64,000 nt of DNA from an uncultured bacterium (lineage in GTDB: Bacteria > Hydrothermota > UBA3073 > NMUJ01 > CBEVQO01), in the NCBI GenBank assembly GCA_965552055.1, contig CBEVQO010000003.1, positions 206,381-270,380 of the forward strand. The letters run 5' to 3'. The position numbers and the translations under genes are program-made. The notes under the pieces are model-generated. The model had not been told where the DNA came from. It saw only the letters and a list, made by a program, of their open reading frames with translations, and did no database searches. Shown here one piece after another: positions 1 to 64,000 of this stretch (position 1 is its first letter; the number at the start of each line of letters is the position of its first letter).

Positions 1-2
1 AT

Positions 3-839
3 CGCGAGTATGATATGGCAAATCCAGAAGGTGTTATGACACTTGTAAGAGCATTGCAGGGAGTTGTGGCAATTGATTACCTTTTGAAATTAAGAAGAGA
101 AAAAAGACCCTATGAAGCGAATAAAGGTGAAACAGATAGAGTTTATCAAAAATGGTTGATGAAAATCTGTGAGGCAATACAGAAAGGAGGGGTAGGCAAA
201 ACACTAAAGCAGGCAGTAGAAGATTTTAAGAAAATAAAAGTAAAAGATGTAGAAAAGCCAAGAATTGCGATAGTTGGGGAGATTTTTGTTCGCTCACATG
301 AATACAGCAATAACAACATTGAGAGGAAAGTTGAAGAGATGGGTGGAGAAACCTGTTTTCCGCCTTTTTATGAATGGGGCTTACATACAGCAAATACACG
401 CAGGTTGGATGCAAAAGTTGATGGAAATCCATTTCAGGCATTTTTATCTCACTGGACAGAGTTTGCATTAAAATATTTTGAAAAGTCACTCGGTAAATAT
501 GTCTGGCATGCTTTAAAATATCCAGAAGAAGTTGATATCGAAGAGATATGGGATGCTGCTTCTGATTATTTGATAAGATGGTGGGGCGAACCTGCGTTAT
601 CTGTAGGTGATGCTGTAATATGGGCACGCAAAGGTGAAATTGATGGTATAATAAACCTTATGCCATTCACATGTATGCCGGGAAATACAACAGCATCGGT
701 ATTTAAGAGAGTAAAAGACGATTTTAACATCCCTGTACTGGATATTGCATTTGATGGGCTGGAACAGGGCACCCTTGAGCAGCGCCTCGAAGCCTTTATG
801 TATCAGGTAAAGCGCCACAAAGAGAAGAAATTGAAATAA
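3..839 (+). CDS. C-terminal part of CoA-substrate-specific enzyme activase / 2-hydroxyacyl-CoA dehydratase-associated protein (5' truncated by window)
   Basis: Frame open from window edge; motifs IAIVGEIFVR, GEPALSVG, NLMPFTCMPG, LEAFMYQ. Confidence 0.7.
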   Translation, partial: REYDMANPEGVMTLVRALQGVVAIDYLLKLRREKRPYEANKGETDRVYQKWLMKICEAIQKGGVGKTLKQAVEDFKKIKVKDVEKPRIAIVGEIFVRSHEYSNNNIERKVEEMGGETCFPPFYEWGLHTANTRRLDAKVDGNPFQAFLSHWTEFALKYFEKSLGKYVWHALKYPEEVDIEEIWDAASDYLIRWWGEPALSVGDAVIWARKGEIDGIINLMPFTCMPGNTTASVFKRVKDDFNIPVLDIAFDGLEQGTLEQRLEAFMYQVKRHKEKKLK

Positions 840-860
840 AATTTAATTTTTAAAATATTC

Positions 861-889
861 TTGACTTTTTTCCATTTTGAAGATAATAT
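861..889 (+). promoter_or_regulatory. sigma70-type promoter, probably leaderless
   Basis: TTGACT at 861, GATAAT/TAATAT at 882-889, ATG at 896 with no SD. Confidence 0.5.
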
Positions 890-895
890 AATGAT

Positions 896-1180
896 ATGGA
901 AGAGAAAGTTCCACAACCCGATTTTTATAGCCTGGTTAACTTTTTTGCATTAATTGCACTTCAACATCTTGGACTTGTCAAAAATCCCATAACAGATAAA
1001 GTTGAGAAAAATCTTGAACTTGCTAAATACACAATCGATACACTTGATTTGATAAAAGAAAAGACAAAAGGTAATCTTACCGAAGATGAGGAAAGATTTT
1101 TAGATAACATAATTGCAGACCTTAAGATGAATTATGTAAGGATAAAGAATGAAGAGAGTGCAAATCCCCCACCTTCTTGA
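896..1180 (+). CDS. DUF1844 family protein
   Basis: LG..NP....NLELAKYTIDTL..KEKTKGNLT.DE pattern. Confidence 0.8.
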   Translation: MEEKVPQPDFYSLVNFFALIALQHLGLVKNPITDKVEKNLELAKYTIDTLDLIKEKTKGNLTEDEERFLDNIIADLKMNYVRIKNEESANPPPS

Positions 1181-1952
1181 AAAGAAGAAAAAAGGAGAAA
1201 AAGCAGTATTATTAACAGCCTATGATGCTATAACAGCAGAGATAGAGGATAAAGCAGGTATTGATGTTATCCTCGTGGGAGACTCTGTTGGTATGACGGT
1301 ACTGGGTTATAGGACAACGCTTCCTGTTACCGTTGATGAGATGCTTATTTTTTGTAAAGCCGTTCGTTCGCGTGTCAAACATGCACTTGTTATCGCTGAT
1401 ATGCCGTTTTTATCTTATCAGGTATCTGTGGAAGAAGCTATAAGAAATGCTGGTAGATTTTTAAAAGAAGCAGATTGCGATGGTGTAAAAATTGAAGGCG
1501 GAGAAGAAATGCTCGATGTTATAAAAAATCTTGTGAGAGTAGGGATTCCTGTTATGGGGCATATTGGTATGACACCTCAGTGGATAAAAGCTTTTGGAGG
1601 ATATAAAGTGCGTGGCAGAACAGAAAAAGAGCGTCAGAAACTTTTAAGAGATGCAAAGTTACTTGAAGAAGCAGGTGTTTTTTCAATAATTTTGGAGTGC
1701 GTTTTACCTGACATAGCAAAAGAAATTTCAGAAAGTTTGGAAATTCCAGTTTATGGAATAGGTTCGGGTCCTTATTGCGATGGTCAAATACTTGTGGTTA
1801 CGGATATACTTGGGCTTTTTAAAGAATTTGTCCCCAAATATGTGAAACAATACGAGAATCTCTACGATAAAATTTTTGCTGCTGTGAAAAGATATATCGA
1901 AGATGTAAAAACAGGGCGTTATCCTTCAAAAGAGCATTGTTATGATAAATGA
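1149..1952 (+). CDS. panB: 3-methyl-2-oxobutanoate hydroxymethyltransferase
   Basis: LTAYD, ILVGDSVGM, ADMPF, VKIEGG, GHIGMTPQ, GIGSGPYCDGQILV. Confidence 0.97.
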   Translation: MKRVQIPHLLEKKKKGEKAVLLTAYDAITAEIEDKAGIDVILVGDSVGMTVLGYRTTLPVTVDEMLIFCKAVRSRVKHALVIADMPFLSYQVSVEEAIRNAGRFLKEADCDGVKIEGGEEMLDVIKNLVRVGIPVMGHIGMTPQWIKAFGGYKVRGRTEKERQKLLRDAKLLEEAGVFSIILECVLPDIAKEISESLEIPVYGIGSGPYCDGQILVVTDILGLFKEFVPKYVKQYENLYDKIFAAVKRYIEDVKTGRYPSKEHCYDK

Positions 1953-2847
1953 AATCGATATAATCAGGGATTTAAAAAATATTTTTCCAAAGATTGGCAA
2001 CGATGCGGCAGATTTTAAATTGTCAGGTGATAAAATTCCGATTGCATGTATTGATAGTTATTATGAAGGTGTTCATTTTGAATTTTCTTATTGTCCGCGC
2101 GATGTCGTGGGCTACAGGAGTGTAGCTGCCACTTTGAGCGACATAGCAGCTGTTGGAGGTGTTCCCCGATATATTGCGGTAAGTGTGGGTTTAAGTTCAC
2201 CCAGGTTTTACAAAGAGATAATTGAAGGGATAAAAGAAGCATGCGATAAATTTGGAGTAGAAGTAATTGGTGGTGATACAATTGAGTCACCTCATACTTT
2301 TCTAACTATTTGTGCCATTGGTGAAGCAGAGCGTGTGGTACCACGACAGGGTGCAGAAGCAGGCGATTTAATATGCGTAACAGGAACAATAGGTGATGCT
2401 GCTATTAATTTTTCTTATCTTAAATCTGGTTTTAAACTCGGGAACAAAAATAACAAATTTTTTTATCCTGAACCAAGAATTAAAGAAGGGCAAAAATTGT
2501 CCCCCTATGTAACTTCTATGATAGATATTTCTGACGGTCTTATAATCGACCTCTGGCGATTACTTTATGAAGGTAAGTTAGGTGCGCAAATTGATATAAA
2601 AAATATTCCGATAAAAGAAGAAAGCATAAAATTATGTGAAGAAATGGGCAGAGATTATTTGAATTTTCAATTGTATGGAGGTGAAGATTATGAATTACTT
2701 TTTACGATTAAAGAAGAAAATTTACCCAAAATTCGGGATGTAGATTTTAGAGTCATAGGCAGAGTTATTGATAAGAAAGGATTTTTTACAAAGAAATGGC
2801 AAAAGATTCATGTAAGGGGATATGTTCATTTTAAAAGTGTCAGGTAA
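1942..2847 (+). CDS. thiL: thiamine-monophosphate kinase
   Basis: IGNDAA, EGVHF, LSDIAAVGG, GGDT, IDISDGL, GGEDYELLF. Confidence 0.93.
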   Translation: MINEIDIIRDLKNIFPKIGNDAADFKLSGDKIPIACIDSYYEGVHFEFSYCPRDVVGYRSVAATLSDIAAVGGVPRYIAVSVGLSSPRFYKEIIEGIKEACDKFGVEVIGGDTIESPHTFLTICAIGEAERVVPRQGAEAGDLICVTGTIGDAAINFSYLKSGFKLGNKNNKFFYPEPRIKEGQKLSPYVTSMIDISDGLIIDLWRLLYEGKLGAQIDIKNIPIKEESIKLCEEMGRDYLNFQLYGGEDYELLFTIKEENLPKIRDVDFRVIGRVIDKKGFFTKKWQKIHVRGYVHFKSVR

Positions 2848-3756
2848 ATGTTAGAAATAAGGATAAAAGATAGAGAATTTAAGAATCCGATATTTACGGC
2901 ATCCGGTACTTTTTCGCCTGATTTTAAAGATTATTGCGATACATCTAAAATAGGGGCTATTTTTACAAAAACGATAACATTTAGAGCGAAAGAAGGCAAT
3001 CCACCCGAAAGGTTGTGGGAAGTGCCCTGTGGTTTAATAAACTCAATAGGGCTTGATAATCCGGGAGTGGATGAATTTAGGAAAAAAGAATTACCAGAAT
3101 ATTTTTCGCTTAATACCGATATTTTTGTAAGCATTGGAGGCGAGAAGATAGAAGAATTTTGTAAAATTGTTGAAAAATTGGAAGACACTCAAATTGCTGG
3201 TTTTGAACTTAATTTATCGTGTCCAAATGTTGAGAAAGGCAGAGAATTTTGCAAAGATTTAAAAAATCTGGAAAAGTTGTTGAAGGAAGTTAGAAAATTG
3301 ACTGAAAAGATAATAATTTGTAAACTAAGTGCGATGGTGAATGACATTTGTGAAGTTGCCAAAGTGTGTGAAGATAATGGTGCAGATGCTTTAACATTGA
3401 TAAATACTCTGCCTGCCTTTGCTGTTGATGTGGATACGAAAAGACCTCGTTTGGGCGGGATAACGGGTGGGCTATCCGGACCTGCGATAAAACCCGTGGC
3501 ATTATGGTGTGTTTATAAAGTAAGAAAAGTTTGTAAAATTCCAATAATAGGATGTGGGGGAATAACTTCTCTTATGGATGTTCTTGAATATTTAATTTCT
3601 GGAGCTACGGCTGTTCAAGTGGGTACCTATAACTTTGTAAATCACAAAATATGTGAAGATTTGGTTGACAATCTCATATCTTATTTAAAATCAAAAGAGA
3701 TGAGTTTGAGCGAGTTAATAGGGAGCATAAATGACAAGGTTAATAATAGCACTTGA
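2848..3756 (+). CDS. pyrD: dihydroorotate dehydrogenase (family 1) catalytic subunit
   Basis: ASGTF, NSIGLDNPG, ELNLSCPNV, GGLSGPAIKP. Confidence 0.95.
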   Translation: MLEIRIKDREFKNPIFTASGTFSPDFKDYCDTSKIGAIFTKTITFRAKEGNPPERLWEVPCGLINSIGLDNPGVDEFRKKELPEYFSLNTDIFVSIGGEKIEEFCKIVEKLEDTQIAGFELNLSCPNVEKGREFCKDLKNLEKLLKEVRKLTEKIIICKLSAMVNDICEVAKVCEDNGADALTLINTLPAFAVDVDTKRPRLGGITGGLSGPAIKPVALWCVYKVRKVCKIPIIGCGGITSLMDVLEYLISGATAVQVGTYNFVNHKICEDLVDNLISYLKSKEMSLSELIGSINDKVNNST

Positions 3757-4408
3757 TGTTGAGAGTAAAGAAAAAGCATTAGAACTTGTTGATGTTATAG
3801 GTGGGGAATGTGATTTTTATAAAATAGGTCCAAAGCTTTTTTGCAGATATGGTATTGATATAGTGCGAGAATTAAAAAAGAGAGGAAAAAAGATTTTTCT
3901 TGATTTAAAGTTACATGATATTCCAAAAGTTGTTTCAGATACTGTTAAATTTTTTGAAGAAGAAGGTGTTGACCTTTTGACTTTACATTGTGCAGGTGGT
4001 ATTGATATGCTGACATCTGCGAGATACGGTAGAGAAGGGGACTTGCCGCTTCTATTTGGGGTTACTGTTTTATCTTCTCTTACCGATGATTTTATCGAAG
4101 AGATGTTTGCACGCCCTCCTTCTGATGCTGTTTTTTACTTCGCTGATATGGCGAAAAAGGCAGGTCTGGATGGTATCGTAGTGCCACCTTTTTCTTTAAA
4201 AGCACTTTCTGAGAGTTATAAAGGAAAGTTATTACTTTTAAGCGCGGGTATACGGCTGGATAAACGCAAAGACGACCATGCTACTGTTCTTACTCCTTCA
4301 GAAGCCCGCCATTGCGGTGCAGATTTCATCGTGGTTGGCCGACCCATTTATCAGGCAAACAACCCTAAAGAGGTAGTTAAAAAAATAATAAAAGAATTAA
4401 GGAGGTGA
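3731..4408 (+). CDS. pyrF: orotidine-5'-phosphate decarboxylase
   Basis: IIALDV, FLDLKLHDIP, VVGRPI. Confidence 0.96.
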   Translation: MTRLIIALDVESKEKALELVDVIGGECDFYKIGPKLFCRYGIDIVRELKKRGKKIFLDLKLHDIPKVVSDTVKFFEEEGVDLLTLHCAGGIDMLTSARYGREGDLPLLFGVTVLSSLTDDFIEEMFARPPSDAVFYFADMAKKAGLDGIVVPPFSLKALSESYKGKLLLLSAGIRLDKRKDDHATVLTPSEARHCGADFIVVGRPIYQANNPKEVVKKIIKELRR

Positions 4409-4409
4409 T

Positions 4410-5339
4410 ATGGCAAAATTAAAAACAGAAGAGAAAGTATATAATAATTTCAGAGTTTATCTTGTATATGATGAGGAACACGATGTTTACGGTGTTGTTA
4501 TGTCTGGTTCTTTTGATACAGAGCCTGCCCATGATTTTCGCAAGTACTTACAGGACAACCTGTTTAAGCAGAGGCATAATTATATCGTGGATACCGAGTT
4601 GCTCGAATATATAAGTTCTACAGGTATAAGTGTTCTTGCCAGTTTTGACAGCAATAAGCGCCTTTTTGCATTTTTCTCGGAATTCAATGATTATATAAAA
4701 AGACCATGCAAACTTATAGGGCTTGATAGATTTTTGAAGTTCTATAAGAATCTGGATGAATTGAAGGATAAAGTATCTTCTGAATTTCTTGATGAGATAA
4801 AAGAGTTTAAACATTTTGCTATTGTAAAAGCACCTCGTGAGCGCTGGGTTAAGATTTTACTTTCTTATGTTCCAAAGGAAAAAGCAGTTACTGCTATTCG
4901 TGAAATGACACCGATAATAATGCAGGTAGAAAGGGCAAAATCTTTGTCACTGCCAAGTGATGAAAAATATGCAGCATGTCTTTACAAATTTATGGAAAGG
5001 GTTTTGTATAAAGAAGCAAAAGTTCCAAAAGAAAAGATACCAGAAGATGACCTTGAATTTGCAGCAAAAGAAATTTTTACAAATGCTTGCAGACATGGTT
5101 ATAAATATTCAAAAGATGGTATCATTGATGTTGAATATTCTTTAAAAGAAGATGAAGTTGTAATTGATGTAATTGATTATGGTACAGGGATAAAAGGCGT
5201 TCCTATGGGTGGCAAAGGCATTCCAATGCTTCGCAAAATATTTGATGCAGTATTTTTAACCCCTGCTCCAAAAAGGGAACACAAAGGTATAACTCTGGGT
5301 GAAGGCACTAAGGTTCGCCTCGTTAAATTCTTAAAATGA
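4410..5339 (+). CDS. STAS (anti-sigma antagonist) + RsbW-like HATPase fusion protein
   Basis: N-terminal LEYISSTGISVL (STAS phospho-Ser motif); C-terminal EIFTNACRHG, DYGTGI, GGKG (GHKL boxes). Confidence 0.75.
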   Translation: MAKLKTEEKVYNNFRVYLVYDEEHDVYGVVMSGSFDTEPAHDFRKYLQDNLFKQRHNYIVDTELLEYISSTGISVLASFDSNKRLFAFFSEFNDYIKRPCKLIGLDRFLKFYKNLDELKDKVSSEFLDEIKEFKHFAIVKAPRERWVKILLSYVPKEKAVTAIREMTPIIMQVERAKSLSLPSDEKYAACLYKFMERVLYKEAKVPKEKIPEDDLEFAAKEIFTNACRHGYKYSKDGIIDVEYSLKEDEVVIDVIDYGTGIKGVPMGGKGIPMLRKIFDAVFLTPAPKREHKGITLGEGTKVRLVKFLK

Positions 5340-6154
5340 TTTTTTTGTTTTTATTGAACATTCATCAAATTGTAAAAGGCGACCTTTTAAAGATTTCAGT
5401 ATGGGGGGTAGAAGAACTTACTGGAGTAGAAGTTCGTGTTGATGAAGATGGTTATATCGCTTTTCCATGGACAAAGAGGATAAAAGCAGAAGGTTTAACC
5501 CTTACCCAGTTAGAAGATACTCTTGAGAAACATTTGTCGCGGTATATCAAAAATTGCAGTGTATCTATTTTGCTGGTTGAATCTTCCATTAATAAAGTTT
5601 ATGTATATGGTGAAGTCAAAAATCCGGGTATCTATCGCATAGAACCCGGGATGACACTGCTTGATGCTTTGACGCTCGCAGGAGGTTTAACTCCATCTGC
5701 AGACCTTTCTAATATAAAAATCATACGAAAAGGAAAAGAAATACTTTGTGATATAAGAAATCCTAACATTTCAGAATTTGTACTAAGACCTTCGGATATT
5801 ATAAAAGTTGGTAAGTTAAATCCAATACTTATTTTTGGTGATGTGGAAAAATCCGGGGAATATTATTACGATAAGATAAAAATTTTTGAACTTCTTGCGA
5901 TAGCAAAAGTGAAAACTGGTAAAATAAAAAAAATTGAAATTCTGACAGAAAATAATCGGAAAATAAAATTTGATAGAAGAAAGCTCGAAAAAGGTGCTTT
6001 GAGGTACACTTTAAAGCCCGGCGATATTGTTTATGTTGAAGTTTGTAAAAAGAGAAAACTTACAGATGTAGCGCGTGACTTTGCTATAATTTTATCACCG
6101 GTTTTAACAGTTATCATAATTTTAAATGGATTAAAAAATCTTGGCTGGTTATGA
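5336..6154 (+). CDS. polysaccharide biosynthesis/export family protein (Poly_export + SLBB)
   Basis: GDLLKISVWG, VDEDGYIAFP, VYVYGEVKNPG, ALTLAGGLT. Confidence 0.85.
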   Translation: MIFLFLLNIHQIVKGDLLKISVWGVEELTGVEVRVDEDGYIAFPWTKRIKAEGLTLTQLEDTLEKHLSRYIKNCSVSILLVESSINKVYVYGEVKNPGIYRIEPGMTLLDALTLAGGLTPSADLSNIKIIRKGKEILCDIRNPNISEFVLRPSDIIKVGKLNPILIFGDVEKSGEYYYDKIKIFELLAIAKVKTGKIKKIEILTENNRKIKFDRRKLEKGALRYTLKPGDIVYVEVCKKRKLTDVARDFAIILSPVLTVIIILNGLKNLGWL

Positions 6155-6990
6155 TACATGAACCAGCATTTACTAAAGAAATACTTGAATTTTTATCACC
6201 TCTGGATAATAAAGTTATAATCGATTGTACATTAGGCACAGGAGGGCATACTTTAGCTATAGTTGAAGCATCCCAAAATGTAAGAGTTTATGCGATTGAC
6301 CTTGACCCTGAATCCATTGCTTTTGCCAAGAAAAGATTATCCAAATATAAAGACAGGATTGAGTTTTTAAACATAAATTTTGCAGAAGTCGATGAATTTA
6401 TAGAAGAAAAAGTTGATGGTGTGATAATGGATTTAGGGATATCTTCATTTCAGCTTGATAATCCTGAGCGTGGTTTCAGCTATCAGCTGTCAGGTCCGCT
6501 TGATATGCGTTTTAACCGCTTTACTGGGCGTCCACTATCCGAAAGATTGAAAAAATTATCAGAATGGAGAATAGGCGAAATTTTAAAAGAATACGGCGAA
6601 GAACCTCTTGCCCGTAAAATAGGAAGAGAAATAGCACTGAGAAAACCAGAAACTACTGAAGAATTAAGAGAAATTGTAGAGAAAGCAACAAGAGGATATT
6701 TTACAGATAAAACTTTAAAAAGAGTATTTCAAGCATTCCGTATTTTTATAAATCAGGAACTTGACAATCTTGAAGAGGCATTACCTATTCTTACCGAGAA
6801 ATTGAAAACAGGCGGTAGAATTTGTGTAATATCTTATCACTCGCTCGAAGACCGCATCGTAAAGAATTTCTTTAAAAATTGCGACAAACTAAAAGTCCTG
6901 ACAAAAAAACCAATGGAACCTGCAGAAGAAGATATTAATAAAAACAAAAGAATAAGAACAGCAAAATTAAGAGTGGCAGAAAAGATATGA
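6151..6990 (+). CDS. rsmH: 16S rRNA m4C1402 methyltransferase
   Basis: DCTLGTGGH, DLGISSFQLD, RGFS, PLDMR, SYHSLEDRIVK. Confidence 0.97.
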   Translation: MIHEPAFTKEILEFLSPLDNKVIIDCTLGTGGHTLAIVEASQNVRVYAIDLDPESIAFAKKRLSKYKDRIEFLNINFAEVDEFIEEKVDGVIMDLGISSFQLDNPERGFSYQLSGPLDMRFNRFTGRPLSERLKKLSEWRIGEILKEYGEEPLARKIGREIALRKPETTEELREIVEKATRGYFTDKTLKRVFQAFRIFINQELDNLEEALPILTEKLKTGGRICVISYHSLEDRIVKNFFKNCDKLKVLTKKPMEPAEEDINKNKRIRTAKLRVAEKI

Positions 6991-7202
6991 AATTTATTTT
7001 TTATGTCATTTCAATAATTTTGATTGCTTTGATTTATCTTTTTGAATATTCGTTGATGATGAAATTGATGTTAAAGGCAAATAAACTCGAAAAAGAATAC
7101 AGGAGGAAATTAGAAGAAGTAAAGACTTTAAGGGTGGAATTCCATAAGTTATGTTCTTACCGTGGTATAATGGAATTATCAAAAAATGTATTTAAAGATT
7201 AG
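6987..7202 (+). CDS. ftsL: FtsL-like cell division protein
   Basis: Small TM + coiled-coil protein between rsmH and ftsI (positional call). Confidence 0.6.
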   Translation: MKFIFYVISIILIALIYLFEYSLMMKLMLKANKLEKEYRRKLEEVKTLRVEFHKLCSYRGIMELSKNVFKD

Positions 7203-8607
7203 GATATTTGGAGTATTTTTGATTTTAATATTTTTGGGATTGCTTTCCCGTGTTTTTTATTTGCAGATAATAAAATATAAGAAATGTGCGAGTGAGATTG
7301 AAAATCTTGTAGAGTGTTTTAGGATTTTGTATCCCGAAAGGGGCACGATTTATGACCGCAATGGTAAAATACTTGCGACAAATGTAAAGGGCAAAAGGAT
7401 ATATCCTCTTTCTGTATGCAGGGAATTGATAGGTTTTGTTTCGGTTGATGGCAGTGGACTTGGTGGAATTGAATATGAATTTGACAAAATATTGAGAGGC
7501 AAAAAAGGGATTATGGAGCTTGGCAGGACGCCTACAGGCAGGATATATCCTCATCCACAATATTCTATAAAACCTGCGATCGATGGGAAAGATATAATTT
7601 TAACAATAGATGCGGATATTCAGCAAATAATAGAGGAAGCACTTGAAGATGCAGTAAAGGCACAAAGAGCAAAAAGCGGTTCTGTAATTGTTCTAAATCC
7701 GAAAACAGGAGAAATACTCGGAATAGCAACATATCCCCACAATGTTGAGAGATTAAGACCTGTTACTGACCTTTTTGAACCAGGTTCTACTTTTAAAATC
7801 GCTACAATGCTCGCAGTATTGAAGGATAACAAAATAAAGCCACAGGATATAGTAGATGATAAAGGGGAGATAAAAGTAGGAGACATTGAGATAAAAGATT
7901 TAGAGAAACATGGTCCGATAACATTTGCCGAAGCTGTCTGGATATCGAGCAATGTTGGTTTTGTTAAGATGGCGAGACTTGTTGGTAAAAGGCGTCTTTA
8001 TGAGGAAGCAAGGCTCCTGGGTTTTGGAGCAAAGACAGGGATTAAATTGCCGGCAGAAGGAAAAGGTTGGTTACCGCCCTATACCCGCTGGACCGACGCA
8101 GATTTCGCATGTATCGCTTTCGGACAGGGAATAAGCTGTACATTGCTTCAACTTGCAATGGCATATCAAGCAATAGCGAACAAAGGAATATTATTGAAAC
8201 CAAGGATTGTACTTGAGATAAGAAAAGGGAATAAGGTTTATTATAGCAGTAAAGTCGAAAAAGTAAGGCGTGTTTGTAGCGAAGAGGTAGCAAAGGAATT
8301 GACACAATTGTTAATAGGAGTTGTGGAATATGGCACGGGTAAATTGACAAAGATGAAAGGCATAAAAATTGCGGGTAAAACAGGAACAGCGCAGAAATTT
8401 ATAAAAGGGAAATATTCCGAAGATAAAAATATATCAACATTTGTAGGTTTCTTACCGGCTGACGACCCACAGATACTCGTAGCATGCATGCTTGATGAAC
8501 CAAGATATGGATTAAGTAGCGAAGTGTGTGTGCCACTTTTCAGGAAAATAGTTAAAAGAATAATCAAATTGAAAGATTATGAGATTAAATCAATTGCTCA
8601 AAAATAG
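7186..8607 (+). CDS. ftsI: class B penicillin-binding protein (FtsI-like)
   Basis: RGTIYDRNG, EPGSTFK (SxxK), SSN, KTGTAQ; dcw position. Confidence 0.9.
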   Translation: MYLKIRIFGVFLILIFLGLLSRVFYLQIIKYKKCASEIENLVECFRILYPERGTIYDRNGKILATNVKGKRIYPLSVCRELIGFVSVDGSGLGGIEYEFDKILRGKKGIMELGRTPTGRIYPHPQYSIKPAIDGKDIILTIDADIQQIIEEALEDAVKAQRAKSGSVIVLNPKTGEILGIATYPHNVERLRPVTDLFEPGSTFKIATMLAVLKDNKIKPQDIVDDKGEIKVGDIEIKDLEKHGPITFAEAVWISSNVGFVKMARLVGKRRLYEEARLLGFGAKTGIKLPAEGKGWLPPYTRWTDADFACIAFGQGISCTLLQLAMAYQAIANKGILLKPRIVLEIRKGNKVYYSSKVEKVRRVCSEEVAKELTQLLIGVVEYGTGKLTKMKGIKIAGKTGTAQKFIKGKYSEDKNISTFVGFLPADDPQILVACMLDEPRYGLSSEVCVPLFRKIVKRIIKLKDYEIKSIAQK

Positions 8608-9994
8608 CGGTTTAAGATACAGGCTTAAAAATTTTAAGGATTTTGATGTTAAAGGCATTGCTTATGATTCAAGAGATGTTCAAAAGGATTTTTTGTTTGT
8701 TGCAAAGACACCCGAATATGTTGAAGATGCGATAAAAAGAAGTGCAAAGGCAATAGTTACAGATAGGGAGTTGCCCTATAAAATTACACAGATAATTGCG
8801 GGAAATCCAAGAAGATTTTTATCAAGGATTTCAAAGATTTATTATAATAGACCCGATGAGAAAATAAAAGTAATAGGAATTACAGGAACGAATGGTAAAA
8901 CGACTACATCTTTTTTGATAAAGTCAATATTTGATTCAGCGGGATACAAAACAGGGCTTATCGGCACGATTGAGTATTTGATAGGCGATAAAAAGATTGA
9001 AGAAGGGTTAACCACGCCAGAATCTCTCGATATTTACAGGATTATGGATAAAATGGTGAAAGAAAAAGTCGATGTATGTATTATGGAAGTATCATCACAT
9101 GGACTATCACAATGTAGGGTTGAAGATGTTGATTTTGATGTAGCAGTGCTTACAGAAATTGGAAGAGACCATCTTGATTATCACAAAACTTTTAGAAATT
9201 ATTTGTATGCCAAAGCAAAATTATTTAAACTGCTTAAAGAAGGAAAATTAGCCGTGTTAAATAAAGATTGCGAATATTTTGATTTCTTTAAAAAGTTTGT
9301 TAAATCAAAATTAATTACCTATGGTAGAGATGGCGATGTAAGGGGAAAAATCATAGAGATGAAGCTAAACGGGATGAAAGTAGAGATTGAATTTAAAAAG
9401 GAGAAATATAGTTTTGATGTGAATTTAACGGGTGATTATAATCTTTATAACATTATGGCGAGTTTTTGTGTAGGAGCAGGTTTAAATATTTCGATTGACA
9501 AAGTGATAGAAGGAATAAGGAGTTTAAAAGGTGTAAGAGGCAGATTTGAAGTTATTGGGAATGTTGTCATAGATTTTGCGCATACGCCGGATGCTCTTTT
9601 CAATTTTTTAAGTGCTTTACGGAAATTGAATAAGGGAAAACTTGTATGTGTTTTTGGTGCAGGTGGGGAGCGTGACCCCAGAAAGCGTCCCTTGATGGGT
9701 AAGGTAGCGGAAGAAATCGCAGATTTTGTGATTGTAACATCAGATAATCCAAGAAGAGAAGACCCAAGAAAAATAATCAAGGATATTTTGAAAGGGATGA
9801 AAAAGGAAAATCATAAAGTGATAGAAGATAGAAGAGAAGCGATAGAATATGCTATTAAAATGGCAGGAAAAGAAGATATTGTAGCAATATGTGGAAAGGG
9901 ACATGAACAGTATCAAATCATAGGCGATAAAAAAATATTTTTCGACGAAAGAAAAATCGTTAAAAGTTTGTTAAAAAGGAGGGGTTATGGTTAA
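8579..9994 (+). CDS. murE: UDP-MurNAc-tripeptide synthetase
   Basis: GITGTNGKTT, EVSSHGL, DHLDYH, DFAHTPD, DNPR (mDAP-type). Confidence 0.96.
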   Translation: MRLNQLLKNSGLRYRLKNFKDFDVKGIAYDSRDVQKDFLFVAKTPEYVEDAIKRSAKAIVTDRELPYKITQIIAGNPRRFLSRISKIYYNRPDEKIKVIGITGTNGKTTTSFLIKSIFDSAGYKTGLIGTIEYLIGDKKIEEGLTTPESLDIYRIMDKMVKEKVDVCIMEVSSHGLSQCRVEDVDFDVAVLTEIGRDHLDYHKTFRNYLYAKAKLFKLLKEGKLAVLNKDCEYFDFFKKFVKSKLITYGRDGDVRGKIIEMKLNGMKVEIEFKKEKYSFDVNLTGDYNLYNIMASFCVGAGLNISIDKVIEGIRSLKGVRGRFEVIGNVVIDFAHTPDALFNFLSALRKLNKGKLVCVFGAGGERDPRKRPLMGKVAEEIADFVIVTSDNPRREDPRKIIKDILKGMKKENHKVIEDRREAIEYAIKMAGKEDIVAICGKGHEQYQIIGDKKIFFDERKIVKSLLKRRGYG

Positions 9995-11036
9995 GTTTTC
10001 AAAAGTTATTTTAATATTTTTGATAGCGGGTTGTGTTCATGTTGATATGCTGTTCGATAAAATCGTGAGAAGCGTTACAAATATCGGTGAGTGTTATGAC
10101 ATGGCATTTGGTATAACATCGGGCAATGTGAAAGGCGACACCACACAATATGTTTATGTTGGAGATGAATCGGGATATCTTTATGAGTTTAAATGGGATG
10201 GTAAAAAATGGGAAAAGAGTGTTTTAATGTGTGCAGAAGGCGGTATTGTTGAACTCAAGATATTCTCACTTCGTAATAAAGCTTGTCTTTATGCTGGGAG
10301 TTATGATGGAAATGTTTATGAATTTGAGTGGGATAATGGCTGGAAAAAATCAATTGTGCTATCGACATATGGAGTAATCTGGGGGTTAGAAATAGGTAAT
10401 GCAAGGGGTGATGGCAAGATGCGACTTTATGCGATTTCATCTGAAGGTATTATTTATGAAATTGAGTGGAACGGAGCTTACTGGCAGGCGGATACCGTAG
10501 GGACACAATATTACTCTATATGGGGGCTGACACTGGGCGATGCAAGAGGTGATGGCAAATCCCGTCTTTATACGGTAAATAGCATGGGTGAAATTTATGA
10601 ATATGAGTGGAATGGAACAGAATGGATAGGGAATGAAATAGGGTATGTGGCATGGGATGGCGAGCGAATCTGCATTGCAGATAGGGGCGATGGTAAGCCA
10701 CGCATCTATGTAGCTGGTTATTACGGATTATATGAGTTTGAATGGAACACAACAGGCTGGAGTAAAACTTATATTAAAAAAATAAGCGACGCAAATGATG
10801 TCATTGCTATGAATATAGGTGGAGAAAATGCTTTATTGGTTTCAGATTCACAGGGTTTACTGCATTTGCTGAAATACGATGGCGAATGGAATGTCGAGGA
10901 TATTGAAATAAGCGATAGAAGTGTAAAAAGATTAACTGCAACGGGACAAAAAATCTTTGCTTCTTGTTTCGATTACTGTGTATATGAGATAATATTCAAA
11001 GATATTCATCAGGAAATCGAAGTCGCGGGAAAATGA
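9987..11036 (+). CDS. putative lipoprotein with ~45-aa beta-propeller repeats
   Basis: Lipobox LIAGC; repeats G(D/N)ARGDGKxRLY...G.IYE.EWNG..W. Confidence 0.7.
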   Translation: MVKFSKVILIFLIAGCVHVDMLFDKIVRSVTNIGECYDMAFGITSGNVKGDTTQYVYVGDESGYLYEFKWDGKKWEKSVLMCAEGGIVELKIFSLRNKACLYAGSYDGNVYEFEWDNGWKKSIVLSTYGVIWGLEIGNARGDGKMRLYAISSEGIIYEIEWNGAYWQADTVGTQYYSIWGLTLGDARGDGKSRLYTVNSMGEIYEYEWNGTEWIGNEIGYVAWDGERICIADRGDGKPRIYVAGYYGLYEFEWNTTGWSKTYIKKISDANDVIAMNIGGENALLVSDSQGLLHLLKYDGEWNVEDIEISDRSVKRLTATGQKIFASCFDYCVYEIIFKDIHQEIEVAGK

Positions 11037-12328
11037 ATTTGAATCCCAAAAAACTGGCGAAAATAATAAATGGCAGACCTTATAAATTGAAGTCAAAAGT
11101 TATAAAAGGCTTTTCGATAGATTCGCGCACAATAAAAGAAGGCGAAGTTTTTATCGCAATAAAAGGAGAAAAATTCGATGGTCATCAATTTGTCGAAGAA
11201 GCTCAAAAAAAGAGTAAAACTTTTGCAATTTGTGAAAGGCCCGTAAAAAAAGATATAATTTTGGTAAAAGATACAAAGGAAGCTTTAAAAAGGATAGCAA
11301 AATATTTACGAGAATTAAAAAGGACGCGATTTATAGCGATAACAGGGTCAAATGGAAAAACAACAACAAAAGAAATGGTGTATCAAATTTTAAGCACTCA
11401 TTACGATGTCACAAAGAGCATAAAAAGTTACAACAATTTGTTTGGTGTCGCACTTACTATTTTTAATCTTAAGGATGAAGAGATTTGCGTATGTGAACTT
11501 GGTATGAATCACAGGGGAGAAATTGACGAGCTTGCACGGATTGTTCAACCAGAGACAGGTATTGTTTTAAATGTCGCACCTGCGCATATCGGATTTTTTA
11601 AAAATATAGATGAAATTGCAGAAGCCAAAAAAGAATTAATTAAATATCCGCAGAAATTGATATTAAATGCAGATGATGAAAAAATCAAGGATTGGAAAAC
11701 AGAAAAAGAAACAATTTGGTTTGGCATAAAATCGGGCGATGTTAGAGCAAGAAACATTGAAGTGTCAGAAAATGGCACAGATTTTATTTGTGAGGGAGTT
11801 GATTTCCATCTCAATTTTATAGGCATTCATCATGTTTATAATGCACTTGCTGCTATCTGTGCAGGCAGGCTTTATGGAATAGGTATGCATACGATGTCAG
11901 ATGCATTAAGAAAAGTGAATCCATCGGAAGGGAGAGGTAAAGTTTTTGAAAAAAGAGGAATTAAAATTTATGACAGTTCATATAATGCAAATCCAAAATC
12001 TATGGAATGTGAACTTGAAGCATTTTCTTTTCTTTCCGGGAAAAGAAAAATAGCGGTATTGGGCGATATGTTAGAGCTGGGAGAAAAAGCACGCGATTTC
12101 CACATAGAGATTGGTAGAAAACTGGAAAAATACGGCATAAATTATTTAATAGCATACGGAGATTTAGCAAAATATTATCTCGAAGATGTAAAAATTCCTT
12201 CTTATTATTTCAGCTCGAAAGAAGAATTGACACAATTTTTGCGTAAATTTGTTGAAGAGGGTGATGCTGTGTTCTTTAAAGCATCGAGAAAAATAGGGTT
12301 GGATGAGGTTATAAACGAGGTGTTTTGA
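11033..12328 (+). CDS. murF: UDP-MurNAc-pentapeptide synthetase
   Basis: ITGSNGKTTTKEM, ELGMNHRGEI, YNANP, LGDMLELG, KASR. Confidence 0.96.
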   Translation: MNLNPKKLAKIINGRPYKLKSKVIKGFSIDSRTIKEGEVFIAIKGEKFDGHQFVEEAQKKSKTFAICERPVKKDIILVKDTKEALKRIAKYLRELKRTRFIAITGSNGKTTTKEMVYQILSTHYDVTKSIKSYNNLFGVALTIFNLKDEEICVCELGMNHRGEIDELARIVQPETGIVLNVAPAHIGFFKNIDEIAEAKKELIKYPQKLILNADDEKIKDWKTEKETIWFGIKSGDVRARNIEVSENGTDFICEGVDFHLNFIGIHHVYNALAAICAGRLYGIGMHTMSDALRKVNPSEGRGKVFEKRGIKIYDSSYNANPKSMECELEAFSFLSGKRKIAVLGDMLELGEKARDFHIEIGRKLEKYGINYLIAYGDLAKYYLEDVKIPSYYFSSKEELTQFLRKFVEEGDAVFFKASRKIGLDEVINEVF

Positions 12329-13401
12329 TGCTTTACCATTTTCTTTATCCATTAAAAGAAATATGGTTTCCGTTTAATGTTTTTCGCTACATTACATTCA
12401 GGACAGCGGGTGCAGGTGTTACATCTGCATTTATTTTTTTTCTGTTAGCACCACGCTTTATAAAATTTATTGAGAAAAAAGGATTTTATGCAAATCCACG
12501 GGACCCTGCACTTAAAGATACCACTCCAAAATTAACATTGGGAGGTGTGTTGATATTATTTTCGGTTCTTATATCTACGATTTTATGGGCAGACATTACA
12601 AAAGGCATAGTTTTACTTGCACTTTCTACGACACTTGGAATGGGATTGATAGGACTTTTTGATGATTTTATGAAAATAAAACTGGGTGACGGTGTAAAAG
12701 CACGCTGGAAATTGCTCTATCAGGCGATAATAGCGGGGATTGTCAGTTTTTTTCTGTTAAGAATATGGAAAAATTTTGAATTCGCAACATCGACAAATAT
12801 TTTGTTTTTTAAAGAAGTATTGTTAAAATTTGGAATTTTGTATCCTCTCTTTGTGGTCATTGTTTTACTTTCTACCGTGAACTCTGCTAATTTAGCGGAT
12901 GGGCTTGATGGATTGGCTGCGGGTTTGTCACTCGAAGCTGCTGTAGCTTATGCTATTCTCGCTTATATTGCAGGTAATATAAAAGCCAGCAGTTATCTTG
13001 GTGTTATTTATGTTCCGGGTTGTGGTGAGATAACGGTATTTCTATCATCGGTTGCAGGAGCATTACTCGGGTTCTTATGGTATAATTTTTATCCCGCAAG
13101 GATAATAATGGGGGATGTGGGGGCAATGGGGGTTGGGGGAGCAATCGGAATATCTGCAATATTAACAAAGCAGGAGATACTTTTGATAATAGTTGGAGGT
13201 GTTTTTGTGCTCGAAGCTTTATCTGTAATTTTACAGGTTATGTATTTCAAAATAACTGGCGGAAAAAGAATATTCAGAATGACACCTCTACACCATCACT
13301 ATCAGTTAAAGGGTGACAAAGAGCCACAGATCGTTGTGAGATTCTGGATTCTTGGATTGATTTTCATGCTTTTTGCACTTTCCACCCTTAAATTGCGTTA
13401 A
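12328..13401 (+). CDS. mraY: phospho-MurNAc-pentapeptide transferase
   Basis: NVFRYITFR, NLADGLDGL, MGDVG, PLHHHY. Confidence 0.96.
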   Translation: MLYHFLYPLKEIWFPFNVFRYITFRTAGAGVTSAFIFFLLAPRFIKFIEKKGFYANPRDPALKDTTPKLTLGGVLILFSVLISTILWADITKGIVLLALSTTLGMGLIGLFDDFMKIKLGDGVKARWKLLYQAIIAGIVSFFLLRIWKNFEFATSTNILFFKEVLLKFGILYPLFVVIVLLSTVNSANLADGLDGLAAGLSLEAAVAYAILAYIAGNIKASSYLGVIYVPGCGEITVFLSSVAGALLGFLWYNFYPARIIMGDVGAMGVGGAIGISAILTKQEILLIIVGGVFVLEALSVILQVMYFKITGGKRIFRMTPLHHHYQLKGDKEPQIVVRFWILGLIFMLFALSTLKLR

Positions 13402-13416
13402 CAAACCAAAAAATCA

Positions 13417-13444
13417 TTGACAATTTCGAAAGATGAATTATATT
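13417..13444 (+). promoter_or_regulatory. internal dcw promoter upstream of murD
   Basis: TTGACA-16bp-TATATT, ATG at 13452. Confidence 0.55.
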
Positions 13445-13451
13445 GAGGTGC

Positions 13452-14684
13452 ATGAGAGTAAGCATTGTTGGATTCGGTAGAGCCGGTAAATCATGTGCCG
13501 AATTTTTGCATAAAAAAGGTTTTGAAATTTTTATAAGTGAAAAGGAAAACATAGAAATCCCTGAATGGGCAGAAGGAGAAACAGGCTGTCATACGGAAAA
13601 AATTTTGAATGCCGATTTTATAGTTTGCAGTCCCGGAGTGCCTGATTTACCTGTTTTTGAAAAAGCAAAGAAAATGGGAATACCTGTAGTTGATGAAATA
13701 GAAATAGGTTTTAAATATTGCAAAAACAAAACAGTAGCCATAACCGGAACAAATGGCAAGACAACAACCTGTTATCTGTTAAAAAACATTTTGGATAAAG
13801 CAGGTAAAAAAGCGGTAATCGCAGGGAATATGGGGATACCTTTTACCGGAATAGTTAACGATTTGAAAGGAGATGAAATTGTGATTCTTGAAGTAAGTTC
13901 CTTTCAATTGCGAAGAATAAATAAATTTCGACCTTATATAGGGATGATTTTGAACATTTCCGAGGACCATCTGGATAAACATAAAGATTTTGAGGAGTAT
14001 GTTAATGCAAAATTTAGGATTTTTGAGAATCAAAAAGAAGAAGATTTTGCCTTATTGAATGAAAATTTAAAAGGATATTCCCATGTTCAGCGGATAAAAT
14101 CGCAAATTTTTTGGCTTTCGGAGGTGGATTATCCTGTATTATGGCGTTGCTGGCGTTTAGATGCTACATTTGCTGCAAAAGCTGCAGAAATCTTGAGCTG
14201 TAATAAAGATGCAATAGAAGAAGGGATAAAAACTTACAAGGGAGTGCCTCATCGTCTTGAACTGGTAGCGGAATTTGAAGGAAGATTTTTTGTAAATAAT
14301 TCTATGTGCACAAATCCCGAAGCTTTTGAAAAATCATTGTTATCTTTTGACAAAAAGCCGATAGTTATATGCGGTGGAAAGGATAAAGGTTTCGGCGTAG
14401 AGAGAATTTGCCCTGCACTAAAAGAAAATGCAAAATTTGCAATCTTAATCGGTGAAACAAAAGAAAAAATTTCCGAAAAATTACGGAAATTAAAGTACAA
14501 AAATTTCCGAATTGTTGAAGATATGTGTGAGGCTGTTTTTGAAGCTTTTTCTGTGAGTTCAAGAGGTGATTATATCGTTTTGAATCCGGGTTTTGCGAGT
14601 TTTGATCAATTTAAAGATTTCGCAGATAGGGGGGAAAAATTCAAGAATTGCGTTCAAAATTTGATTTCGGTTTATTCTTCGTAG
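13452..14684 (+). CDS. murD: UDP-MurNAc-L-Ala:D-Glu ligase
   Basis: SPGVP, ITGTNGKTTT, EVSSFQL, DHLDKH, PHRLE, PGFASFDQF. Confidence 0.95.
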   Translation: MRVSIVGFGRAGKSCAEFLHKKGFEIFISEKENIEIPEWAEGETGCHTEKILNADFIVCSPGVPDLPVFEKAKKMGIPVVDEIEIGFKYCKNKTVAITGTNGKTTTCYLLKNILDKAGKKAVIAGNMGIPFTGIVNDLKGDEIVILEVSSFQLRRINKFRPYIGMILNISEDHLDKHKDFEEYVNAKFRIFENQKEEDFALLNENLKGYSHVQRIKSQIFWLSEVDYPVLWRCWRLDATFAAKAAEILSCNKDAIEEGIKTYKGVPHRLELVAEFEGRFFVNNSMCTNPEAFEKSLLSFDKKPIVICGGKDKGFGVERICPALKENAKFAILIGETKEKISEKLRKLKYKNFRIVEDMCEAVFEAFSVSSRGDYIVLNPGFASFDQFKDFADRGEKFKNCVQNLISVYSS

Positions 14685-15706
14685 TTTTGATACTCGGTTT
14701 TTGGGGATGCATAATGGTTTATTCTGCAACAATGTATGCTTTGCTTTGTGGCGTACCTTCAGAGAAATACTTGCAAAAACAATTTTTGTTGCTCATTTTT
14801 GCAGTGATAATTTGCTTATTTTTTTCGAAACTAAACTATAAAGTCCTCGATAAATTTGCTTTACCAATTTATTTTATCGTATTTTTATTTCTGGTTGCTG
14901 TTTTATTTCAAAAGGGGTATAGAGGGGTTCACAGGTGGTTAAAAGTGTGGAAGATAACTTTTCAGCCTTCGATGCTCGCAAAATATGCCATAATCATTTT
15001 TGTGTCGCACATTTTGAAAGATGAGGAAAGAGTAAAATCTTTTAAACGAGGTGTTTTACCTGTTATCGCTTTTACTTTAATTTATGGAGCACTTCTTGGT
15101 CTTGAACCTTCAATGGGCATGATGGTTTTGATAACTTTAACAGCAATCGCTACGATGATAATAAGCGGAGTTAAACCCAAATACATTTTATTGATAGTAC
15201 TTTTACTAATTGGTGGCTTTATATTTGCTGCTTACAAAATACCTTATGTTAAGCACAGGATAGATTTGTTTTTAAATAGAAGTAGCGGACAGGTTAGGAC
15301 TGCGATTCTTGGTATAGGTAGTGGTGGTCTTTTAGGCGTGGGTCTTGGTTCAGGGAGATGTAAAATGCTTGTGGTAGCTTATCCCCATACAGATTTTATG
15401 TTTGCTACAATAGCAGAAGAACTTGGGTTTGTAGGTGTAGTGATGTTATTTTTCCTTTATTTTGCACTAATGGTAAGGGGTTTCAAAATAGCGTTAAAAG
15501 CACCTGATAGATTTTCATCCCTGCTTTCTTTCGGTATTACATTCTGTATAGTTTTAAATGCTATAATTCATATTGCGGTATCCACCGGTTTATGTCCTCC
15601 TACAGGTCTTCCTTTACCTTTTTTGAGCGCAAGCGGCAGTGCGCTTGTTAGTGATTTTGCTGCAGTGGGTATTCTTTTGAATATCTCGAAGAAAAGAATA
15701 GAATGA
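14648..15706 (+). CDS. ftsW: SEDS peptidoglycan polymerase
   Basis: HRW...FQPS, HTDF.FA.IAEELG, TGLPLPFLS. Confidence 0.92.
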   Translation: MRSKFDFGLFFVVLILGFWGCIMVYSATMYALLCGVPSEKYLQKQFLLLIFAVIICLFFSKLNYKVLDKFALPIYFIVFLFLVAVLFQKGYRGVHRWLKVWKITFQPSMLAKYAIIIFVSHILKDEERVKSFKRGVLPVIAFTLIYGALLGLEPSMGMMVLITLTAIATMIISGVKPKYILLIVLLLIGGFIFAAYKIPYVKHRIDLFLNRSSGQVRTAILGIGSGGLLGVGLGSGRCKMLVVAYPHTDFMFATIAEELGFVGVVMLFFLYFALMVRGFKIALKAPDRFSSLLSFGITFCIVLNAIIHIAVSTGLCPPTGLPLPFLSASGSALVSDFAAVGILLNISKKRIE

Positions 15707-16740
15707 AAAAGATTTTAATAGCAGGCGGTGGCACAGGAGGTCATATCTTTCCAGCGATAGCAATCGCAGAGGAACTAAAAAATTTGAACTTTGAACCAGT
15801 TTTAGTGGGTTCAAGATGGGGGATAGAAGGGAATATTTTTCCGAAATATCCTTTTAAGTATTATCTAACTCATCAAATGGGCTTTGTTGGGAAGAACTTT
15901 ATTCGGAAAATTTTCTCAATCATAAATTTCCTAATCGCTATTTTTGAAGTTTTGGTTATAATTTTTAAGGAAAAACCTGCTGCTGTTGTAGGTACAGGCG
16001 GTTATGCTTCATTTTTGCCTGTTTTCTTTTTATCTTTAATGGGAAAACCTTCGTTAATAACGGAGATAGATTCGATACCCGGTTTTGTTACGAAATTTTT
16101 AAGCAGGTTTGTCCGTGAAGTTCATGTAGCATTTCCCACAGTTAAGTATTATCTTCCTTGCAGGAAGATTCGGCATTCAGGTTTCCCTATTCGTCGTTCT
16201 ATTTTAAGCAGTAAAGGGGAAACAGAGAGGGGGTCAATTTTTATACTCGGGGGGTCGCAGGGTTCCCTGAAACTCAACCTTATAGCAAAAGATTTGCCAA
16301 AATATTTACCGAAAAAATTCAGAATAATATGGCAAAAAGGAAGATTTTCCGAAAAAATTCCAGAAATTAAAGATGAAAGGGTTGAGGTTTATGAATTTAT
16401 AGATGATATGGGCAAATTTTTGCGTCGCGCGGAATTAATAGTTGCACGAGCAGGTGCTCTAACAATAGGTGAAATCGCAGTTTTAGGTAAACCGTCAATT
16501 TTGATACCTTTCCCTTATTCTGCAAGAGGGCATCAGCTACACAATGCCTTATATTATAAGCAATTAGGTGCATGTGAAATTATTTTGGAAAAAGACTTGA
16601 CAGCCCCATATCTTGCACAAAAAATAATAGATATGATGTCTTCTCCTGAAAAGTTGAGAAAAATGTCTTATTCGGCAAAAAAATTCGGAAAAATTTCCAC
16701 AAAAATAATTGCTGAAAGGATAAGATGTTTCGTCACATAA
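15703..16740 (+). CDS. murG: undecaprenyl-PP-MurNAc-pentapeptide GlcNAc transferase
   Basis: GGGTGGHIFP, GGSQG, RAGALT, HQLHNA. Confidence 0.96.
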   Translation: MKKILIAGGGTGGHIFPAIAIAEELKNLNFEPVLVGSRWGIEGNIFPKYPFKYYLTHQMGFVGKNFIRKIFSIINFLIAIFEVLVIIFKEKPAAVVGTGGYASFLPVFFLSLMGKPSLITEIDSIPGFVTKFLSRFVREVHVAFPTVKYYLPCRKIRHSGFPIRRSILSSKGETERGSIFILGGSQGSLKLNLIAKDLPKYLPKKFRIIWQKGRFSEKIPEIKDERVEVYEFIDDMGKFLRRAELIVARAGALTIGEIAVLGKPSILIPFPYSARGHQLHNALYYKQLGACEIILEKDLTAPYLAQKIIDMMSSPEKLRKMSYSAKKFGKISTKIIAERIRCFVT

Positions 16741-18083
16741 AGAAAATACATTTCATAGGCATTGGTGGAATCGGAATGAGTGGAATTGCCGAATTGCTTC
16801 ATAATATGGGGTTCGAAATTTCGGGTTCTGACCTGAAAAGGACTCCTATAACCGATAGGCTGAAAGGGATAGGGATAGATGTTAAAATCGGACATTCTCC
16901 TGAATATGTGAGAGGGAAAGATCTGGTTGTTTACTCATCTGCTGTTAAAGATGACAATATTGAACTGCGGGAAGCCCGTGCTCTTGGTATACCCTGTATT
17001 CCCCGTGCAGAGATGCTGGGCGAACTTATGCGGTTGAAAGAAAGTATTGCTGTGACAGGTACTCATGGCAAAACAACTACGACTTCTATAATTGCCACGA
17101 TATTTGATAAAGCGGGACTTGACCCCACTATAATCGTTGGTGGTAAATTAAAATCTTTACGGACAAACGCTAAACTCGGTGAAGGTAAATTTTTGATTTG
17201 TGAAGTTGACGAAAGTGATAAATTATTTTTAAATATGACACCTGTTCTTTCTGTAATTACATCGATAGATGATGATCATCTGGATAACTATAGGGATATT
17301 GATGAGATAAAGGATGCTTTCTTGCAATTTGCCAACAGAGTGCCGTTTTATGGAGCTGTTTTTTTATGCGCAGATGATAGGAATGTGAGGGAGATAGTAT
17401 CCGGTATCAAAAGGAGATATTTGACTTATGGCTTGAGTGAAGATGCAAGAGTTAGGGGTGAAATTTTGAATACCAATTTTGAATCTGTTTTTGAGGTGTG
17501 GGTGAATGGCGATTATCTTGGCAAGTTTAGATTAAGGCTACCCGGTATTTACAATGTTCAAAATGCACTGGCAGGCATTGCAGTTGCACTTGAGGTTGAG
17601 ATACCTGTATCTGTGATAAGGGATGCGATTGATGAATTTCAGGGTGTTGAGAGGCGCTTTGAAATAAAAGGTGAGAGGAAAGGTGTAAAGGTTGTGGATG
17701 ATTATGCGCATCATCCTTTTGAAATCGAGAATACTTTGCGTACTGCTCGTATGCTTGCACAGGGAAAAGTAATAGCCATATTCCAGCCACATTTATATTC
17801 GCGGACATTAAAGTTAAAAGATAAATTTGGTGAATGTTTTAAATATGCAGATTATACCATCATAACGAAAGTTTATCCTGCGAGAGAGAAGCCGATTAAA
17901 GGGGTTACAGGAAAATTAATCGTGGATGCATGTAAAGAGAAAGGATACAAAAATGTTGAATTTATTGAAGATTGGGATGAGATAAAAAAGAGGGTAGATG
18001 AAATCGCAGAGCCAGGTGATTGGCTTTTAACCATAGGAGCAGGTGATATTTATAAATTGTCAGAGGAGATATTAAAATGTTAG
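16725..18083 (+). CDS. murC: UDP-MurNAc:L-Ala ligase
   Basis: HFIGIGGIGMSG, GTHGKTTT, DDYAHHP, FQPHLYSRT. Confidence 0.97.
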   Translation: MFRHIKKIHFIGIGGIGMSGIAELLHNMGFEISGSDLKRTPITDRLKGIGIDVKIGHSPEYVRGKDLVVYSSAVKDDNIELREARALGIPCIPRAEMLGELMRLKESIAVTGTHGKTTTTSIIATIFDKAGLDPTIIVGGKLKSLRTNAKLGEGKFLICEVDESDKLFLNMTPVLSVITSIDDDHLDNYRDIDEIKDAFLQFANRVPFYGAVFLCADDRNVREIVSGIKRRYLTYGLSEDARVRGEILNTNFESVFEVWVNGDYLGKFRLRLPGIYNVQNALAGIAVALEVEIPVSVIRDAIDEFQGVERRFEIKGERKGVKVVDDYAHHPFEIENTLRTARMLAQGKVIAIFQPHLYSRTLKLKDKFGECFKYADYTIITKVYPAREKPIKGVTGKLIVDACKEKGYKNVEFIEDWDEIKKRVDEIAEPGDWLLTIGAGDIYKLSEEILKC

Positions 18084-19318
18084 GAAAAATTGTTGCAAGT
18101 ATAGATATAGGCAGTTATAAGATAAAAGGCATAATCGGTAGAATAACAGAAGATGGGTATAAAATTTTGGGTTATAATGATATTCCTTCGGCAGGTGTGG
18201 AGAAGGGTCGTCTTGTTGATATTACAGAACTTACGCATAGAGTTAAAGAAGTTTATCACAATGCATGTGATGTAGCAGATATAAATAATGTAGATGTTGT
18301 TTGTTTTGGAGTGGGAGGTTCTCACATTGAGTTAATTGAGAAGGAAAGTTTACCTATTCCTGTGAGTAATGGCAGGGTGACGGAGCGTGATGTTGAAAGA
18401 GTAAGAGAATATGTTTTAAGGAATGTAAAAAAAGATGCAGAATATTTGAAAAAAGAAGTAATACAATCTGAGGTGCAATACTTTAAAATTGACGATAGTG
18501 ATAAAGAAGTTAAGAATCCCGTTGATATGAGCGGAGAATATTTGAAAGTAAATATGGCTGTATTGGTTGGTGATAAGAATGAGGTAAAGGACTATTGTAA
18601 AGTTGCGACTGGTGCGAATATTCCCGTGCCTTCGCTTTTTGTTCAGCCACTTGCAGCGAGTGCAGCAGTTTTAAGAACAGATGAAAAAGAAGCAGGAGTA
18701 GCATGCATCGATATAGGTGACCAGACAACGGATATTGTTGTTTATAAAAGACAAAAAATAAGAAGAAAAGTTAAAATAATAAATAGAGGAGGAAAAAAGG
18801 TTACAGAAGATATAGCAAGTAGATTTGGGATAACTCTTAAAAATGCAGAAGAGATAAAAAAGAAATACGGTAAAGCGATGGTTGATTTGATGAAAGAAGA
18901 GGAGAAGGTAAACAAAATAGAGACCTTTGATACGCAGGGGAATCCTTTGAAGATACCGCAAATAGAACTTGTTCAGACGATAGAAAATTCTATGAGAGAC
19001 CTTCTTATGGAAATTGTTGAAGTAATAAATTCTGAATTGCATCCGATAGATACTCTTGTAGCGGGTGTTGTCATAACAGGTGGTGTTGCTAATCTTCATG
19101 GTTTGCGTGCACTCGCCTATGATGTGATGAAATTATCGGCAATAAGAATAGGTTATCCTGTTACCAGTTGTAGAGATTTAAATAAACCTGAATTTGCTGT
19201 CTCCATTGGTATGTTAAAAATGTTTTCGAATCATAATGTTAAAAGGGTGAAAGCAAAGGGTGGTTTTTCGAGGTTTTTTGACTTTTTCAGGCGTTTAGGT
19301 GAGGATATTTTTAAATAG
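18077..19318 (+). CDS. ftsA: cell division protein FtsA
   Basis: IDIGSYKI, IDIGDQTT, AEEIKKKYG, ITGGVA; precedes ftsZ. Confidence 0.9.
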   Translation: MLGKIVASIDIGSYKIKGIIGRITEDGYKILGYNDIPSAGVEKGRLVDITELTHRVKEVYHNACDVADINNVDVVCFGVGGSHIELIEKESLPIPVSNGRVTERDVERVREYVLRNVKKDAEYLKKEVIQSEVQYFKIDDSDKEVKNPVDMSGEYLKVNMAVLVGDKNEVKDYCKVATGANIPVPSLFVQPLAASAAVLRTDEKEAGVACIDIGDQTTDIVVYKRQKIRRKVKIINRGGKKVTEDIASRFGITLKNAEEIKKKYGKAMVDLMKEEEKVNKIETFDTQGNPLKIPQIELVQTIENSMRDLLMEIVEVINSELHPIDTLVAGVVITGGVANLHGLRALAYDVMKLSAIRIGYPVTSCRDLNKPEFAVSIGMLKMFSNHNVKRVKAKGGFSRFFDFFRRLGEDIFK

Positions 19319-19326
19319 GAGGTGAG

Positions 19327-20433
19327 ATGAAATTTCAGCTTGATTCTGGTTCTGTTCGTGCACCTTGCAGGGTGACAGTGGTGGGGGTAGGAGGCTGTGG
19401 CAACAATGCACTCACAAGACTAATAGATGCAGGGATACAGGGAGTAGAATTTATTGCGATAGATACAGATTTACAGGCATTAAAAGGATGTAAAGCTGCG
19501 AATAAAGTAGCGATAGGAAAAGAACTTACGAAAAATTTTGGTGCAGGAGGGAAACCCGAGGTCGGTAAAAAAGCATTTGAGGAAAGTAAAGAAGAGATAA
19601 AAAAACAACTAGAAGGCTCTGATATGGTTATAATAACCGCTGGAATGGGAGGGGGAACTGGCACAGGAGCTGCTCCTTTAGTTGCTGAGATGTGCAAAAA
19701 TGAGCTGAATGCTTTAACTGTTGCAGCAGTTGCAATGCCATTTAAGTTTGAAGCAAAAAGAAGAAAAATAGCAGAAGAAGGATTAAATGAGATAAAAGAA
19801 GCAGCGGATTCTTATATGATAATAGATAATAATAGATTGCTTGAACACAGAAATTTAACCTTTTCGATGGCTCTGCTGGAAGCTGATAAAGCGTTGCATA
19901 ATCTGATAAAAAGTATAACAGAGATAATAATGACACTTGGTGTGATAAATATAGATTATAGTGATATAAAATCTGTAATGGAAGAAGGAGGAGAAGCATT
20001 TGTGGGTTTGGGGATAGCGAAGGGTGAAGAGCGTGCTCAAAGAGTACTCGAATCTGCATTGAAAGCTCCTTTGTGTGGTAATCCATCGATAGAAGGTGCG
20101 AAAAAGATACTCGTGAACATTAAGGGAGGGAAAGACCTGAAGACAGGAGAGGTAGATTACATAATGGGAGAAATTTACTCGTTAGCCGGTGAAGAAGCTT
20201 TTATAGTAACGGGTTTAATGCAGGATGAGAATACAAAGGATGAAGTAAAATTAACATTAATAGCAACGGGATTGCCAGAGAGAACTTTGCTGGAAGAAAG
20301 ACGGAGAGAACTGGAAGGAGATATAATTGGTGTCAGAAAAAAACGCTTACGAGAGTCACTGGAAAGATTTAAGGACGAAATAGAACAGGAGGAAATACCT
20401 TCTTTTCTGTATTCTAAAGAGATAGAGAGCTGA
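19327..20433 (+). CDS. ftsZ: cell division protein FtsZ
   Basis: GVGGCGNNA, AGMGGGTGTG, INIDYSD, C-terminal IPSFL. Confidence 0.96.
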   Translation: MKFQLDSGSVRAPCRVTVVGVGGCGNNALTRLIDAGIQGVEFIAIDTDLQALKGCKAANKVAIGKELTKNFGAGGKPEVGKKAFEESKEEIKKQLEGSDMVIITAGMGGGTGTGAAPLVAEMCKNELNALTVAAVAMPFKFEAKRRKIAEEGLNEIKEAADSYMIIDNNRLLEHRNLTFSMALLEADKALHNLIKSITEIIMTLGVINIDYSDIKSVMEEGGEAFVGLGIAKGEERAQRVLESALKAPLCGNPSIEGAKKILVNIKGGKDLKTGEVDYIMGEIYSLAGEEAFIVTGLMQDENTKDEVKLTLIATGLPERTLLEERRRELEGDIIGVRKKRLRESLERFKDEIEQEEIPSFLYSKEIES

Positions 20434-20490
20434 TTTGTAAATTCGAAATTTTTAGTTGACAAATTGATATTTTAAATAAATAAAAGTGAA

Positions 20491-23004
20491 ATGATGTGGT
20501 TTTTATTAATGGTATTAAATATGAAGGGGTTATTTGGAGACTTTTATCTTACGAATTCTGGTGCTGGTAAGAGTGCTGGTGCAGGGCTTTTTATTGCGTT
20601 AGGCGGGCATTACGGAAGATACTGGCATCCCTATGCTTATGGTAAACAGAGCTGCGGTATTGGGGATTTGCTTTATGGTGTAAATCTTACTCCTGTTAGA
20701 TTTCTGGAGATGGGTGTATCAGGTGGATACTTTTTTGAAGGAGCTTATGCTGACTCTCCGGATGTAAAGGGCAGGAATATCGGGAGTTATGGTTTGAGCG
20801 ACATTTCACTGAATACTAAATTTATGATTTCTGAATTGATAAGGATGCTTTATCCTGAGTATCCCGAATATCTTATGACGATGGATTTTGGACTTGGATT
20901 GAGTTTGATTCTGCCAACAGGTGAAGAGAGAGGCGATTTAAAACAACCAGGTAGTGATACGCTACTCGGATGGGTGTTCAGAGGAGTTGAAGGAGGCTAT
21001 TTCAGATTTTACACTTCAGGAGGAATAGGTGTTGGCTTTACTGGCTTATATACTTATCGGATTCCTGCTCGTTTTCCTGTTTTTATAAATTTAAATCTCG
21101 GAGGAATATGGTATCAAAAGAGTGTTTCGCGATATATTATGGGGATAAGTGTGATGCCGAGATTTACTTCTGTTTATCCTTACCTGTCTCTCCTTATTGA
21201 TGGGAGGTTGAATTCACAATTAAATGACGGTGGCGGTAAATTATCACTCGGTTTACACTATGAACCTGTGAGTAACACTTTCTTTTACTTAAATTTTGAT
21301 TTGAGATTATGGGGACCCCCTGAATGGGATGTTGTGGATAGGGCTCTGCATATTCAGCGTTCATGGGCTAATAATCCTTCGTGGAAAGTATATGTGGGTT
21401 TCGCTCAGGAATTTGTATTTAAAAAACCAAAATATAAAGGAATATTATCCGGCACACTGGAAGATAGGGAAACAGGTTTAGCGATAATGGGTGTAATAAG
21501 GATAGAAGAACTTGATACTGCAATAGCGACTAAACAGGTTGAGACTGCACTTGGTGGTGTTGCAAGTGTATTTGAAATAAGGTTACCCGCTCCTCAGAAA
21601 TATACTTTGAGAGCAGAGAGGGAAGGCTACATTCCAAAGGATACGGTTGTGCTTGTGATGCCCGGGAAAAGAACAGATATAAGAATAACTTTAAAGAAGA
21701 AAAAGATAAAAGCAGGTTTAATCGTAGGCAGGGTAATTGATAAGGAAACAGGCACTCCACTGACAGCTGTTATAAAATTTGTTGGAAAAGATATACCTCC
21801 TGTAAAAAGTGATGCTCGTAAGGGTGGACAATTTAAAATCAGGTTGCCTTATGGAGTATATGCGATAAGAGTTGAGAAAACAGGATATGTTCCATACACA
21901 GAAGTTGTAAATTTAAGGGAGAAAGCTTACACTTTAAATGTTGAGCTTGTTAAGAAAGAGAGAGGAATTGTGTTGAGGGGCACTGTGCTGGATGAAAAGA
22001 CAGGAGAACCTGTCGAAGCGAAGGTTGAGATTGTAGGAGTAGAGGTAGCTCCTGTTACCGCTTATAATGGCAAATATGAAATTGTGTTGCCCAAAAAGGG
22101 TTCTTACATTATAAGAGCAGAGCATAAAGATTATTTGCCTTTCAGTGGACTTGTTGCCTGTTTTTCTCCTGTTACCGAATATCAGATAAAACTTGTTCCC
22201 AAACCAAAAGAAGCAATATTGATGGGTTGTGTAAGGGATAGAGAAACAGGTGAGCCCATAAGCGGGGCGAAAATCAAGCTGGCAGAAACAGGAATAATAA
22301 TTGGTGAGACAGATTCCCTTGGAGTTTATAAAGTGAAACTTCTACCCGAAAGATACATTTTAAGGGTCGAAAAAGAAGGTTATATTCCTGCAATAAAGCC
22401 CGTTGTAATTCCGGGAAGAGAAGGAGCTGTATGTGATATCGAACTTTATCCCGCTAAAGTAGAGAAAAGCAGTATAGAAGGCATGGTGATAGATTACTTT
22501 GATAAAACTCCGGTAAAAGCAAAGATAACTTTCCCCAGTACCCGGGGCAAACCTTCTATCTCCTGTGATGCCGATGGTAAATTTAAAATTATACTACCTG
22601 TTGGTGAACATATAGCGAAAATAACTGCTTACGGTTATGTGACACAGCTGTCAAAAGTTACATGTGAGGCAGGGGTTACAAAGAAATATAAGTTTAAGCT
22701 CATACGGGAAGGTAAACCTTTGAAATTTGGCAAAATTAAATTTAAAGCAGATGGAACTTTTGTAATCCCTCCATCTACATCCAGGGAGATTATTAAATTA
22801 CTAAAACTTCACATGCGCTCAAAAGTAATTGCAAAGATGAAAATATATCTACCCGGAATAAGTGATTTAAAGAGAGGAGAAAAAATATCCGATGCTTTCA
22901 AGGATTATTTTGTTAAGAAAGGCATTCCGGAAGATTTTATAGTTGTTGAGCCAATTTTAAACGCTTCTGCTTCGAAAGTTGAGCTTGTATTTATAAGGAG
23001 GTGA
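20491..23004 (+). CDS. putative outer-membrane protein: barrel-like N-terminus + 5 carboxypeptidase-regulatory-like repeats + possible degenerate OmpA-like tail
   Basis: Five G.V.D.ETG....A...G.Y...L..G.Y.....GY repeats; aromatic/Gly-rich N-terminal ~310 aa. Confidence 0.65.
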   Translation: MMWFLLMVLNMKGLFGDFYLTNSGAGKSAGAGLFIALGGHYGRYWHPYAYGKQSCGIGDLLYGVNLTPVRFLEMGVSGGYFFEGAYADSPDVKGRNIGSYGLSDISLNTKFMISELIRMLYPEYPEYLMTMDFGLGLSLILPTGEERGDLKQPGSDTLLGWVFRGVEGGYFRFYTSGGIGVGFTGLYTYRIPARFPVFINLNLGGIWYQKSVSRYIMGISVMPRFTSVYPYLSLLIDGRLNSQLNDGGGKLSLGLHYEPVSNTFFYLNFDLRLWGPPEWDVVDRALHIQRSWANNPSWKVYVGFAQEFVFKKPKYKGILSGTLEDRETGLAIMGVIRIEELDTAIATKQVETALGGVASVFEIRLPAPQKYTLRAEREGYIPKDTVVLVMPGKRTDIRITLKKKKIKAGLIVGRVIDKETGTPLTAVIKFVGKDIPPVKSDARKGGQFKIRLPYGVYAIRVEKTGYVPYTEVVNLREKAYTLNVELVKKERGIVLRGTVLDEKTGEPVEAKVEIVGVEVAPVTAYNGKYEIVLPKKGSYIIRAEHKDYLPFSGLVACFSPVTEYQIKLVPKPKEAILMGCVRDRETGEPISGAKIKLAETGIIIGETDSLGVYKVKLLPERYILRVEKEGYIPAIKPVVIPGREGAVCDIELYPAKVEKSSIEGMVIDYFDKTPVKAKITFPSTRGKPSISCDADGKFKIILPVGEHIAKITAYGYVTQLSKVTCEAGVTKKYKFKLIREGKPLKFGKIKFKADGTFVIPPSTSREIIKLLKLHMRSKVIAKMKIYLPGISDLKRGEKISDAFKDYFVKKGIPEDFIVVEPILNASASKVELVFIRR

Positions 23005-23005
23005 A

Positions 23006-23266
23006 ATGCCAAAGACAAGGTCTGCGAAAAAGAGGTTAAGACAAAGTGAAAAAAGGAGATTAAGAAATAAGATGTATAAGACACGCATTAAGACAGCGCT
23101 TAAGAAATTGGAAGAGGGAGAAGGCGATATAAAGGAGTTGCTAAACGAAGCATATTCTGCGATTGATAAGGCAGTGAAAAAAGGAGTGATTCACAGGAAT
23201 AAAGGTGCGAGGTTAAAATCAAAAGCTGCAGAGATAGCGAACAAATGGCTACAACAGCAGACATAA
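23006..23266 (+). CDS. rpsT: 30S ribosomal protein S20
   Basis: SAKKRLRQSEKRRLRN, IDKAVKKGVIHRNK.AR.KS. Confidence 0.96.
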   Translation: MPKTRSAKKRLRQSEKRRLRNKMYKTRIKTALKKLEEGEGDIKELLNEAYSAIDKAVKKGVIHRNKGARLKSKAAEIANKWLQQQT

Positions 23267-23805
23267 AAAAAGGAATGACACTGAAATTCGATGATAAACT
23301 TTATAAAGTGCTCGATTTTACCCATGTAAAACTTGCAAGAGCAGGAGCTTTTGTCAGATTGAAGTTAAAAGATATAACATCGGGTGCCGTAATAGAAAAA
23401 ACTTTGAACGCAGGTGAAGAAATAGAACCAGTTTACATAGAATATAAAGATGCACAATATCTTTATAAAGAAGATGACATTTATCATTTTATGGATATGG
23501 AAACCTATGAACAGATAAGTATTCCGAAAGATTTGCTTGAGGATGCAATTCCCTATTTAGTTGAAAATATGGAAGTTCAAATAATGTTTGCCGAAGGCAA
23601 GCCGATAGGTGTTAAGTTGCCAACATTTTGTATTTTAAAAGTTGTGGAAACAGACCCCGGTGTTCGCGGGGATACAGTTTCCGGAGGCTCAAAGCCAGCG
23701 ATATTGGAAACAGGTTTGAGAGTAGATGTCCCTTTGTTTATTCAGGTGGGCGATAAGATAAAAGTTGATACAAGAACGGGAAAATATGTTGAAAGAGTAG
23801 AATGA
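23245..23805 (+). CDS. efp: elongation factor P
   Basis: AFVRLKLK, YEQI, TDPGVRGDT, KPA.LETG, VPLFI, VDTRTG.YVER. Confidence 0.97.
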   Translation: MATTADIKKGMTLKFDDKLYKVLDFTHVKLARAGAFVRLKLKDITSGAVIEKTLNAGEEIEPVYIEYKDAQYLYKEDDIYHFMDMETYEQISIPKDLLEDAIPYLVENMEVQIMFAEGKPIGVKLPTFCILKVVETDPGVRGDTVSGGSKPAILETGLRVDVPLFIQVGDKIKVDTRTGKYVERVE

Positions 23806-24377
23806 ATTTACTCGATATATTGATAAGAGGAGGAATTTTGATGATACCCATAGGAATAGCTTCTATCATTGGCATCGCAATAATCATCACTAAATTCATA
23901 ATGCTGAAAGAATGTAATATTGAACCTGAAATTATGAATCAAATAGAGCAGAAGATAAGAAAAGGAGATAAGGAGGGATTACTTGAATTAGCAAAAATTT
24001 ATGGCAATGAGAAAGTATCGAGATTGGTAGAGACGGGCATACTTTATGGGAAAGATGCTTTGAAAGTTGCGATAACAGATGAGATAACTTATGCTAATAA
24101 ATACATGGGAGGACTTGCTACTATTATAGGTATTGCACCTTTGCTTGGCTTCCTTGGTACTGTAACAGGCATGATAAGAGCATTTATGAGGGTTCAGGAA
24201 TTAGGAGGTAATGTAAATGCATCTGTACTTGCAGGAGGCATCTGGGAGGCGCTTGTAACAACGGCAGCAGGTCTGGCTGTCGCAATAATAATGTATATCT
24301 TCTACAATTACTTTGTTGGCAGAATTAGAAACTATTCACAAAGACTAAAAACCTTAGAAGAACTCCTCACAAAATAA
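23802..24377 (+). CDS. exbB: MotA/TolQ/ExbB proton channel
   Basis: APLLGFLGTVTGMI, GI.EALVTTAAGL. Confidence 0.85.
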   Translation: MNLLDILIRGGILMIPIGIASIIGIAIIITKFIMLKECNIEPEIMNQIEQKIRKGDKEGLLELAKIYGNEKVSRLVETGILYGKDALKVAITDEITYANKYMGGLATIIGIAPLLGFLGTVTGMIRAFMRVQELGGNVNASVLAGGIWEALVTTAAGLAVAIIMYIFYNYFVGRIRNYSQRLKTLEELLTK

Positions 24378-24769
24378 TGGAAGAAAGAGAATATATGACA
24401 CATATAAATCCGATTTCGATTGCAGATGTTATTTTGCTTTTGATAATTTTCTTTTTGCTTACATCTACTTATGTTATGGAACCCGGGATAAGGGTAAAAT
24501 TACCTGTAGCAAAAACTGCAGAAGTGGTATCAGAAAAAAATATAATTATTAGCTTGACAATTGATGGAAAAGTATTTATAAATAATAAGGAGGTGAGTTT
24601 GGAAGAATTTGATATAATATTGGGTGATTTGTTAAAGAGTTCAAAGAATAAGGTGGTAATAATAAGGTCAGATAAAAGGTTACCTGTTAGTCGTTTAGTT
24701 CGCATTATGGATTTAGCGCGTTCTGCTGGTGCGGAGAAATTTTTGATAGCAACAAGGAGGTTTGAATGA
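24377..24769 (+). CDS. exbD: ExbD/TolR family protein
   Basis: DVILLLIIFFLLT, VKLP.A, IRSDK. Confidence 0.85.
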   Translation: MEEREYMTHINPISIADVILLLIIFFLLTSTYVMEPGIRVKLPVAKTAEVVSEKNIIISLTIDGKVFINNKEVSLEEFDIILGDLLKSSKNKVVIIRSDKRLPVSRLVRIMDLARSAGAEKFLIATRRFE

Positions 24770-25770
24770 GGCGTTATTCTTTAATAATTTTAGGGATTTT
24801 TTTATCGCTTAAAGCGTTTTGTGGCACAAATCAAGCGGCTGCTATATTTTTGATGATATACCCGGGTGCGAGAGCCGTTGGAATGGGTTGCTCATTTGTC
24901 GGAGTTTGTGATGATGCCGAAGCTACTTATTACAATGATGGAGGTATACCTTTCGTTGGTCATAACGATGTGCAATTTATGTATGTAAAATGGCTACCAG
25001 GTTTGTGGCACGATATGTATTACACATTCTTATCAGCTATTAAATACGATGAAGACAGGGCTATTGGCATACATTTTATTTATCTAAATACTGGTTTAAC
25101 CGAAGGATACGATGAAGAGGGCAATCCTATTGGTACATGGACTACTTTTGATTTTGCAGTTAAATTATCTTATGCAATGAGATTGAGTGAAGATGTAGGG
25201 ATAGGAGCTGGTGCGAAATTCATTTATAGTTTTTTATGCCCTGAATGGGCTCTCAAAGCGGTTAACATAGGTTTAACTCAGGGTGGCACGGGCACAGCTG
25301 CTGCCCTTGATTTCGGTTTATTCTACAAATTTAATGAATATTTTAAATATGGGATAGCTTTACAGAATGTCGGTAGCAAAATAAAATATACTGAATCGGG
25401 TGAGGGTGACCCATTGCCTACGGCATTGCGAATGGGCTTCTCTGTAATCCCATTAAAATCCGAATATTACTCACTGTTGTGGACAGTGGAATTTGTGAAA
25501 GTAGTTATTGGATTTCTGGATGAGATTAAGAACAGGGAATATAAATACATATGGGATGATACATGGAAAGGCATGGGTTTTGAATTGAATTTGTTGGGTA
25601 TGTTTGCTGCGCGTGCCGGATACTTCTGGGACACAGAAGGAGCGAGAGAGGGCTGGACATGGGGAGCGAGCGTAGGATATAAATCTCTGAGAATAGATAT
25701 CGGTGTGGATGCAGCAATATATTCGTTTAAGACAACAAATTACAGACTGGCATTAAACTACAGCTGGTAA
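24766..25770 (+). CDS. PorV/PorQ family outer-membrane beta-barrel
   Basis: FL.IYPGARAVGMG, ATYYN, KWLP; terminal aromatic residue. Confidence 0.8.
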   Translation: MRRYSLIILGIFLSLKAFCGTNQAAAIFLMIYPGARAVGMGCSFVGVCDDAEATYYNDGGIPFVGHNDVQFMYVKWLPGLWHDMYYTFLSAIKYDEDRAIGIHFIYLNTGLTEGYDEEGNPIGTWTTFDFAVKLSYAMRLSEDVGIGAGAKFIYSFLCPEWALKAVNIGLTQGGTGTAAALDFGLFYKFNEYFKYGIALQNVGSKIKYTESGEGDPLPTALRMGFSVIPLKSEYYSLLWTVEFVKVVIGFLDEIKNREYKYIWDDTWKGMGFELNLLGMFAARAGYFWDTEGAREGWTWGASVGYKSLRIDIGVDAAIYSFKTTNYRLALNYSW

Positions 25771-27605
25771 TGAAGAAAACCCATAGATTTTTGTCCCTTT
25801 TTTTTATAGATATAATATTAATCTGGTTTTGCCTTCTACTTGCTTTCTACCTGCATTCCCAGCAATATCTTTTGAAAATTTCTTATCATTTTGCTATCTT
25901 CTTTATACTTGTTTTGCTTTCTAAATTACCTTTCTTCTGGCTTTTCAACCTCTATCGCATTTCTTTGATGCATGTCAGTGTTTATGATGTTATTTCTATA
26001 TTGAAAGCGAATACAGCAGGTTCAATTGCCTTTTTATTCGTTGTCAGTTTATGTTATTTGCTGAAGTTAGTTGAATTCATTCCTTTCAGGGTGATTTTTA
26101 TAGACTGGTGTCTCTGTCTTCTCTTTACGGGTGGTATAAGGACATTGAAGCGTGTAATTTCACTTTTGCGCTACAATTCAAATCATATGGTTAGAAAAAG
26201 GCTATTAATAATAGGGGCTGGTGATGCAGGTGAGCAAATTGTGAGAGATATAAAACGCAATCCCAAATCAGAATATTATCCCGTTGGCTTCATAGATGAT
26301 GACCCTTCCAAAAAGGGACTTGTAATCCATGATGTTAAGGTGCTGGGAGATAAAGAGAGCATACCCGATATTGTAAAAAAGCATAAAGTTGATACAATTT
26401 TAATAGCAATACCTTCTGCACCATCGGATGTTATAAGGGAATTTGTTGAGATATCGGAGCAATCAGGAGTTGAAGATGTAAAAATATTACCAAATCTTGA
26501 AGACCTCGTATCGGGCAGGGTAACGATATCAGATATAAGAGACATAAAAATAGAAGACCTTTTAGGAAGACAGCCAGTAACCATATCTACGGAAGAGGTT
26601 GAGAATTATCTTAAAGGTAAAAAAATATTGATAACAGGAGCAGGTGGTTCAATAGGCTCTGAAATTTGCAAGCAGGTAGCAAAATTTTCACCACAAAAAT
26701 TAATACTATTCGAAATAGATGAAACCGAACTTTTTTTGATAACAAATAAATTGCGAGATTCATACAGTAACATCGAAATTATACCTGTTGTCGGAGATAT
26801 AACGAATGAAGGCAAAGTGAAAAAGATATTCGAAGAATATCAGCCAGAGGTTGTATTTCATTCTGCTGCTTATAAACATGTGCCGATGATGGAAGATTAT
26901 CCTGATGAAGCTGTTAGAGTAAATGTGATTGGCACTTATTATGTTGCTAAAGCTTCCGCTGATAATAATGTAGAGAAATTCGTTCTCATATCTACAGATA
27001 AGGCAGTTCGACCTGTCAGCGTAATGGGTGCTACCAAGAGGCTTGCAGAGGAGATAATAAGATACATGGCAAAGAATAACGAAACACATTTTGTAGCCGT
27101 GAGATTCGGAAATGTGCTCGGTAGCAGAGGAAGTGTGATACAAACCTTTAAAGAGCAAATTGCACAGAGGCGTCCAATAACCGTTACTCACCCCTTAATG
27201 GAGAGATATTTTATGACAGTCGAAGAAGCTGTCTCCCTGGTTCTGCAGGCAGGTGCAATCGGTAAAAACGGCGAAATACTGTTCCTTGATATGGGAAAAC
27301 CAGTAAGCATAGCGAAACTTGCTCAACATATGATAAAACTATCAGGATTAACACCGGGTAAAGATGTGGAAATAATTTACACCGGAAAAAGACCGGGAGA
27401 AAAATTGACAGAAGAACTTCTGCAACCCGAAGAAGGAGCGCTCCCAACATCGCACGAGAAAATTTTCGCTGTAAAATCAACAACAGAGCCAAAATTTAAT
27501 CCTTCGATTATTAAACATTTGAAGGAATTAGTAGAAAAAGGTCAAAAAGAAGAAATAATAGAAACCTTAAAAAAACTTGTCCCATCTTATAATCCATCGA
27601 GATAA
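25770..27605 (+). CDS. CapD/PglF-like nucleoside-diphosphate sugar dehydratase
   Basis: TM N-terminus, GAGDAG, EDLLGR, GAGGSIGSE, AAYKHVP, STDKAV, RPGEKL. Confidence 0.93.
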   Translation: MKKTHRFLSLFFIDIILIWFCLLLAFYLHSQQYLLKISYHFAIFFILVLLSKLPFFWLFNLYRISLMHVSVYDVISILKANTAGSIAFLFVVSLCYLLKLVEFIPFRVIFIDWCLCLLFTGGIRTLKRVISLLRYNSNHMVRKRLLIIGAGDAGEQIVRDIKRNPKSEYYPVGFIDDDPSKKGLVIHDVKVLGDKESIPDIVKKHKVDTILIAIPSAPSDVIREFVEISEQSGVEDVKILPNLEDLVSGRVTISDIRDIKIEDLLGRQPVTISTEEVENYLKGKKILITGAGGSIGSEICKQVAKFSPQKLILFEIDETELFLITNKLRDSYSNIEIIPVVGDITNEGKVKKIFEEYQPEVVFHSAAYKHVPMMEDYPDEAVRVNVIGTYYVAKASADNNVEKFVLISTDKAVRPVSVMGATKRLAEEIIRYMAKNNETHFVAVRFGNVLGSRGSVIQTFKEQIAQRRPITVTHPLMERYFMTVEEAVSLVLQAGAIGKNGEILFLDMGKPVSIAKLAQHMIKLSGLTPGKDVEIIYTGKRPGEKLTEELLQPEEGALPTSHEKIFAVKSTTEPKFNPSIIKHLKELVEKGQKEEIIETLKKLVPSYNPSR

Positions 27606-28321
27606 ATCTTTTTTACAATTTCATTTAAGCCTTTCAAAACAAGATGATTCGGTTTAAGTAGCAAATCCGGATTTATCCTTATGATATGAAATCCGTAATT
27701 TTTCAAAGGAGAAATACCTTCGTGCAGGACTATGATATAATCGGGTTTACGAAGGATTACTCTTTCGGGTGATACCTGGAAGTAATCGGAATTGACTTCT
27801 GAAAAAATATTTTCACAATTTATGATATCACAGAGTCCTGTTAAAAAACTCTTCCTGCCTGCGGTGATTAAAGGCTCTGACCATATTTCGAAGAAAATCT
27901 TTTTCCTTTTAAATCTTTTACAAAATTTCCTGATTTTCTTGGCTTCTTTTGATAGGGAATCGCAAACAAACTTTGCCCTATCTTCTGTTCCAACGATTTT
28001 ACCAATTTTCTCGATGTTTTTCAGTATTTCGTTGAAATTTTCGGGATAATATATGTAAACCTTGAAACCCATTTTCCTGAGTTCATAAGCGATGTTCTCC
28101 TGAATACCGCCTGCTGTAAAGATTAAATCCGGGCGAAGTGATACTATTTTCTCAATGTTGGGGAATGCGAAATTACCACAAATCACTATTTTGTTATAAA
28201 GCACACTGTCAACAGGAAGAACAGCACCACAGATGCTATCTTCTGCACCGAGAAGCAAAAGAAGCTGGGTAACAGCGGGATTCAATGAAACTATTCTTAA
28301 AGAAAGTAAAAATAAAATCAT
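27587..28321 (-). CDS. helical-backbone ABC substrate-binding protein (BtuF-like)
   Basis: RIVSLNPA, PNIEKIVSLRPDL, ITAG..SF, VSPE.V. Confidence 0.8.
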   Translation of the reverse strand: MILFLLSLRIVSLNPAVTQLLLLLGAEDSICGAVLPVDSVLYNKIVICGNFAFPNIEKIVSLRPDLIFTAGGIQENIAYELRKMGFKVYIYYPENFNEILKNIEKIGKIVGTEDRAKFVCDSLSKEAKKIRKFCKRFKRKKIFFEIWSEPLITAGRKSFLTGLCDIINCENIFSEVNSDYFQVSPERVILRKPDYIIVLHEGISPLKNYGFHIIRINPDLLLKPNHLVLKGLNEIVKKIYLDGL

Positions 28322-29238
28322 CGGTAGATGAAATAAATGTAAGAGAAATAAATCAAAAGCAGGAGAATACCCTTAATTTTCCACCTTTTCCCGTAAGTAA
28401 ACGCATAAATAAGTAGCGCTAAAGACAATGAAAGAGGGATATCTAACTGAATAAAACCATGATAAATGGGTAATGCTTTTATCAGAGTTACTATTCCGAA
28501 GATGACAGTTATGTCGATGAAATTTGAACCTAATATGCTTCCTATTGATAGCTCTATGTGTCCTTTTTTAGCGGCAGAAATGGCAGTTGACATCTCTGGC
28601 AAAGAGGTAGATAAAGAAATTAAAGAAAGTCCAATTACAGATTCTCGTAAGCCAAGGCAGTCAGAGATTATAACGCCGCCCTTAAGAGCAAGATGACTGC
28701 CAAGAATCACTCCTCCGCCACCCACTATTAAACCAAAAATTACCTTTAAAGGATTAAAAGGGATATCCTTTATTTCAAAAAGTAAATATGCTTTTCTTAT
28801 GCTGTAAAACATGAAAAGTCCAAAGAGAAAGAGAAAAATTATTCCCAGAAGAAAGTTTAATTCTTTAAAAGAGATAGCAAAAGGTAATAGTATCAATGTA
28901 GCAACTATCAGGAATATTTCTTTTATCAAATAAATCCCTTTTCCATTGATTTTTTCTTCTTTAGCAAACAAAAATCCCAATCCAAGTATTAAACTTGCAT
29001 TACAGATGCAAGAGCCAATAACATTGCTTATTGATATATCTGTATGTTTTTTAACTGCAGCCATTATTGAGACACATAATTCAGGTGAAGATGTTATAAA
29101 GCTCACTAGAGTTGTGCCAATTAAAATTTTGGGTATGTTGAATCTCTCTGCGATTGCAACAGAAGAATCCACAAAGATATCCGTGCAGAAAAATAATAAA
29201 AAGAAGCCAGCGAGGAAAATCATCAATCCAAAAATCAT
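28318..29238 (-). CDS. calcium/sodium antiporter (CaCA, YrbG-like)
   Basis: Two alpha repeats TSSPE / TSLPE, NVIGS / GSNF; start placed 35 nt from TTGACA at 29273. Confidence 0.85.
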   Translation of the reverse strand: MIFGLMIFLAGFFLLFFCTDIFVDSSVAIAERFNIPKILIGTTLVSFITSSPELCVSIMAAVKKHTDISISNVIGSCICNASLILGLGFLFAKEEKINGKGIYLIKEIFLIVATLILLPFAISFKELNFLLGIIFLFLFGLFMFYSIRKAYLLFEIKDIPFNPLKVIFGLIVGGGGVILGSHLALKGGVIISDCLGLRESVIGLSLISLSTSLPEMSTAISAAKKGHIELSIGSILGSNFIDITVIFGIVTLIKALPIYHGFIQLDIPLSLSLALLIYAFTYGKRWKIKGILLLLIYFSYIYFIYR

Positions 29239-29284
29239 TACAAATAAATAAAATAAAAATGTCAATTTGTCAAGTGAAAAATAC

Positions 29285-29312
29285 TTGACATCTGCCGATA
29301 ATTTATTAAAAT
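29285..29312 (+). promoter_or_regulatory. sigma70-type promoter of CheY/REC/CheX operon
   Basis: TTGACA-16bp-TAAAAT followed by AAGGAGG. Confidence 0.55.
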
Positions 29313-29329
29313 AAAATAAGGAGGGTGAG

Positions 29330-29704
29330 ATTAAGGTGCTGGTCGTTGATGATTCTGCTGTGATGCGTAAAATAATAAGCAGGAGCTACAGGGAAGCCGG
29401 TTATTCAGGAGAAATAGTTGAAGCAGAGGATGGCAAAGATGCTCTTGAGAAATTTCAAAAAGATAAGTTCGATTTGATAATATGCGACTGGATAATGCCG
29501 AACATGTCGGGACTTGAATTTGTGAAAAGAGTAAGGGCATCGGAATTCGGAAGAAGAATACCGATTTTGATGATAACATCACAGGGTACGCTTGGTAAGA
29601 TGGAAGAAGCTTTGAAAGCAGGTGTCGATGAGTATATTGTGAAACCTTTTACATCTGCGGATTTAAAGCAAAAATTAGATAAAATTTTGAAAAAAGGAAG
29701 GTGA
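29330..29704 (+). CDS. CheY-like single-domain response regulator (start ATT 29330 or GTG 29336)
   Basis: VVDDS, ICDWIMPNMSG, MITS, YIVKPF. Confidence 0.9.
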   Translation: MKVLVVDDSAVMRKIISRSYREAGYSGEIVEAEDGKDALEKFQKDKFDLIICDWIMPNMSGLEFVKRVRASEFGRRIPILMITSQGTLGKMEEALKAGVDEYIVKPFTSADLKQKLDKILKKGR

Positions 29705-29707
29705 AAT

Positions 29708-30964
29708 ATGGCTATAAGAGAAAAAATAAAAGAAAAGATTTTATTGTTTAGCCTGTGTGGCGAGCAAAAGGTAAGCTCCATGATCGATATCGAGGACCTT
29801 CGTCAGAAGCTTCGCACAAAGGCAAATGTGATAAATGCTACAAAGCCTTCAGAAGCACTGGAGCTCGTAGCAGTTGAACAGCCTCAGCTCCTGATAATGT
29901 TTGTAGACCCCGAAGATGATACAGGTGTAGAATTCCTGAGGAATTTACGCAAAAAAGAAGAAGAGATGAAGGCGATAGTGAAAATCGAGCCCTGCAAAGT
30001 TTTTGTTGCTTACATTAAAGATGGGAAAATTCCTCCTGAATACGAGGAACTCGGAGTAATAAATCACTTCTCGCCACCACTTTCACCACTTCAAATTGAG
30101 CGCGCAGTATCAGATTTTATAACAAGATTGAGAGAAGAAGAAACAAAGAAGACAGTAATGGTGGTAAACGAAAAAGAAGAAGAATTAAATGTTTTGTCGA
30201 TGATTCTGAAGAAAACGGGTCACAAAGTAGTATCGCTCTCGAATCCAAAAGATGCTATCAAAGAAGTGAAGTCAAGAAGAGTTGACGCAGCTATTATTGA
30301 CCTCGATATGACAGAAGATGATGCAGCAGAAGTAATAAGAAGTTTGCATAAGATAAATGATACCTTACCTGTGGTCGTAACAACATCAGAGGAGAGTGCA
30401 AAAAGAATAGTGGAAATACAGGATTTGAACATTTCAACGGACCTTGGAATATACGCTTATTTCGTAAAGCCAATAGACCTCGAAAATCTTAAAAACACAG
30501 TTGATAATATCATCGTTTCTGAGAAAGGAGCAACCAGATATATCGTGAAACCATTGAAACCAAGAGAAGAGAAGGCAAAAGTAGAAGAAGAGATAAAGAT
30601 AATGATAGTAGAAGATTCCGCTGCAATGAGAAAAATAATTGCAAAGTATTTGAATGAATTGGGATATAAGAATATCGTTGAGGCAGCTGATGGTCTTGAG
30701 GCGATAGAAAAAGTTGACCCATCATTTAGTTTGTTAATAGTTGACTGGATTATGCCGGAGATGGATGGTCTTCAGTTTATTAAATTATTGAAGAGGAAAC
30801 CGCATTTACAGCAAATACCTATTTTGATGGTTACGAGTCAGGGAGAAAGGGAAAAAGTAATAGAAGCACTTGAGAGCGGTGTGGATGACTATATAGTTAA
30901 GCCATTTACTGCCGATACATTAAAGAAGAAGGTGGAAAAGATTTTATCAAAAAGGAGAGAATGA
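29708..30964 (+). CDS. multi-receiver (3 x REC) protein with no output domain
   Basis: Degenerate REC1; REC2 IIDLDM..YFVKP; canonical REC3 VEDS..VDWIMPEMDG..VKPF. Confidence 0.8.
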   Translation: MAIREKIKEKILLFSLCGEQKVSSMIDIEDLRQKLRTKANVINATKPSEALELVAVEQPQLLIMFVDPEDDTGVEFLRNLRKKEEEMKAIVKIEPCKVFVAYIKDGKIPPEYEELGVINHFSPPLSPLQIERAVSDFITRLREEETKKTVMVVNEKEEELNVLSMILKKTGHKVVSLSNPKDAIKEVKSRRVDAAIIDLDMTEDDAAEVIRSLHKINDTLPVVVTTSEESAKRIVEIQDLNISTDLGIYAYFVKPIDLENLKNTVDNIIVSEKGATRYIVKPLKPREEKAKVEEEIKIMIVEDSAAMRKIIAKYLNELGYKNIVEAADGLEAIEKVDPSFSLLIVDWIMPEMDGLQFIKLLKRKPHLQQIPILMVTSQGEREKVIEALESGVDDYIVKPFTADTLKKKVEKILSKRRE

Positions 30965-31467
30965 TGGAAGACCTTATGAAAAAATTAATAGAAGCAGTAA
31001 TAGAGGGCATAAAAGATACCTTCAAAATAATGATGTCAACAGAAGTGTCTGCTGAGGAACCTGTTCAGGTTAAGAAAATGGAGGCTCCGAAGGTTGACGA
31101 TCCCATTTTCGTCCGCAAGGGCATTACTGGTGCAATAGGGTTTGTTGGCACGCTCTCCGGCATATTCTCCGTGTATTTCGATGAAGAACTATCGAAAAAA
31201 GTAGCATCTCTTATGCTCGGAGAGGACATAAATGAAATAAACGAAGATGTAAAGAGTGCTGTAGGAGAGATAGCAAATATTGCAATTGGAAGAGCAAAAA
31301 CAATAATGAATGCTTACGGATGTAGAATAGAAATCTCACCACCCACTATAATTCATGGAAAAAGTTATATGATAACACCAAAAGTAGATGAAGATAGGGT
31401 TTTAATCCCATTTAAGTTACCAAATGGTAAGGACACATTTTATGTTGAGGTAGGTATAAAGAGATAA
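30961..31467 (+). CDS. cheX: CheX family phosphatase
   Basis: ITGAIGFVG, AVGEIANIAIG (ExxN), ISPPTII.G. Confidence 0.85.
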   Translation: MMEDLMKKLIEAVIEGIKDTFKIMMSTEVSAEEPVQVKKMEAPKVDDPIFVRKGITGAIGFVGTLSGIFSVYFDEELSKKVASLMLGEDINEINEDVKSAVGEIANIAIGRAKTIMNAYGCRIEISPPTIIHGKSYMITPKVDEDRVLIPFKLPNGKDTFYVEVGIKR

Positions 31468-32067
31468 TCATTTTATTTTGACAATTATCCCTTTAAGTGA
31501 ATGTTCCTCCTTAAAATTTTTAGCGTCCTCATAAGTTTTGAATTTTCCTATTATCACTTTATAAAAATTGGATTTTAATATCCATGCGTCGAAGCCCCTT
31601 TTTCTCAATTTTTTACAAAATTCTTTTGCATAGTTCTCATTGCGAAAAGCTCCCATTTGAATTCCATAAAAATATTGAGTCCGGGCACATAATTTGAAAA
31701 GATTAATTGCCGGTGTATAGCAATTGGTTTCGGGATACTCCTGAAAAAGTTTTTTCACCTTATTTAAAGCAGAATCATACTCTCCTTTGATGAAAAAATA
31801 TTGAGCGATTCTAAAAAGTGCATCATCGGCTACTTCGGAATCAGGGAATTTTTGATAAACTTTCCTGTAAATGCTGAATGCAGAGTCACCGTCCTGCAAT
31901 GTTCTTGCATAAAAATAAAGAGCACGGGGATAAAGTTCATGGGTGCTATCACATCGTGATAAAACTTCTCCGAATTTTTTCAAAGCAATTTCCGTTTTGC
32001 CCTCTTTCAAAGCAATTTTCCCTTCCCTATAGATCGTCCAGATTGAGAATGTAAGAAAGATAATCAC
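31468..32067 (-). CDS. TPR + SPOR domain protein
   Basis: FPDSEVADDALF TPR; IQMGAFRNENYA, YKVIIGKF SPOR. Confidence 0.8.
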   Translation of the reverse strand: MIIFLTFSIWTIYREGKIALKEGKTEIALKKFGEVLSRCDSTHELYPRALYFYARTLQDGDSAFSIYRKVYQKFPDSEVADDALFRIAQYFFIKGEYDSALNKVKKLFQEYPETNCYTPAINLFKLCARTQYFYGIQMGAFRNENYAKEFCKKLRKRGFDAWILKSNFYKVIIGKFKTYEDAKNFKEEHSLKGIIVKIK

Positions 32068-32149
32068 TTTTAATTTAAGCCAAATAGTAGAAATGTCAAA
32101 TAATTTTTAGTTTTGGGTTGACAAACTCCCTATTTGGATATTTATAATT

Positions 32150-32797
32150 GTGATAATAACCGAACGCAAATCTTTTGATGAGATTCTATCGCTTCTTTCA
32201 GGCAAGCATAAGATTTTCCTCTGCGGTTGCGGTGGCTGTGCTACCGTTTGTAAAACAGGAGGAGAAGAGCAGATATGGGAAATGGAAGATTTTTTAACGC
32301 AAAAAGGTAAACAAATTCTTGGTTATATGATAGTGGATATGGTTTGCCATGCTCTTTTAACAAGGAGAGAAATAAGGAAACATGAGGAGATGATAAAGCA
32401 TTCCGATGCTATTTTGTGCCTTGCATGTGGTACAGGTGCTCAGGTTCTTCGTAGCTGTGTTGACAAAGAAGTAATTTGTGGTGTTAATTCAAAATTCGCA
32501 GGAGCAGTTAAGCGTCCAAATGAATTTATAAGATTGTGTTCCTTATGCGGTGATTGTATAATCAACGAAACTGATGCAATTTGTCCTATTGCAAGGTGTC
32601 CCAAAGGAATGTTAAATGGTCCATGCGGCGGAGTAAAAGATGGCAAATGCGAGGTATTTCCCGAACTCGATTGCGTATGGATAGAAATTTATAAGAAATC
32701 ACCAGAGAAATTGAAAGAGATAAAGATGGCAAAAGATTTTTCAAAATCACAGGAGGTGTTCCATGCTCGATATTACTCTTTTGAGAGAAAAACTTGA
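32150..32797 (+). CDS. methylenetetrahydrofolate reductase C-terminal-like (MetV-type) Cys-rich protein
   Basis: GCGGCATVCKTGGE, CSLCGDC, CPIARCPKGMLNGPCGG, CEV...CVW. Confidence 0.85.
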   Translation: MIITERKSFDEILSLLSGKHKIFLCGCGGCATVCKTGGEEQIWEMEDFLTQKGKQILGYMIVDMVCHALLTRREIRKHEEMIKHSDAILCLACGTGAQVLRSCVDKEVICGVNSKFAGAVKRPNEFIRLCSLCGDCIINETDAICPIARCPKGMLNGPCGGVKDGKCEVFPELDCVWIEIYKKSPEKLKEIKMAKDFSKSQEVFHARYYSFERKT

Positions 32798-34028
32798 CTG
32801 GGTAAAAGAGCGCTTAAAAGGTAAAATGCAAGATTTAGAACTGCTCGATGAGTTTCCGAAGATTGATGAAGAATTTAGAAAAATAGTAAAGATAAGAGAC
32901 GATAAAAGAAGCGAACAAAATAAAATAGCAAAGGAAATAGGCAAATTAAAGAGAGAGGGTAAAAATCCGGAAGAGTTGATGTTTAAAGCAAAAAAGTTAT
33001 CCGAAGAAATAAAAGCAATCGAAAAGAGAGTAAAAGAGATAGAAGAGAAAAGGAAAGAATTGCTTTTAAAGATACCGAACATTCCACATGAATCGGTACC
33101 CGATGAGGATAAAATTGTAAAAGAGGGTGGTATTAAGCGAGAGTTTAAGTTTAATCCGATACCTGCACATCAATTGTGTGAGATGCTTGATATTGTGGAT
33201 TTCAAACGGGGTGCAAAGATAGCGGGTACACATTTTCCGTGTTTCAAGGGCGATGGTGCATTACTTGAGCGTGCTCTTATAAATTTTATGCTTGATTTTC
33301 ATCGAAAAAAGGGTTACATTGAAGTTTTACCACCATTTTTATGCAACAGAAAATCTATGTTTTCGACAGGGCATTTACCGAAATTTGAAGAAGATATGTA
33401 TTTGATAGAAGAGGAAGATTTCTTTTTAAATCCTACAGCTGAAGTTCCTCTGATAAATCTGCATAGAGATGAGAAATTGAACGAAGAAGATTTACCTTTA
33501 AAATATGTTGGCTATACTGCGTGTTTCAGGCGTGAAGCAGGTGCTTATGGTGCGGATACTCGTGGCTTACAGCGTGTGCATCAATTTGATAAAGTGGAGT
33601 TGATAAAATTTACAAAACCTGAAGATTCTTTTGAAGAACTCGAAAAAATGTTAGAAGATGCAGAGGAAATCATTAAGCAGTTGGAATTACCTTACAGAAT
33701 AGTATTATTGTCGAAAAGTGAAATGAGTTTTTCATCTGCGAAAACCTACGATATAGAAGTATGGGCACCTGCAACAGGTAAATGGCTGGAAGTTTCATCT
33801 GTCAGTAATTGCACAGATTTTCAATCAAGAAGAGCAAATATAAGGTTGAAGAGAAAAGATGGCAGGTTAGAATATGTTCATACCCTTAATGGCTCTGGTG
33901 TAGCTCTACCCCGCACATTTATCGCAATAGTTGAGAATTTTCAGCAGAGTGATGGAAGTGTTGTTGTGCCCGATGTTTTGAGACCTTATATGGGGGGTAG
34001 GGATAGGGTTGGTGCGGCTCGAACCTAA
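32763..34028 (+). CDS. serS: seryl-tRNA synthetase
   Basis: PTAEVP, CFRREAG, RVHQF.KVE, HTLNGSG. Confidence 0.97.
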   Translation: MLDITLLREKLDWVKERLKGKMQDLELLDEFPKIDEEFRKIVKIRDDKRSEQNKIAKEIGKLKREGKNPEELMFKAKKLSEEIKAIEKRVKEIEEKRKELLLKIPNIPHESVPDEDKIVKEGGIKREFKFNPIPAHQLCEMLDIVDFKRGAKIAGTHFPCFKGDGALLERALINFMLDFHRKKGYIEVLPPFLCNRKSMFSTGHLPKFEEDMYLIEEEDFFLNPTAEVPLINLHRDEKLNEEDLPLKYVGYTACFRREAGAYGADTRGLQRVHQFDKVELIKFTKPEDSFEELEKMLEDAEEIIKQLELPYRIVLLSKSEMSFSSAKTYDIEVWAPATGKWLEVSSVSNCTDFQSRRANIRLKRKDGRLEYVHTLNGSGVALPRTFIAIVENFQQSDGSVVVPDVLRPYMGGRDRVGAART

Positions 34029-34040
34029 AAGGAGGGTGTC

Positions 34041-34493
34041 ATGGCAAGGAGAGAAATTATAAGGTTGGACCCTTTTAGGGAAGTTAGACGGATACGGGAT
34101 GAAATAGATAGATTGTTCTGGGGCTTCTTTGAGAGATGGCCTGAATTTGCAGAAAAAGAAATAGAATTTGCACCCGCAATTGATGTTTCGGAAACAGAGT
34201 CAGAAATACAGATAACAGCAGAAGTACCCGGAATTGACCCAAAAGATATATCAATAAAAGTGCAGGATGATACTTTGGTAATAAGTGGTGAAAAGAAGAA
34301 AGAAAAAGAAGAAAAAGGCAGAAGATATCACAGAGTTGAGCGCTGTTATGGCAAATTTGAAAGAGCAATAAGATTGCCAGCAGAAGTAGAAGCTGACAAA
34401 GCAAAAGCAAATTATAAAAATGGTGTATTAACGATAACAATTCCAAAATCAGAAAAAGTAAAACCAAAGGAAATAAAAGTTGAGATTGAATAA
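34041..34493 (+). CDS. Hsp20/alpha-crystallin small heat-shock protein
   Basis: PAIDV.E, EVPG, ERCYGKFER, A.YKNGVLTI.IPK. Confidence 0.95.
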   Translation: MARREIIRLDPFREVRRIRDEIDRLFWGFFERWPEFAEKEIEFAPAIDVSETESEIQITAEVPGIDPKDISIKVQDDTLVISGEKKKEKEEKGRRYHRVERCYGKFERAIRLPAEVEADKAKANYKNGVLTITIPKSEKVKPKEIKVEIE

Positions 34494-34511
34494 CGATTTA
34501 AATAAATTAAA

Positions 34512-35447
34512 ATGAGTCGCACCGACCCTTCCTACCTCTCCCTATTCGAAGAAGGGAAATTACAGGAAAGAGTAGAAATTCTTCTTGAAAAACTGAAAAA
34601 ATGTGAAATCTGTCCGAGGAAATGCGGTGTGAATAGATTGGAAGGAGAGATAGGCTTTTGTCAAACGGGCAGATACGCTTTTGTAGCGAGCTACGGTCCG
34701 CATTACGGAGAAGAAGCACCACTTGTTGGAAGAAGAGGTTCAGGGACTATTTTCATAAGCTCATGCAATCTAAAATGTGTATTCTGTCAGAATTTTGATA
34801 TTTCACATTATATAACGGGTTTCATGGCAACACCAAAGGAATTAGCAAAGATAATGCTCGAACTGCAATCAATTGGCTGTCATAATATAAACATTGTTAC
34901 GCCTACACATGTGGTGCCACAGATTGTTGAAGCTTTGCCTTATGCAATAAATATGGGATTGAGAATTCCTCTTGTTTATAATACAGGTGGATATGATTCT
35001 GTGGAAATAATAAAGTTGCTCGAAGGTATTTTCGATATTTATATGCCTGATTATAAATTTACAAGAAAAGAATTTGCTCAAAAATATATGAATGCTCCTG
35101 ATTATCCTCAAGTTATAAAAGAAGTGTTAAAGGAGATGCATAGACAGGTTGGCGACCTTGTTATAGAAGATGGTATTGCAGTAAGAGGTTTGCTTGTGAG
35201 ACATTTAGTTATGCCAAATGGCATCGCAGGGACAGAGGAAGTTTGTGAATTCATAGCGAATGAAATATCAAAAAATACTTATCTCAACATAATGGATCAA
35301 TATAGACCTTGTGGATACGCATCGAAATATCCCGAAATTAACAGAAGAATAACGATGGAAGAATTTGAAAAAGCGTTACGGATTGCGAAAGATAAAGGAT
35401 TAAATCGCCTTGATAAATCAGAACCGAGATTCATTTTTTGGATATAA
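34512..35447 (+). CDS. radical SAM protein (PflX-like)
   Basis: CEICPRKCGVNR, CNLKCVFCQN, DIYMPD, VRHLVMP. Confidence 0.88.
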   Translation: MSRTDPSYLSLFEEGKLQERVEILLEKLKKCEICPRKCGVNRLEGEIGFCQTGRYAFVASYGPHYGEEAPLVGRRGSGTIFISSCNLKCVFCQNFDISHYITGFMATPKELAKIMLELQSIGCHNINIVTPTHVVPQIVEALPYAINMGLRIPLVYNTGGYDSVEIIKLLEGIFDIYMPDYKFTRKEFAQKYMNAPDYPQVIKEVLKEMHRQVGDLVIEDGIAVRGLLVRHLVMPNGIAGTEEVCEFIANEISKNTYLNIMDQYRPCGYASKYPEINRRITMEEFEKALRIAKDKGLNRLDKSEPRFIFWI

Positions 35448-35451
35448 AAGC

Positions 35452-35478
35452 TTGACAGATTGAATATTTGATTATTTT
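35452..35478 (+). promoter_or_regulatory. sigma70-type promoter
   Basis: TTGACA-15bp-TATTTT, SD-like AGGGGG before ATG 35497. Confidence 0.5.
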
Positions 35479-35496
35479 TAAATACAAGGGGGTGTT

Positions 35497-36060
35497 ATGT
35501 GGTTGATATTGCTCTTTATTCTTGGTGGTGTCCAGGGCGAATTATCCGGTAAGAAGGTGCTGTTTATCGTAGCGCCAAAGAATTTTCGTGACGAGGAATA
35601 TTTTGAACCCAAAAAGGTGCTGGAAGAAAAAGGTGCTGTCGTGATAACCGCATCATTGAAGAAGAGAGCAAAAGGTATGCTGGGTGCTAAAATCGAAGTC
35701 GATACATTGATTTCACAGGTGAAAGGTGATGCTTTCGATGGAGTCGTATTCGTTGGTGGCACTGGCTGTATAGTATATTTTGATAACGATGATGCTAAAA
35801 GAATAATAGAAGAAGCATATAATGCAAAAAAGATAATAGGAGCGATATGCCTTGCTCCATGTATTCTTGCAAAAGCAGGCATCTTAAAAGGCAAAGAAGC
35901 AACAGGTTATGATTGTAAGCTTTTGAGAAAAATTTTCAAAGAAGAAGGTGTTAAATATACAGGGAAAGAGGTGGAGATAACAGGTTTGATAGTTACGGCT
36001 TATGGACCTGCTGTTGCGAAACAGTTTGGGTTGACTCTATACGCTATGCTTAAACACTGA
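35497..36060 (+). CDS. DJ-1/PfpI family protein with N-terminal signal-like segment
   Basis: FRDEE...P, FVGG.G, GAICLAP, IVTA.GP. Confidence 0.88.
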   Translation: MWLILLFILGGVQGELSGKKVLFIVAPKNFRDEEYFEPKKVLEEKGAVVITASLKKRAKGMLGAKIEVDTLISQVKGDAFDGVVFVGGTGCIVYFDNDDAKRIIEEAYNAKKIIGAICLAPCILAKAGILKGKEATGYDCKLLRKIFKEEGVKYTGKEVEITGLIVTAYGPAVAKQFGLTLYAMLKH

Positions 36061-36495
36061 ATGCGGGTAGTAATACAAAGAGTAAAAGAGGCATACTGTA
36101 AGGCTGAAAATTTTTATTCCAGAATAGGCAAAGGAATATTAATTTTTCTTGGTATAACAAAAGATGATACGGAAAAAGACATAGAATTCCTTGTAAAAAA
36201 ATGTGCAAATTTAAGGATTTTCGAAGATGAACAGGGTAAGATGAATTTGTCTGTAAAAGATGTAGGGGGCGAAGTTCTTATTGTATCTCAATTTACACTT
36301 TATGGAGATTGTAAAAAGGGATTAAGACCTTCATTTGATAAAGCGGCAAAAAGAGAGATAGCAGAACCTCTTTATAACAAGTTTATTGAAGCGATGAGAA
36401 AAGAGTTGCCTGTGAAGACAGGAGTTTTTGGAGCGAAAATGGAAATAGGTCTTGTGAATGACGGACCCGTTACATTTATAATAGATTCGAAATGA
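36061..36495 (+). CDS. dtd: D-aminoacyl-tRNA deacylase
   Basis: [25 protein letters not shown]. Confidence 0.96.
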
Positions 36496-37235
36496 TACAA
36501 AGTATGACAGGATACGGAGAAGCACGGGAAAGTGGTATCAGTTGTGAAATTAAATCACTAAATCATAAGGGTTTTGTCACAAATTTTATAATGCCAGAGT
36601 ATTTGCAGTCTCTTGAAGTTGAATTAAGAAATCTTTTGCATTCTCGCTTAAAAAGAGGAGCAATTTCCTATAGATTAATTGTAGAGGTGTCGCCAAAGTT
36701 TGAAATCGACTGGCATAGTGCAGAAGAACTGATAAAATTAATTTTTAAACTTGAAAAAACTTTTGGATTGGCAGGGAGGCTACCACCAAATTTCTTTTAT
36801 CAAAATGTGATAAGGACAAAATATGAATTTAACGAAGAGATAAAGAAAAAAATTATAGAACTCACAGAAAAAGCAATCGAAAAATTGATAGAAATGAGAA
36901 AAAGGGAAGGTCAAAGGATAGAGAAAGAACTGGAGAAAGAGCTAAAAAAACTCGAAGGATATTTAAAAGAGATAGAAGAGAAAGGAGGTGAATTGCGTAA
37001 CAAAATTGACTTTTCTGAGGAATGCAGTAGACTGCGGTTTCATATCTCGGGCTTCAGAGAGCTTATGAAGCGTGAAGAGCCGTGCGGACATGCTCTAAAT
37101 TTCCTTTTGCAGGAGATGCTAAGGGAAGCCAATACGATAGCGGCAAAAGGACAGGATGCAGAAATTTCCAAAAATATAGTGATGATAAAAGAAAAAATAA
37201 TGCAGTTAAAAGAACATGTTGAAAATGTCCTATAA
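36492..37235 (+). CDS. yicC: YicC/YloC family endoribonuclease (short form)
   Basis: [26 protein letters not shown]; precedes gmk. Confidence 0.85.
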
Positions 37236-37809
37236 ACCTTTTGCAGTGATAATAACAGGACCCTCTGGTAGCGGTAAGACAACCATTTGCAGGAAGTTGC
37301 TTGAAAAATGTAATGACCTGGAATATTCTGTGTCTGTTACAACGAGGAAAAGACGCCCGCAGGAACAAAATGGCAAAGATTATATTTTTGTCGATGAAAA
37401 TACATTTAAAAAATGGGTGGAAGAGGGTAAATTTTTGGAATGGCAACCCGTTTATGGCGATTATTATGGCACTTTGAGGGAAACAGTGGAGAAAATTCTC
37501 CGGAAGGGCAAAAATGTTTTGATGGATCTTGATTTGAAGGGAACAAAAAATGTAAAAAGGATGCGTCCGGATAGTGTAACGATTTTTATAATGCCGCCAT
37601 CAATTGAAGAATTGAAAAACAGGCTAAAAAAGAGAGGGGACGAAAAGGAAGTTATTGAAAAAAGATTAAAGGAAAGTGAAAAAGAAATAAAACAATTTAA
37701 GGATTTTGATTATGTTGTTTTGAATGAAGAAATAGAAGAAACAGTAGAAAATATCTTAAAGATTATAGAAGCAGAGAAGTTAAAATCGGTGAGGTATGAT
37801 GAAGGATAA
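37225..37809 (+). CDS. gmk: guanylate kinase
   Basis: GPSGSGKTT, SVTTR..R, G.DY.F, YYGT. Confidence 0.95.
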   Translation: MSYKPFAVIITGPSGSGKTTICRKLLEKCNDLEYSVSVTTRKRRPQEQNGKDYIFVDENTFKKWVEEGKFLEWQPVYGDYYGTLRETVEKILRKGKNVLMDLDLKGTKNVKRMRPDSVTIFIMPPSIEELKNRLKKRGDEKEVIEKRLKESEKEIKQFKDFDYVVLNEEIEETVENILKIIEAEKLKSVRYDEG

Positions 37810-38032
37810 AGAAAAAATGGAAAAAATAAAAAAAGATGTGTTAAAACAGATGAAAGAAGAGGCAGTAATTCCGATCGAACTGATATGGGAGAAGATGGAC
37901 AATAAATACAGGGCAATTTTAAGAATCTCATCAGAAGCCGAGAGATTAAGGGAAATAGACCCTTCGTCCGATAAGAAACCCATCCTCGATGCGATTGAAA
38001 AATTCATAAAAGGCGAAGAAAAAGAAGAGTGA
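37796..38032 (+). CDS. rpoZ: RNA polymerase omega subunit (divergent)
   Basis: NKY.....S..A..L and KPI..A motifs; gmk-X-coaBC synteny. Confidence 0.7.
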   Translation: MMKDKEKMEKIKKDVLKQMKEEAVIPIELIWEKMDNKYRAILRISSEAERLREIDPSSDKKPILDAIEKFIKGEEKEE

Positions 38033-39168
38033 AGATAATACTCGGGGTAACAGGAGGTATTGCAGCGTATAAAGCAATAGAAGTATTACGAATTCTTACA
38101 AAAAGGGGACACAGGGTAATTTGCTGTCTCACCATGACAGCACAAAGATTAATCGGCGTTGAAACTTTTAAAACATTAAGCAAAAATAAAGTGATTACAG
38201 ATTTATTCTCGGATGACGGAATACCTGAGCATATAAAGCATCAGGATGCGGATGTTGTAGCAATTGTTCCTGCCACTTACAACATTATCGGGAAAGTAGC
38301 AGCAGGAATAGCTGATGACCCTCTGACAACGATTATATCTGCTGCAAAAGGCAAAGTGATATTTTTCCCCGCGATGAATACAGTAATGTGGGAAAATAAA
38401 ATCTTGCAACAAAATATCGAAAAATTGAGGAAACTCGGATATTATGTGATAGAGCCAGAAGAAGGTGAACTTGCAGAAGGTAAGGGCAAAGGCAGATTAC
38501 CATCGCCCGATAAAATAGCAGAAGAAATCGAAAGAATAGGTGAAGGGAAACTTAAAGGCAAAAAAATTCTGGTAACAGCAGGTGCCACAGAAGAATATAT
38601 CGACCCGGTTAGATGTATAACAAACAGGTCATCGGGTAAAATGGGGATTAAAATAGCAGAAGAAGTAAAAAAAGAAGGAGCAGATGTATTGTTGATTTGC
38701 GGAAGAACAGAAATACAGCCACCTTCTCATATCCCACAGATGAAGATAAGGGAAACAAAAGAGATGAAAGAAGAAATATTAAAAAATCTGGAAGATAAAA
38801 ATATCGTGATAATGACAGCAGCAATTTGCGACTTTAAACCCGTTAAAAAAGAAGAAAAGAAAATAAAGAGAAAAGACAGGTTAACCCTTGAATTTGAAAA
38901 AACAGAAGACATTACGATAGAAATAAGGAGAAAGAAAAAAGATGTAAAAATCGTGGGATTTGCACTTGAGAGCGAAAATTTAATAGAAAATGCAAAAAAG
39001 AAATTGAAAGAAAAAGAACTCGATATTATTGTGGCAAATTCAATAGAAACTATGGGAAGCGATTTTATAAGACCTGTAATTATAAAAGGCGATGAGATAA
39101 AAGAATATGATAGGATGAGAAAAGAAGAATTTGCAAAGGAATTGATAAAATGGTTGACATTACTCTAA
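38029..39168 (+). CDS. coaBC: bifunctional phosphopantothenoylcysteine decarboxylase/synthetase
   Basis: GVTGGIAAYK, PAMN, G.GRL, TAGAT.E.IDPVR.ITN.SSGKMG, VGFALE. Confidence 0.95.
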   Translation: MKIILGVTGGIAAYKAIEVLRILTKRGHRVICCLTMTAQRLIGVETFKTLSKNKVITDLFSDDGIPEHIKHQDADVVAIVPATYNIIGKVAAGIADDPLTTIISAAKGKVIFFPAMNTVMWENKILQQNIEKLRKLGYYVIEPEEGELAEGKGKGRLPSPDKIAEEIERIGEGKLKGKKILVTAGATEEYIDPVRCITNRSSGKMGIKIAEEVKKEGADVLLICGRTEIQPPSHIPQMKIRETKEMKEEILKNLEDKNIVIMTAAICDFKPVKKEEKKIKRKDRLTLEFEKTEDITIEIRRKKKDVKIVGFALESENLIENAKKKLKEKELDIIVANSIETMGSDFIRPVIIKGDEIKEYDRMRKEEFAKELIKWLTLL

Positions 39169-39821
39169 ATGAATTAAAAAAATTAATGATGCAGGAGAAA
39201 TTGATTCACAAAAAAATACTGGTAGAAAAAGAAAAAAGAAATAAAGTTGCTTCGGATAAGTCAAAGAGGTTAAAAGAGCTTTACGAAAAGATAAAAGATT
39301 GTAAAAAATGCAGATTGTGGGAGAATCGTATAAATCTTGTTTTTGGAGATGGCTCACCGGACAGTGGTATTGTTTTCATCGGGGAAGCGCCGGGTAAAAG
39401 TGAAAACAGAGAAGGTAGACCATTTGTGGGAGATGCAGGAAGATATCTGAATAAACTACTTGAAGAGATAAATTTGAAAAGGGAAGACATATACATTACG
39501 AATGTTGTGAAATGCTGGCCTCCGGGAGATAGAGACCCTTTGCCCGATGAAATAGAAAAATGCAGACCCTATCTTGAAGAGCAACTGAAAATTATTGAGC
39601 CCAAAATAATAGTTTGCCTCGGTAGATTCGCCGGATGGCAGATGCTTGGTATGAAACTGCCGATGATGAAAATGAGAGGAAGATTACACAATAAAGGAAA
39701 CTATAAAGTGCTCGTAACTTTTCATCCAGCAGCAATTTTATATCACAGAAACTGGGAACCTTACATAAAGGAAGATTTCAGAATTTTAAAAAAGTTTATT
39801 GAAGATGAGAAATTGTTATGA
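39150..39821 (+). CDS. family 4 uracil-DNA glycosylase
   Basis: CKKC, GEAPG..E, PFVG.AG, TNVVKC.PP, TFHPAA. Confidence 0.92.
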   Translation: MVDITLNELKKLMMQEKLIHKKILVEKEKRNKVASDKSKRLKELYEKIKDCKKCRLWENRINLVFGDGSPDSGIVFIGEAPGKSENREGRPFVGDAGRYLNKLLEEINLKREDIYITNVVKCWPPGDRDPLPDEIEKCRPYLEEQLKIIEPKIIVCLGRFAGWQMLGMKLPMMKMRGRLHNKGNYKVLVTFHPAAILYHRNWEPYIKEDFRILKKFIEDEKLL

Positions 39822-41194
39822 TAGAGAAGGGGCATTTATACGACCTTGATGCAGAAAGGGCATTGCTTGCATGTCTTATGCTAAATAAAGATGCGATAAG
39901 CAGAGCGATTGAAATTGTAAAGCCAGGTGATTTTTATGATGACCGTCACAGGATAATTTATAATACAATTTTAAGGGTGTATGAAAGAGGAGAACCTGCT
40001 GACCCTGTTGTGCTGAAAAACGAATTAGAAAAAGAAGGGGTTCTTGAAAAAATAGGCGGATTAAGTTATCTATCCGAAGTTTATGACACGCCTACAGCTG
40101 TTCCTGCAAATGTCGAGCAATATGCTGAGATTATAAGAGAAAGAGCAATGCTGAGGGAATTGTTAAGCGCTTCGGAAAAGATATCAAGGATGTGTGCCGA
40201 AAGACCGGGAGAGATAGATGATATACTCGATCAGGCAGAAAAACTTATCTTCAGGATTAAACAGGAAAGGTTAAAAGGTACGATTCTATCGATTAGAGAT
40301 ATTTTGATGGAAAAATACAAAGAGATAACGGCTCTTGAAGAAGAGGAGCCTGTTTCTTCTGAGTTGATGACACAATTTCGTTCGCTCGATGAATTACTGG
40401 GAGGATTATATGCTTCTAATTTCATAATAGTAGCAGGGAGACCGAGTGCAGGCAAATCTGCTTTTGTTATGAATCTCGCAGAAAATATAGCAGAGAGCAG
40501 AAAAGTACCGGTGCTGATATTTAGTCTCGAGATGTCAGCAGAAGAGGTATGTCTGAGAATGTGGGGTAGCAGGGCAAGGGTTTCTCCTCATAGAATAAGG
40601 ACAAAAAAATTGAGCCAGCAGGAAATGGTTAGATTAACGCAGGCAGCAAGTGAATTATCCGAACTGCCGATTTATATCGATGAAACACCAAAACTACCTC
40701 TCCTTGAATTAAAAGCAAAAGCAAGAAGAATGAAATCACAAAGAAATATCGGCTTGATAATAGTTGACTACCTGCAGTTGATAGAAGCACCAAAAGCTGA
40801 GACAAGGCAGCTCGAGGTAGCACTTGTATCCCGTGAATTAAAAAGCCTGGCAAGGGAGTTAGAAATACCTGTTATCGCGGTATCACAGCTATCAAGGGCA
40901 GCAGAACAAAGAGGTGACCCCAGACCAAGATTGTCGGATTTAAGGGAATCAGGGGCTCTCGAACAGGATGCAGATGTCGTCCTCTTTATCTATAAGCATC
41001 CAAAAGCACCGGAAAAAAAGGAGAAAGAAACAGATGTGATAATTACAACGGTAGAAGTGGCAAAACACAGGACAGGACCAACAGGTAAAATAAATCTCGC
41101 TTTTTTAAAGAGCTTCGTAAAATTCCAGAATTTAGCACCCGAAGAAGAAGCAGAATACGGAGAACAGGAAGCAGTGGAGGAAGGAGAGGAATGA
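39818..41194 (+). CDS. dnaB: replicative DNA helicase
   Basis: GRPSAGKS, FSLEMS, VDYLQL, SQLSR, DLRESGALEQDAD. Confidence 0.96.
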   Translation: MIEKGHLYDLDAERALLACLMLNKDAISRAIEIVKPGDFYDDRHRIIYNTILRVYERGEPADPVVLKNELEKEGVLEKIGGLSYLSEVYDTPTAVPANVEQYAEIIRERAMLRELLSASEKISRMCAERPGEIDDILDQAEKLIFRIKQERLKGTILSIRDILMEKYKEITALEEEEPVSSELMTQFRSLDELLGGLYASNFIIVAGRPSAGKSAFVMNLAENIAESRKVPVLIFSLEMSAEEVCLRMWGSRARVSPHRIRTKKLSQQEMVRLTQAASELSELPIYIDETPKLPLLELKAKARRMKSQRNIGLIIVDYLQLIEAPKAETRQLEVALVSRELKSLARELEIPVIAVSQLSRAAEQRGDPRPRLSDLRESGALEQDADVVLFIYKHPKAPEKKEKETDVIITTVEVAKHRTGPTGKINLAFLKSFVKFQNLAPEEEAEYGEQEAVEEGEE

Positions 41195-41952
41195 GTATCA
41201 TTTATAAAATAATGATAAACATATTTGCAGTGGTAGGAGGTGTATGGCATATCCTCTGGGGCACTTTGAAGCGTCTACCACAAACATGGCGCTCAAGAAG
41301 ATTAATAGTAGATCAAATAAGGCATCTGGGACTGGGTTCAATTCCCATAATTGCTCCGACTTTCTTTTTCGCAGGAGCTGTAGTGGCATATGAGGCAAAA
41401 TTTTATGGCGGAGGTATGTTTCCAGAAATCTATATAGGGATGTTTACAGCAAAAGCTCTTATGATTGAAATTGCACCACTTTTAACCGGGATAATGTTCG
41501 CAGGAAGAGCAGGCTCATCAATGGCTGCAGAAATAGCAACAATGAGAGTAACAGAACAAATAGATGCACTCGAAACATTAGCAATAGACCCTTTGAGATT
41601 TATTTCGTTACCACGATTCGTATCCTCAATAATTGTTGTCCCGTTATTAACATTAATAGCAAACTTCGTTGGATTCATAGGAGGATTATTCTGTGCAAAG
41701 GTATTTTTCAATGTAACTGCGATAACCTACATTGAAGGCTTGAGATTGAATTTCATCCCAAGGGAATTCTGGGGCGGACTTGTCAAATCTACCTTCTTCG
41801 GCATGTGGACGGCGGTTATGAGCGTTTATTACGGGTTTACTGCTACAGGAGGAGCCGAGGGCGTTGGAAGGGCATCTACCCGTGCTGTAATTTCTTCATC
41901 AATTTTAATAATAGTTTTCGATTTAGTTGTAGCAATGACAATATTCAGATGA
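41191..41952 (+). CDS. mlaE: MlaE family ABC permease
   Basis: AGRAGSSMAAEIATMRVTEQIDALE, GAEGVGRA. Confidence 0.9.
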   Translation: MSIIYKIMINIFAVVGGVWHILWGTLKRLPQTWRSRRLIVDQIRHLGLGSIPIIAPTFFFAGAVVAYEAKFYGGGMFPEIYIGMFTAKALMIEIAPLLTGIMFAGRAGSSMAAEIATMRVTEQIDALETLAIDPLRFISLPRFVSSIIVVPLLTLIANFVGFIGGLFCAKVFFNVTAITYIEGLRLNFIPREFWGGLVKSTFFGMWTAVMSVYYGFTATGGAEGVGRASTRAVISSSILIIVFDLVVAMTIFR

Positions 41953-42680
41953 TAGAAGTTAGAAATTTGTGGAAAGCATTTGGTGATAATCAGGTACTAA
42001 AAGGTTTAAATTTAAAAGTAAACAAAGGAGAAACAGTTGTGATAATAGGAAGGTCAGGATGTGGTAAAAGTGTGCTTCTAAAACATATTGTGGGGTTGCT
42101 GAAGCCCGATAAAGGCAGTGTTTTTATAGATGGCGAAGATATAACAAAAGTATCCTATAAAAGGTTGTATGAAATAAGGAAGAAAATTGCTGTTGTTTTT
42201 CAGTGGTCTGCCCTGCTCGATTCCCTTACAGTAGCCGAAAATGTGGGATTGTGGCTAATGGAACATACCAATTTGCCAAGGGAAAAGATTATGGAAATAG
42301 TAAGGGAAAAATTGTCAATGGTAGAACTCGAAGGTGTAGAAAACAAACTACCTGCAGAACTATCAGGAGGAATGAAAAAGAGAGTAGCAATAGCAAGGGC
42401 TCTCGCTCTCGAACCCGAATACATACTCTATGATGAGCCAACAACTGCTCTCGACCCCATAACAGCAAGAAGAATAGATAAATTGATAAGAGAACTTCAA
42501 CAAAGATTAAAAATAACATCAATCGCAGTGACGCATGATTTAATAAGCGCTTCAATAATAGGAGACAGAATAGCATTGTTAAAAGATGGCAAAATAGTAT
42601 ATGAAGGAACCCCCGAAGAAATAAGGAGAACAAATAACAAAGATGTTGTTGAATTTGTAAAAGGAGGAGGTTATGTCTAA
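41949..42680 (+). CDS. mlaF: MlaF family ABC ATPase
   Basis: GRSGCGKS, LSGGMKKRV, YDEPT; ATG overlaps mlaE stop. Confidence 0.9.
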   Translation: MIEVRNLWKAFGDNQVLKGLNLKVNKGETVVIIGRSGCGKSVLLKHIVGLLKPDKGSVFIDGEDITKVSYKRLYEIRKKIAVVFQWSALLDSLTVAENVGLWLMEHTNLPREKIMEIVREKLSMVELEGVENKLPAELSGGMKKRVAIARALALEPEYILYDEPTTALDPITARRIDKLIRELQQRLKITSIAVTHDLISASIIGDRIALLKDGKIVYEGTPEEIRRTNNKDVVEFVKGGGYV

Positions 42681-43464
42681 AGAAGCAAAAGTAGGCTTGT
42701 TTGTAACAATAACAATAATATGCGGAGTTGCATGGTATATATGGGCTGCAAGAGTACAGTTCGAAAGAAGGAATAAAAGAATAGAGTTAATTTTCCCTGA
42801 TGTCGCAGGATTGAGAGTAGGAGACCCGGTGATGATACTCGGAATAAGAATAGGAAAAGTGCATAAATTAATTCCCATGCAGGAATCGGTAAAGGTGGTT
42901 GCATATATAAAAAAAGATATAAATATTTACACGGATGCAAGTGCAAGGATTAAAGACCTCGCAGTACTTGGCGGTGCAAAATATATCGCACTGAAACCAG
43001 GTAAAAGCGGAATACCACTCCCAGAAGGCAAAAGAATAAGAGGCGAACCAGATATACTTCCCGTATCAACTTATGCAGAAGTTGGAGACAGAATAAATAA
43101 AATCCTGGATAGAATAACTACACAGGAGATGGTAAAGACAACAACAAAAACAATGGAAAATATCGGAGAAGCAGCAAAAGAATTAACCCTTTTACTGAAA
43201 GACCTCAGAAAATCCGTGGAAAATACCCTGAAAGAAACAAATACTTCTTTGAAAGAGATAAGAGAAGTAGCAAATAAAATGAAAAGAATAGCAGAAAGAG
43301 CAGATACGATAATGCTTGCACTGAAAAATAATAAAAGCACAATCGGAAATTTGATTTACGATGATAAGATTTATAATGATTTGAAAGAAGCGATAAATTC
43401 AGTTAAAGAACTCGCAAAAGATATAAAGGAACATCCAGGTAGATATATAAAAGTTAGATTTTAA
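42673..43464 (+). CDS. mlaD: MlaD/MCE family protein
   Basis: EAKVG, GLRVGDPV...GI.IG.V MCE domain + helical tail. Confidence 0.85.
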   Translation: MSKEAKVGLFVTITIICGVAWYIWAARVQFERRNKRIELIFPDVAGLRVGDPVMILGIRIGKVHKLIPMQESVKVVAYIKKDINIYTDASARIKDLAVLGGAKYIALKPGKSGIPLPEGKRIRGEPDILPVSTYAEVGDRINKILDRITTQEMVKTTTKTMENIGEAAKELTLLLKDLRKSVENTLKETNTSLKEIREVANKMKRIAERADTIMLALKNNKSTIGNLIYDDKIYNDLKEAINSVKELAKDIKEHPGRYIKVRF

Positions 43465-44741
43465 TGGCATATATTTGTAAAAATTGCGGATATAAAAGTA
43501 CAAAATGGCTGGGTAGATGCCCAAATTGCGGCGAATGGAATACTTTTGAAGAAGAGAAAAAAGGTATAAAAAAAGAATATAAAAAAACATCTTCATCTTT
43601 AAAAGAAGTTAAGAAAATAGAGAGGGAAAGGATAAAAACAGGAATTGACGAATTTGACAGAGTAGTTGGTGGAGGACTTGTTTCAGGAAGCTTTATACTT
43701 CTTGGAGGTATTCCTGGTATAGGCAAATCAACACTTCTCTTGCAGATTGCACAAAAGCTTGCACAAAAAGACAAAAAAGTTTTGTATATATCGGGTGAGG
43801 AATCACCGGAACAAATAAAAATGCGTGCGGATAGAATCGATGTAAATGACGAAAATATTTTGATAACAAAAGAAACTTCAATGGACGATTTAATAGAAGA
43901 AGTAAAATTTGTAAAACCTGATTTTCTAATTTGTGATTCAATTCAAACTTTAAAGGTTGAAGATATGGAGTCGCCTCCTGGTAGTGTAGCACAGGTGCGT
44001 GAGTGCGGTGCAAAGCTCCTTGATATTGCAAAAAGTTTGGGAATTACAGTGTTCGCAATCGGACATGTTACAAAAGAAGGAATAATTGCAGGACCAAAAA
44101 CACTGGAACATATGGTAGATACGGTTTTATATCTTGAAGGTGATAAAAGTCATTTATTCAGGATTTTGCGTGCTGAAAAAAATCGCTTCGGACCAACAAA
44201 TGAAATAGGATTATTTGAGATGACAGATAAAGGTATGATAGAGGTAAAGGATCCTTCACGCTTTTTCCTGCGGGATAAAAAAACAGAACCAGGTGAAGCA
44301 ATATCATGTACAGTAGAGGGAACAAGACCTTTACTTATAGAGATACAGGCATTATCAACAGAATGTAAGTTTGGCTATCCACAAAGGATAACATCCGGAT
44401 ACGATTACAACAGGTTTTCAATGCTACTGGCAGTGATAGAGAGAAATCTGGAGATATATACAGGTGATAAAAATATATTTTTGAATGTAGTTGGAGGGTT
44501 GAAGTTGCGAGAAACTGCGTGTGACCTTGCAGTTGTTATGGCTATAGTATCTGCTATTTTGAAGAAGAAAATAAAAGAAGAGACGGTATTGATAGGAGAA
44601 GTAGGGCTACTTGGTGAGATAATAGAGGTGCCGATGCTCGATAAAAGGATAAAAGAAGCACAAAGGCTTGGTTTTAAGCATTTTATAACACCCGAAAACA
44701 CAAAAACAATAAAAGAAGCATTTCAGAAGATGTTTGGATAA
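43464..44741 (+). CDS. radA: DNA repair protein RadA/Sms
   Basis: CxxC..W.G.CP.C..WNT, PGIGKST, KNRFG. Confidence 0.96.
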   Translation: MAYICKNCGYKSTKWLGRCPNCGEWNTFEEEKKGIKKEYKKTSSSLKEVKKIERERIKTGIDEFDRVVGGGLVSGSFILLGGIPGIGKSTLLLQIAQKLAQKDKKVLYISGEESPEQIKMRADRIDVNDENILITKETSMDDLIEEVKFVKPDFLICDSIQTLKVEDMESPPGSVAQVRECGAKLLDIAKSLGITVFAIGHVTKEGIIAGPKTLEHMVDTVLYLEGDKSHLFRILRAEKNRFGPTNEIGLFEMTDKGMIEVKDPSRFFLRDKKTEPGEAISCTVEGTRPLLIEIQALSTECKFGYPQRITSGYDYNRFSMLLAVIERNLEIYTGDKNIFLNVVGGLKLRETACDLAVVMAIVSAILKKKIKEETVLIGEVGLLGEIIEVPMLDKRIKEAQRLGFKHFITPENTKTIKEAFQKMFG

Positions 44742-44785
44742 ATAATTTTTAGCCCCGCCTCCGCTGTCCCCGCCTTCCCGATTAA

Positions 44786-44913
44786 GTCAGCCCACTCATA
44801 CCGCTGAAATATGTAAGCAGCAGATAAAGCCACAAACCCTGCTATAACCCACATCACCGTAATGGGCTGACATATCAACCCATATGTAATGCACTCGCTT
44901 CGCTCGTAATAAA
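44786..44913. other. GC-rich structured non-coding element
   Basis: GTCAGCCCA (44786) / TGGGCTGAC (to 44871) inverted repeat enclosing further stems; alternative hairpin 44862-44883. Confidence 0.45.
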
Positions 44914-44921
44914 AATTTCCC

Positions 44922-44948
44922 TTGACAATCCATATTTTTGCATATAAT
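44922..44948 (+). promoter_or_regulatory. promoter, leaderless
   Basis: TTGACA-15bp-TATAAT, ATG 44955 with no SD. Confidence 0.65.
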
Positions 44949-44954
44949 TTGATA

Positions 44955-45446
44955 ATGGGTAAAAGTGCAGAAGAAAAGTTCTGGGAAGCATTGAGTAGAT
45001 TGATAGAAAGACAGGAACAAAATGAGAAAGCAATAGAAAGATCGCGTGAAAGACAGGAGAAAACTGATGAGCAATTAAGAAAGATACAGAGAGAGACGCA
45101 TGAGGAATTTAAGAGAATAATTCGTGAGATGCATATATCTGACAAAAAATTAAGAGAGCGGGTAGAAGCTGTTTCTGATGGCTATGGTAGATTTGTTGAG
45201 GGGATAGTTTTTCCTTCTGCACTTGAGACATTCAGGAAAATGGGGTTTAAAATCGAAGAAGCAAGCATAAGGCAGGGAGTTTTTGATGACAATAGAAAAG
45301 TGGCAGAGGTAGATAACTGGATTGAAGCAGTTTTTAACGGCAAAAAATACATAATAGCAGGTGAAGCCAAAACAACATGCACATCCGATGTTAAACCACA
45401 TGCATCCCCTCCAAGGCACAGCATTGACTATGCTATGGCTTTTTAA
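44955..45446 (+). pseudogene. truncated coiled-coil PD-(D/E)XK-like nuclease (paralog of 50724/51444 genes)
   Basis: Near-identical to paralogs up to ...GEAKTTCTSD (nt 45390), then unrelated sequence; lacks ~60 C-terminal aa. Confidence 0.8.
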
Positions 45447-45573
45447 CTACCTATATATGAGGCACTGCTTCGCCCATATTTAAAAATTTAACACACGCAT
45501 ACCCTCGCAGCACTTGCTCGGGTGTGTCAAATACCCCGCTATCGCTTGTATTAAATCTTTAAGCACAAAACAC

Positions 45574-45600
45574 TTGACAAATCAGGTAAGGAATTATAAA
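45574..45600 (+). promoter_or_regulatory. promoter for surface-protein array
   Basis: TTGACA-15bp-TATAAA upstream of AGGAGG. Confidence 0.5.
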
Positions 45601-45606
45601 TGTTTA

Positions 45607-45633
45607 AAATAGGAGGGGGTATGAGGTGGTGTG
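45607..45633 (+). repeat. 27-nt RBS+MRWC leader repeat, copy 1 of 4 (others 46473, 55344, 57922)
   Basis: AAATAGGAGGG(G/A)GTATGAGGTGGTGTG. Confidence 0.9.
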
Positions 45634-46478
45634 TTATAATACTTGCAATTTTGTTTGCAGGATGTTATCAGCCAAAATACAGGATGGGCAAACTCGAAGA
45701 GAAACAGATAGAGCCACTAAATGCAAATGCTGTGATTAAAGTAAAAATAGAAGAGATGAAAGGAATACCCGAAGAATGGAAACCAGATATAGAGGAAGCA
45801 GTGGAGCAAAGTTTAAAGAAACTGTGGAACAATAAATTGGAACCCATGCTCGCACTCGAATGTAAATTAAAAATGAGATATGAAGAAACACCTTTTAAAG
45901 TCAAGGGTAAGATCAGATTAAAAGCATACTTAAAAACAGAAGATATGTTAGTTGATTCTTTCATAATTACTGCAAAGAAAACATCAATGAGGGAAATAGA
46001 TTTAATAAAACATCAGGGGGGAATTATCCGCAAATTATTATCGCAAGTGATAAATCAATTAAAAACGGAAATTAAGAAAAAAGAAAAAGAAATTTTAAGT
46101 AAGATAAGTCCGCCAAGTTTGTTTATGGAAATTGAATTTAAGGATGAGAACAACAATATGGTGCTGGATGCAAGTGAAGTTTGCACCCTTTATATCACAC
46201 TTATAAACAAATTAAAAAAGGCAACTGCAGGAGTAAAAGTGGGAATCGATTTGCTATCCCCAGATTATGAAGAAATGTTAGAAATATCACCACCAGTAAA
46301 CACAGGCATTTTCAAAAAATGGGAAAAGAAAATTGTAAAGCAATGGATAATGGCAGGACCTCTCATTCAATCAGGTCAATTCACCATAAGAATAAAATGC
46401 GATTATCTCGGCAAAACCATAATTTACAAAGATATGTATATCGTGGCAAGGGGTAGATTCGGCATTTATAAAAAATAG
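45621..46478 (+). CDS. putative lipoprotein with shared C-terminal Ig/CARDB-like domain (S1)
   Basis: MRWC leader, lipobox LFAGC; DENNNMVLDASE...RGRFGIYKK domain. Confidence 0.7.
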   Translation: MRWCVIILAILFAGCYQPKYRMGKLEEKQIEPLNANAVIKVKIEEMKGIPEEWKPDIEEAVEQSLKKLWNNKLEPMLALECKLKMRYEETPFKVKGKIRLKAYLKTEDMLVDSFIITAKKTSMREIDLIKHQGGIIRKLLSQVINQLKTEIKKKEKEILSKISPPSLFMEIEFKDENNNMVLDASEVCTLYITLINKLKKATAGVKVGIDLLSPDYEEMLEISPPVNTGIFKKWEKKIVKQWIMAGPLIQSGQFTIRIKCDYLGKTIIYKDMYIVARGRFGIYKK

Positions 46479-46499
46479 GAGGGAGTATGAGGTGGTGTG
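46473..46499 (+). repeat. 27-nt leader repeat copy 2
   Basis: One mismatch to copy 1; contains TAG stop of upstream gene. Confidence 0.9.
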
Positions 46500-48535
46500 T
46501 TATCATTTTTCCTTTGTCTCTGTCTGCAAAGGTGCTGACAATTGCGGTAGCACCCTTTAAGAATCTGACCCAGAACCAGCAACTCGCATGGTGCGAACAG
46601 GCATTCCAGATTCTACTGCAAACAAAACTCGGTAAACTACACACATTCAACATAAGGGAAAGAGCAGAAATACTCGCTCGAATGGCAAAATTTGAAGATA
46701 AATTCGGAACTGAAGATTTTGAGAAAAAATTAAGAGAAATGCTAACAGCAGATATTTACATATTCGGGGAATTCCTGTCACCGGATGGCGTATCCGCTAC
46801 AATAACTGCAAGAGCAACCGATAAAGATGGGAAAATTATCACAGGAATAGAAAAGCAAACATCTAACCTTCGACATGATATAACAAAAATATGTGATGAA
46901 ATAGTGGCAGAACTTCTGGCAAAATTGGATATTAAACCTACGGATGAAGAAAAAATTATGATGAAAAAAGCAGTAACAGAATCAACAGATGCATTCGTAG
47001 AACTAATCATAGGATTGACATTGCACGAAGGAATAGGAGTTGAGAAAAATATAAGAGAAGCGATAAATCACTACAAAAATGCAATAAAGATAGACCCCAA
47101 TTATCTATCTGCCTATTATAATCTGGGAAATGCGTATCTTGAAATCGGAGAATACAAATCGGCAATTGCTCAATATCAAAAAATATTGAGTGAAACGCCA
47201 AGAGACCCCGATGCACTGAATAACATGGGTATGGCTTATCATCATATAGGAGAATATCAAAAAGCAATACAATGTTATAAAAAAGCACTGGAATTTAGAG
47301 AAGACTCGGATATATGTTTCAATATGGCACAGGCATATTATGATATGGGAGATTACAATAAAGCACTAATGTTGTTTGAAGAAATAAGAGATGAATTTGA
47401 AGAAAAAGAAGATTTAGAATATCAGATAGCACTTTGCTATCACAAAACAGGTGATTTACAAAAAGCAACTATGATTTTGAATTCTTTGCTGTTGTCAAAT
47501 CCACAAAAACCTGCACGCCTGCATAGAGTACTCGCAACGATTTATGTAGAACAGGGGAAATATCCACTTGCTGAAGAAGAATTAAAAGAAGCGATAAAAA
47601 TAGAACCGGACAGTATAAAAAATTACAAGGCACTTGCCGACCTTTATATAAAAATGGGAAGATATGGAGCAGCGCTCACAATTTTTGAAGAAATAGTTAA
47701 GAAAAAGCCAGACGAAAGCTATCCACATTATGCACTGGGACAATTATATCAGGATATGGGAGAAAAAGAAAAAGCACTAAAAGAATTTGAGACAGCGATA
47801 AATCTGTCGGAAAGCGGTAAAAATAAACTTGGCAAAAAAGAGCTGGCAGATGCATATCACAGAGCAGGCAAAATTTATATAGAAAAAGGGGAGATGAAAA
47901 AGGCAAAAGAATATCTTTTTAAAGCATACAGGATAAATCCTGATGAAAAAATAACTTATGACCTTGCTCTTTTATGCTATAAGATGGGTAATTTCAACAG
48001 TGCCTTGAGGTATTTTGAAGAATGTGCGGATTATTTTAAAAATCCGGATATTTATTATTTGATGGGAGTTTGTGCAATGAAACTTGGCTTTAATCCCGAG
48101 AAATATTTTGATAAAGTTCTTGAGTTAAATCCTCATCATCCCGATGTTAATTATTTTATGGGTGTGGAATATATGAAAAGGGGTGATTTTTATGGTGCTC
48201 GTAAATATTTTTTGAGGGCAATAGGAGGAGGGCTGACAAAGGAACTCCTTGCAGATGCCTATTACAATCTTGGTATTTGTTATGAGCATAACAGTTTTAA
48301 CGAAAGATTTGGTGAGGGATACGATTGGGAATCCGCAGTTGATGCATTTAAGAAAGCAATATCATATAGACAAGATTTCTTTGATGCTTATTACAATCTT
48401 GGCTATCTGTATGTGCAAAGAGAGATGTGGCATGATGCGCTTTTAATTTTTGAAAAAAGTTTACCCTATGCACCACAGGATAAGAAAAAAGAATTAGAAG
48501 AAAAAATCGAAGCATTAAAAAGGAGGGTAAGATGA
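46487..48535 (+). CDS. secreted TPR protein with N-terminal CsgG/TolB-N-like domain (S2)
   Basis: TIAVAPF.N motif; more than 10 TPR motifs (AYYNLG, ALNNMG). Confidence 0.8.
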   Translation: MRWCVIIFPLSLSAKVLTIAVAPFKNLTQNQQLAWCEQAFQILLQTKLGKLHTFNIRERAEILARMAKFEDKFGTEDFEKKLREMLTADIYIFGEFLSPDGVSATITARATDKDGKIITGIEKQTSNLRHDITKICDEIVAELLAKLDIKPTDEEKIMMKKAVTESTDAFVELIIGLTLHEGIGVEKNIREAINHYKNAIKIDPNYLSAYYNLGNAYLEIGEYKSAIAQYQKILSETPRDPDALNNMGMAYHHIGEYQKAIQCYKKALEFREDSDICFNMAQAYYDMGDYNKALMLFEEIRDEFEEKEDLEYQIALCYHKTGDLQKATMILNSLLLSNPQKPARLHRVLATIYVEQGKYPLAEEELKEAIKIEPDSIKNYKALADLYIKMGRYGAALTIFEEIVKKKPDESYPHYALGQLYQDMGEKEKALKEFETAINLSESGKNKLGKKELADAYHRAGKIYIEKGEMKKAKEYLFKAYRINPDEKITYDLALLCYKMGNFNSALRYFEECADYFKNPDIYYLMGVCAMKLGFNPEKYFDKVLELNPHHPDVNYFMGVEYMKRGDFYGARKYFLRAIGGGLTKELLADAYYNLGICYEHNSFNERFGEGYDWESAVDAFKKAISYRQDFFDAYYNLGYLYVQREMWHDALLIFEKSLPYAPQDKKKELEEKIEALKRRVR

Positions 48536-48615
48536 AGGGAAAAATTTGTGGGGTGGTGCTCGGCGTATTAACCGCAGTAGCCACGCACTCACAGCAACCT
48601 CGATGGTACTTCTAT
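48514..48615 (+). repeat. 102-bp identical direct repeat (RBS + 28-codon leader), copy 1
   Basis: Identical to 49782-49883 by eye. Confidence 0.92.
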
Positions 48616-49782
48616 CAATCATTCCAAGGTACATTTAAAAGATACTTGGTTGAATATAATGGATGTGATTATTGGGATTGGGGATATTGGACATATCAGT
48701 CCTTTTCTTTAAATTTTATTGTAAAGAATTTTGGTTTTAACTTTCCATTATTCTACTGGGAGCACTGGAAATGGTTTAATTCTGGTTGGTCAGAATTTAC
48801 TTCCAAATCTCTATTTCTAAGAAAACTAAGTTTAAATGTGTATTCAACGGATGAGATGTTAAGAGAACCTTTTGATAATTTCTTCATATTAACAGGATAT
48901 ATGGATATAGATTTAAAAGAAGATAGGTATTGGAAAGGCATCAGAATTAATTATTTTCCGAAGAAAGAGATAAAATTAGCAACAAATTTCAAATTCCTGC
49001 GAGCAGATACTTATAATTTTAATTTTCAAACTTATTTATTGAAACCTTTCTATAAAATAGAAGCGATGTTTTCCCTTAATGAACTTGGTAAAAGTATTGG
49101 CATAAATTTGAGAATAGGGAAAAATCTTCATACATTCATTTTGTCCGAGCTTTATTATGTATTCTCAGGAGATAAAAGAAATGAGTATTTTATTGAATTG
49201 GGAGGCACTATAGCAGAATATTATAAAAAATATAACATGGGCATTTATGGCTGTTTGTATAAATATCCATTTAAAATAGAAGGAAAATGTGGAATAGAAA
49301 AATATTTAGAAAAAAACTGGGATGAATTCCAATATTTTTCCTATTATGTTCAAGTTAGCGTAAGCGGGTATTGGGGAAAGGTTTTGGATAGAAAAGTGAG
49401 AAAGTTAAAAGAATATGTGGAACAAATTTATATTTATCCAACATTGGTGGACGAAGATGGGGATGGCAAATTGGAAGCAGATGAAAGTTGTTATATTGAA
49501 GCGAAGTTGATTAATAAATTAGATAAATTAATAAGAAATCTAAAAGTAGAAGTAGAAGTGATAAGCCCAGATTATAAAGACCTTGTTAAATTCCCAAGTG
49601 TAAAAATAAACAGAATCGAAGGATGGGGTAAGAAAAAGTTAAAGATACCAATTCGATATAGTCCTTTCATTCACACAGGCACATTGGAAATTAATATAAG
49701 ATGTTATAAAGGAAAAGTCAAATTGGGTGAGAAACGCATGCTTATATATGTAATGGGTGCATCAGATATTTTTAAAAGATAA
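48532..49782 (+). CDS. putative outer-membrane protein: aromatic-rich barrel-like region + shared C-terminal domain (S3)
   Basis: Signal peptide; Y/W/F-rich core; DEDGDGKLEADE...MGASDIFKR. Confidence 0.65.
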   Translation: MKGKICGVVLGVLTAVATHSQQPRWYFYQSFQGTFKRYLVEYNGCDYWDWGYWTYQSFSLNFIVKNFGFNFPLFYWEHWKWFNSGWSEFTSKSLFLRKLSLNVYSTDEMLREPFDNFFILTGYMDIDLKEDRYWKGIRINYFPKKEIKLATNFKFLRADTYNFNFQTYLLKPFYKIEAMFSLNELGKSIGINLRIGKNLHTFILSELYYVFSGDKRNEYFIELGGTIAEYYKKYNMGIYGCLYKYPFKIEGKCGIEKYLEKNWDEFQYFSYYVQVSVSGYWGKVLDRKVRKLKEYVEQIYIYPTLVDEDGDGKLEADESCYIEAKLINKLDKLIRNLKVEVEVISPDYKDLVKFPSVKINRIEGWGKKKLKIPIRYSPFIHTGTLEINIRCYKGKVKLGEKRMLIYVMGASDIFKR

Positions 49783-49883
49783 TTAAAAAGGAGGGTAAGA
49801 TGAAGGGAAAAATTTGTGGGGTGGTGCTCGGCGTATTAACCGCAGTAGCCACGCACTCACAGCAACCTCGATGGTACTTCTAT
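49782..49883 (+). repeat. 102-bp identical direct repeat, copy 2
   Basis: Identical to 48514-48615. Confidence 0.92.
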
Positions 49884-50718
49884 TTGGGAAAAGTGGGAGC
49901 GGGAGTTGGATGGGGGTATAGCTACGACTCTGACTTGGGATCGTATTGGTCACCTTTTAATATCCACATTGGTGGTCCAGAGATTGGTTTCTTTAAAGGA
50001 AAATTGGGATTAGGCTTAGGCACCCTAGAACTATACTGGATAGGAAAAAATGAAGCGGGATGTGGTTTATTCGTGCCAGTGAAATTCTTTTATACGCAAC
50101 TTTTAAAAGGAAACTTGATCGTCTATGAAACAAGTATAGGTATTCCTGTAGGTGGATTAATCAACTTAAAAGGAGCGATCAGATATGTTTTTGTACCCTT
50201 TCCGTTAGAGACGAACTGGCACATAGGCTGTTATTATTTTCAAATGGAGTGGTGGGATGAGTGGGAAGTATGGGGCTTTTCAACCGCCTTGAATTTAACT
50301 ATCGGGGCAGGTTGGTGGTTCAAAAAATTTCCTTGGGAAAGAAAAGCCCCAACCCAATCAACTCGTCCTTGACATCAATTTTGTAGATGAGGATAAAGAT
50401 GGCAAACTTGAGCCAGGTGATAGAGCTTACCTCAAGGTGAATGTCACAAACAAACTCAGAAAATCATCACCTTCCGTAAAACTCGTGGTAGATGTATTAT
50501 CACAGGATTACAAAGATGAAGTCGAATTCGGTAAAGTAAAAACAAAAAAGATAAAAGGATGGGAAATACAAACCTATCAGATACCCATAAGGGTAAGTCC
50601 ATTCATCCATACAGGTCAGCTACACATAAAAGTAAAAGCACTATTCGGCAAAAAAGTAATAGCAGAAAGAGAATTACTAATACTCGTAATGGGCAAATCC
50701 GAAATATACAAAAGATAA
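49800..50718 (+). pseudogene. putative outer-membrane protein split by a +1 frameshift near 50322-50340 (S4)
   Basis: ORF 49800-50372 stops; +1 frame reads EKPQPNQLVLDINFVDEDKDGKLEPGD...MGKSEIYKR, the shared C-terminal domain. Confidence 0.8.
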
Positions 50719-50723
50719 TCTGA

Positions 50724-51443
50724 TTAATATTCTCTTGGTTTGAAACCTTCAGGAACATCCAATCTCATTACATTGTCAGATACTCTGAAAAGATAAAGCC
50801 CGTTTTTTAAAATATAGTTATCAACTCCTTTTTCATAATTTACAGCCGATACAAATCCTATTATTTTATATTCTTTATAGCGTGGTATTTTTCTTATCTT
50901 CTGCAATCTTTCTATGTGCTCTCTTACATCATCGGATGTGCATGTTGTTTTGGCTTCACCTGCTATTATGTATTTTTTGCCATTAAAAACTGCTTCAATC
51001 CAGTTATCTACCTCTGCTACTTTTCTATTGTCATCAAAAACCCCCTGCCTGATACTTGCTTCGAGTATTTTAAACCCCATTTTTTTAAATGTTTCGAGTG
51101 CAGAAGGAAAAACTATCCCCTCAACAAATCTACCATAGCCATCAGAAACAGCTTCTATCCGCTCTCTTAATTTTTTGTCAGATATATGCATCTCACGAAT
51201 TATCCTCTTAAACTCTTCATGCGTCTCTCTCTGTATCTTTCTTAATTGCTCATCGGTTTTCTCCTGTCTTTCGCGCAATTTCTCTATCTTTTCATCTGTG
51301 TTTCTCAATTGCTCATCGGTCTTCTCCTGCCTCTCACGCAATTTCTCTATACTTTCACGGAGAGCCCGGGTCTCCCTCTCCGACTGCTCCTGCCTCTCTA
51401 TCAATTTTCTCAGCGCCTCCCAGAATTTTTCTTCTGCATTCAT
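50724..51443 (-). CDS. coiled-coil + PD-(D/E)XK-like nuclease domain protein
   Basis: AEEKFWEAL N-terminus, heptad repeats, EVD....GEAK motif. Confidence 0.7.
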   Translation of the reverse strand: MNAEEKFWEALRKLIERQEQSERETRALRESIEKLRERQEKTDEQLRNTDEKIEKLRERQEKTDEQLRKIQRETHEEFKRIIREMHISDKKLRERIEAVSDGYGRFVEGIVFPSALETFKKMGFKILEASIRQGVFDDNRKVAEVDNWIEAVFNGKKYIIAGEAKTTCTSDDVREHIERLQKIRKIPRYKEYKIIGFVSAVNYEKGVDNYILKNGLYLFRVSDNVMRLDVPEGFKPREY

Positions 51444-52232
51444 TTAATACTCCTTTGGTTTGAAACCTTCAGGAACATCCAATCTCATTACATTGTCAGA
51501 TACTCTGAAAAGATAAAGCCCGTTTTTTAAAATATAGTTATCAACTCCTTTTTCATAATTTACAGCCGATACAAATCCTATTATTTTATATTCTTTATAG
51601 CGTGGTATTTTTCTTATCTTCTGCAATCTTTCTATGTGCTCTCTTACATCATCGGATGTGCATGTTGTTTTGGCTTCACCTGCTATTATGTATTTTTTGC
51701 CATTAAATGTTGCCCTTATCCAGTTATCTACCTCTGCTACTTTTCTATTATCATCAAAAACCCCCTGCCTGATACTTGCTTCGAGTATTTTAAAGCCCAT
51801 TTTTCTAAATGTTTCGAGTGCAGAAGGAAAAACTATTCCCTCAACAAATCTACCATAGCCATCAGAAATAGCTTCTACCCGCTCTCTTAATTTTTTGTCA
51901 GATATATGCATCTCACGAATTATCCTCTTAAATTCCTCGTGCGTCTCTTTCTGTATCCTTCTTAATTCCTCATCCGTTCTCCTCAATTGCTCATCAGTTT
52001 TCTCCTGTCTTTCGCGCAATTTCTCTATCTTTTCGTCTGTGCTTCTCAATTGCTCATCAGTTTTCTCCTGTCTTTCGCGCAATTTCTCTATCTTTTCGTC
52101 TGTGCTTCTCAATTGCTCATCAGTTTTCTCCTGTCTTTCCCGCAATCTTTCTATTGCTTTCTCATTTTGTTCCTGCCTCTCTATCAATTTTCTCAGCGCC
52201 TCCCAGAATTTTTCTTCTGCACTTTTACCCAT
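51444..52232 (-). CDS. coiled-coil + PD-(D/E)XK-like nuclease domain protein (tandem duplicate)
   Basis: C-terminal ~170 aa nearly identical to 50724-51443 at a 720-bp offset. Confidence 0.7.
   Translation of the reverse strand: MGKSAEEKFWEALRKLIERQEQNEKAIERLRERQEKTDEQLRSTDEKIEKLRERQEKTDEQLRSTDEKIEKLRERQEKTDEQLRRTDEELRRIQKETHEEFKRIIREMHISDKKLRERVEAISDGYGRFVEGIVFPSALETFRKMGFKILEASIRQGVFDDNRKVAEVDNWIRATFNGKKYIIAGEAKTTCTSDDVREHIERLQKIRKIPRYKEYKIIGFVSAVNYEKGVDNYILKNGLYLFRVSDNVMRLDVPEGFKPKEY
51966..52154 (-). repeat. 63-bp intragenic tandem repeat x3 (IEKLRERQEKTDEQLRSTDEK)
   Basis: Visible in DNA and protein. Confidence 0.9.
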
Positions 52233-52237
52233 CACTG

Positions 52238-52264
52238 ATTATAAGCGAAAATAGAAAATGTCAA
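52238..52264 (-). promoter_or_regulatory. promoter, leaderless (divergent pair)
   Basis: Minus strand TTGACA-15bp-TATAAT, ATG 5 nt downstream. Confidence 0.65.
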
Positions 52265-52276
52265 GTAAGTATTTAC

Positions 52277-52303
52277 TTGACAAATCTAAAAATCCGCTAA
52301 AAT
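52277..52303 (+). promoter_or_regulatory. promoter (divergent pair)
   Basis: TTGACA-15bp-TAAAAT. Confidence 0.6.
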
Positions 52304-52317
52304 AATCAAGGGGTGTT

Positions 52318-53178
52318 ATGAAGATTGAACTTACAAAAGAACAGGTGATAAAAATAATAGAAGAAGAACTACCGAAGATAATAGAGCGTCATCCAGAGGT
52401 GAAAGCAAAATTGGTAGAAGTGCTGGAAGAGAAAATGGCAACAAAAGAAGATATAAAAATGCTGATAGAACAAATCGAAAAGAATCGCCAGGAATCAAAC
52501 AAAAGATTCGAACAGCTGATAAAAGAAATGAACAAACGCTTCGAAGAAATAAATCAACGATTCGAAGAAATGCGAGAGGATACTAATAAGAGATTTGAAG
52601 AAACTAATGAAAGATTCGAGCAACTGATAAAAGAAATGAACAAACGCTTCGAAGAGGTAAATCGACGATTTGAAGAAATGCGAAAAGATACAGATAAAAG
52701 ATTTGAAGAAATTAGAAAAGAGTTTAATGAGAGATTCGAGCAACTTACAAAGGGGATGAGGGATGGATTTAAAAAATTAAGCGATACCATATCTGCAGTG
52801 GGTTCAAGATGGAGTATATTCTCGGAGCGCGCCTTCAGAGATGCGATGTCGGATTTGTTGAAAAAACTCGGACTTGATAAAGCAGAAAAATGGGTAGAAC
52901 TCGACGAAGAAGGAATTGTATTCGGACATCCATCAATGGTAGAAGTTGATCTGCTTATAAAAAATAATGTGCATTATCTTATTGAAGTAAAAAGCAGTGT
53001 TTCAGAAGGTGATGCCATAAAATTGAAAAATATAGGTGAACTTTACGAGAAAAAGACAAAAGTAAAGCCACAACTTGTTTTCGTTACACCATTTATGAGA
53101 GAAAAAGCAAAAATTCTCTGTAAAAAATATGGAATAAAATACTATGTGGGTATAGTAGAGCCAGAAGAGGAGGGCTGA
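52318..53178 (+). CDS. DUF3782/DUF1626-like coiled-coil PD-(D/E)XK nuclease protein
   Basis: ATKEDI, NKRFEE repeats (108-bp unit), VG.RW..SE.AFR, EVDLLI...IEVKSS. Confidence 0.75.
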   Translation: MKIELTKEQVIKIIEEELPKIIERHPEVKAKLVEVLEEKMATKEDIKMLIEQIEKNRQESNKRFEQLIKEMNKRFEEINQRFEEMREDTNKRFEETNERFEQLIKEMNKRFEEVNRRFEEMRKDTDKRFEEIRKEFNERFEQLTKGMRDGFKKLSDTISAVGSRWSIFSERAFRDAMSDLLKKLGLDKAEKWVELDEEGIVFGHPSMVEVDLLIKNNVHYLIEVKSSVSEGDAIKLKNIGELYEKKTKVKPQLVFVTPFMREKAKILCKKYGIKYYVGIVEPEEEG

Positions 53179-54611
53179 TGCTAATTTTTTTAATATTTGC
53201 AACTCAAATAAGATTGCCTTATCCTGTGAACACATCTGCAAACGAGATGACGCCAGTGATTTCTGCCGATGGAAAGAGCATTTATTTTACATCGGATAGA
53301 AAAGGCGGAATGGGGATGGAAGATGTATGGGTATCACGGCTTATAGGTGGCAAATGGAGAGAACCTGTGAATCTTTCGCACATAAATACTCCTTTTTCGG
53401 ATGGGGCTGTATCCGTTACCGCCGACGAAAGACAGATGTATTTTGCGAGCTCAGGTAGGGCTGGCTTCGGTCAATCCGACATCTTCGTATGCTACAAAAA
53501 AGATAGAGGATGGTCAGCGCCTCAAAATCTGGGCTACCCCGTAAATACTCCTGGATGGGAATCACAACCATCAATTTCTGCTGACGGCAGATACCTTTAT
53601 TTCATCTCAACAAGACCGGGAGGATTTGGTGGCACGGATATATGGGTAAGTAAGCGCACAGAAAAAGGCTGGTCAGAGCCAGAGAATCTTGGTCCTGGTG
53701 TGAACTCGCCTTACGATGAGCAATCGCCTTTTATAGCACCAGATGGAATAACCCTTTATTTTGCATCAAACAGACCCGGTGGCTTCGGCGGATATGATAT
53801 TTATCGTGCAGTGAAAACAAAAGATGGCTTCACACAGGCACAAAATCTCGGTCCAGAAATCAACACACCTTACGACGATATATGCTTCTCTGTACCAGGT
53901 AGGGGCGACATCATATACATCGCAAGAGAAGAAAAAGGCAATTACGATATCTTTTACATGAAGTTACCAGAGAAAATGAGAATCGAGCGGGCAGTAACCA
54001 TTGTAGCAGGTAAATTAACAGACAAAGAAACAGGCAAGCCAATAAAGGGTGGAAAAGTAACGATAATAAATCTCGAAACAGGTGAAAAGTTTGAAACAGT
54101 TACAGATGAATCGGGCAAATATAAATTTGCATTGCCAGCAGGTGGAAGATATTCTGTATCAATTCAGGCAGATGGATATTTGTTTACATCAACTTATCTT
54201 GATTTGAAAGATAAAAAGAGTTACGAAGAATTAATGGAGAAAAGTGTTCTCGCACCTATAAAGAAGGGTGAGAAGATAATTTTGCGTAATATTTTCTTTG
54301 ATTTCGATTCTTATGAGCTTAAGCCGGAGTCAAAGTATGAGCTTGACCGTCTTATAAGGATAATGAAGGAGCACAAAAGTATGGTGGTGGAGATAGCCGG
54401 TCATACAGATGACATAGGCACAGAAGAATATAATCTCAGGTTATCCCAGAAGCGTGCGGAAGCTGTTAAGCAATATCTTGTTGAGCATGGCATAGAGCCA
54501 CAAAGGATAATAGCAAAGGGCTACGGCAAGAGCCAGCCACTGATAGCCGATACAACAGAAGAAGCACGCGCACTAAATCGCCGTGTAGAATTCAAAATTT
54601 TAAAATATTGA
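53178..54611 (+). CDS. PD40 propeller + carboxypeptidase-regulatory-like + OmpA C-terminal protein (PorE-like, S5)
   Basis: P.ISADG..LYF.S.R.GG.G..DIW repeats; IFFDFDS, GHTD, NLRLSQKRA, NRRVEF. Confidence 0.88.
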   Translation: MLIFLIFATQIRLPYPVNTSANEMTPVISADGKSIYFTSDRKGGMGMEDVWVSRLIGGKWREPVNLSHINTPFSDGAVSVTADERQMYFASSGRAGFGQSDIFVCYKKDRGWSAPQNLGYPVNTPGWESQPSISADGRYLYFISTRPGGFGGTDIWVSKRTEKGWSEPENLGPGVNSPYDEQSPFIAPDGITLYFASNRPGGFGGYDIYRAVKTKDGFTQAQNLGPEINTPYDDICFSVPGRGDIIYIAREEKGNYDIFYMKLPEKMRIERAVTIVAGKLTDKETGKPIKGGKVTIINLETGEKFETVTDESGKYKFALPAGGRYSVSIQADGYLFTSTYLDLKDKKSYEELMEKSVLAPIKKGEKIILRNIFFDFDSYELKPESKYELDRLIRIMKEHKSMVVEIAGHTDDIGTEEYNLRLSQKRAEAVKQYLVEHGIEPQRIIAKGYGKSQPLIADTTEEARALNRRVEFKILKY

Positions 54612-54696
54612 CTTGACAGAACAGATAAAGGAGTAAAATATGAATGATGAAAGTGTATAAGTTTATATCAAAGATAGAAAAAGACGGAACGATTAA
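54249..54696 (+). repeat. 448-bp identical direct repeat copy 1 (OmpA domain + promoter + antitoxin 5' end)
   Basis: Matches 56627-57074, offset 2378 bp. Confidence 0.92.
54613..54639 (+). promoter_or_regulatory. TA operon promoter (duplicated at 56991-57017)
   Basis: TTGACA-15bp-TAAAAT, ATG within 5-8 nt. Confidence 0.6.
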
Positions 54697-54859
54697 AATT
54701 CCAGATGAGATGAAAAATTTAATCGAACATGAAGTTGAAATTACAATAATAGACCGTAAAGACGAAGATGTAATTGAAAAAACGAAAGGTACCATTAAAA
54801 ATTTATCGGTGGAGATTATTAAAAAGATTGCAGAAAGTGAGGACTATTGCGGATATTAA
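54647..54859 (+). CDS. putative antitoxin (AbrB-like N-terminus)
   Basis: Small; I.KDG.I.IP motif; overlaps the PIN gene. Confidence 0.65.
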   Translation: MKVYKFISKIEKDGTIKIPDEMKNLIEHEVEITIIDRKDEDVIEKTKGTIKNLSVEIIKKIAESEDYCGY

Positions 54860-55349
54860 TGCAATTCCATCAGGCATCCAAGTTTTTATTGACGCCAATA
54901 TCTTTATTTATCATTTTGCAGGAATTTCTCAGCAATGTACTGACTTTCTAAGACGAATTCAACGCCAAGAAATTAAAGGAGTAATCTCTGTTCTTACCGT
55001 GGCAGAATTAATTCACCGAAGAATGATAGCAGAAGCAATAGAAAAAGGGTTAGTTACTTTGAAAAATGCGGTGAAAAAGATGAAAGAAAATCCGGAGATT
55101 GTAAAGCGATTGACACAATATTCCGAAGATATAAGAATTATTCTTTCTTTACCCATTGAAATTGAAAATTTAACAAAGGATGATGTCCTTTTGAGTGCAG
55201 AAATACGCCGAAAGTACGGTTTACTAACGAATGATTCTTTAAATTTGGCTTTAATGAAACGCCTTGGTATTAGAAATATTGCTACAAGAGATATCGATTT
55301 TGAAAGAGTGAAGGAGATAAATGTTTGGAAACCTACTGATATAAAATAG
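54837..55349 (+). CDS. PIN-domain (VapC-like) toxin
   Basis: VFIDANIF, AEL, LLTNDS, IATRD.DF; start uncertain. Confidence 0.88.
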   Translation: MRTIADINAIPSGIQVFIDANIFIYHFAGISQQCTDFLRRIQRQEIKGVISVLTVAELIHRRMIAEAIEKGLVTLKNAVKKMKENPEIVKRLTQYSEDIRIILSLPIEIENLTKDDVLLSAEIRRKYGLLTNDSLNLALMKRLGIRNIATRDIDFERVKEINVWKPTDIK

Positions 55350-55370
55350 GAGGGGGTATGAGGTGGTGTG
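55344..55370 (+). repeat. 27-nt leader repeat copy 3
   Basis: Contains the TAG stop of the PIN gene. Confidence 0.9.
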
Positions 55371-56989
55371 CTTTGATGTTTATATTAAATGCACTAAAGT
55401 TTCATTATGAGCCGATTTATAGGATTACGCCTATAAAAATCCCTGCTTCCTTGCAGATAATAGTAAAGAAATTCTGCGAAAACTATGAAACAAAGGGATG
55501 GACAAAAAAGTATAAGAATTTGAAGGACGAAATAAAACAAACAGTAGAAGCTGACCTTAAGAAAACGGTCTTTAAAAGAGTTTCTCCTCGAGGATTTTTA
55601 TTATGTAATTTAATTTTTGATACAATATATTTCAAAGGAAATGAAATGCATCTCGGTGTAGGTTCTAAAGGTGCAGATATAAAGGCAGGATGTGTATTAA
55701 ATGCTACAATAAAAATGTTTAACCAAACTATTATTTGCACATCAATCAAAAGGGAAATAAGTTTTAGAAAAATCTTATCCCCCACAGAGAATTTATTTAA
55801 TGTTTTAATTACAGACAATCCAGTAGAAATTGTTGTTAGAGGCGCACTCGACGAATTAAAATGGATAATAGAAAAAAATAGGATAAAAATTTCAAAATTT
55901 TCTTTAAAAGAAGGAGAAGAAGATTATTTGAAAGAAGATTCACATTTAATAGATTTAACAGGACAAAGTATCGCTATATTAAAAGCAGGCACGAAGATAA
56001 AAATCATTAAATTATCCGATAAATTCGTCTATGTTAATTCACCAAAAGGCAAAGGATATGTCGAGAGCAAAAATATAAGTCCTTTTAGAGTAGATAAAAC
56101 TCCACCTGTGATAAGATTATTTGAGAGAAAAATTGAAGATGCTTATCTTTACCTTAAAGGAATCGTGCTTGATGATAACAAAGTAAAGGAAGTAAAGATT
56201 GACACTATTACAGTTCCAAAGTCTACATTTGAAGTAAGTTCTGGGATTTATGAAGATGTATATCCTTTTGAATATAGGTGCTTTGTTTTTCCCACAAAAA
56301 AGACCTTTACTATTATAGCAGAAGATACCGCCGGTAATAAAAGCGAATTAACATTTTATCTATCTGAAATAATTCAAAAGAAAACAGGCAGAATTATAGA
56401 TAAGAATACACAAAAACCTATCTCAAATGCCAAAATAGTGATACGGAATCTTGAAACGGGAGAAAAATTCGTAACTTATACAAATGAAAAAGGGGAATAT
56501 TCTCTTTCGCTTCCTCCGGGTGGTAAATACTCTGTGTCTATTGAAGCCAAAGGATATGTTTTTAGTTCGTCTTTCGTTGATTTAAAAGATAAGAAATCAT
56601 ATTATAATTTAATGGAAGATATCGCACTCGCACCTATAAAGAAGGGTGAGAAGATAATTTTGCGTAATATTTTCTTTGATTTCGATTCTTATGAGCTTAA
56701 GCCGGAGTCAAAGTATGAGCTTGACCGTCTTATAAGGATAATGAAGGAGCACAAAAGTATGGTGGTGGAGATAGCCGGTCATACAGATGACATAGGCACA
56801 GAAGAATATAATCTCAGGTTATCCCAGAAGCGTGCGGAAGCTGTTAAGCAATATCTTGTTGAGCATGGCATAGAGCCACAAAGGATAATAGCAAAGGGCT
56901 ACGGCAAGAGCCAGCCACTGATAGCCGATACAACAGAAGAAGCACGCGCACTAAATCGCCGTGTAGAATTCAAAATTTTAAAATATTGA
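55358..56989 (+). CDS. secreted multidomain protein: SH3-like, Ig-like, carboxypeptidase-regulatory-like, OmpA (S6)
   Basis: MRWC leader; LKAGTKIKI...KGYV, DKTPPVI...AEDTAGN; OmpA domain identical to S5. Confidence 0.75.
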   Translation: MRWCALMFILNALKFHYEPIYRITPIKIPASLQIIVKKFCENYETKGWTKKYKNLKDEIKQTVEADLKKTVFKRVSPRGFLLCNLIFDTIYFKGNEMHLGVGSKGADIKAGCVLNATIKMFNQTIICTSIKREISFRKILSPTENLFNVLITDNPVEIVVRGALDELKWIIEKNRIKISKFSLKEGEEDYLKEDSHLIDLTGQSIAILKAGTKIKIIKLSDKFVYVNSPKGKGYVESKNISPFRVDKTPPVIRLFERKIEDAYLYLKGIVLDDNKVKEVKIDTITVPKSTFEVSSGIYEDVYPFEYRCFVFPTKKTFTIIAEDTAGNKSELTFYLSEIIQKKTGRIIDKNTQKPISNAKIVIRNLETGEKFVTYTNEKGEYSLSLPPGGKYSVSIEAKGYVFSSSFVDLKDKKSYYNLMEDIALAPIKKGEKIILRNIFFDFDSYELKPESKYELDRLIRIMKEHKSMVVEIAGHTDDIGTEEYNLRLSQKRAEAVKQYLVEHGIEPQRIIAKGYGKSQPLIADTTEEARALNRRVEFKILKY

Positions 56990-57074
56990 CTTGACAGAAC
57001 AGATAAAGGAGTAAAATATGAATGATGAAAGTGTATAAGTTTATATCAAAGATAGAAAAAGACGGAACGATTAA
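56627..57074 (+). repeat. 448-bp identical direct repeat copy 2
   Basis: Matches 54249-54696. Confidence 0.92.
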
Positions 57075-57375
57075 GGCGGTGTACGACGAAGCACTGGCAG
57101 AAATAAAAAGAATGATTATGGATATTTTTAAAGAGGAAAAAGTTACCGTTTTTTTATTTGGCTCCCGCGCTACAAATAGAGCTTCGCCCTTTTCGGATAT
57201 TGACATTGGAATAATATCCACAAATAAAGATACCGATAAATTGCTTGCATTGTTAAGAGAAAGAATAGAGAATTCTAATATTCCTTATAAAGTGGATGTG
57301 GTTAACCTGCAGAATACTTCTGAAAAGTTCAGAAAAGAAGCACTGAAGGGGGCTAAAATTCTATGGAAAAATTAA
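57025..57375 (+). CDS. minimal nucleotidyltransferase (MNT) antitoxin with N-terminus shared with the upstream antitoxin
   Basis: LFGSRA....SDIDIG, VDVV. Confidence 0.85.
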   Translation: MKVYKFISKIEKDGTIKAVYDEALAEIKRMIMDIFKEEKVTVFLFGSRATNRASPFSDIDIGIISTNKDTDKLLALLRERIENSNIPYKVDVVNLQNTSEKFRKEALKGAKILWKN

Positions 57376-57755
57376 AAAGAAAAATAGAGGAAACAAAGCG
57401 CGCTTTGAAAACATTGGAAGAAATTTTAAATGAACCTTATTCAGTAATAGTGAGAGACGCAACAATACAAAGATTTGAATACACTTTTGAAGTATTTTGG
57501 AAAACAATTAGAGAATACTTGCGAGAACATGAGGGCATAGTCCGCAATTCCCCAAAATCATGTTTTAGAGAAGCGATGAATGTGGGACTTATGGATGAAG
57601 AGCAAACAATAAAATGTTTAGAAATGACCGACGATAGGAATCTTACCTCGCATACTTATATCGAAGAAGTTGCAGAAAGAATTTATGGAAAGATAAAAGA
57701 ATACTACTCATTAATGACCGCTATCGTGAATTTGATTTCTGAAAAAGTCTTTTGA
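57363..57755 (+). CDS. HEPN-superfamily nucleotidyltransferase substrate-binding protein (HI0074-like)
   Basis: RDATIQRFEYTFE, SPK.CFRE, RNLTSH (Rx4H). Confidence 0.88.
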   Translation: MEKLKRKIEETKRALKTLEEILNEPYSVIVRDATIQRFEYTFEVFWKTIREYLREHEGIVRNSPKSCFREAMNVGLMDEEQTIKCLEMTDDRNLTSHTYIEEVAERIYGKIKEYYSLMTAIVNLISEKVF

Positions 57756-57789
57756 TTGATTTTAATTAGCAAGAAGTAAAATTTTACCC

Positions 57790-57831
57790 TTGACATAGCA
57801 GGTAATTGATTACAATAAAGGATGAAAAGTG
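57790..57831 (+). pseudogene. relic promoter + first codons of a coiled-coil nuclease paralog
   Basis: ttgacatagcaggtaattgattacaataaaggatgaaaagtg resembles 58969 ttgacataacagagtatcgattacaataaaagatgaagagtg. Confidence 0.6.
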
Positions 57832-57921
57832 ATGCTAAAAGAGAAAGAGTGGGGATATGTGATTCCACTTGACCTTAAGAAGGAATATGGGAGTAAGGCT
57901 ACCCGTAAAAATAAAAGTAAG

Positions 57922-57948
57922 AAATAGGAGGGGGTATGAGGTGGTGTG
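57922..57948 (+). repeat. 27-nt leader repeat copy 4
   Basis: Same core sequence. Confidence 0.9.
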
Positions 57949-58958
57949 CTTTAATTTTGATAGGAGGCACGCTGTGGGGAGAGGTTAGAATTGGGCTTGC
58001 AGGAGGAACACTGCCAACAAGTTCTATACCATTCGTGGGTAAAAAGGTGAAATATGTTGAATATTGGCGCTTTGGGGAATCATGGACTTCTTATGTGTTA
58101 AAACTCGAATATGCAAAGTGGATGAAGGATTATGCTGTAAGAGCAGGAATAAAGGGCTTTAAATGGGGAGGACCAGGGGGTGATGATGTTTGCATTTATA
58201 CTTTACAAGGTTGGTTTTATCCCTATTTTACACTTGCACCAATTCCTGTTTATATTGGGATTGAGAAGCCACTGACTTTGAACTCATCATTTCAGGCAAA
58301 CTTCGAAGCATGCTTCTGGTGTTTAGGAGATGTCGATAGGTACTCTGCTAATCCTTACTCTTATTACGAATTTACTCTTGGCTGGCATTATTATCTCGGC
58401 AAAATTTCCCCTAAATTTTCAATAGGAGTTGATTTCTCACTTAATCTCGGCATGCGTGCTTACTATTATAAGTGGAAGTGGTGGGAATACGATGAAGGAT
58501 GGTTTTATACATATTTCGTCTCTGCGGGAATTGAGTTACCTATGATGAGATTCTCCCCGGCAAAGATTCTCACGGTGCAAGAAAAACCCCAACTATCACT
58601 CGAATTATTATTTGAAGACCCGAACAACAATGGCAAACTTGATGCAGAGGAAACAGGATATATTGTGTGTAAAATAACAAATCTGAAAAAGAGAAAGACA
58701 GCAGGGGTAAAGATAAAATGCCGGCTTTTAACAAAAGAATTTGAAGAAGAAATTGATATGGGTAAGCCAAAACCTTCCCGCATACCATATTTCAAAAAAT
58801 GGGAAAAGAAAATTGTGAAAATACCCGTAACAGGTGCACCACATCTACATACAGGTCAGATAACGGTAAAAGTGCAATGCATATACCTAAACAAAGTAAT
58901 AGCAGAAAGAGAACTTTTCATAATAACAAGAGGAAAATCAGACATCTATAAATATTAA
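57936..58958 (+). CDS. putative outer-membrane protein: barrel-like region + shared C-terminal domain (S7)
   Basis: MRWC leader; aromatic-rich core; DPNNNGKLDAEE...RGKSDIYKY. Confidence 0.65.
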   Translation: MRWCALILIGGTLWGEVRIGLAGGTLPTSSIPFVGKKVKYVEYWRFGESWTSYVLKLEYAKWMKDYAVRAGIKGFKWGGPGGDDVCIYTLQGWFYPYFTLAPIPVYIGIEKPLTLNSSFQANFEACFWCLGDVDRYSANPYSYYEFTLGWHYYLGKISPKFSIGVDFSLNLGMRAYYYKWKWWEYDEGWFYTYFVSAGIELPMMRFSPAKILTVQEKPQLSLELLFEDPNNNGKLDAEETGYIVCKITNLKKRKTAGVKIKCRLLTKEFEEEIDMGKPKPSRIPYFKKWEKKIVKIPVTGAPHLHTGQITVKVQCIYLNKVIAERELFIITRGKSDIYKY

Positions 58959-58968
58959 AAACAAATTA

Positions 58969-58995
58969 TTGACATAACAGAGTATCGATTACAAT
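58969..58995 (+). promoter_or_regulatory. promoter, leaderless
   Basis: TTGACA-15bp-TACAAT, ATG 5 nt downstream. Confidence 0.65.
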
Positions 58996-59000
58996 AAAAG

Positions 59001-59687
59001 ATGAAGAGTGCGGAAGAAAAATTCTGGGAAGCCCTTCAGAGATTAATTGAAAGACAGGAACAAACAGAAAAAGAAATAAGAGAATTGCGAGAATTACAAA
59101 AACAGACAGAAGAGGCAATAAAACATTTAAGTGAAGAAAATAAAAAGACAAGCAAAGAAGTGGAAAAAATGAGCGAAGAAGTAAAAAAGACAAGTGAATC
59201 GCTTCGCAAACTTGATAATCTTGTTGCTGATTTGGCAAAAAATGTGGGAGGATTAAACAATGCTTTTGGTAAGATTCCGGAGGCATTGAGTCAGCCACAA
59301 ATTGAGGAAGTGTTTGAGAAAAGAGGCTTTAATGTTTTAAAAATGATGCCAGATTTATGGGCAAAGCATAATAATAAGAGAAAAGAAGTTGATATGATAA
59401 TTGTTGCTCGTAAAGATGGGAAAAACTATGTGATTGTGGTTGAAACACAGGTGCAATTCAAATCAAAAAAAGAGATAGACGAACACATAAAATTCTGGAA
59501 AGAAGATTTTAAAAAATTCTTCCCCGAATATAAAAATTACGATGTTATAGGATGCGTGTGTGCTTTGAGATTTGGCAGAGGAGTTGACACCTATGCTATC
59601 CGTCAGGGCTTATTCTGTATGAAGCCGGTAAAAGGCATAATGGACATAATAAATCCGCCCGATTTTAAATTTAAAAAATTAAGTTAA
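59001..59687 (+). CDS. coiled-coil + divergent PD-(D/E)XK-like domain protein
   Basis: Same KSAEEKFWEAL..LIERQEQ start; EVDMI...VETQ. Confidence 0.65.
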   Translation: MKSAEEKFWEALQRLIERQEQTEKEIRELRELQKQTEEAIKHLSEENKKTSKEVEKMSEEVKKTSESLRKLDNLVADLAKNVGGLNNAFGKIPEALSQPQIEEVFEKRGFNVLKMMPDLWAKHNNKRKEVDMIIVARKDGKNYVIVVETQVQFKSKKEIDEHIKFWKEDFKKFFPEYKNYDVIGCVCALRFGRGVDTYAIRQGLFCMKPVKGIMDIINPPDFKFKKLS

Positions 59688-59705
59688 ATATCAATGGAGG
59701 GAGAG

Positions 59706-60386
59706 ATGGCAGAGATAAAAGTTGTAAGATGGGAAGAAGGCGAGCCGGTGCTTGACATTGAACTGGAAGAAGATTTGTTGAAGAAAAATCGCGAACTCGC
59801 CCAGGAAAATCGTCGCCTATTCGATGCAAAAGGCATTTTCGCAATAGATGTGGTGGGTGAGACAGGTTCCGGCAAAACAACTCTTATCTACAATCTTGCA
59901 AATGAGTTAAAAAATTACAGTATAGGAGCTATCGCGGGCGACCCAGAGGAACTCGCGGATGCAGAGATTTTGAAAGATGCAGTAAAAAAGGTTGTGCAGA
60001 TACAGACAGGAACAGAATGCCATCTTGATGCACATCTGCTGAAAAAGGCATTGAAAGAATTTGAAGATGAAAAGATAGACATCTTATTTATTGAGAATGT
60101 GGGAAATATAATCTGTCCTGCTGAATTCCCGCTTGGTGCACATTTAAGAATATGCTGTATTGGACTGGCATCACCTCATATCGTACGCAAACATCCATTC
60201 ATGTTTCGCTCGGCACAAATACTCGTGGTAAATAAAATCGACCTTAAAGATATAATTGATTTTGATTACAAAAAATTAATCGAAGATGCACGAAAAGTAA
60301 ATCCTAAATTGAAAATTTTTGAAGTATCATGTAAGCAAAAAACAGGAATAAAGGAGCTTGCCGATGAGATAAGAAAAATGAAATGA
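59706..60386 (+). CDS. hypB: hydrogenase nickel incorporation GTPase
   Basis: GSGKTT, TG.ECHLDAH, IENVGNIICPAEF.LG, NKID. Confidence 0.9.
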   Translation: MAEIKVVRWEEGEPVLDIELEEDLLKKNRELAQENRRLFDAKGIFAIDVVGETGSGKTTLIYNLANELKNYSIGAIAGDPEELADAEILKDAVKKVVQIQTGTECHLDAHLLKKALKEFEDEKIDILFIENVGNIICPAEFPLGAHLRICCIGLASPHIVRKHPFMFRSAQILVVNKIDLKDIIDFDYKKLIEDARKVNPKLKIFEVSCKQKTGIKELADEIRKMK

Positions 60387-62698
60387 GAAAGGGCTTTTTA
60401 GTTTTCTGTGTAATAGCCGGTCTTTTGAATATTTATTGCTTTTATTGTATACGGGAACAGAATGTATATCGTGGTTTCAAATCCGATGGAAATTGGACGG
60501 GTGAAGGAATAAAAATTCTTACGGTTGAAAAAAATTCCCCGGCTGAAAAAGCAGGCTTAAAAGCAGGAGACATAATAATAGAATTTGATGGAAAGAAAAT
60601 AAAAGACCCAAGAGAAGGGTTGAAATGGATAAGAGAGACACAGGCAGGCAAAAGAATACCTTTAAAAGTATTAAGAAAAGGGAATATTTTTTCAACTTAC
60701 ATAACTTTTATAAAAGCACCTTTCGGCACTTTGATTTATCATATAATTCTTGCGGTCATTTTTTTCATTCTGGGAGTATTTACTTATTTCAAAGGAAAAA
60801 ATAAATCGGCAACTTTACTTTCTACTTTTTATCTTGTATTTTCGATTTTTATATCTTCCTATTGTGTACATTTTGAAAAGACATTTCCATATCTTCTTTT
60901 GATATTTTCTGCAACTTTATTACCAATTTTCTTTTTGCATTTCACCTTTTATTTACCTAAAAAGAGTCCCATTATTCAGAAATACAGGATTATTGAATAT
61001 CTTATTTATATTCCGTTGATTTTTGGGATACTCTGGGAGGTTGAACATATTAAATATACACAATTTCCCTGTGTTATGTATTACAGGAGGGTGATGTTTT
61101 ACAATCATGTTATTCAGGTGTTAATTGCGTTTTATTTTCTTTTGGGTTTATTTAACATTTTCTGGACATTTCACAATGGGGATGCTCTTACCCGTCGTCA
61201 GCTTAAATGGGTGCTGTGGGGACTTGCTGTGGGCTTTGCTCCTGCTTTGATTCTATTCATAATACCGAATTTGATTCGCGGATTCGAGATAGTGCCATTA
61301 CATTTTACGCTAATACCCTCTATCATCTTTCTCGTTTCTTTGACATTTTCCATAATTAAATACAAACTGATAGATGTTGATTATGTGATAAGAAGAAGTG
61401 CTGTTTATGGTTTTACCTTTGCGGTTTTTTCTGTGATTTATCTCATAATTTTATTTCTGACGAATCTGTTTATAAAAAAGCTTTCGGGTATTTTTTACGA
61501 AGCCAGTTTTGCTGTTACTTTTTTCTCTTTTGGATTCTTTTTCCTGCCTTTGTATAGGAAAATTAAAAATGCGGTGGATAAAATATTTTTCAAAAAACTT
61601 CTTTCTTATGAAAAAGTGCTTGCAGAATATGGAAGGATGATAAAGGATATTGTTGATATGCAAAAGTTACTTACGATTTCTGTTGAGATGATAAGAAAAG
61701 CTTTACCCTGCGAATGGGTAGAGATAATTTTTTATGACCACGAGTTTAACAGAACTTTTACAGTGAAATCAAAAAATGAATCTATTTTTATACGGCATGA
61801 AAAAGGAGATACTTATTATGACCTTATAAAAGAAAGAAATGTATCTTTTCCGCCTGGGGAAAATTTAACCGAATTATCCTTGTTGATTACATCAGAAGGC
61901 AGAGTAGCGGGATTGCTGAGTGTAGGTGAGAAAACGATAAAAGATGTATATACAAGAGAAGATATTGAATTTTTAAATTCTTTCATTAATTATTTGAGTT
62001 TAAGTGCTAAAAATATTTTAACATTTGAAAAGCTGAAATACAGGATAAAGGTTGAAGAACATTTTCATCGCTTTTTACCGCGTCCTGTAGTTGAGGAGAT
62101 TGTAAATAATCCAGAAAGAATAAAACTCGGTGGAGACATAAGGAAGTTAACAATATTATTTGCAGATATTAAGGGATTTACGGAATTATCGGAAAAACTA
62201 CCACCGCAGGAAGTTGTCAATCTTTTAAACAATTATCTTTCTTTAATAACAGATGTTATTTTTATGAACAATGGCACACTTGATAAGTATATAGGAGACG
62301 GTGTTCTTGCCTTTTTTGGTGCACCTATATCCCGTCCAGATGATTCTTTGCGTGCTATAAAAGCAGCAATTTATATAACAAAGGAAATTAAAAAATTATC
62401 GTATGAAAGGGAAAAAGAAGGCAAACCTTATTTTGAGATAGGAATAGGGATAAACACAGGAGAAGTGCTTGTTGGGAATATAGGTTCGGAAGTAAGGATG
62501 GATTATACAGTTATAGGTGATGCGGTGAATACTGCACAAAGGGTGCAAACGCTTACAAAGCCATATCAAATTTTGATCACAGAATACACTTATAATGAGG
62601 TGAAAGATAAAATAATTTCAAAATCACTCGGAAAATTTGATTTTAAAGGCAAGAGCAAATCAATTGAAATTTTTGAAGTAATAGGAATAAAATATTAA
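60383..62698 (+). CDS. PDZ + multi-TM + GAF-like + class III adenylate cyclase
   Basis: SPAEKAGLKAGD PDZ; LFADIKGFT, DKYIGDG, DYTVIGDAVN.A.R. Confidence 0.88.
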   Translation: MRKGFLVFCVIAGLLNIYCFYCIREQNVYRGFKSDGNWTGEGIKILTVEKNSPAEKAGLKAGDIIIEFDGKKIKDPREGLKWIRETQAGKRIPLKVLRKGNIFSTYITFIKAPFGTLIYHIILAVIFFILGVFTYFKGKNKSATLLSTFYLVFSIFISSYCVHFEKTFPYLLLIFSATLLPIFFLHFTFYLPKKSPIIQKYRIIEYLIYIPLIFGILWEVEHIKYTQFPCVMYYRRVMFYNHVIQVLIAFYFLLGLFNIFWTFHNGDALTRRQLKWVLWGLAVGFAPALILFIIPNLIRGFEIVPLHFTLIPSIIFLVSLTFSIIKYKLIDVDYVIRRSAVYGFTFAVFSVIYLIILFLTNLFIKKLSGIFYEASFAVTFFSFGFFFLPLYRKIKNAVDKIFFKKLLSYEKVLAEYGRMIKDIVDMQKLLTISVEMIRKALPCEWVEIIFYDHEFNRTFTVKSKNESIFIRHEKGDTYYDLIKERNVSFPPGENLTELSLLITSEGRVAGLLSVGEKTIKDVYTREDIEFLNSFINYLSLSAKNILTFEKLKYRIKVEEHFHRFLPRPVVEEIVNNPERIKLGGDIRKLTILFADIKGFTELSEKLPPQEVVNLLNNYLSLITDVIFMNNGTLDKYIGDGVLAFFGAPISRPDDSLRAIKAAIYITKEIKKLSYEREKEGKPYFEIGIGINTGEVLVGNIGSEVRMDYTVIGDAVNTAQRVQTLTKPYQILITEYTYNEVKDKIISKSLGKFDFKGKSKSIEIFEVIGIKY

Positions 62699-62795
62699 GT
62701 AAAAGTGCTGAAAAACGGTTATGCAATCCTGTAAAAAATAGGTCGGGAGGGCAAAGCTCTTTGAAAAACTATGTATGGAATAAACAATCAATTGC

Positions 62796-62822
62796 TTGAC
62801 AAATTAAAATTTTACTTATAAT
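62796..62822 (+). promoter_or_regulatory. promoter, leaderless
   Basis: TTGACA-15bp-TATAAT, ATG 6 nt downstream. Confidence 0.65.
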
Positions 62823-62828
62823 AAGATG

Positions 62829-62942
62829 ATGGAAGAAATAGAAAAATTGTTATACAACACTGTGCAAGAAGATGCTTCAAAACTTGGTATAAAAATACTA
62901 AAAGGATTGATGGAAGCAGAAGAATATTTAAAATCGAAATGA
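62829..62942 (+). CDS. 37-aa small ORF (MEEIEKLLYNTVQEDASKLGIKILKGLMEAEEYLKSK) coupled to etfB
   Basis: Starts at predicted TSS; TGA overlaps etfB ATG (ATGA). Confidence 0.5.
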   Translation: MEEIEKLLYNTVQEDASKLGIKILKGLMEAEEYLKSK

Positions 62943-63730
62943 AAATAATAGTTTGTATAAAGCAGGTGCCGGACCCTGAGTCGGAAATTGTTTTTGATGA
63001 AAAAAAAGGGATATTACTTCGTGATAAAATGCCGGCGGTTATAAATCCGCTTGACCTCTATGCAATCGAAGAAGCACTTTTGCTAAAAGAAAAATACGGA
63101 GGCGAAACAGTAGCGATATCCATGGGACCGCCACAGACAGAAGATGCCCTGCGTGAAGCACTGTCAATGGGCATAGATGACGCAATATTGTTATGCGATA
63201 AAAGATTTGCAGGTGCAGATACTCTAGCAACTTCCTATACTCTTTCAAAAGCAATTGAAAAAATTGGAGAATACGATTTAATAATATGCGGTAAAAACTC
63301 AGTTGATGCAGATACAGGACAGGTAGGACCACAAATCGCGGAATTCCTTAAAATACCCCATATAGCGTATGTAGCAAAAATAGTTGAAATCGAAGAAAAT
63401 AATATAATTGTAAAAAGGATGACAGAAGAAGGATATGAAATCGTAAAGAGTGAGCTCCCATGCCTCATCACCGTAATTAAGGGCATAAACACGCCACGAA
63501 TACCTTCTCTCAGAGGTAAACTGCAGGCAAAAAAGAAAGAAATAAAAATATGGAAAAAAGAAGATATAAAAGCAAAGGATGAGAAAATAGGACTTAAAGG
63601 TTCGCCAACAAAAGTAAAAAGGGTTTATAAATTTGAAATAAAAAAAGAAGTAAAAATAATAAAAGAAGAGCCGGATAAATCAGCAAAAATAATTTATGAT
63701 TTTTTGAAGGAAGGCAAATTTTTGAGATAA
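62939..63730 (+). CDS. etfB: electron transfer flavoprotein beta subunit / FixA
   Basis: IIVCIKQVPD, NP.D..A.E.AL, FAGADTLATS, DADTGQVGP, GLKGSPT. Confidence 0.93.
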   Translation: MKIIVCIKQVPDPESEIVFDEKKGILLRDKMPAVINPLDLYAIEEALLLKEKYGGETVAISMGPPQTEDALREALSMGIDDAILLCDKRFAGADTLATSYTLSKAIEKIGEYDLIICGKNSVDADTGQVGPQIAEFLKIPHIAYVAKIVEIEENNIIVKRMTEEGYEIVKSELPCLITVIKGINTPRIPSLRGKLQAKKKEIKIWKKEDIKAKDEKIGLKGSPTKVKRVYKFEIKKEVKIIKEEPDKSAKIIYDFLKEGKFLR

Positions 63731-63734
63731 GCAC

Positions 63735-63761
63735 TTGACAAATTAGAATTATCTTTATAAT
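63735..63761 (+). promoter_or_regulatory. promoter, leaderless
   Basis: TTGACA-15bp-TATAAT, ATG 6 nt downstream. Confidence 0.65.
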
Positions 63762-63767
63762 AAAGCG

Positions 63768-64000
63768 ATGAGGAAACTTTCTGAGAAAGAGATAATCGAG
63801 CTAATAGAAAGAGAGTTGCCGAGGATTATAAAAGAGCATCCGGAGGTGAGGATGAGAATAGAGGAGATACTTGAGAAAAAGGCAGCGACCAAAGACGACA
63901 TAAAAGCAATACTCGAAGAACTGAGAAAATTAAGGGAAGATACGAACCGCAGATTCGAAGAACAAAGAGAAGAAATGAAGCGAGGATTTGAAAAGTTATC
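63768..64000 (+). CDS. DUF3782-like coiled-coil protein, paralog of 52318-53178 (3' truncated by window)
   Basis: MRKLSEKEIIELIERELPRIIKEHPEV...ATKDDIK...TNRRFEE. Confidence 0.75.
   Translation, partial: MRKLSEKEIIELIERELPRIIKEHPEVRMRIEEILEKKAATKDDIKAILEELRKLREDTNRRFEEQREEMKRGFEKL

Follow-up and report, generated by a model that had tools for sequence, protein, structure and literature searches.

Similar envelope-protein genes between radA and hypB of an uncultured vent bacterium, with direct repeats at the borders of gene units

The radA-hypB interval of an uncultured vent bacterium is a cluster of look-alike envelope-protein genes between two housekeeping genes (Table 1). The genome is a metagenome-assembled one of 2.2 Mb in 15 contigs, and the window analyzed here is a stretch of 64,000 nt. 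A preliminary description made from the sequence listed seven secreted or outer-membrane genes (S1-S7) interspersed with five stalked PD-(D/E)XK nuclease paralogs (N1-N5) and two toxin-antitoxin (TA) pairs. The ORF map and family scans recovered all seven S genes, and the nuclease paralogs and TA pairs were all found in the window. The reported lack of integrases, transposases and reverse transcriptases also holds, as a family scan of the 66 window ORFs of at least 90 aa yielded no matches to these families (18 ORFs and the 71-aa antitoxin ORF at E <= 0.01, 48 ORFs at E <= 1e-5). The underlying observation is confirmed as real, and its interpretation is partly supported. Direct repeats of three sets mark the borders of gene units in the island, and two of these units are missing from related-strain contigs.

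Table 1. Genes and repeats of the radA-hypB island, in window coordinates.
Feature	Position	Strand	Description
N1 fragment	44922-45446	+	Truncated coiled-coil PD-(D/E)XK paralog; BLASTP 76% to N2 over 175 aa
SD-MRWC motif, copy a	45596-45640	+	Stop/SD/ATG AGG TGG TGT; repeat family D5
SD-MRWC motif, further copies	46462-46506, 55333-55377, 57911-57955		Repeat family D5
S1	45621-46478	+	Predicted lipoprotein; MRWC start, lipobox LFAGC, C-terminal C-domain
S2	46487-48535	+	MRWC start, TPR repeats; Pfam TPR_1 E 7.7e-63
102-nt direct repeat	48514-48615 = 49782-49883	+	Perfect, 100% identity; MKGK leader and 18 nt upstream
S3	48532-49782	+	MKGK leader, unique 300-aa body, C-domain
S4	49800-50718	+	MKGK leader and body 49800-50372; C-domain in +1 frame, open 50338-50718
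N2	50724-51443	-	Stalked PD-(D/E)XK paralog, tandem with N3
N3	51444-52235	-	Stalked PD-(D/E)XK paralog, tandem with N2
N4	52318-53178	+	DUF3782 and PDDEXK_10; Pfam 71 and 65 bits, above cut-offs
S5	53178-54611	+	PD40 x4 (propeller), CarboxypepD_reg, OmpA-like end; PorE/CHU_0125-like
448-nt direct repeat, copies A/B	54249-54696 = 56627-57074	+	Perfect
Antitoxin-like ORF	54644-54859	+	71 aa; without family
PIN-domain gene	54774-55349	+	Pfam PIN E 2.7e-15
S6	55358-56989	+	MRWC start, unique N part, CarboxypepD_reg, OmpA-like end
MNT-type nucleotidyltransferase	57022-57375	+	First 18 codons are those of the antitoxin ORF
HI0074/HEPN-type partner	57363-57755	+	Overlaps MNT gene
N-family promoter/start relic	57790-57831	+	Upstream of S7; repeat D9, TTGACA-N15-TACAAT
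S7	57936-58958	+	MRWC start, predicted outer-membrane beta-barrel-like N domain, C-domain
N5	59001-59687	+	Stalked paralog; D...E-T-Q replaces E-x-K

The C-domain attributed to S1, S3, S4 and S7 was recovered by both BLASTP and HMM searches. The frame change in S4 reflects a gene that is broken or an assembly error of one base. Pairwise protein identities among C-domains are 25-48% (BLASTP, E 1e-12 to 1e-25), and the HMM finds six proteins genome-wide, four of them in the island. An Ig-like fold is only a lead. DNA similarity is limited to patches of 30 and 105 nt, and with almost zero shared DNA identity the C-domains are unusable at present as handles between paralogs. The likeness of the C-domains reflects old paralogy, and the identical DNA tracts are fresh. 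The middle regions of the S genes, described earlier as not alignable, are indeed so by BLASTP and shallow profile comparison, with two exceptions. The CarboxypepD_reg parts of S5 and S6 align at about 70% nucleotide identity, and the N-termini of S1 and S6 show a weak BLASTP match (28%, E 8e-4). The identical OmpA anchor proposed for S5 and S6 stands as far as identity is concerned, with the final 121 codons being the same, but not as a surface anchor. As in its family, the OmpA-like domain of the PorE-like S5 and S6 would bind peptidoglycan in the periplasm, which leaves it no role in surface anchoring.

The MKGK leader assigned to S3 and S4 corresponds to a perfect 102-nt repeat, which begins 18 nt upstream of the ATG and spans 28 codons. 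No exchange at this repeat was seen in related-strain contigs. The 448-nt repeat covers the OmpA-like end, 85 nt beyond the stop codon, a promoter-like site (TTGACA-N15-TAAAAT at 54613 in copy A) and 18 codons of the next gene. Its left border falls within continuing S5/S6 homology (~70% identity), and the right border is abrupt with no identity beyond it, so plain gene conversion fails to account for how the tract arose. The genes downstream of the two copies belong to different putative TA pairs. The first resembles type II VapBC in having a small ORF followed by a PIN gene, with the small ORF here being without family. The second resembles type VII MntA/HepT, with a nucleotidyltransferase followed by an overlapping HI0074/HEPN-type gene, and the MNT protein scores 52.7 bits with the MntA model, under the cut-off of 60. 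Unlike in VapBC and MntA/HepT, the MNT gene here appears to begin with a promoter and 18 codons taken from the antitoxin of the other pair. We assume that these codons are native to the antitoxin because of a putative AbrB-like motif, and because matches of the MNT protein to the MntA and Polbeta models begin only at its residues 34-41. Family and homologue searches found no homologue of the antitoxin ORF.

The MRWC leader is present on S1, S2, S6 and S7 as described. The MRWC sequence ATGAGGTGGTGTG occurs four times in the 2.2-Mb genome, always within the island. Upstream, the motif consists of an SD context that is common throughout the genome (GGAGGGGGTATG with 22 and AAATAGGAGG with 31 copies), and the leader is just four codons after the genome's common ribosome-binding site. 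Function might have kept the motif identical, as a signal for translation start or export that co-regulated envelope genes have in common, in which case the deletion junction at this motif would be incidental short-repeat slippage. Such conservation would be consistent with the frequency of both motif halves and with the S1/S6 N-terminal homology, which extends past the leader, so that the MRWC starts may be old paralogous ends. It also fits the ordinary leader (MKLWILLL) of P0002, which is more distantly related to the S7 N domain. However, four genes with otherwise unalignable bodies agree at 13 of 13 nt, synonymous sites among them, the motif has no Rfam family and no evident structure, and conservation by function would leave the 448-nt and 102-nt tracts unexplained. 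We consider conservation by function distinctly improbable.

Related strains differ from the window at the repeats. The strain evidence consists of short assembled contigs from other vent metagenomes, in which an assembler can mis-join the 448-nt repeat, and the JGI contig L009 may share its sampling site with a Logan run. S1 is missing in two runs of different studies, with joints 45605->46471 in X2 (1037-nt contig) and 45609->46486 in X1, and the junction is the MRWC/SD motif. The two motif copies at the joint share no 31-mer, hence a k-mer graph should not create it. At the 448-nt repeat, position 54248 is followed directly by 56627 in record 4 of X1 (2162 nt), which continues to 58185, and L009 (3296 nt) has the order S5, one repeat copy, MNT, HEPN, S7. 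In one Logan contig and L009, S5 thus leads through a single tract copy to MNT-HEPN-S7, without the 2378 nt of antitoxin remainder, PIN gene and S6 5' part. The L009 repeat copy has two differences from both window copies, which match each other fully. Record 25 of X4 (702 nt) bridges S6-unique sequence, repeat and MNT in one contig, and in record 18 of X3 (601 nt) the repeat runs into the antitoxin ORF. Together, the X1, L009, X4 and X3 contigs show that all four flanks of the 448-nt repeat exist in nature. L009 is 99-100% identical to the window per 100 nt across 57075-57999, and over the S7 N domain (58000-58499), where indels occur, identity falls to 77-95%. The S7 proteins are 70% identical with the same first 27 residues, and a related strain carries a divergent S7 allele with two C-domains. 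Structural differences in the radA-hypB interval coincide with repeats, indicating that the island is truly variable there. The repeats and chimeric joints could instead be artefacts of a metagenome-assembled genome, as the 15-contig assembly with several nuclease-family copies at contig ends might suggest. Yet the S6-repeat-MNT (X4) and repeat-antitoxin (X3) connections and the chimeric MNT start (L009) are reproduced in independent assemblies, and the 102-nt and 448-nt tracts are internal to a 270-kb contig, making artefacts hardly credible.

We suggest, with a probability of roughly 0.6, that the interval represents an island of paralogous envelope genes that differs between strains, and that its units are gained or lost by general homologous or short-homology recombination. 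Such recombination most likely suffices without a dedicated system. S5 and S6 would be old paralogs, and in a recent one-sided event the S6 end and MNT start might have been overwritten with the S5 end, the antitoxin promoter and 18 codons. Of the two borders of this event, only the left one lies in homologous DNA. A crossover between the 448-nt copies could then remove the 2378-nt unit or re-insert it as a circle. The 29-45-nt start motif would likewise permit S1 loss or gain. The in-frame MNT fusion might persist because cells need the antitoxin expressed.

Alternatively, the repeats might be insertion scars. The S1 and antitoxin-PIN-S6' units would have arrived from another strain and duplicated their target on entry, either by long target duplication or by Campbell-type entry of a repeat-carrying circle, and strains lacking the units would represent the empty site. 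The layout X-repeat-insert-repeat-Y and the single repeat copy in other strains match this scenario, and the identical window copies next to a differing L009 copy fit a duplication that took place after the strains had split. Circularised, the 2378-nt unit would contain S6, the antitoxin and PIN as complete genes, three in all. Inserts below 20 kb with flanking repeats above 30 bp and no mobility genes are on record (Furuta, Abe, Kobayashi 2010; PMC2853133). That report likewise describes direct-repeat-flanked units, with one repeat copy where a related genome lacks the insert. Those cases involve restriction-modification cargo and repeats of about 45-49 bp, whereas the island carries envelope and TA genes, one of its repeats spans 448 nt starting within homologous coding DNA, and the event could have run in either direction. 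Against insertion, an ancestral single copy would imply a native MNT start, and the late start of the MntA and Polbeta models fits poorly with this. On its left side the 448-nt tract begins within S5/S6 homology, as expected of a crossover rather than of an arbitrary target, and S1 is without a near-identical donor in the same genome. Insertion scars are rather unlikely.

The preliminary description had proposed a new, recombinase-free system, in which constant ends serve as homology handles for swapping variable surface domains among the seven genes and TA modules penalise segment loss. In such a system the stalked nucleases might introduce the breaks. Strain junctions do fall at shared parts, the S7 leader is identical next to a divergent body, and nuclease paralogs occupy both island ends and the middle. 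However, the C-domain DNA is too diverged to provide handles, and the common end of S5 and S6 would be periplasmic. No middle swapped between paralogs was seen in the strain contigs, which hold only presence/absence of units and allele divergence or replacement. The PIN pair itself lies inside the unit absent from other strains, so loss carries no visible penalty. The genome encodes RecA, so a lack of local recombinases calls for no new system; three tyrosine recombinase genes are all on other contigs, and the family scans found no recombinase family in the window. Local repeats that form pairs with 96% identity or more are all direct in the genome (18/18), which suggests a general process. 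The nuclease family occupies at least 19 loci over 8 contigs, adjoining unrelated genes, hence the paralogs are not particular to the island. A dedicated mix-and-match system is very unlikely.

General recombination among paralogs has a close precedent in Helicobacter pylori babA/babB/babC, where intragenomic homologous recombination creates chimeric genes and strain-variable locus occupancy (PMC4552749). Like the island genes, the bab genes are envelope paralogs that resemble each other in their 5' and 3' regions and differ in between, and no dedicated recombinase takes part. In contrast to bab, the island paralogs lie in tandem at one locus, the 3' domains have diverged too far to be exchanged today, and repeat-tract phase variation was not found in the island. 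The island shows whole-unit loss or gain and one diverged allele rather than reciprocal chimeras.

The stalked, predicted nuclease genes show no tie to island rearrangements. N4 belongs with the coiled-coil-stalked PD-(D/E)XK endonuclease family (DUF3782 and PDDEXK_10; Hartmann et al.), as it alone passes both Pfam models. N2, N3 and N5 are below the cut-offs, and they and N1 are linked to N4 by BLASTP. The N2 and N3 proteins are 85% identical, contain 63-nt coiled-coil repeats (repeat families D1 and D2) and carry D...E-x-K as read from the translations. N1 has a TTGACA-N15-TATAAT promoter-like site of its own at 44922, and its DNA similarity to N2/N3 stops at 45390. N4 has such a site at 52277, and its stop overlaps the S5 start. 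N5 ends 7 nt upstream of the hypB start, and its promoter/start at 58969-59010 matches the N-family relic at 83%. The stalked nuclease and TA genes might be independent selfish residents, with the S genes using their promoters. Over 44000-60500, none of the seven TTGACA-N15 promoter-like sites directly precedes an S gene; all precede nuclease-family or TA genes, and two sit within the 448-nt repeat copies.

The island of envelope-protein genes between radA and hypB varies between strains, and the observation behind the preliminary description of this locus is real. The variation has probably been made by ordinary recombination, a reading to which we assign a probability of about 60%, and a new recombination system is not called for. 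The island opens with the N1 fragment, a truncated paralog of stalked PD-(D/E)XK nucleases, followed by the envelope-protein genes S1, S2, S3 and S4, the nuclease paralogs N2 and N3 on the opposite strand, N4, S5, a small ORF with a PIN gene, S6, an MNT/HEPN-type pair, S7 and N5. All elements of the preliminary description are present. A cell-wall/division cluster, dnaB, mlaEFD and radA lie upstream, hypB and a PDZ-cyclase gene lie downstream, and G+C content is flat over the island. The source genome comprises 2.2 Mb in 15 contigs, with the window at 206381-270380 of contig C3, and the 41 genomes searched included no close relative and no other member of its family. Among five order- or class-level relatives, radA identity is 51-56%, and hypB was found in one of the five, on a different contig.

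Strain differences were visible in public metagenomes. Parts of the stretch occur in 11 of 12 public runs listed, and the contigs of four (X1 to X4) were aligned to the island. A metagenome scan for the MRWC motif, the shared start of S1, S2, S6 and S7, returned one 3296-nt JGI contig of a related strain (L009). The strain evidence consists of short contigs, some at low depth (5-15), and island parts uncovered in a run were not counted unless a contig joined across. Forms without S1 are present in X1 and X2, which come from different studies, with the joints at the MRWC motif. As the two motif copies have no 31-mer in common, such a joint should not arise falsely from a k-mer graph. A second unit of 2378 nt, made of the antitoxin remainder, the PIN gene and the 5' part of S6, is missing from an X1 contig. 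L009 independently carries S5, a single copy of the 448-nt repeat that bounds this unit, MNT with the same 18-codon start, HEPN and S7. The arrangement of the window also exists in nature, as an X4 contig (record 25) bridges S6-unique sequence, repeat and MNT, and an X3 contig (record 18) leads from the repeat to the antitoxin ORF. Between 57075 and about 58000, L009 matches the window at 99-100% identity, which falls to 77-95% per 100 nt, with indels, in the S7 N domain. The two S7 proteins are 70% identical, with the same first 27 residues, patches of variation and an 11-residue insertion. The S7 of L009 carries a second copy of the C-domain (the C-terminal domain shared by S1, S3, S4 and S7), and identity returns to 95% at the start of the last copy, for which 95 nt could be compared. 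The repeats coincide with strain differences, and S7 combines an invariant leader with a body that varies, both in line with the earlier proposal. The exchange between paralogs that had also been proposed was seen in none of the short strain contigs, which show loss or gain of units and a diverged S7 allele instead. A joint of 45390 to 50900 on opposite strands (X2, X4) was considered as an inversion between the N1 fragment and N2, but it could equally stem from N2 contigs mapping to both arms and was not counted. Joints with 20-28-letter sides at high depth were taken as TPR or coiled-coil genes of other organisms and dropped.

Positions of features in the window (plain numbers), on contigs of the source genome (C) and at other loci (L)
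Feature	Position	Detail
radA end	44741	
hypB start	59694	
Joint without S1, X2 record 10	45470-45605 then 46471-47371	1037 nt
Joint without S1, X1 record 3	45389-45609 then from 46486	
Joint without 2378-nt unit, X1 record 4	54248 to 56627	2162 nt
448-nt perfect direct repeat	54249-54696 = 56627-57074	
TTGACA-N15-TAnnnT sites	44922, 52277, 54613-54639, 56991-57017, 57790, 58969	
TTGACA-N15-TAnnnT site	52264	minus strand
S4 frame change	near 50320-50345	+1
N4 coiled-coil region, 108 nt of which X1 lacks	52492-52740	108 nt
N4 stop overlapping S5 start	53175-53178	
N5 repeat expansion, X2, X3, X4	59142-59194	31 further letters and 53-nt step back
N5 end before hypB start	59687-59694	7 nt
837-aa protein	20491-23004	
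PorV-like gene	24766-25770	
1003-aa C-domain protein	C5:95700-98711	L007 223-3234
Bacteroidota C-domain relatives	L037 5189-7306; L039 3-2210	705-735 aa
Three tandem stalked-nuclease paralogs	C2:372985-375124	L030 5983-8128
Ku and ATP-dependent DNA ligase genes	L030 8209-9887	end-joining pair
Direct local repeat pairs (examples)	C12:5982-10897; C2:349407-351599; C1:219981/225134	

The shared parts of the island are of two kinds, old domain paralogy and three sets of fresh direct repeats. The old set comprises the C-domain, CarboxypepD_reg and possibly the N termini of S1 and S6. The C-domains share 25-48% identity at the protein level and almost no DNA identity, and thus cannot pair at the DNA level as the homology handles they had been taken for. 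The middles of the S genes gave no BLASTP or profile match between paralogs, and the ends of S3/S4 and S5/S6 are conserved, which agrees with the pattern described earlier. S3 and S4 share 102 identical nt at their 5' ends, and their C-domains are 48% identical. Their common MKGK leader is a perfect repeat that begins 18 nt 5' of the start codon, and the adjoining DNA is unalignable. The 448-nt repeat includes the last 121 codons of S5/S6 and continues across a 32-nt spacer into the next gene, whose first 18 codons it contains. To its left the DNA is about 70% identical, and to its right similarity ends at once. Both the 448-nt and the 102-nt runs are therefore sharp-edged identical tracts within diverged paralogs, as expected of conversion tracts. 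The MRWC leader is shared as described, but it is much smaller than a leader, with only ATGAGGTGGTGTG plus a few bases being special. This motif has four copies in the genome, all in the island. The A-rich/GGAGGGGG stretch 5' of it is the usual ribosome-binding context of the genome, and its halves occur in 22 and 31 copies (GGAGGGGGTATG, n=22; AAATAGGAGG, n=31). This points to a ribosome-binding context that is unusually long and uniform, often with the TAG stop of the upstream gene inside.

Two of the three sets of fresh direct repeats are the junctions of presence/absence forms, as general recombination acting on direct repeats would produce. The genome has a RecA gene, and its local repeat pairs (<20 kb apart, >=96% identity) are all direct (18 of 18, with 0 inverted). 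The 66 ORFs of the window gave no match to Phage_integrase, resolvase, transposase or RT families, so the earlier statement that integrase, transposase and RT are missing holds. Genome-wide, three Phage_integrase genes were detected on contigs C6, C7 and C9, and none on the contig of the island. The unit-end repeats are direct and consist of coding sequence and ribosome-binding site; short structured or inverted recombination sites were not found at the unit ends, and no Rfam family matched at E <= 0.1 over 43000-61000.

The 448-nt tract appears to stem from a one-sided event, since S5/S6 homology continues across its left border while the DNA at its right border is unrelated. Such an event would have placed the antitoxin's promoter-like site (TTGACA-N15-TAAAAT), ribosome site and 18 codons before MNT, in frame. 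Only in-frame MNT products would be expected to survive if, as we infer, the HEPN-type partner needs its antidote. The pair itself matches HI0074/HEPN-MNT pairs, with TIGR01987 at 81.3 bits (cut-off 55.8), Polbeta at E 2.8e-16 and a 13-nt gene overlap; the MntA score was 52.7 bits, below the cut-off of 60. For the 71-aa antitoxin ORF of the PIN pair, searches of 272 genomes from the phylum, of Pfam and of PDB sequences gave no match. Unit-less strains could represent empty sites of an insertion with long target duplication, or they could derive from a two-copy form by deletion, and there are observations in favour of each. The two window copies of the 448-nt repeat are identical to each other and L009 differs from both at two sites, which favours a young duplication and hence insertion. 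The extra 18-residue start of MNT favours deletion from the two-copy form instead. Toxin-antitoxin (TA) pairs had been suggested to penalise the loss of segments, but the PIN pair is itself dispensable and goes missing with the 2378-nt unit.

Variation of this kind in envelope genes is commonly explained by pressure from phages or predators. The present locus belongs among the known types of recombination-diversified envelope loci. It documents envelope genes that vary among co-existing strains by repeat-bounded gain and loss and by allele replacement, in an uncultured vent lineage without close sequenced relatives. It also presents a TA pair whose antitoxin gene would now take its promoter and first codons from another pair. 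The closest parallel for paralogs is the bab family of Helicobacter pylori, as far as outlined in PMC4552749, and the island likewise has shared ends with different middles and identical, sharp-bordered tracts; exchange of middles, as outlined there, was not seen in the short contigs. For insertion with long target duplication, the closest parallel lies in the events summarised in PMC2853133. By the features given in that summary, the island units are inserts of <20 kb with direct repeats of >30 bp, a single copy at the empty site and no mobility gene. The S1 unit measures 865-876 nt with 35-45-nt repeats, the other 2378 nt with the 448-nt repeat, and empty-site forms are found in X1, X2 and L009. 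The island differs from shufflon- or integron-type cassette systems in that neither a dedicated recombinase nor structured or inverted sites were found at the locus.

The stalked nucleases had been named as part of the candidate system, but the family is a genome-wide resident, with at least 19 loci on eight contigs, several at contig ends. N4 exceeds the Pfam cut-offs for both DUF3782 and PDDEXK_10 (71.0 and 65.2 bits), a combination that corresponds to the "coiled-coil-stalked prokaryotic endonucleases" as outlined by Hartmann et al. 2016 (PMC4786415). N5 reaches 21.2 bits for DUF3782, below the cut-off of 24.4, and N2 and N3 have no Pfam match and are tied to N4 by BLASTP (E 1e-5 to 3e-7). 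By these similarities, N2, N3 and N5 are classed as diverged relatives of N4. Stalk lengths of N4 and N5 vary among samples, by a missing part in X1 and a repeat expansion in X2, X3 and X4. Neighbours outside the island include glycosyltransferases, Ku with DNA ligase, PIN and MNT/HEPN genes, and a Pfam scan of 107 neighbouring ORFs at the other loci gave neither a transposase nor an integrase. At one locus, three tandem paralogs stand directly 5' of the genes for Ku and an ATP-dependent DNA ligase.

Two stalked nuclease genes of the island run right up to their downstream neighbours, N4 overlapping the start of S5 and N5 stopping 7 nt short of hypB, so the downstream ribosome site must lie in the last nuclease codons. 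Over 44000-60500, we found seven strong TTGACA-N15-TAnnnT promoter-like sites, all with the 15-nt spacer. These precede the N1 fragment, N3, N4, N5, a relic 5' of S7 and the two TA pairs; two of the seven are within the 448-nt repeat, and none stands directly 5' of an S gene. With all seven before nuclease or TA genes, the S genes are probably transcribed from these promoters. A standard scan did no better than shuffles (62 versus 51.8 promoter-like and 9 versus 9.7 terminator-like hits). For the unstudied nuclease family, the context added is that its promoters stand before neighbouring genes. Alternatively, the island may act as a hot spot of cassette exchange, where strains trade whole envelope-gene units and the stalked nucleases make the initiating DNA breaks. 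The traded units would begin at the stop/ribosome-site/MRWC junction or carry a TA promoter, and nuclease genes flank and divide the island and would feed promoters into the S genes. We consider this reading improbable. If true, it would provide the first function for this multi-copy family.

S5 resembles PorE/CHU_0125-type proteins (PD40 propeller, CarboxypepD_reg, OmpA-like end), and S6 has the last two parts. OmpA_C-like domains bind peptidoglycan in the periplasm. The OmpA-like end of S5 and S6 would accordingly be periplasmic rather than the surface anchor assumed in the preliminary description. The S7 N domain matches, at 0.95, ESM Atlas clusters titled "outer membrane protein beta-barrel", which we treat as a lead. 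An S7 homologue search returned one relative besides S7, matching the N domain only, and the AF2 model of S7 from single sequence had a mean pLDDT of 32. For the C-domain, an Ig-like fold is likewise a lead, with CARDB-type leads below 0.9 and a designed Ig domain as the best PDB profile match (E 6e-4). Inverse autotransporters of the intimin/invasin type are alike at the level of architecture only, and no autotransporter barrel is among the Pfam families listed, up to E 10, for S1, S3, S7 and a 1003-aa protein encoded elsewhere in the genome. S4 shows a +1 frame change between body and C-domain, which could be either a broken gene or an assembly error; contigs of the four runs do not span the spot.

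The C-domain was also considered as a type IX sorting domain and ruled out, since none of the 78 genome-wide matches to Por_Secre_tail (TIGR04183) falls within the island (C3:251121-266070). The genome does have a type IX secretion system, with a SprA-like gene and with 75 of these matches above the cut-off. Against longer proteins, the C-domain profile recovered nothing but proteins of the window itself, and the first 40 residues of S3 as query gave no match. Genome-wide, the C-domain HMM found six proteins, four in the island, a 220-aa protein on C1 and the 1003-aa protein on C5. The latter is the largest of the family in the genome and combines a barrel-like N part with seven tandem C-domains. 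Distant C-domain relatives occur in Bacteroidota MAGs; their C-terminal part looks caspase-like by eye, and one also has a barrel-like N part. Elsewhere in the window, we noted a PorV-like gene as well as an 837-aa protein that contains several CarboxypepD_reg-type domains.
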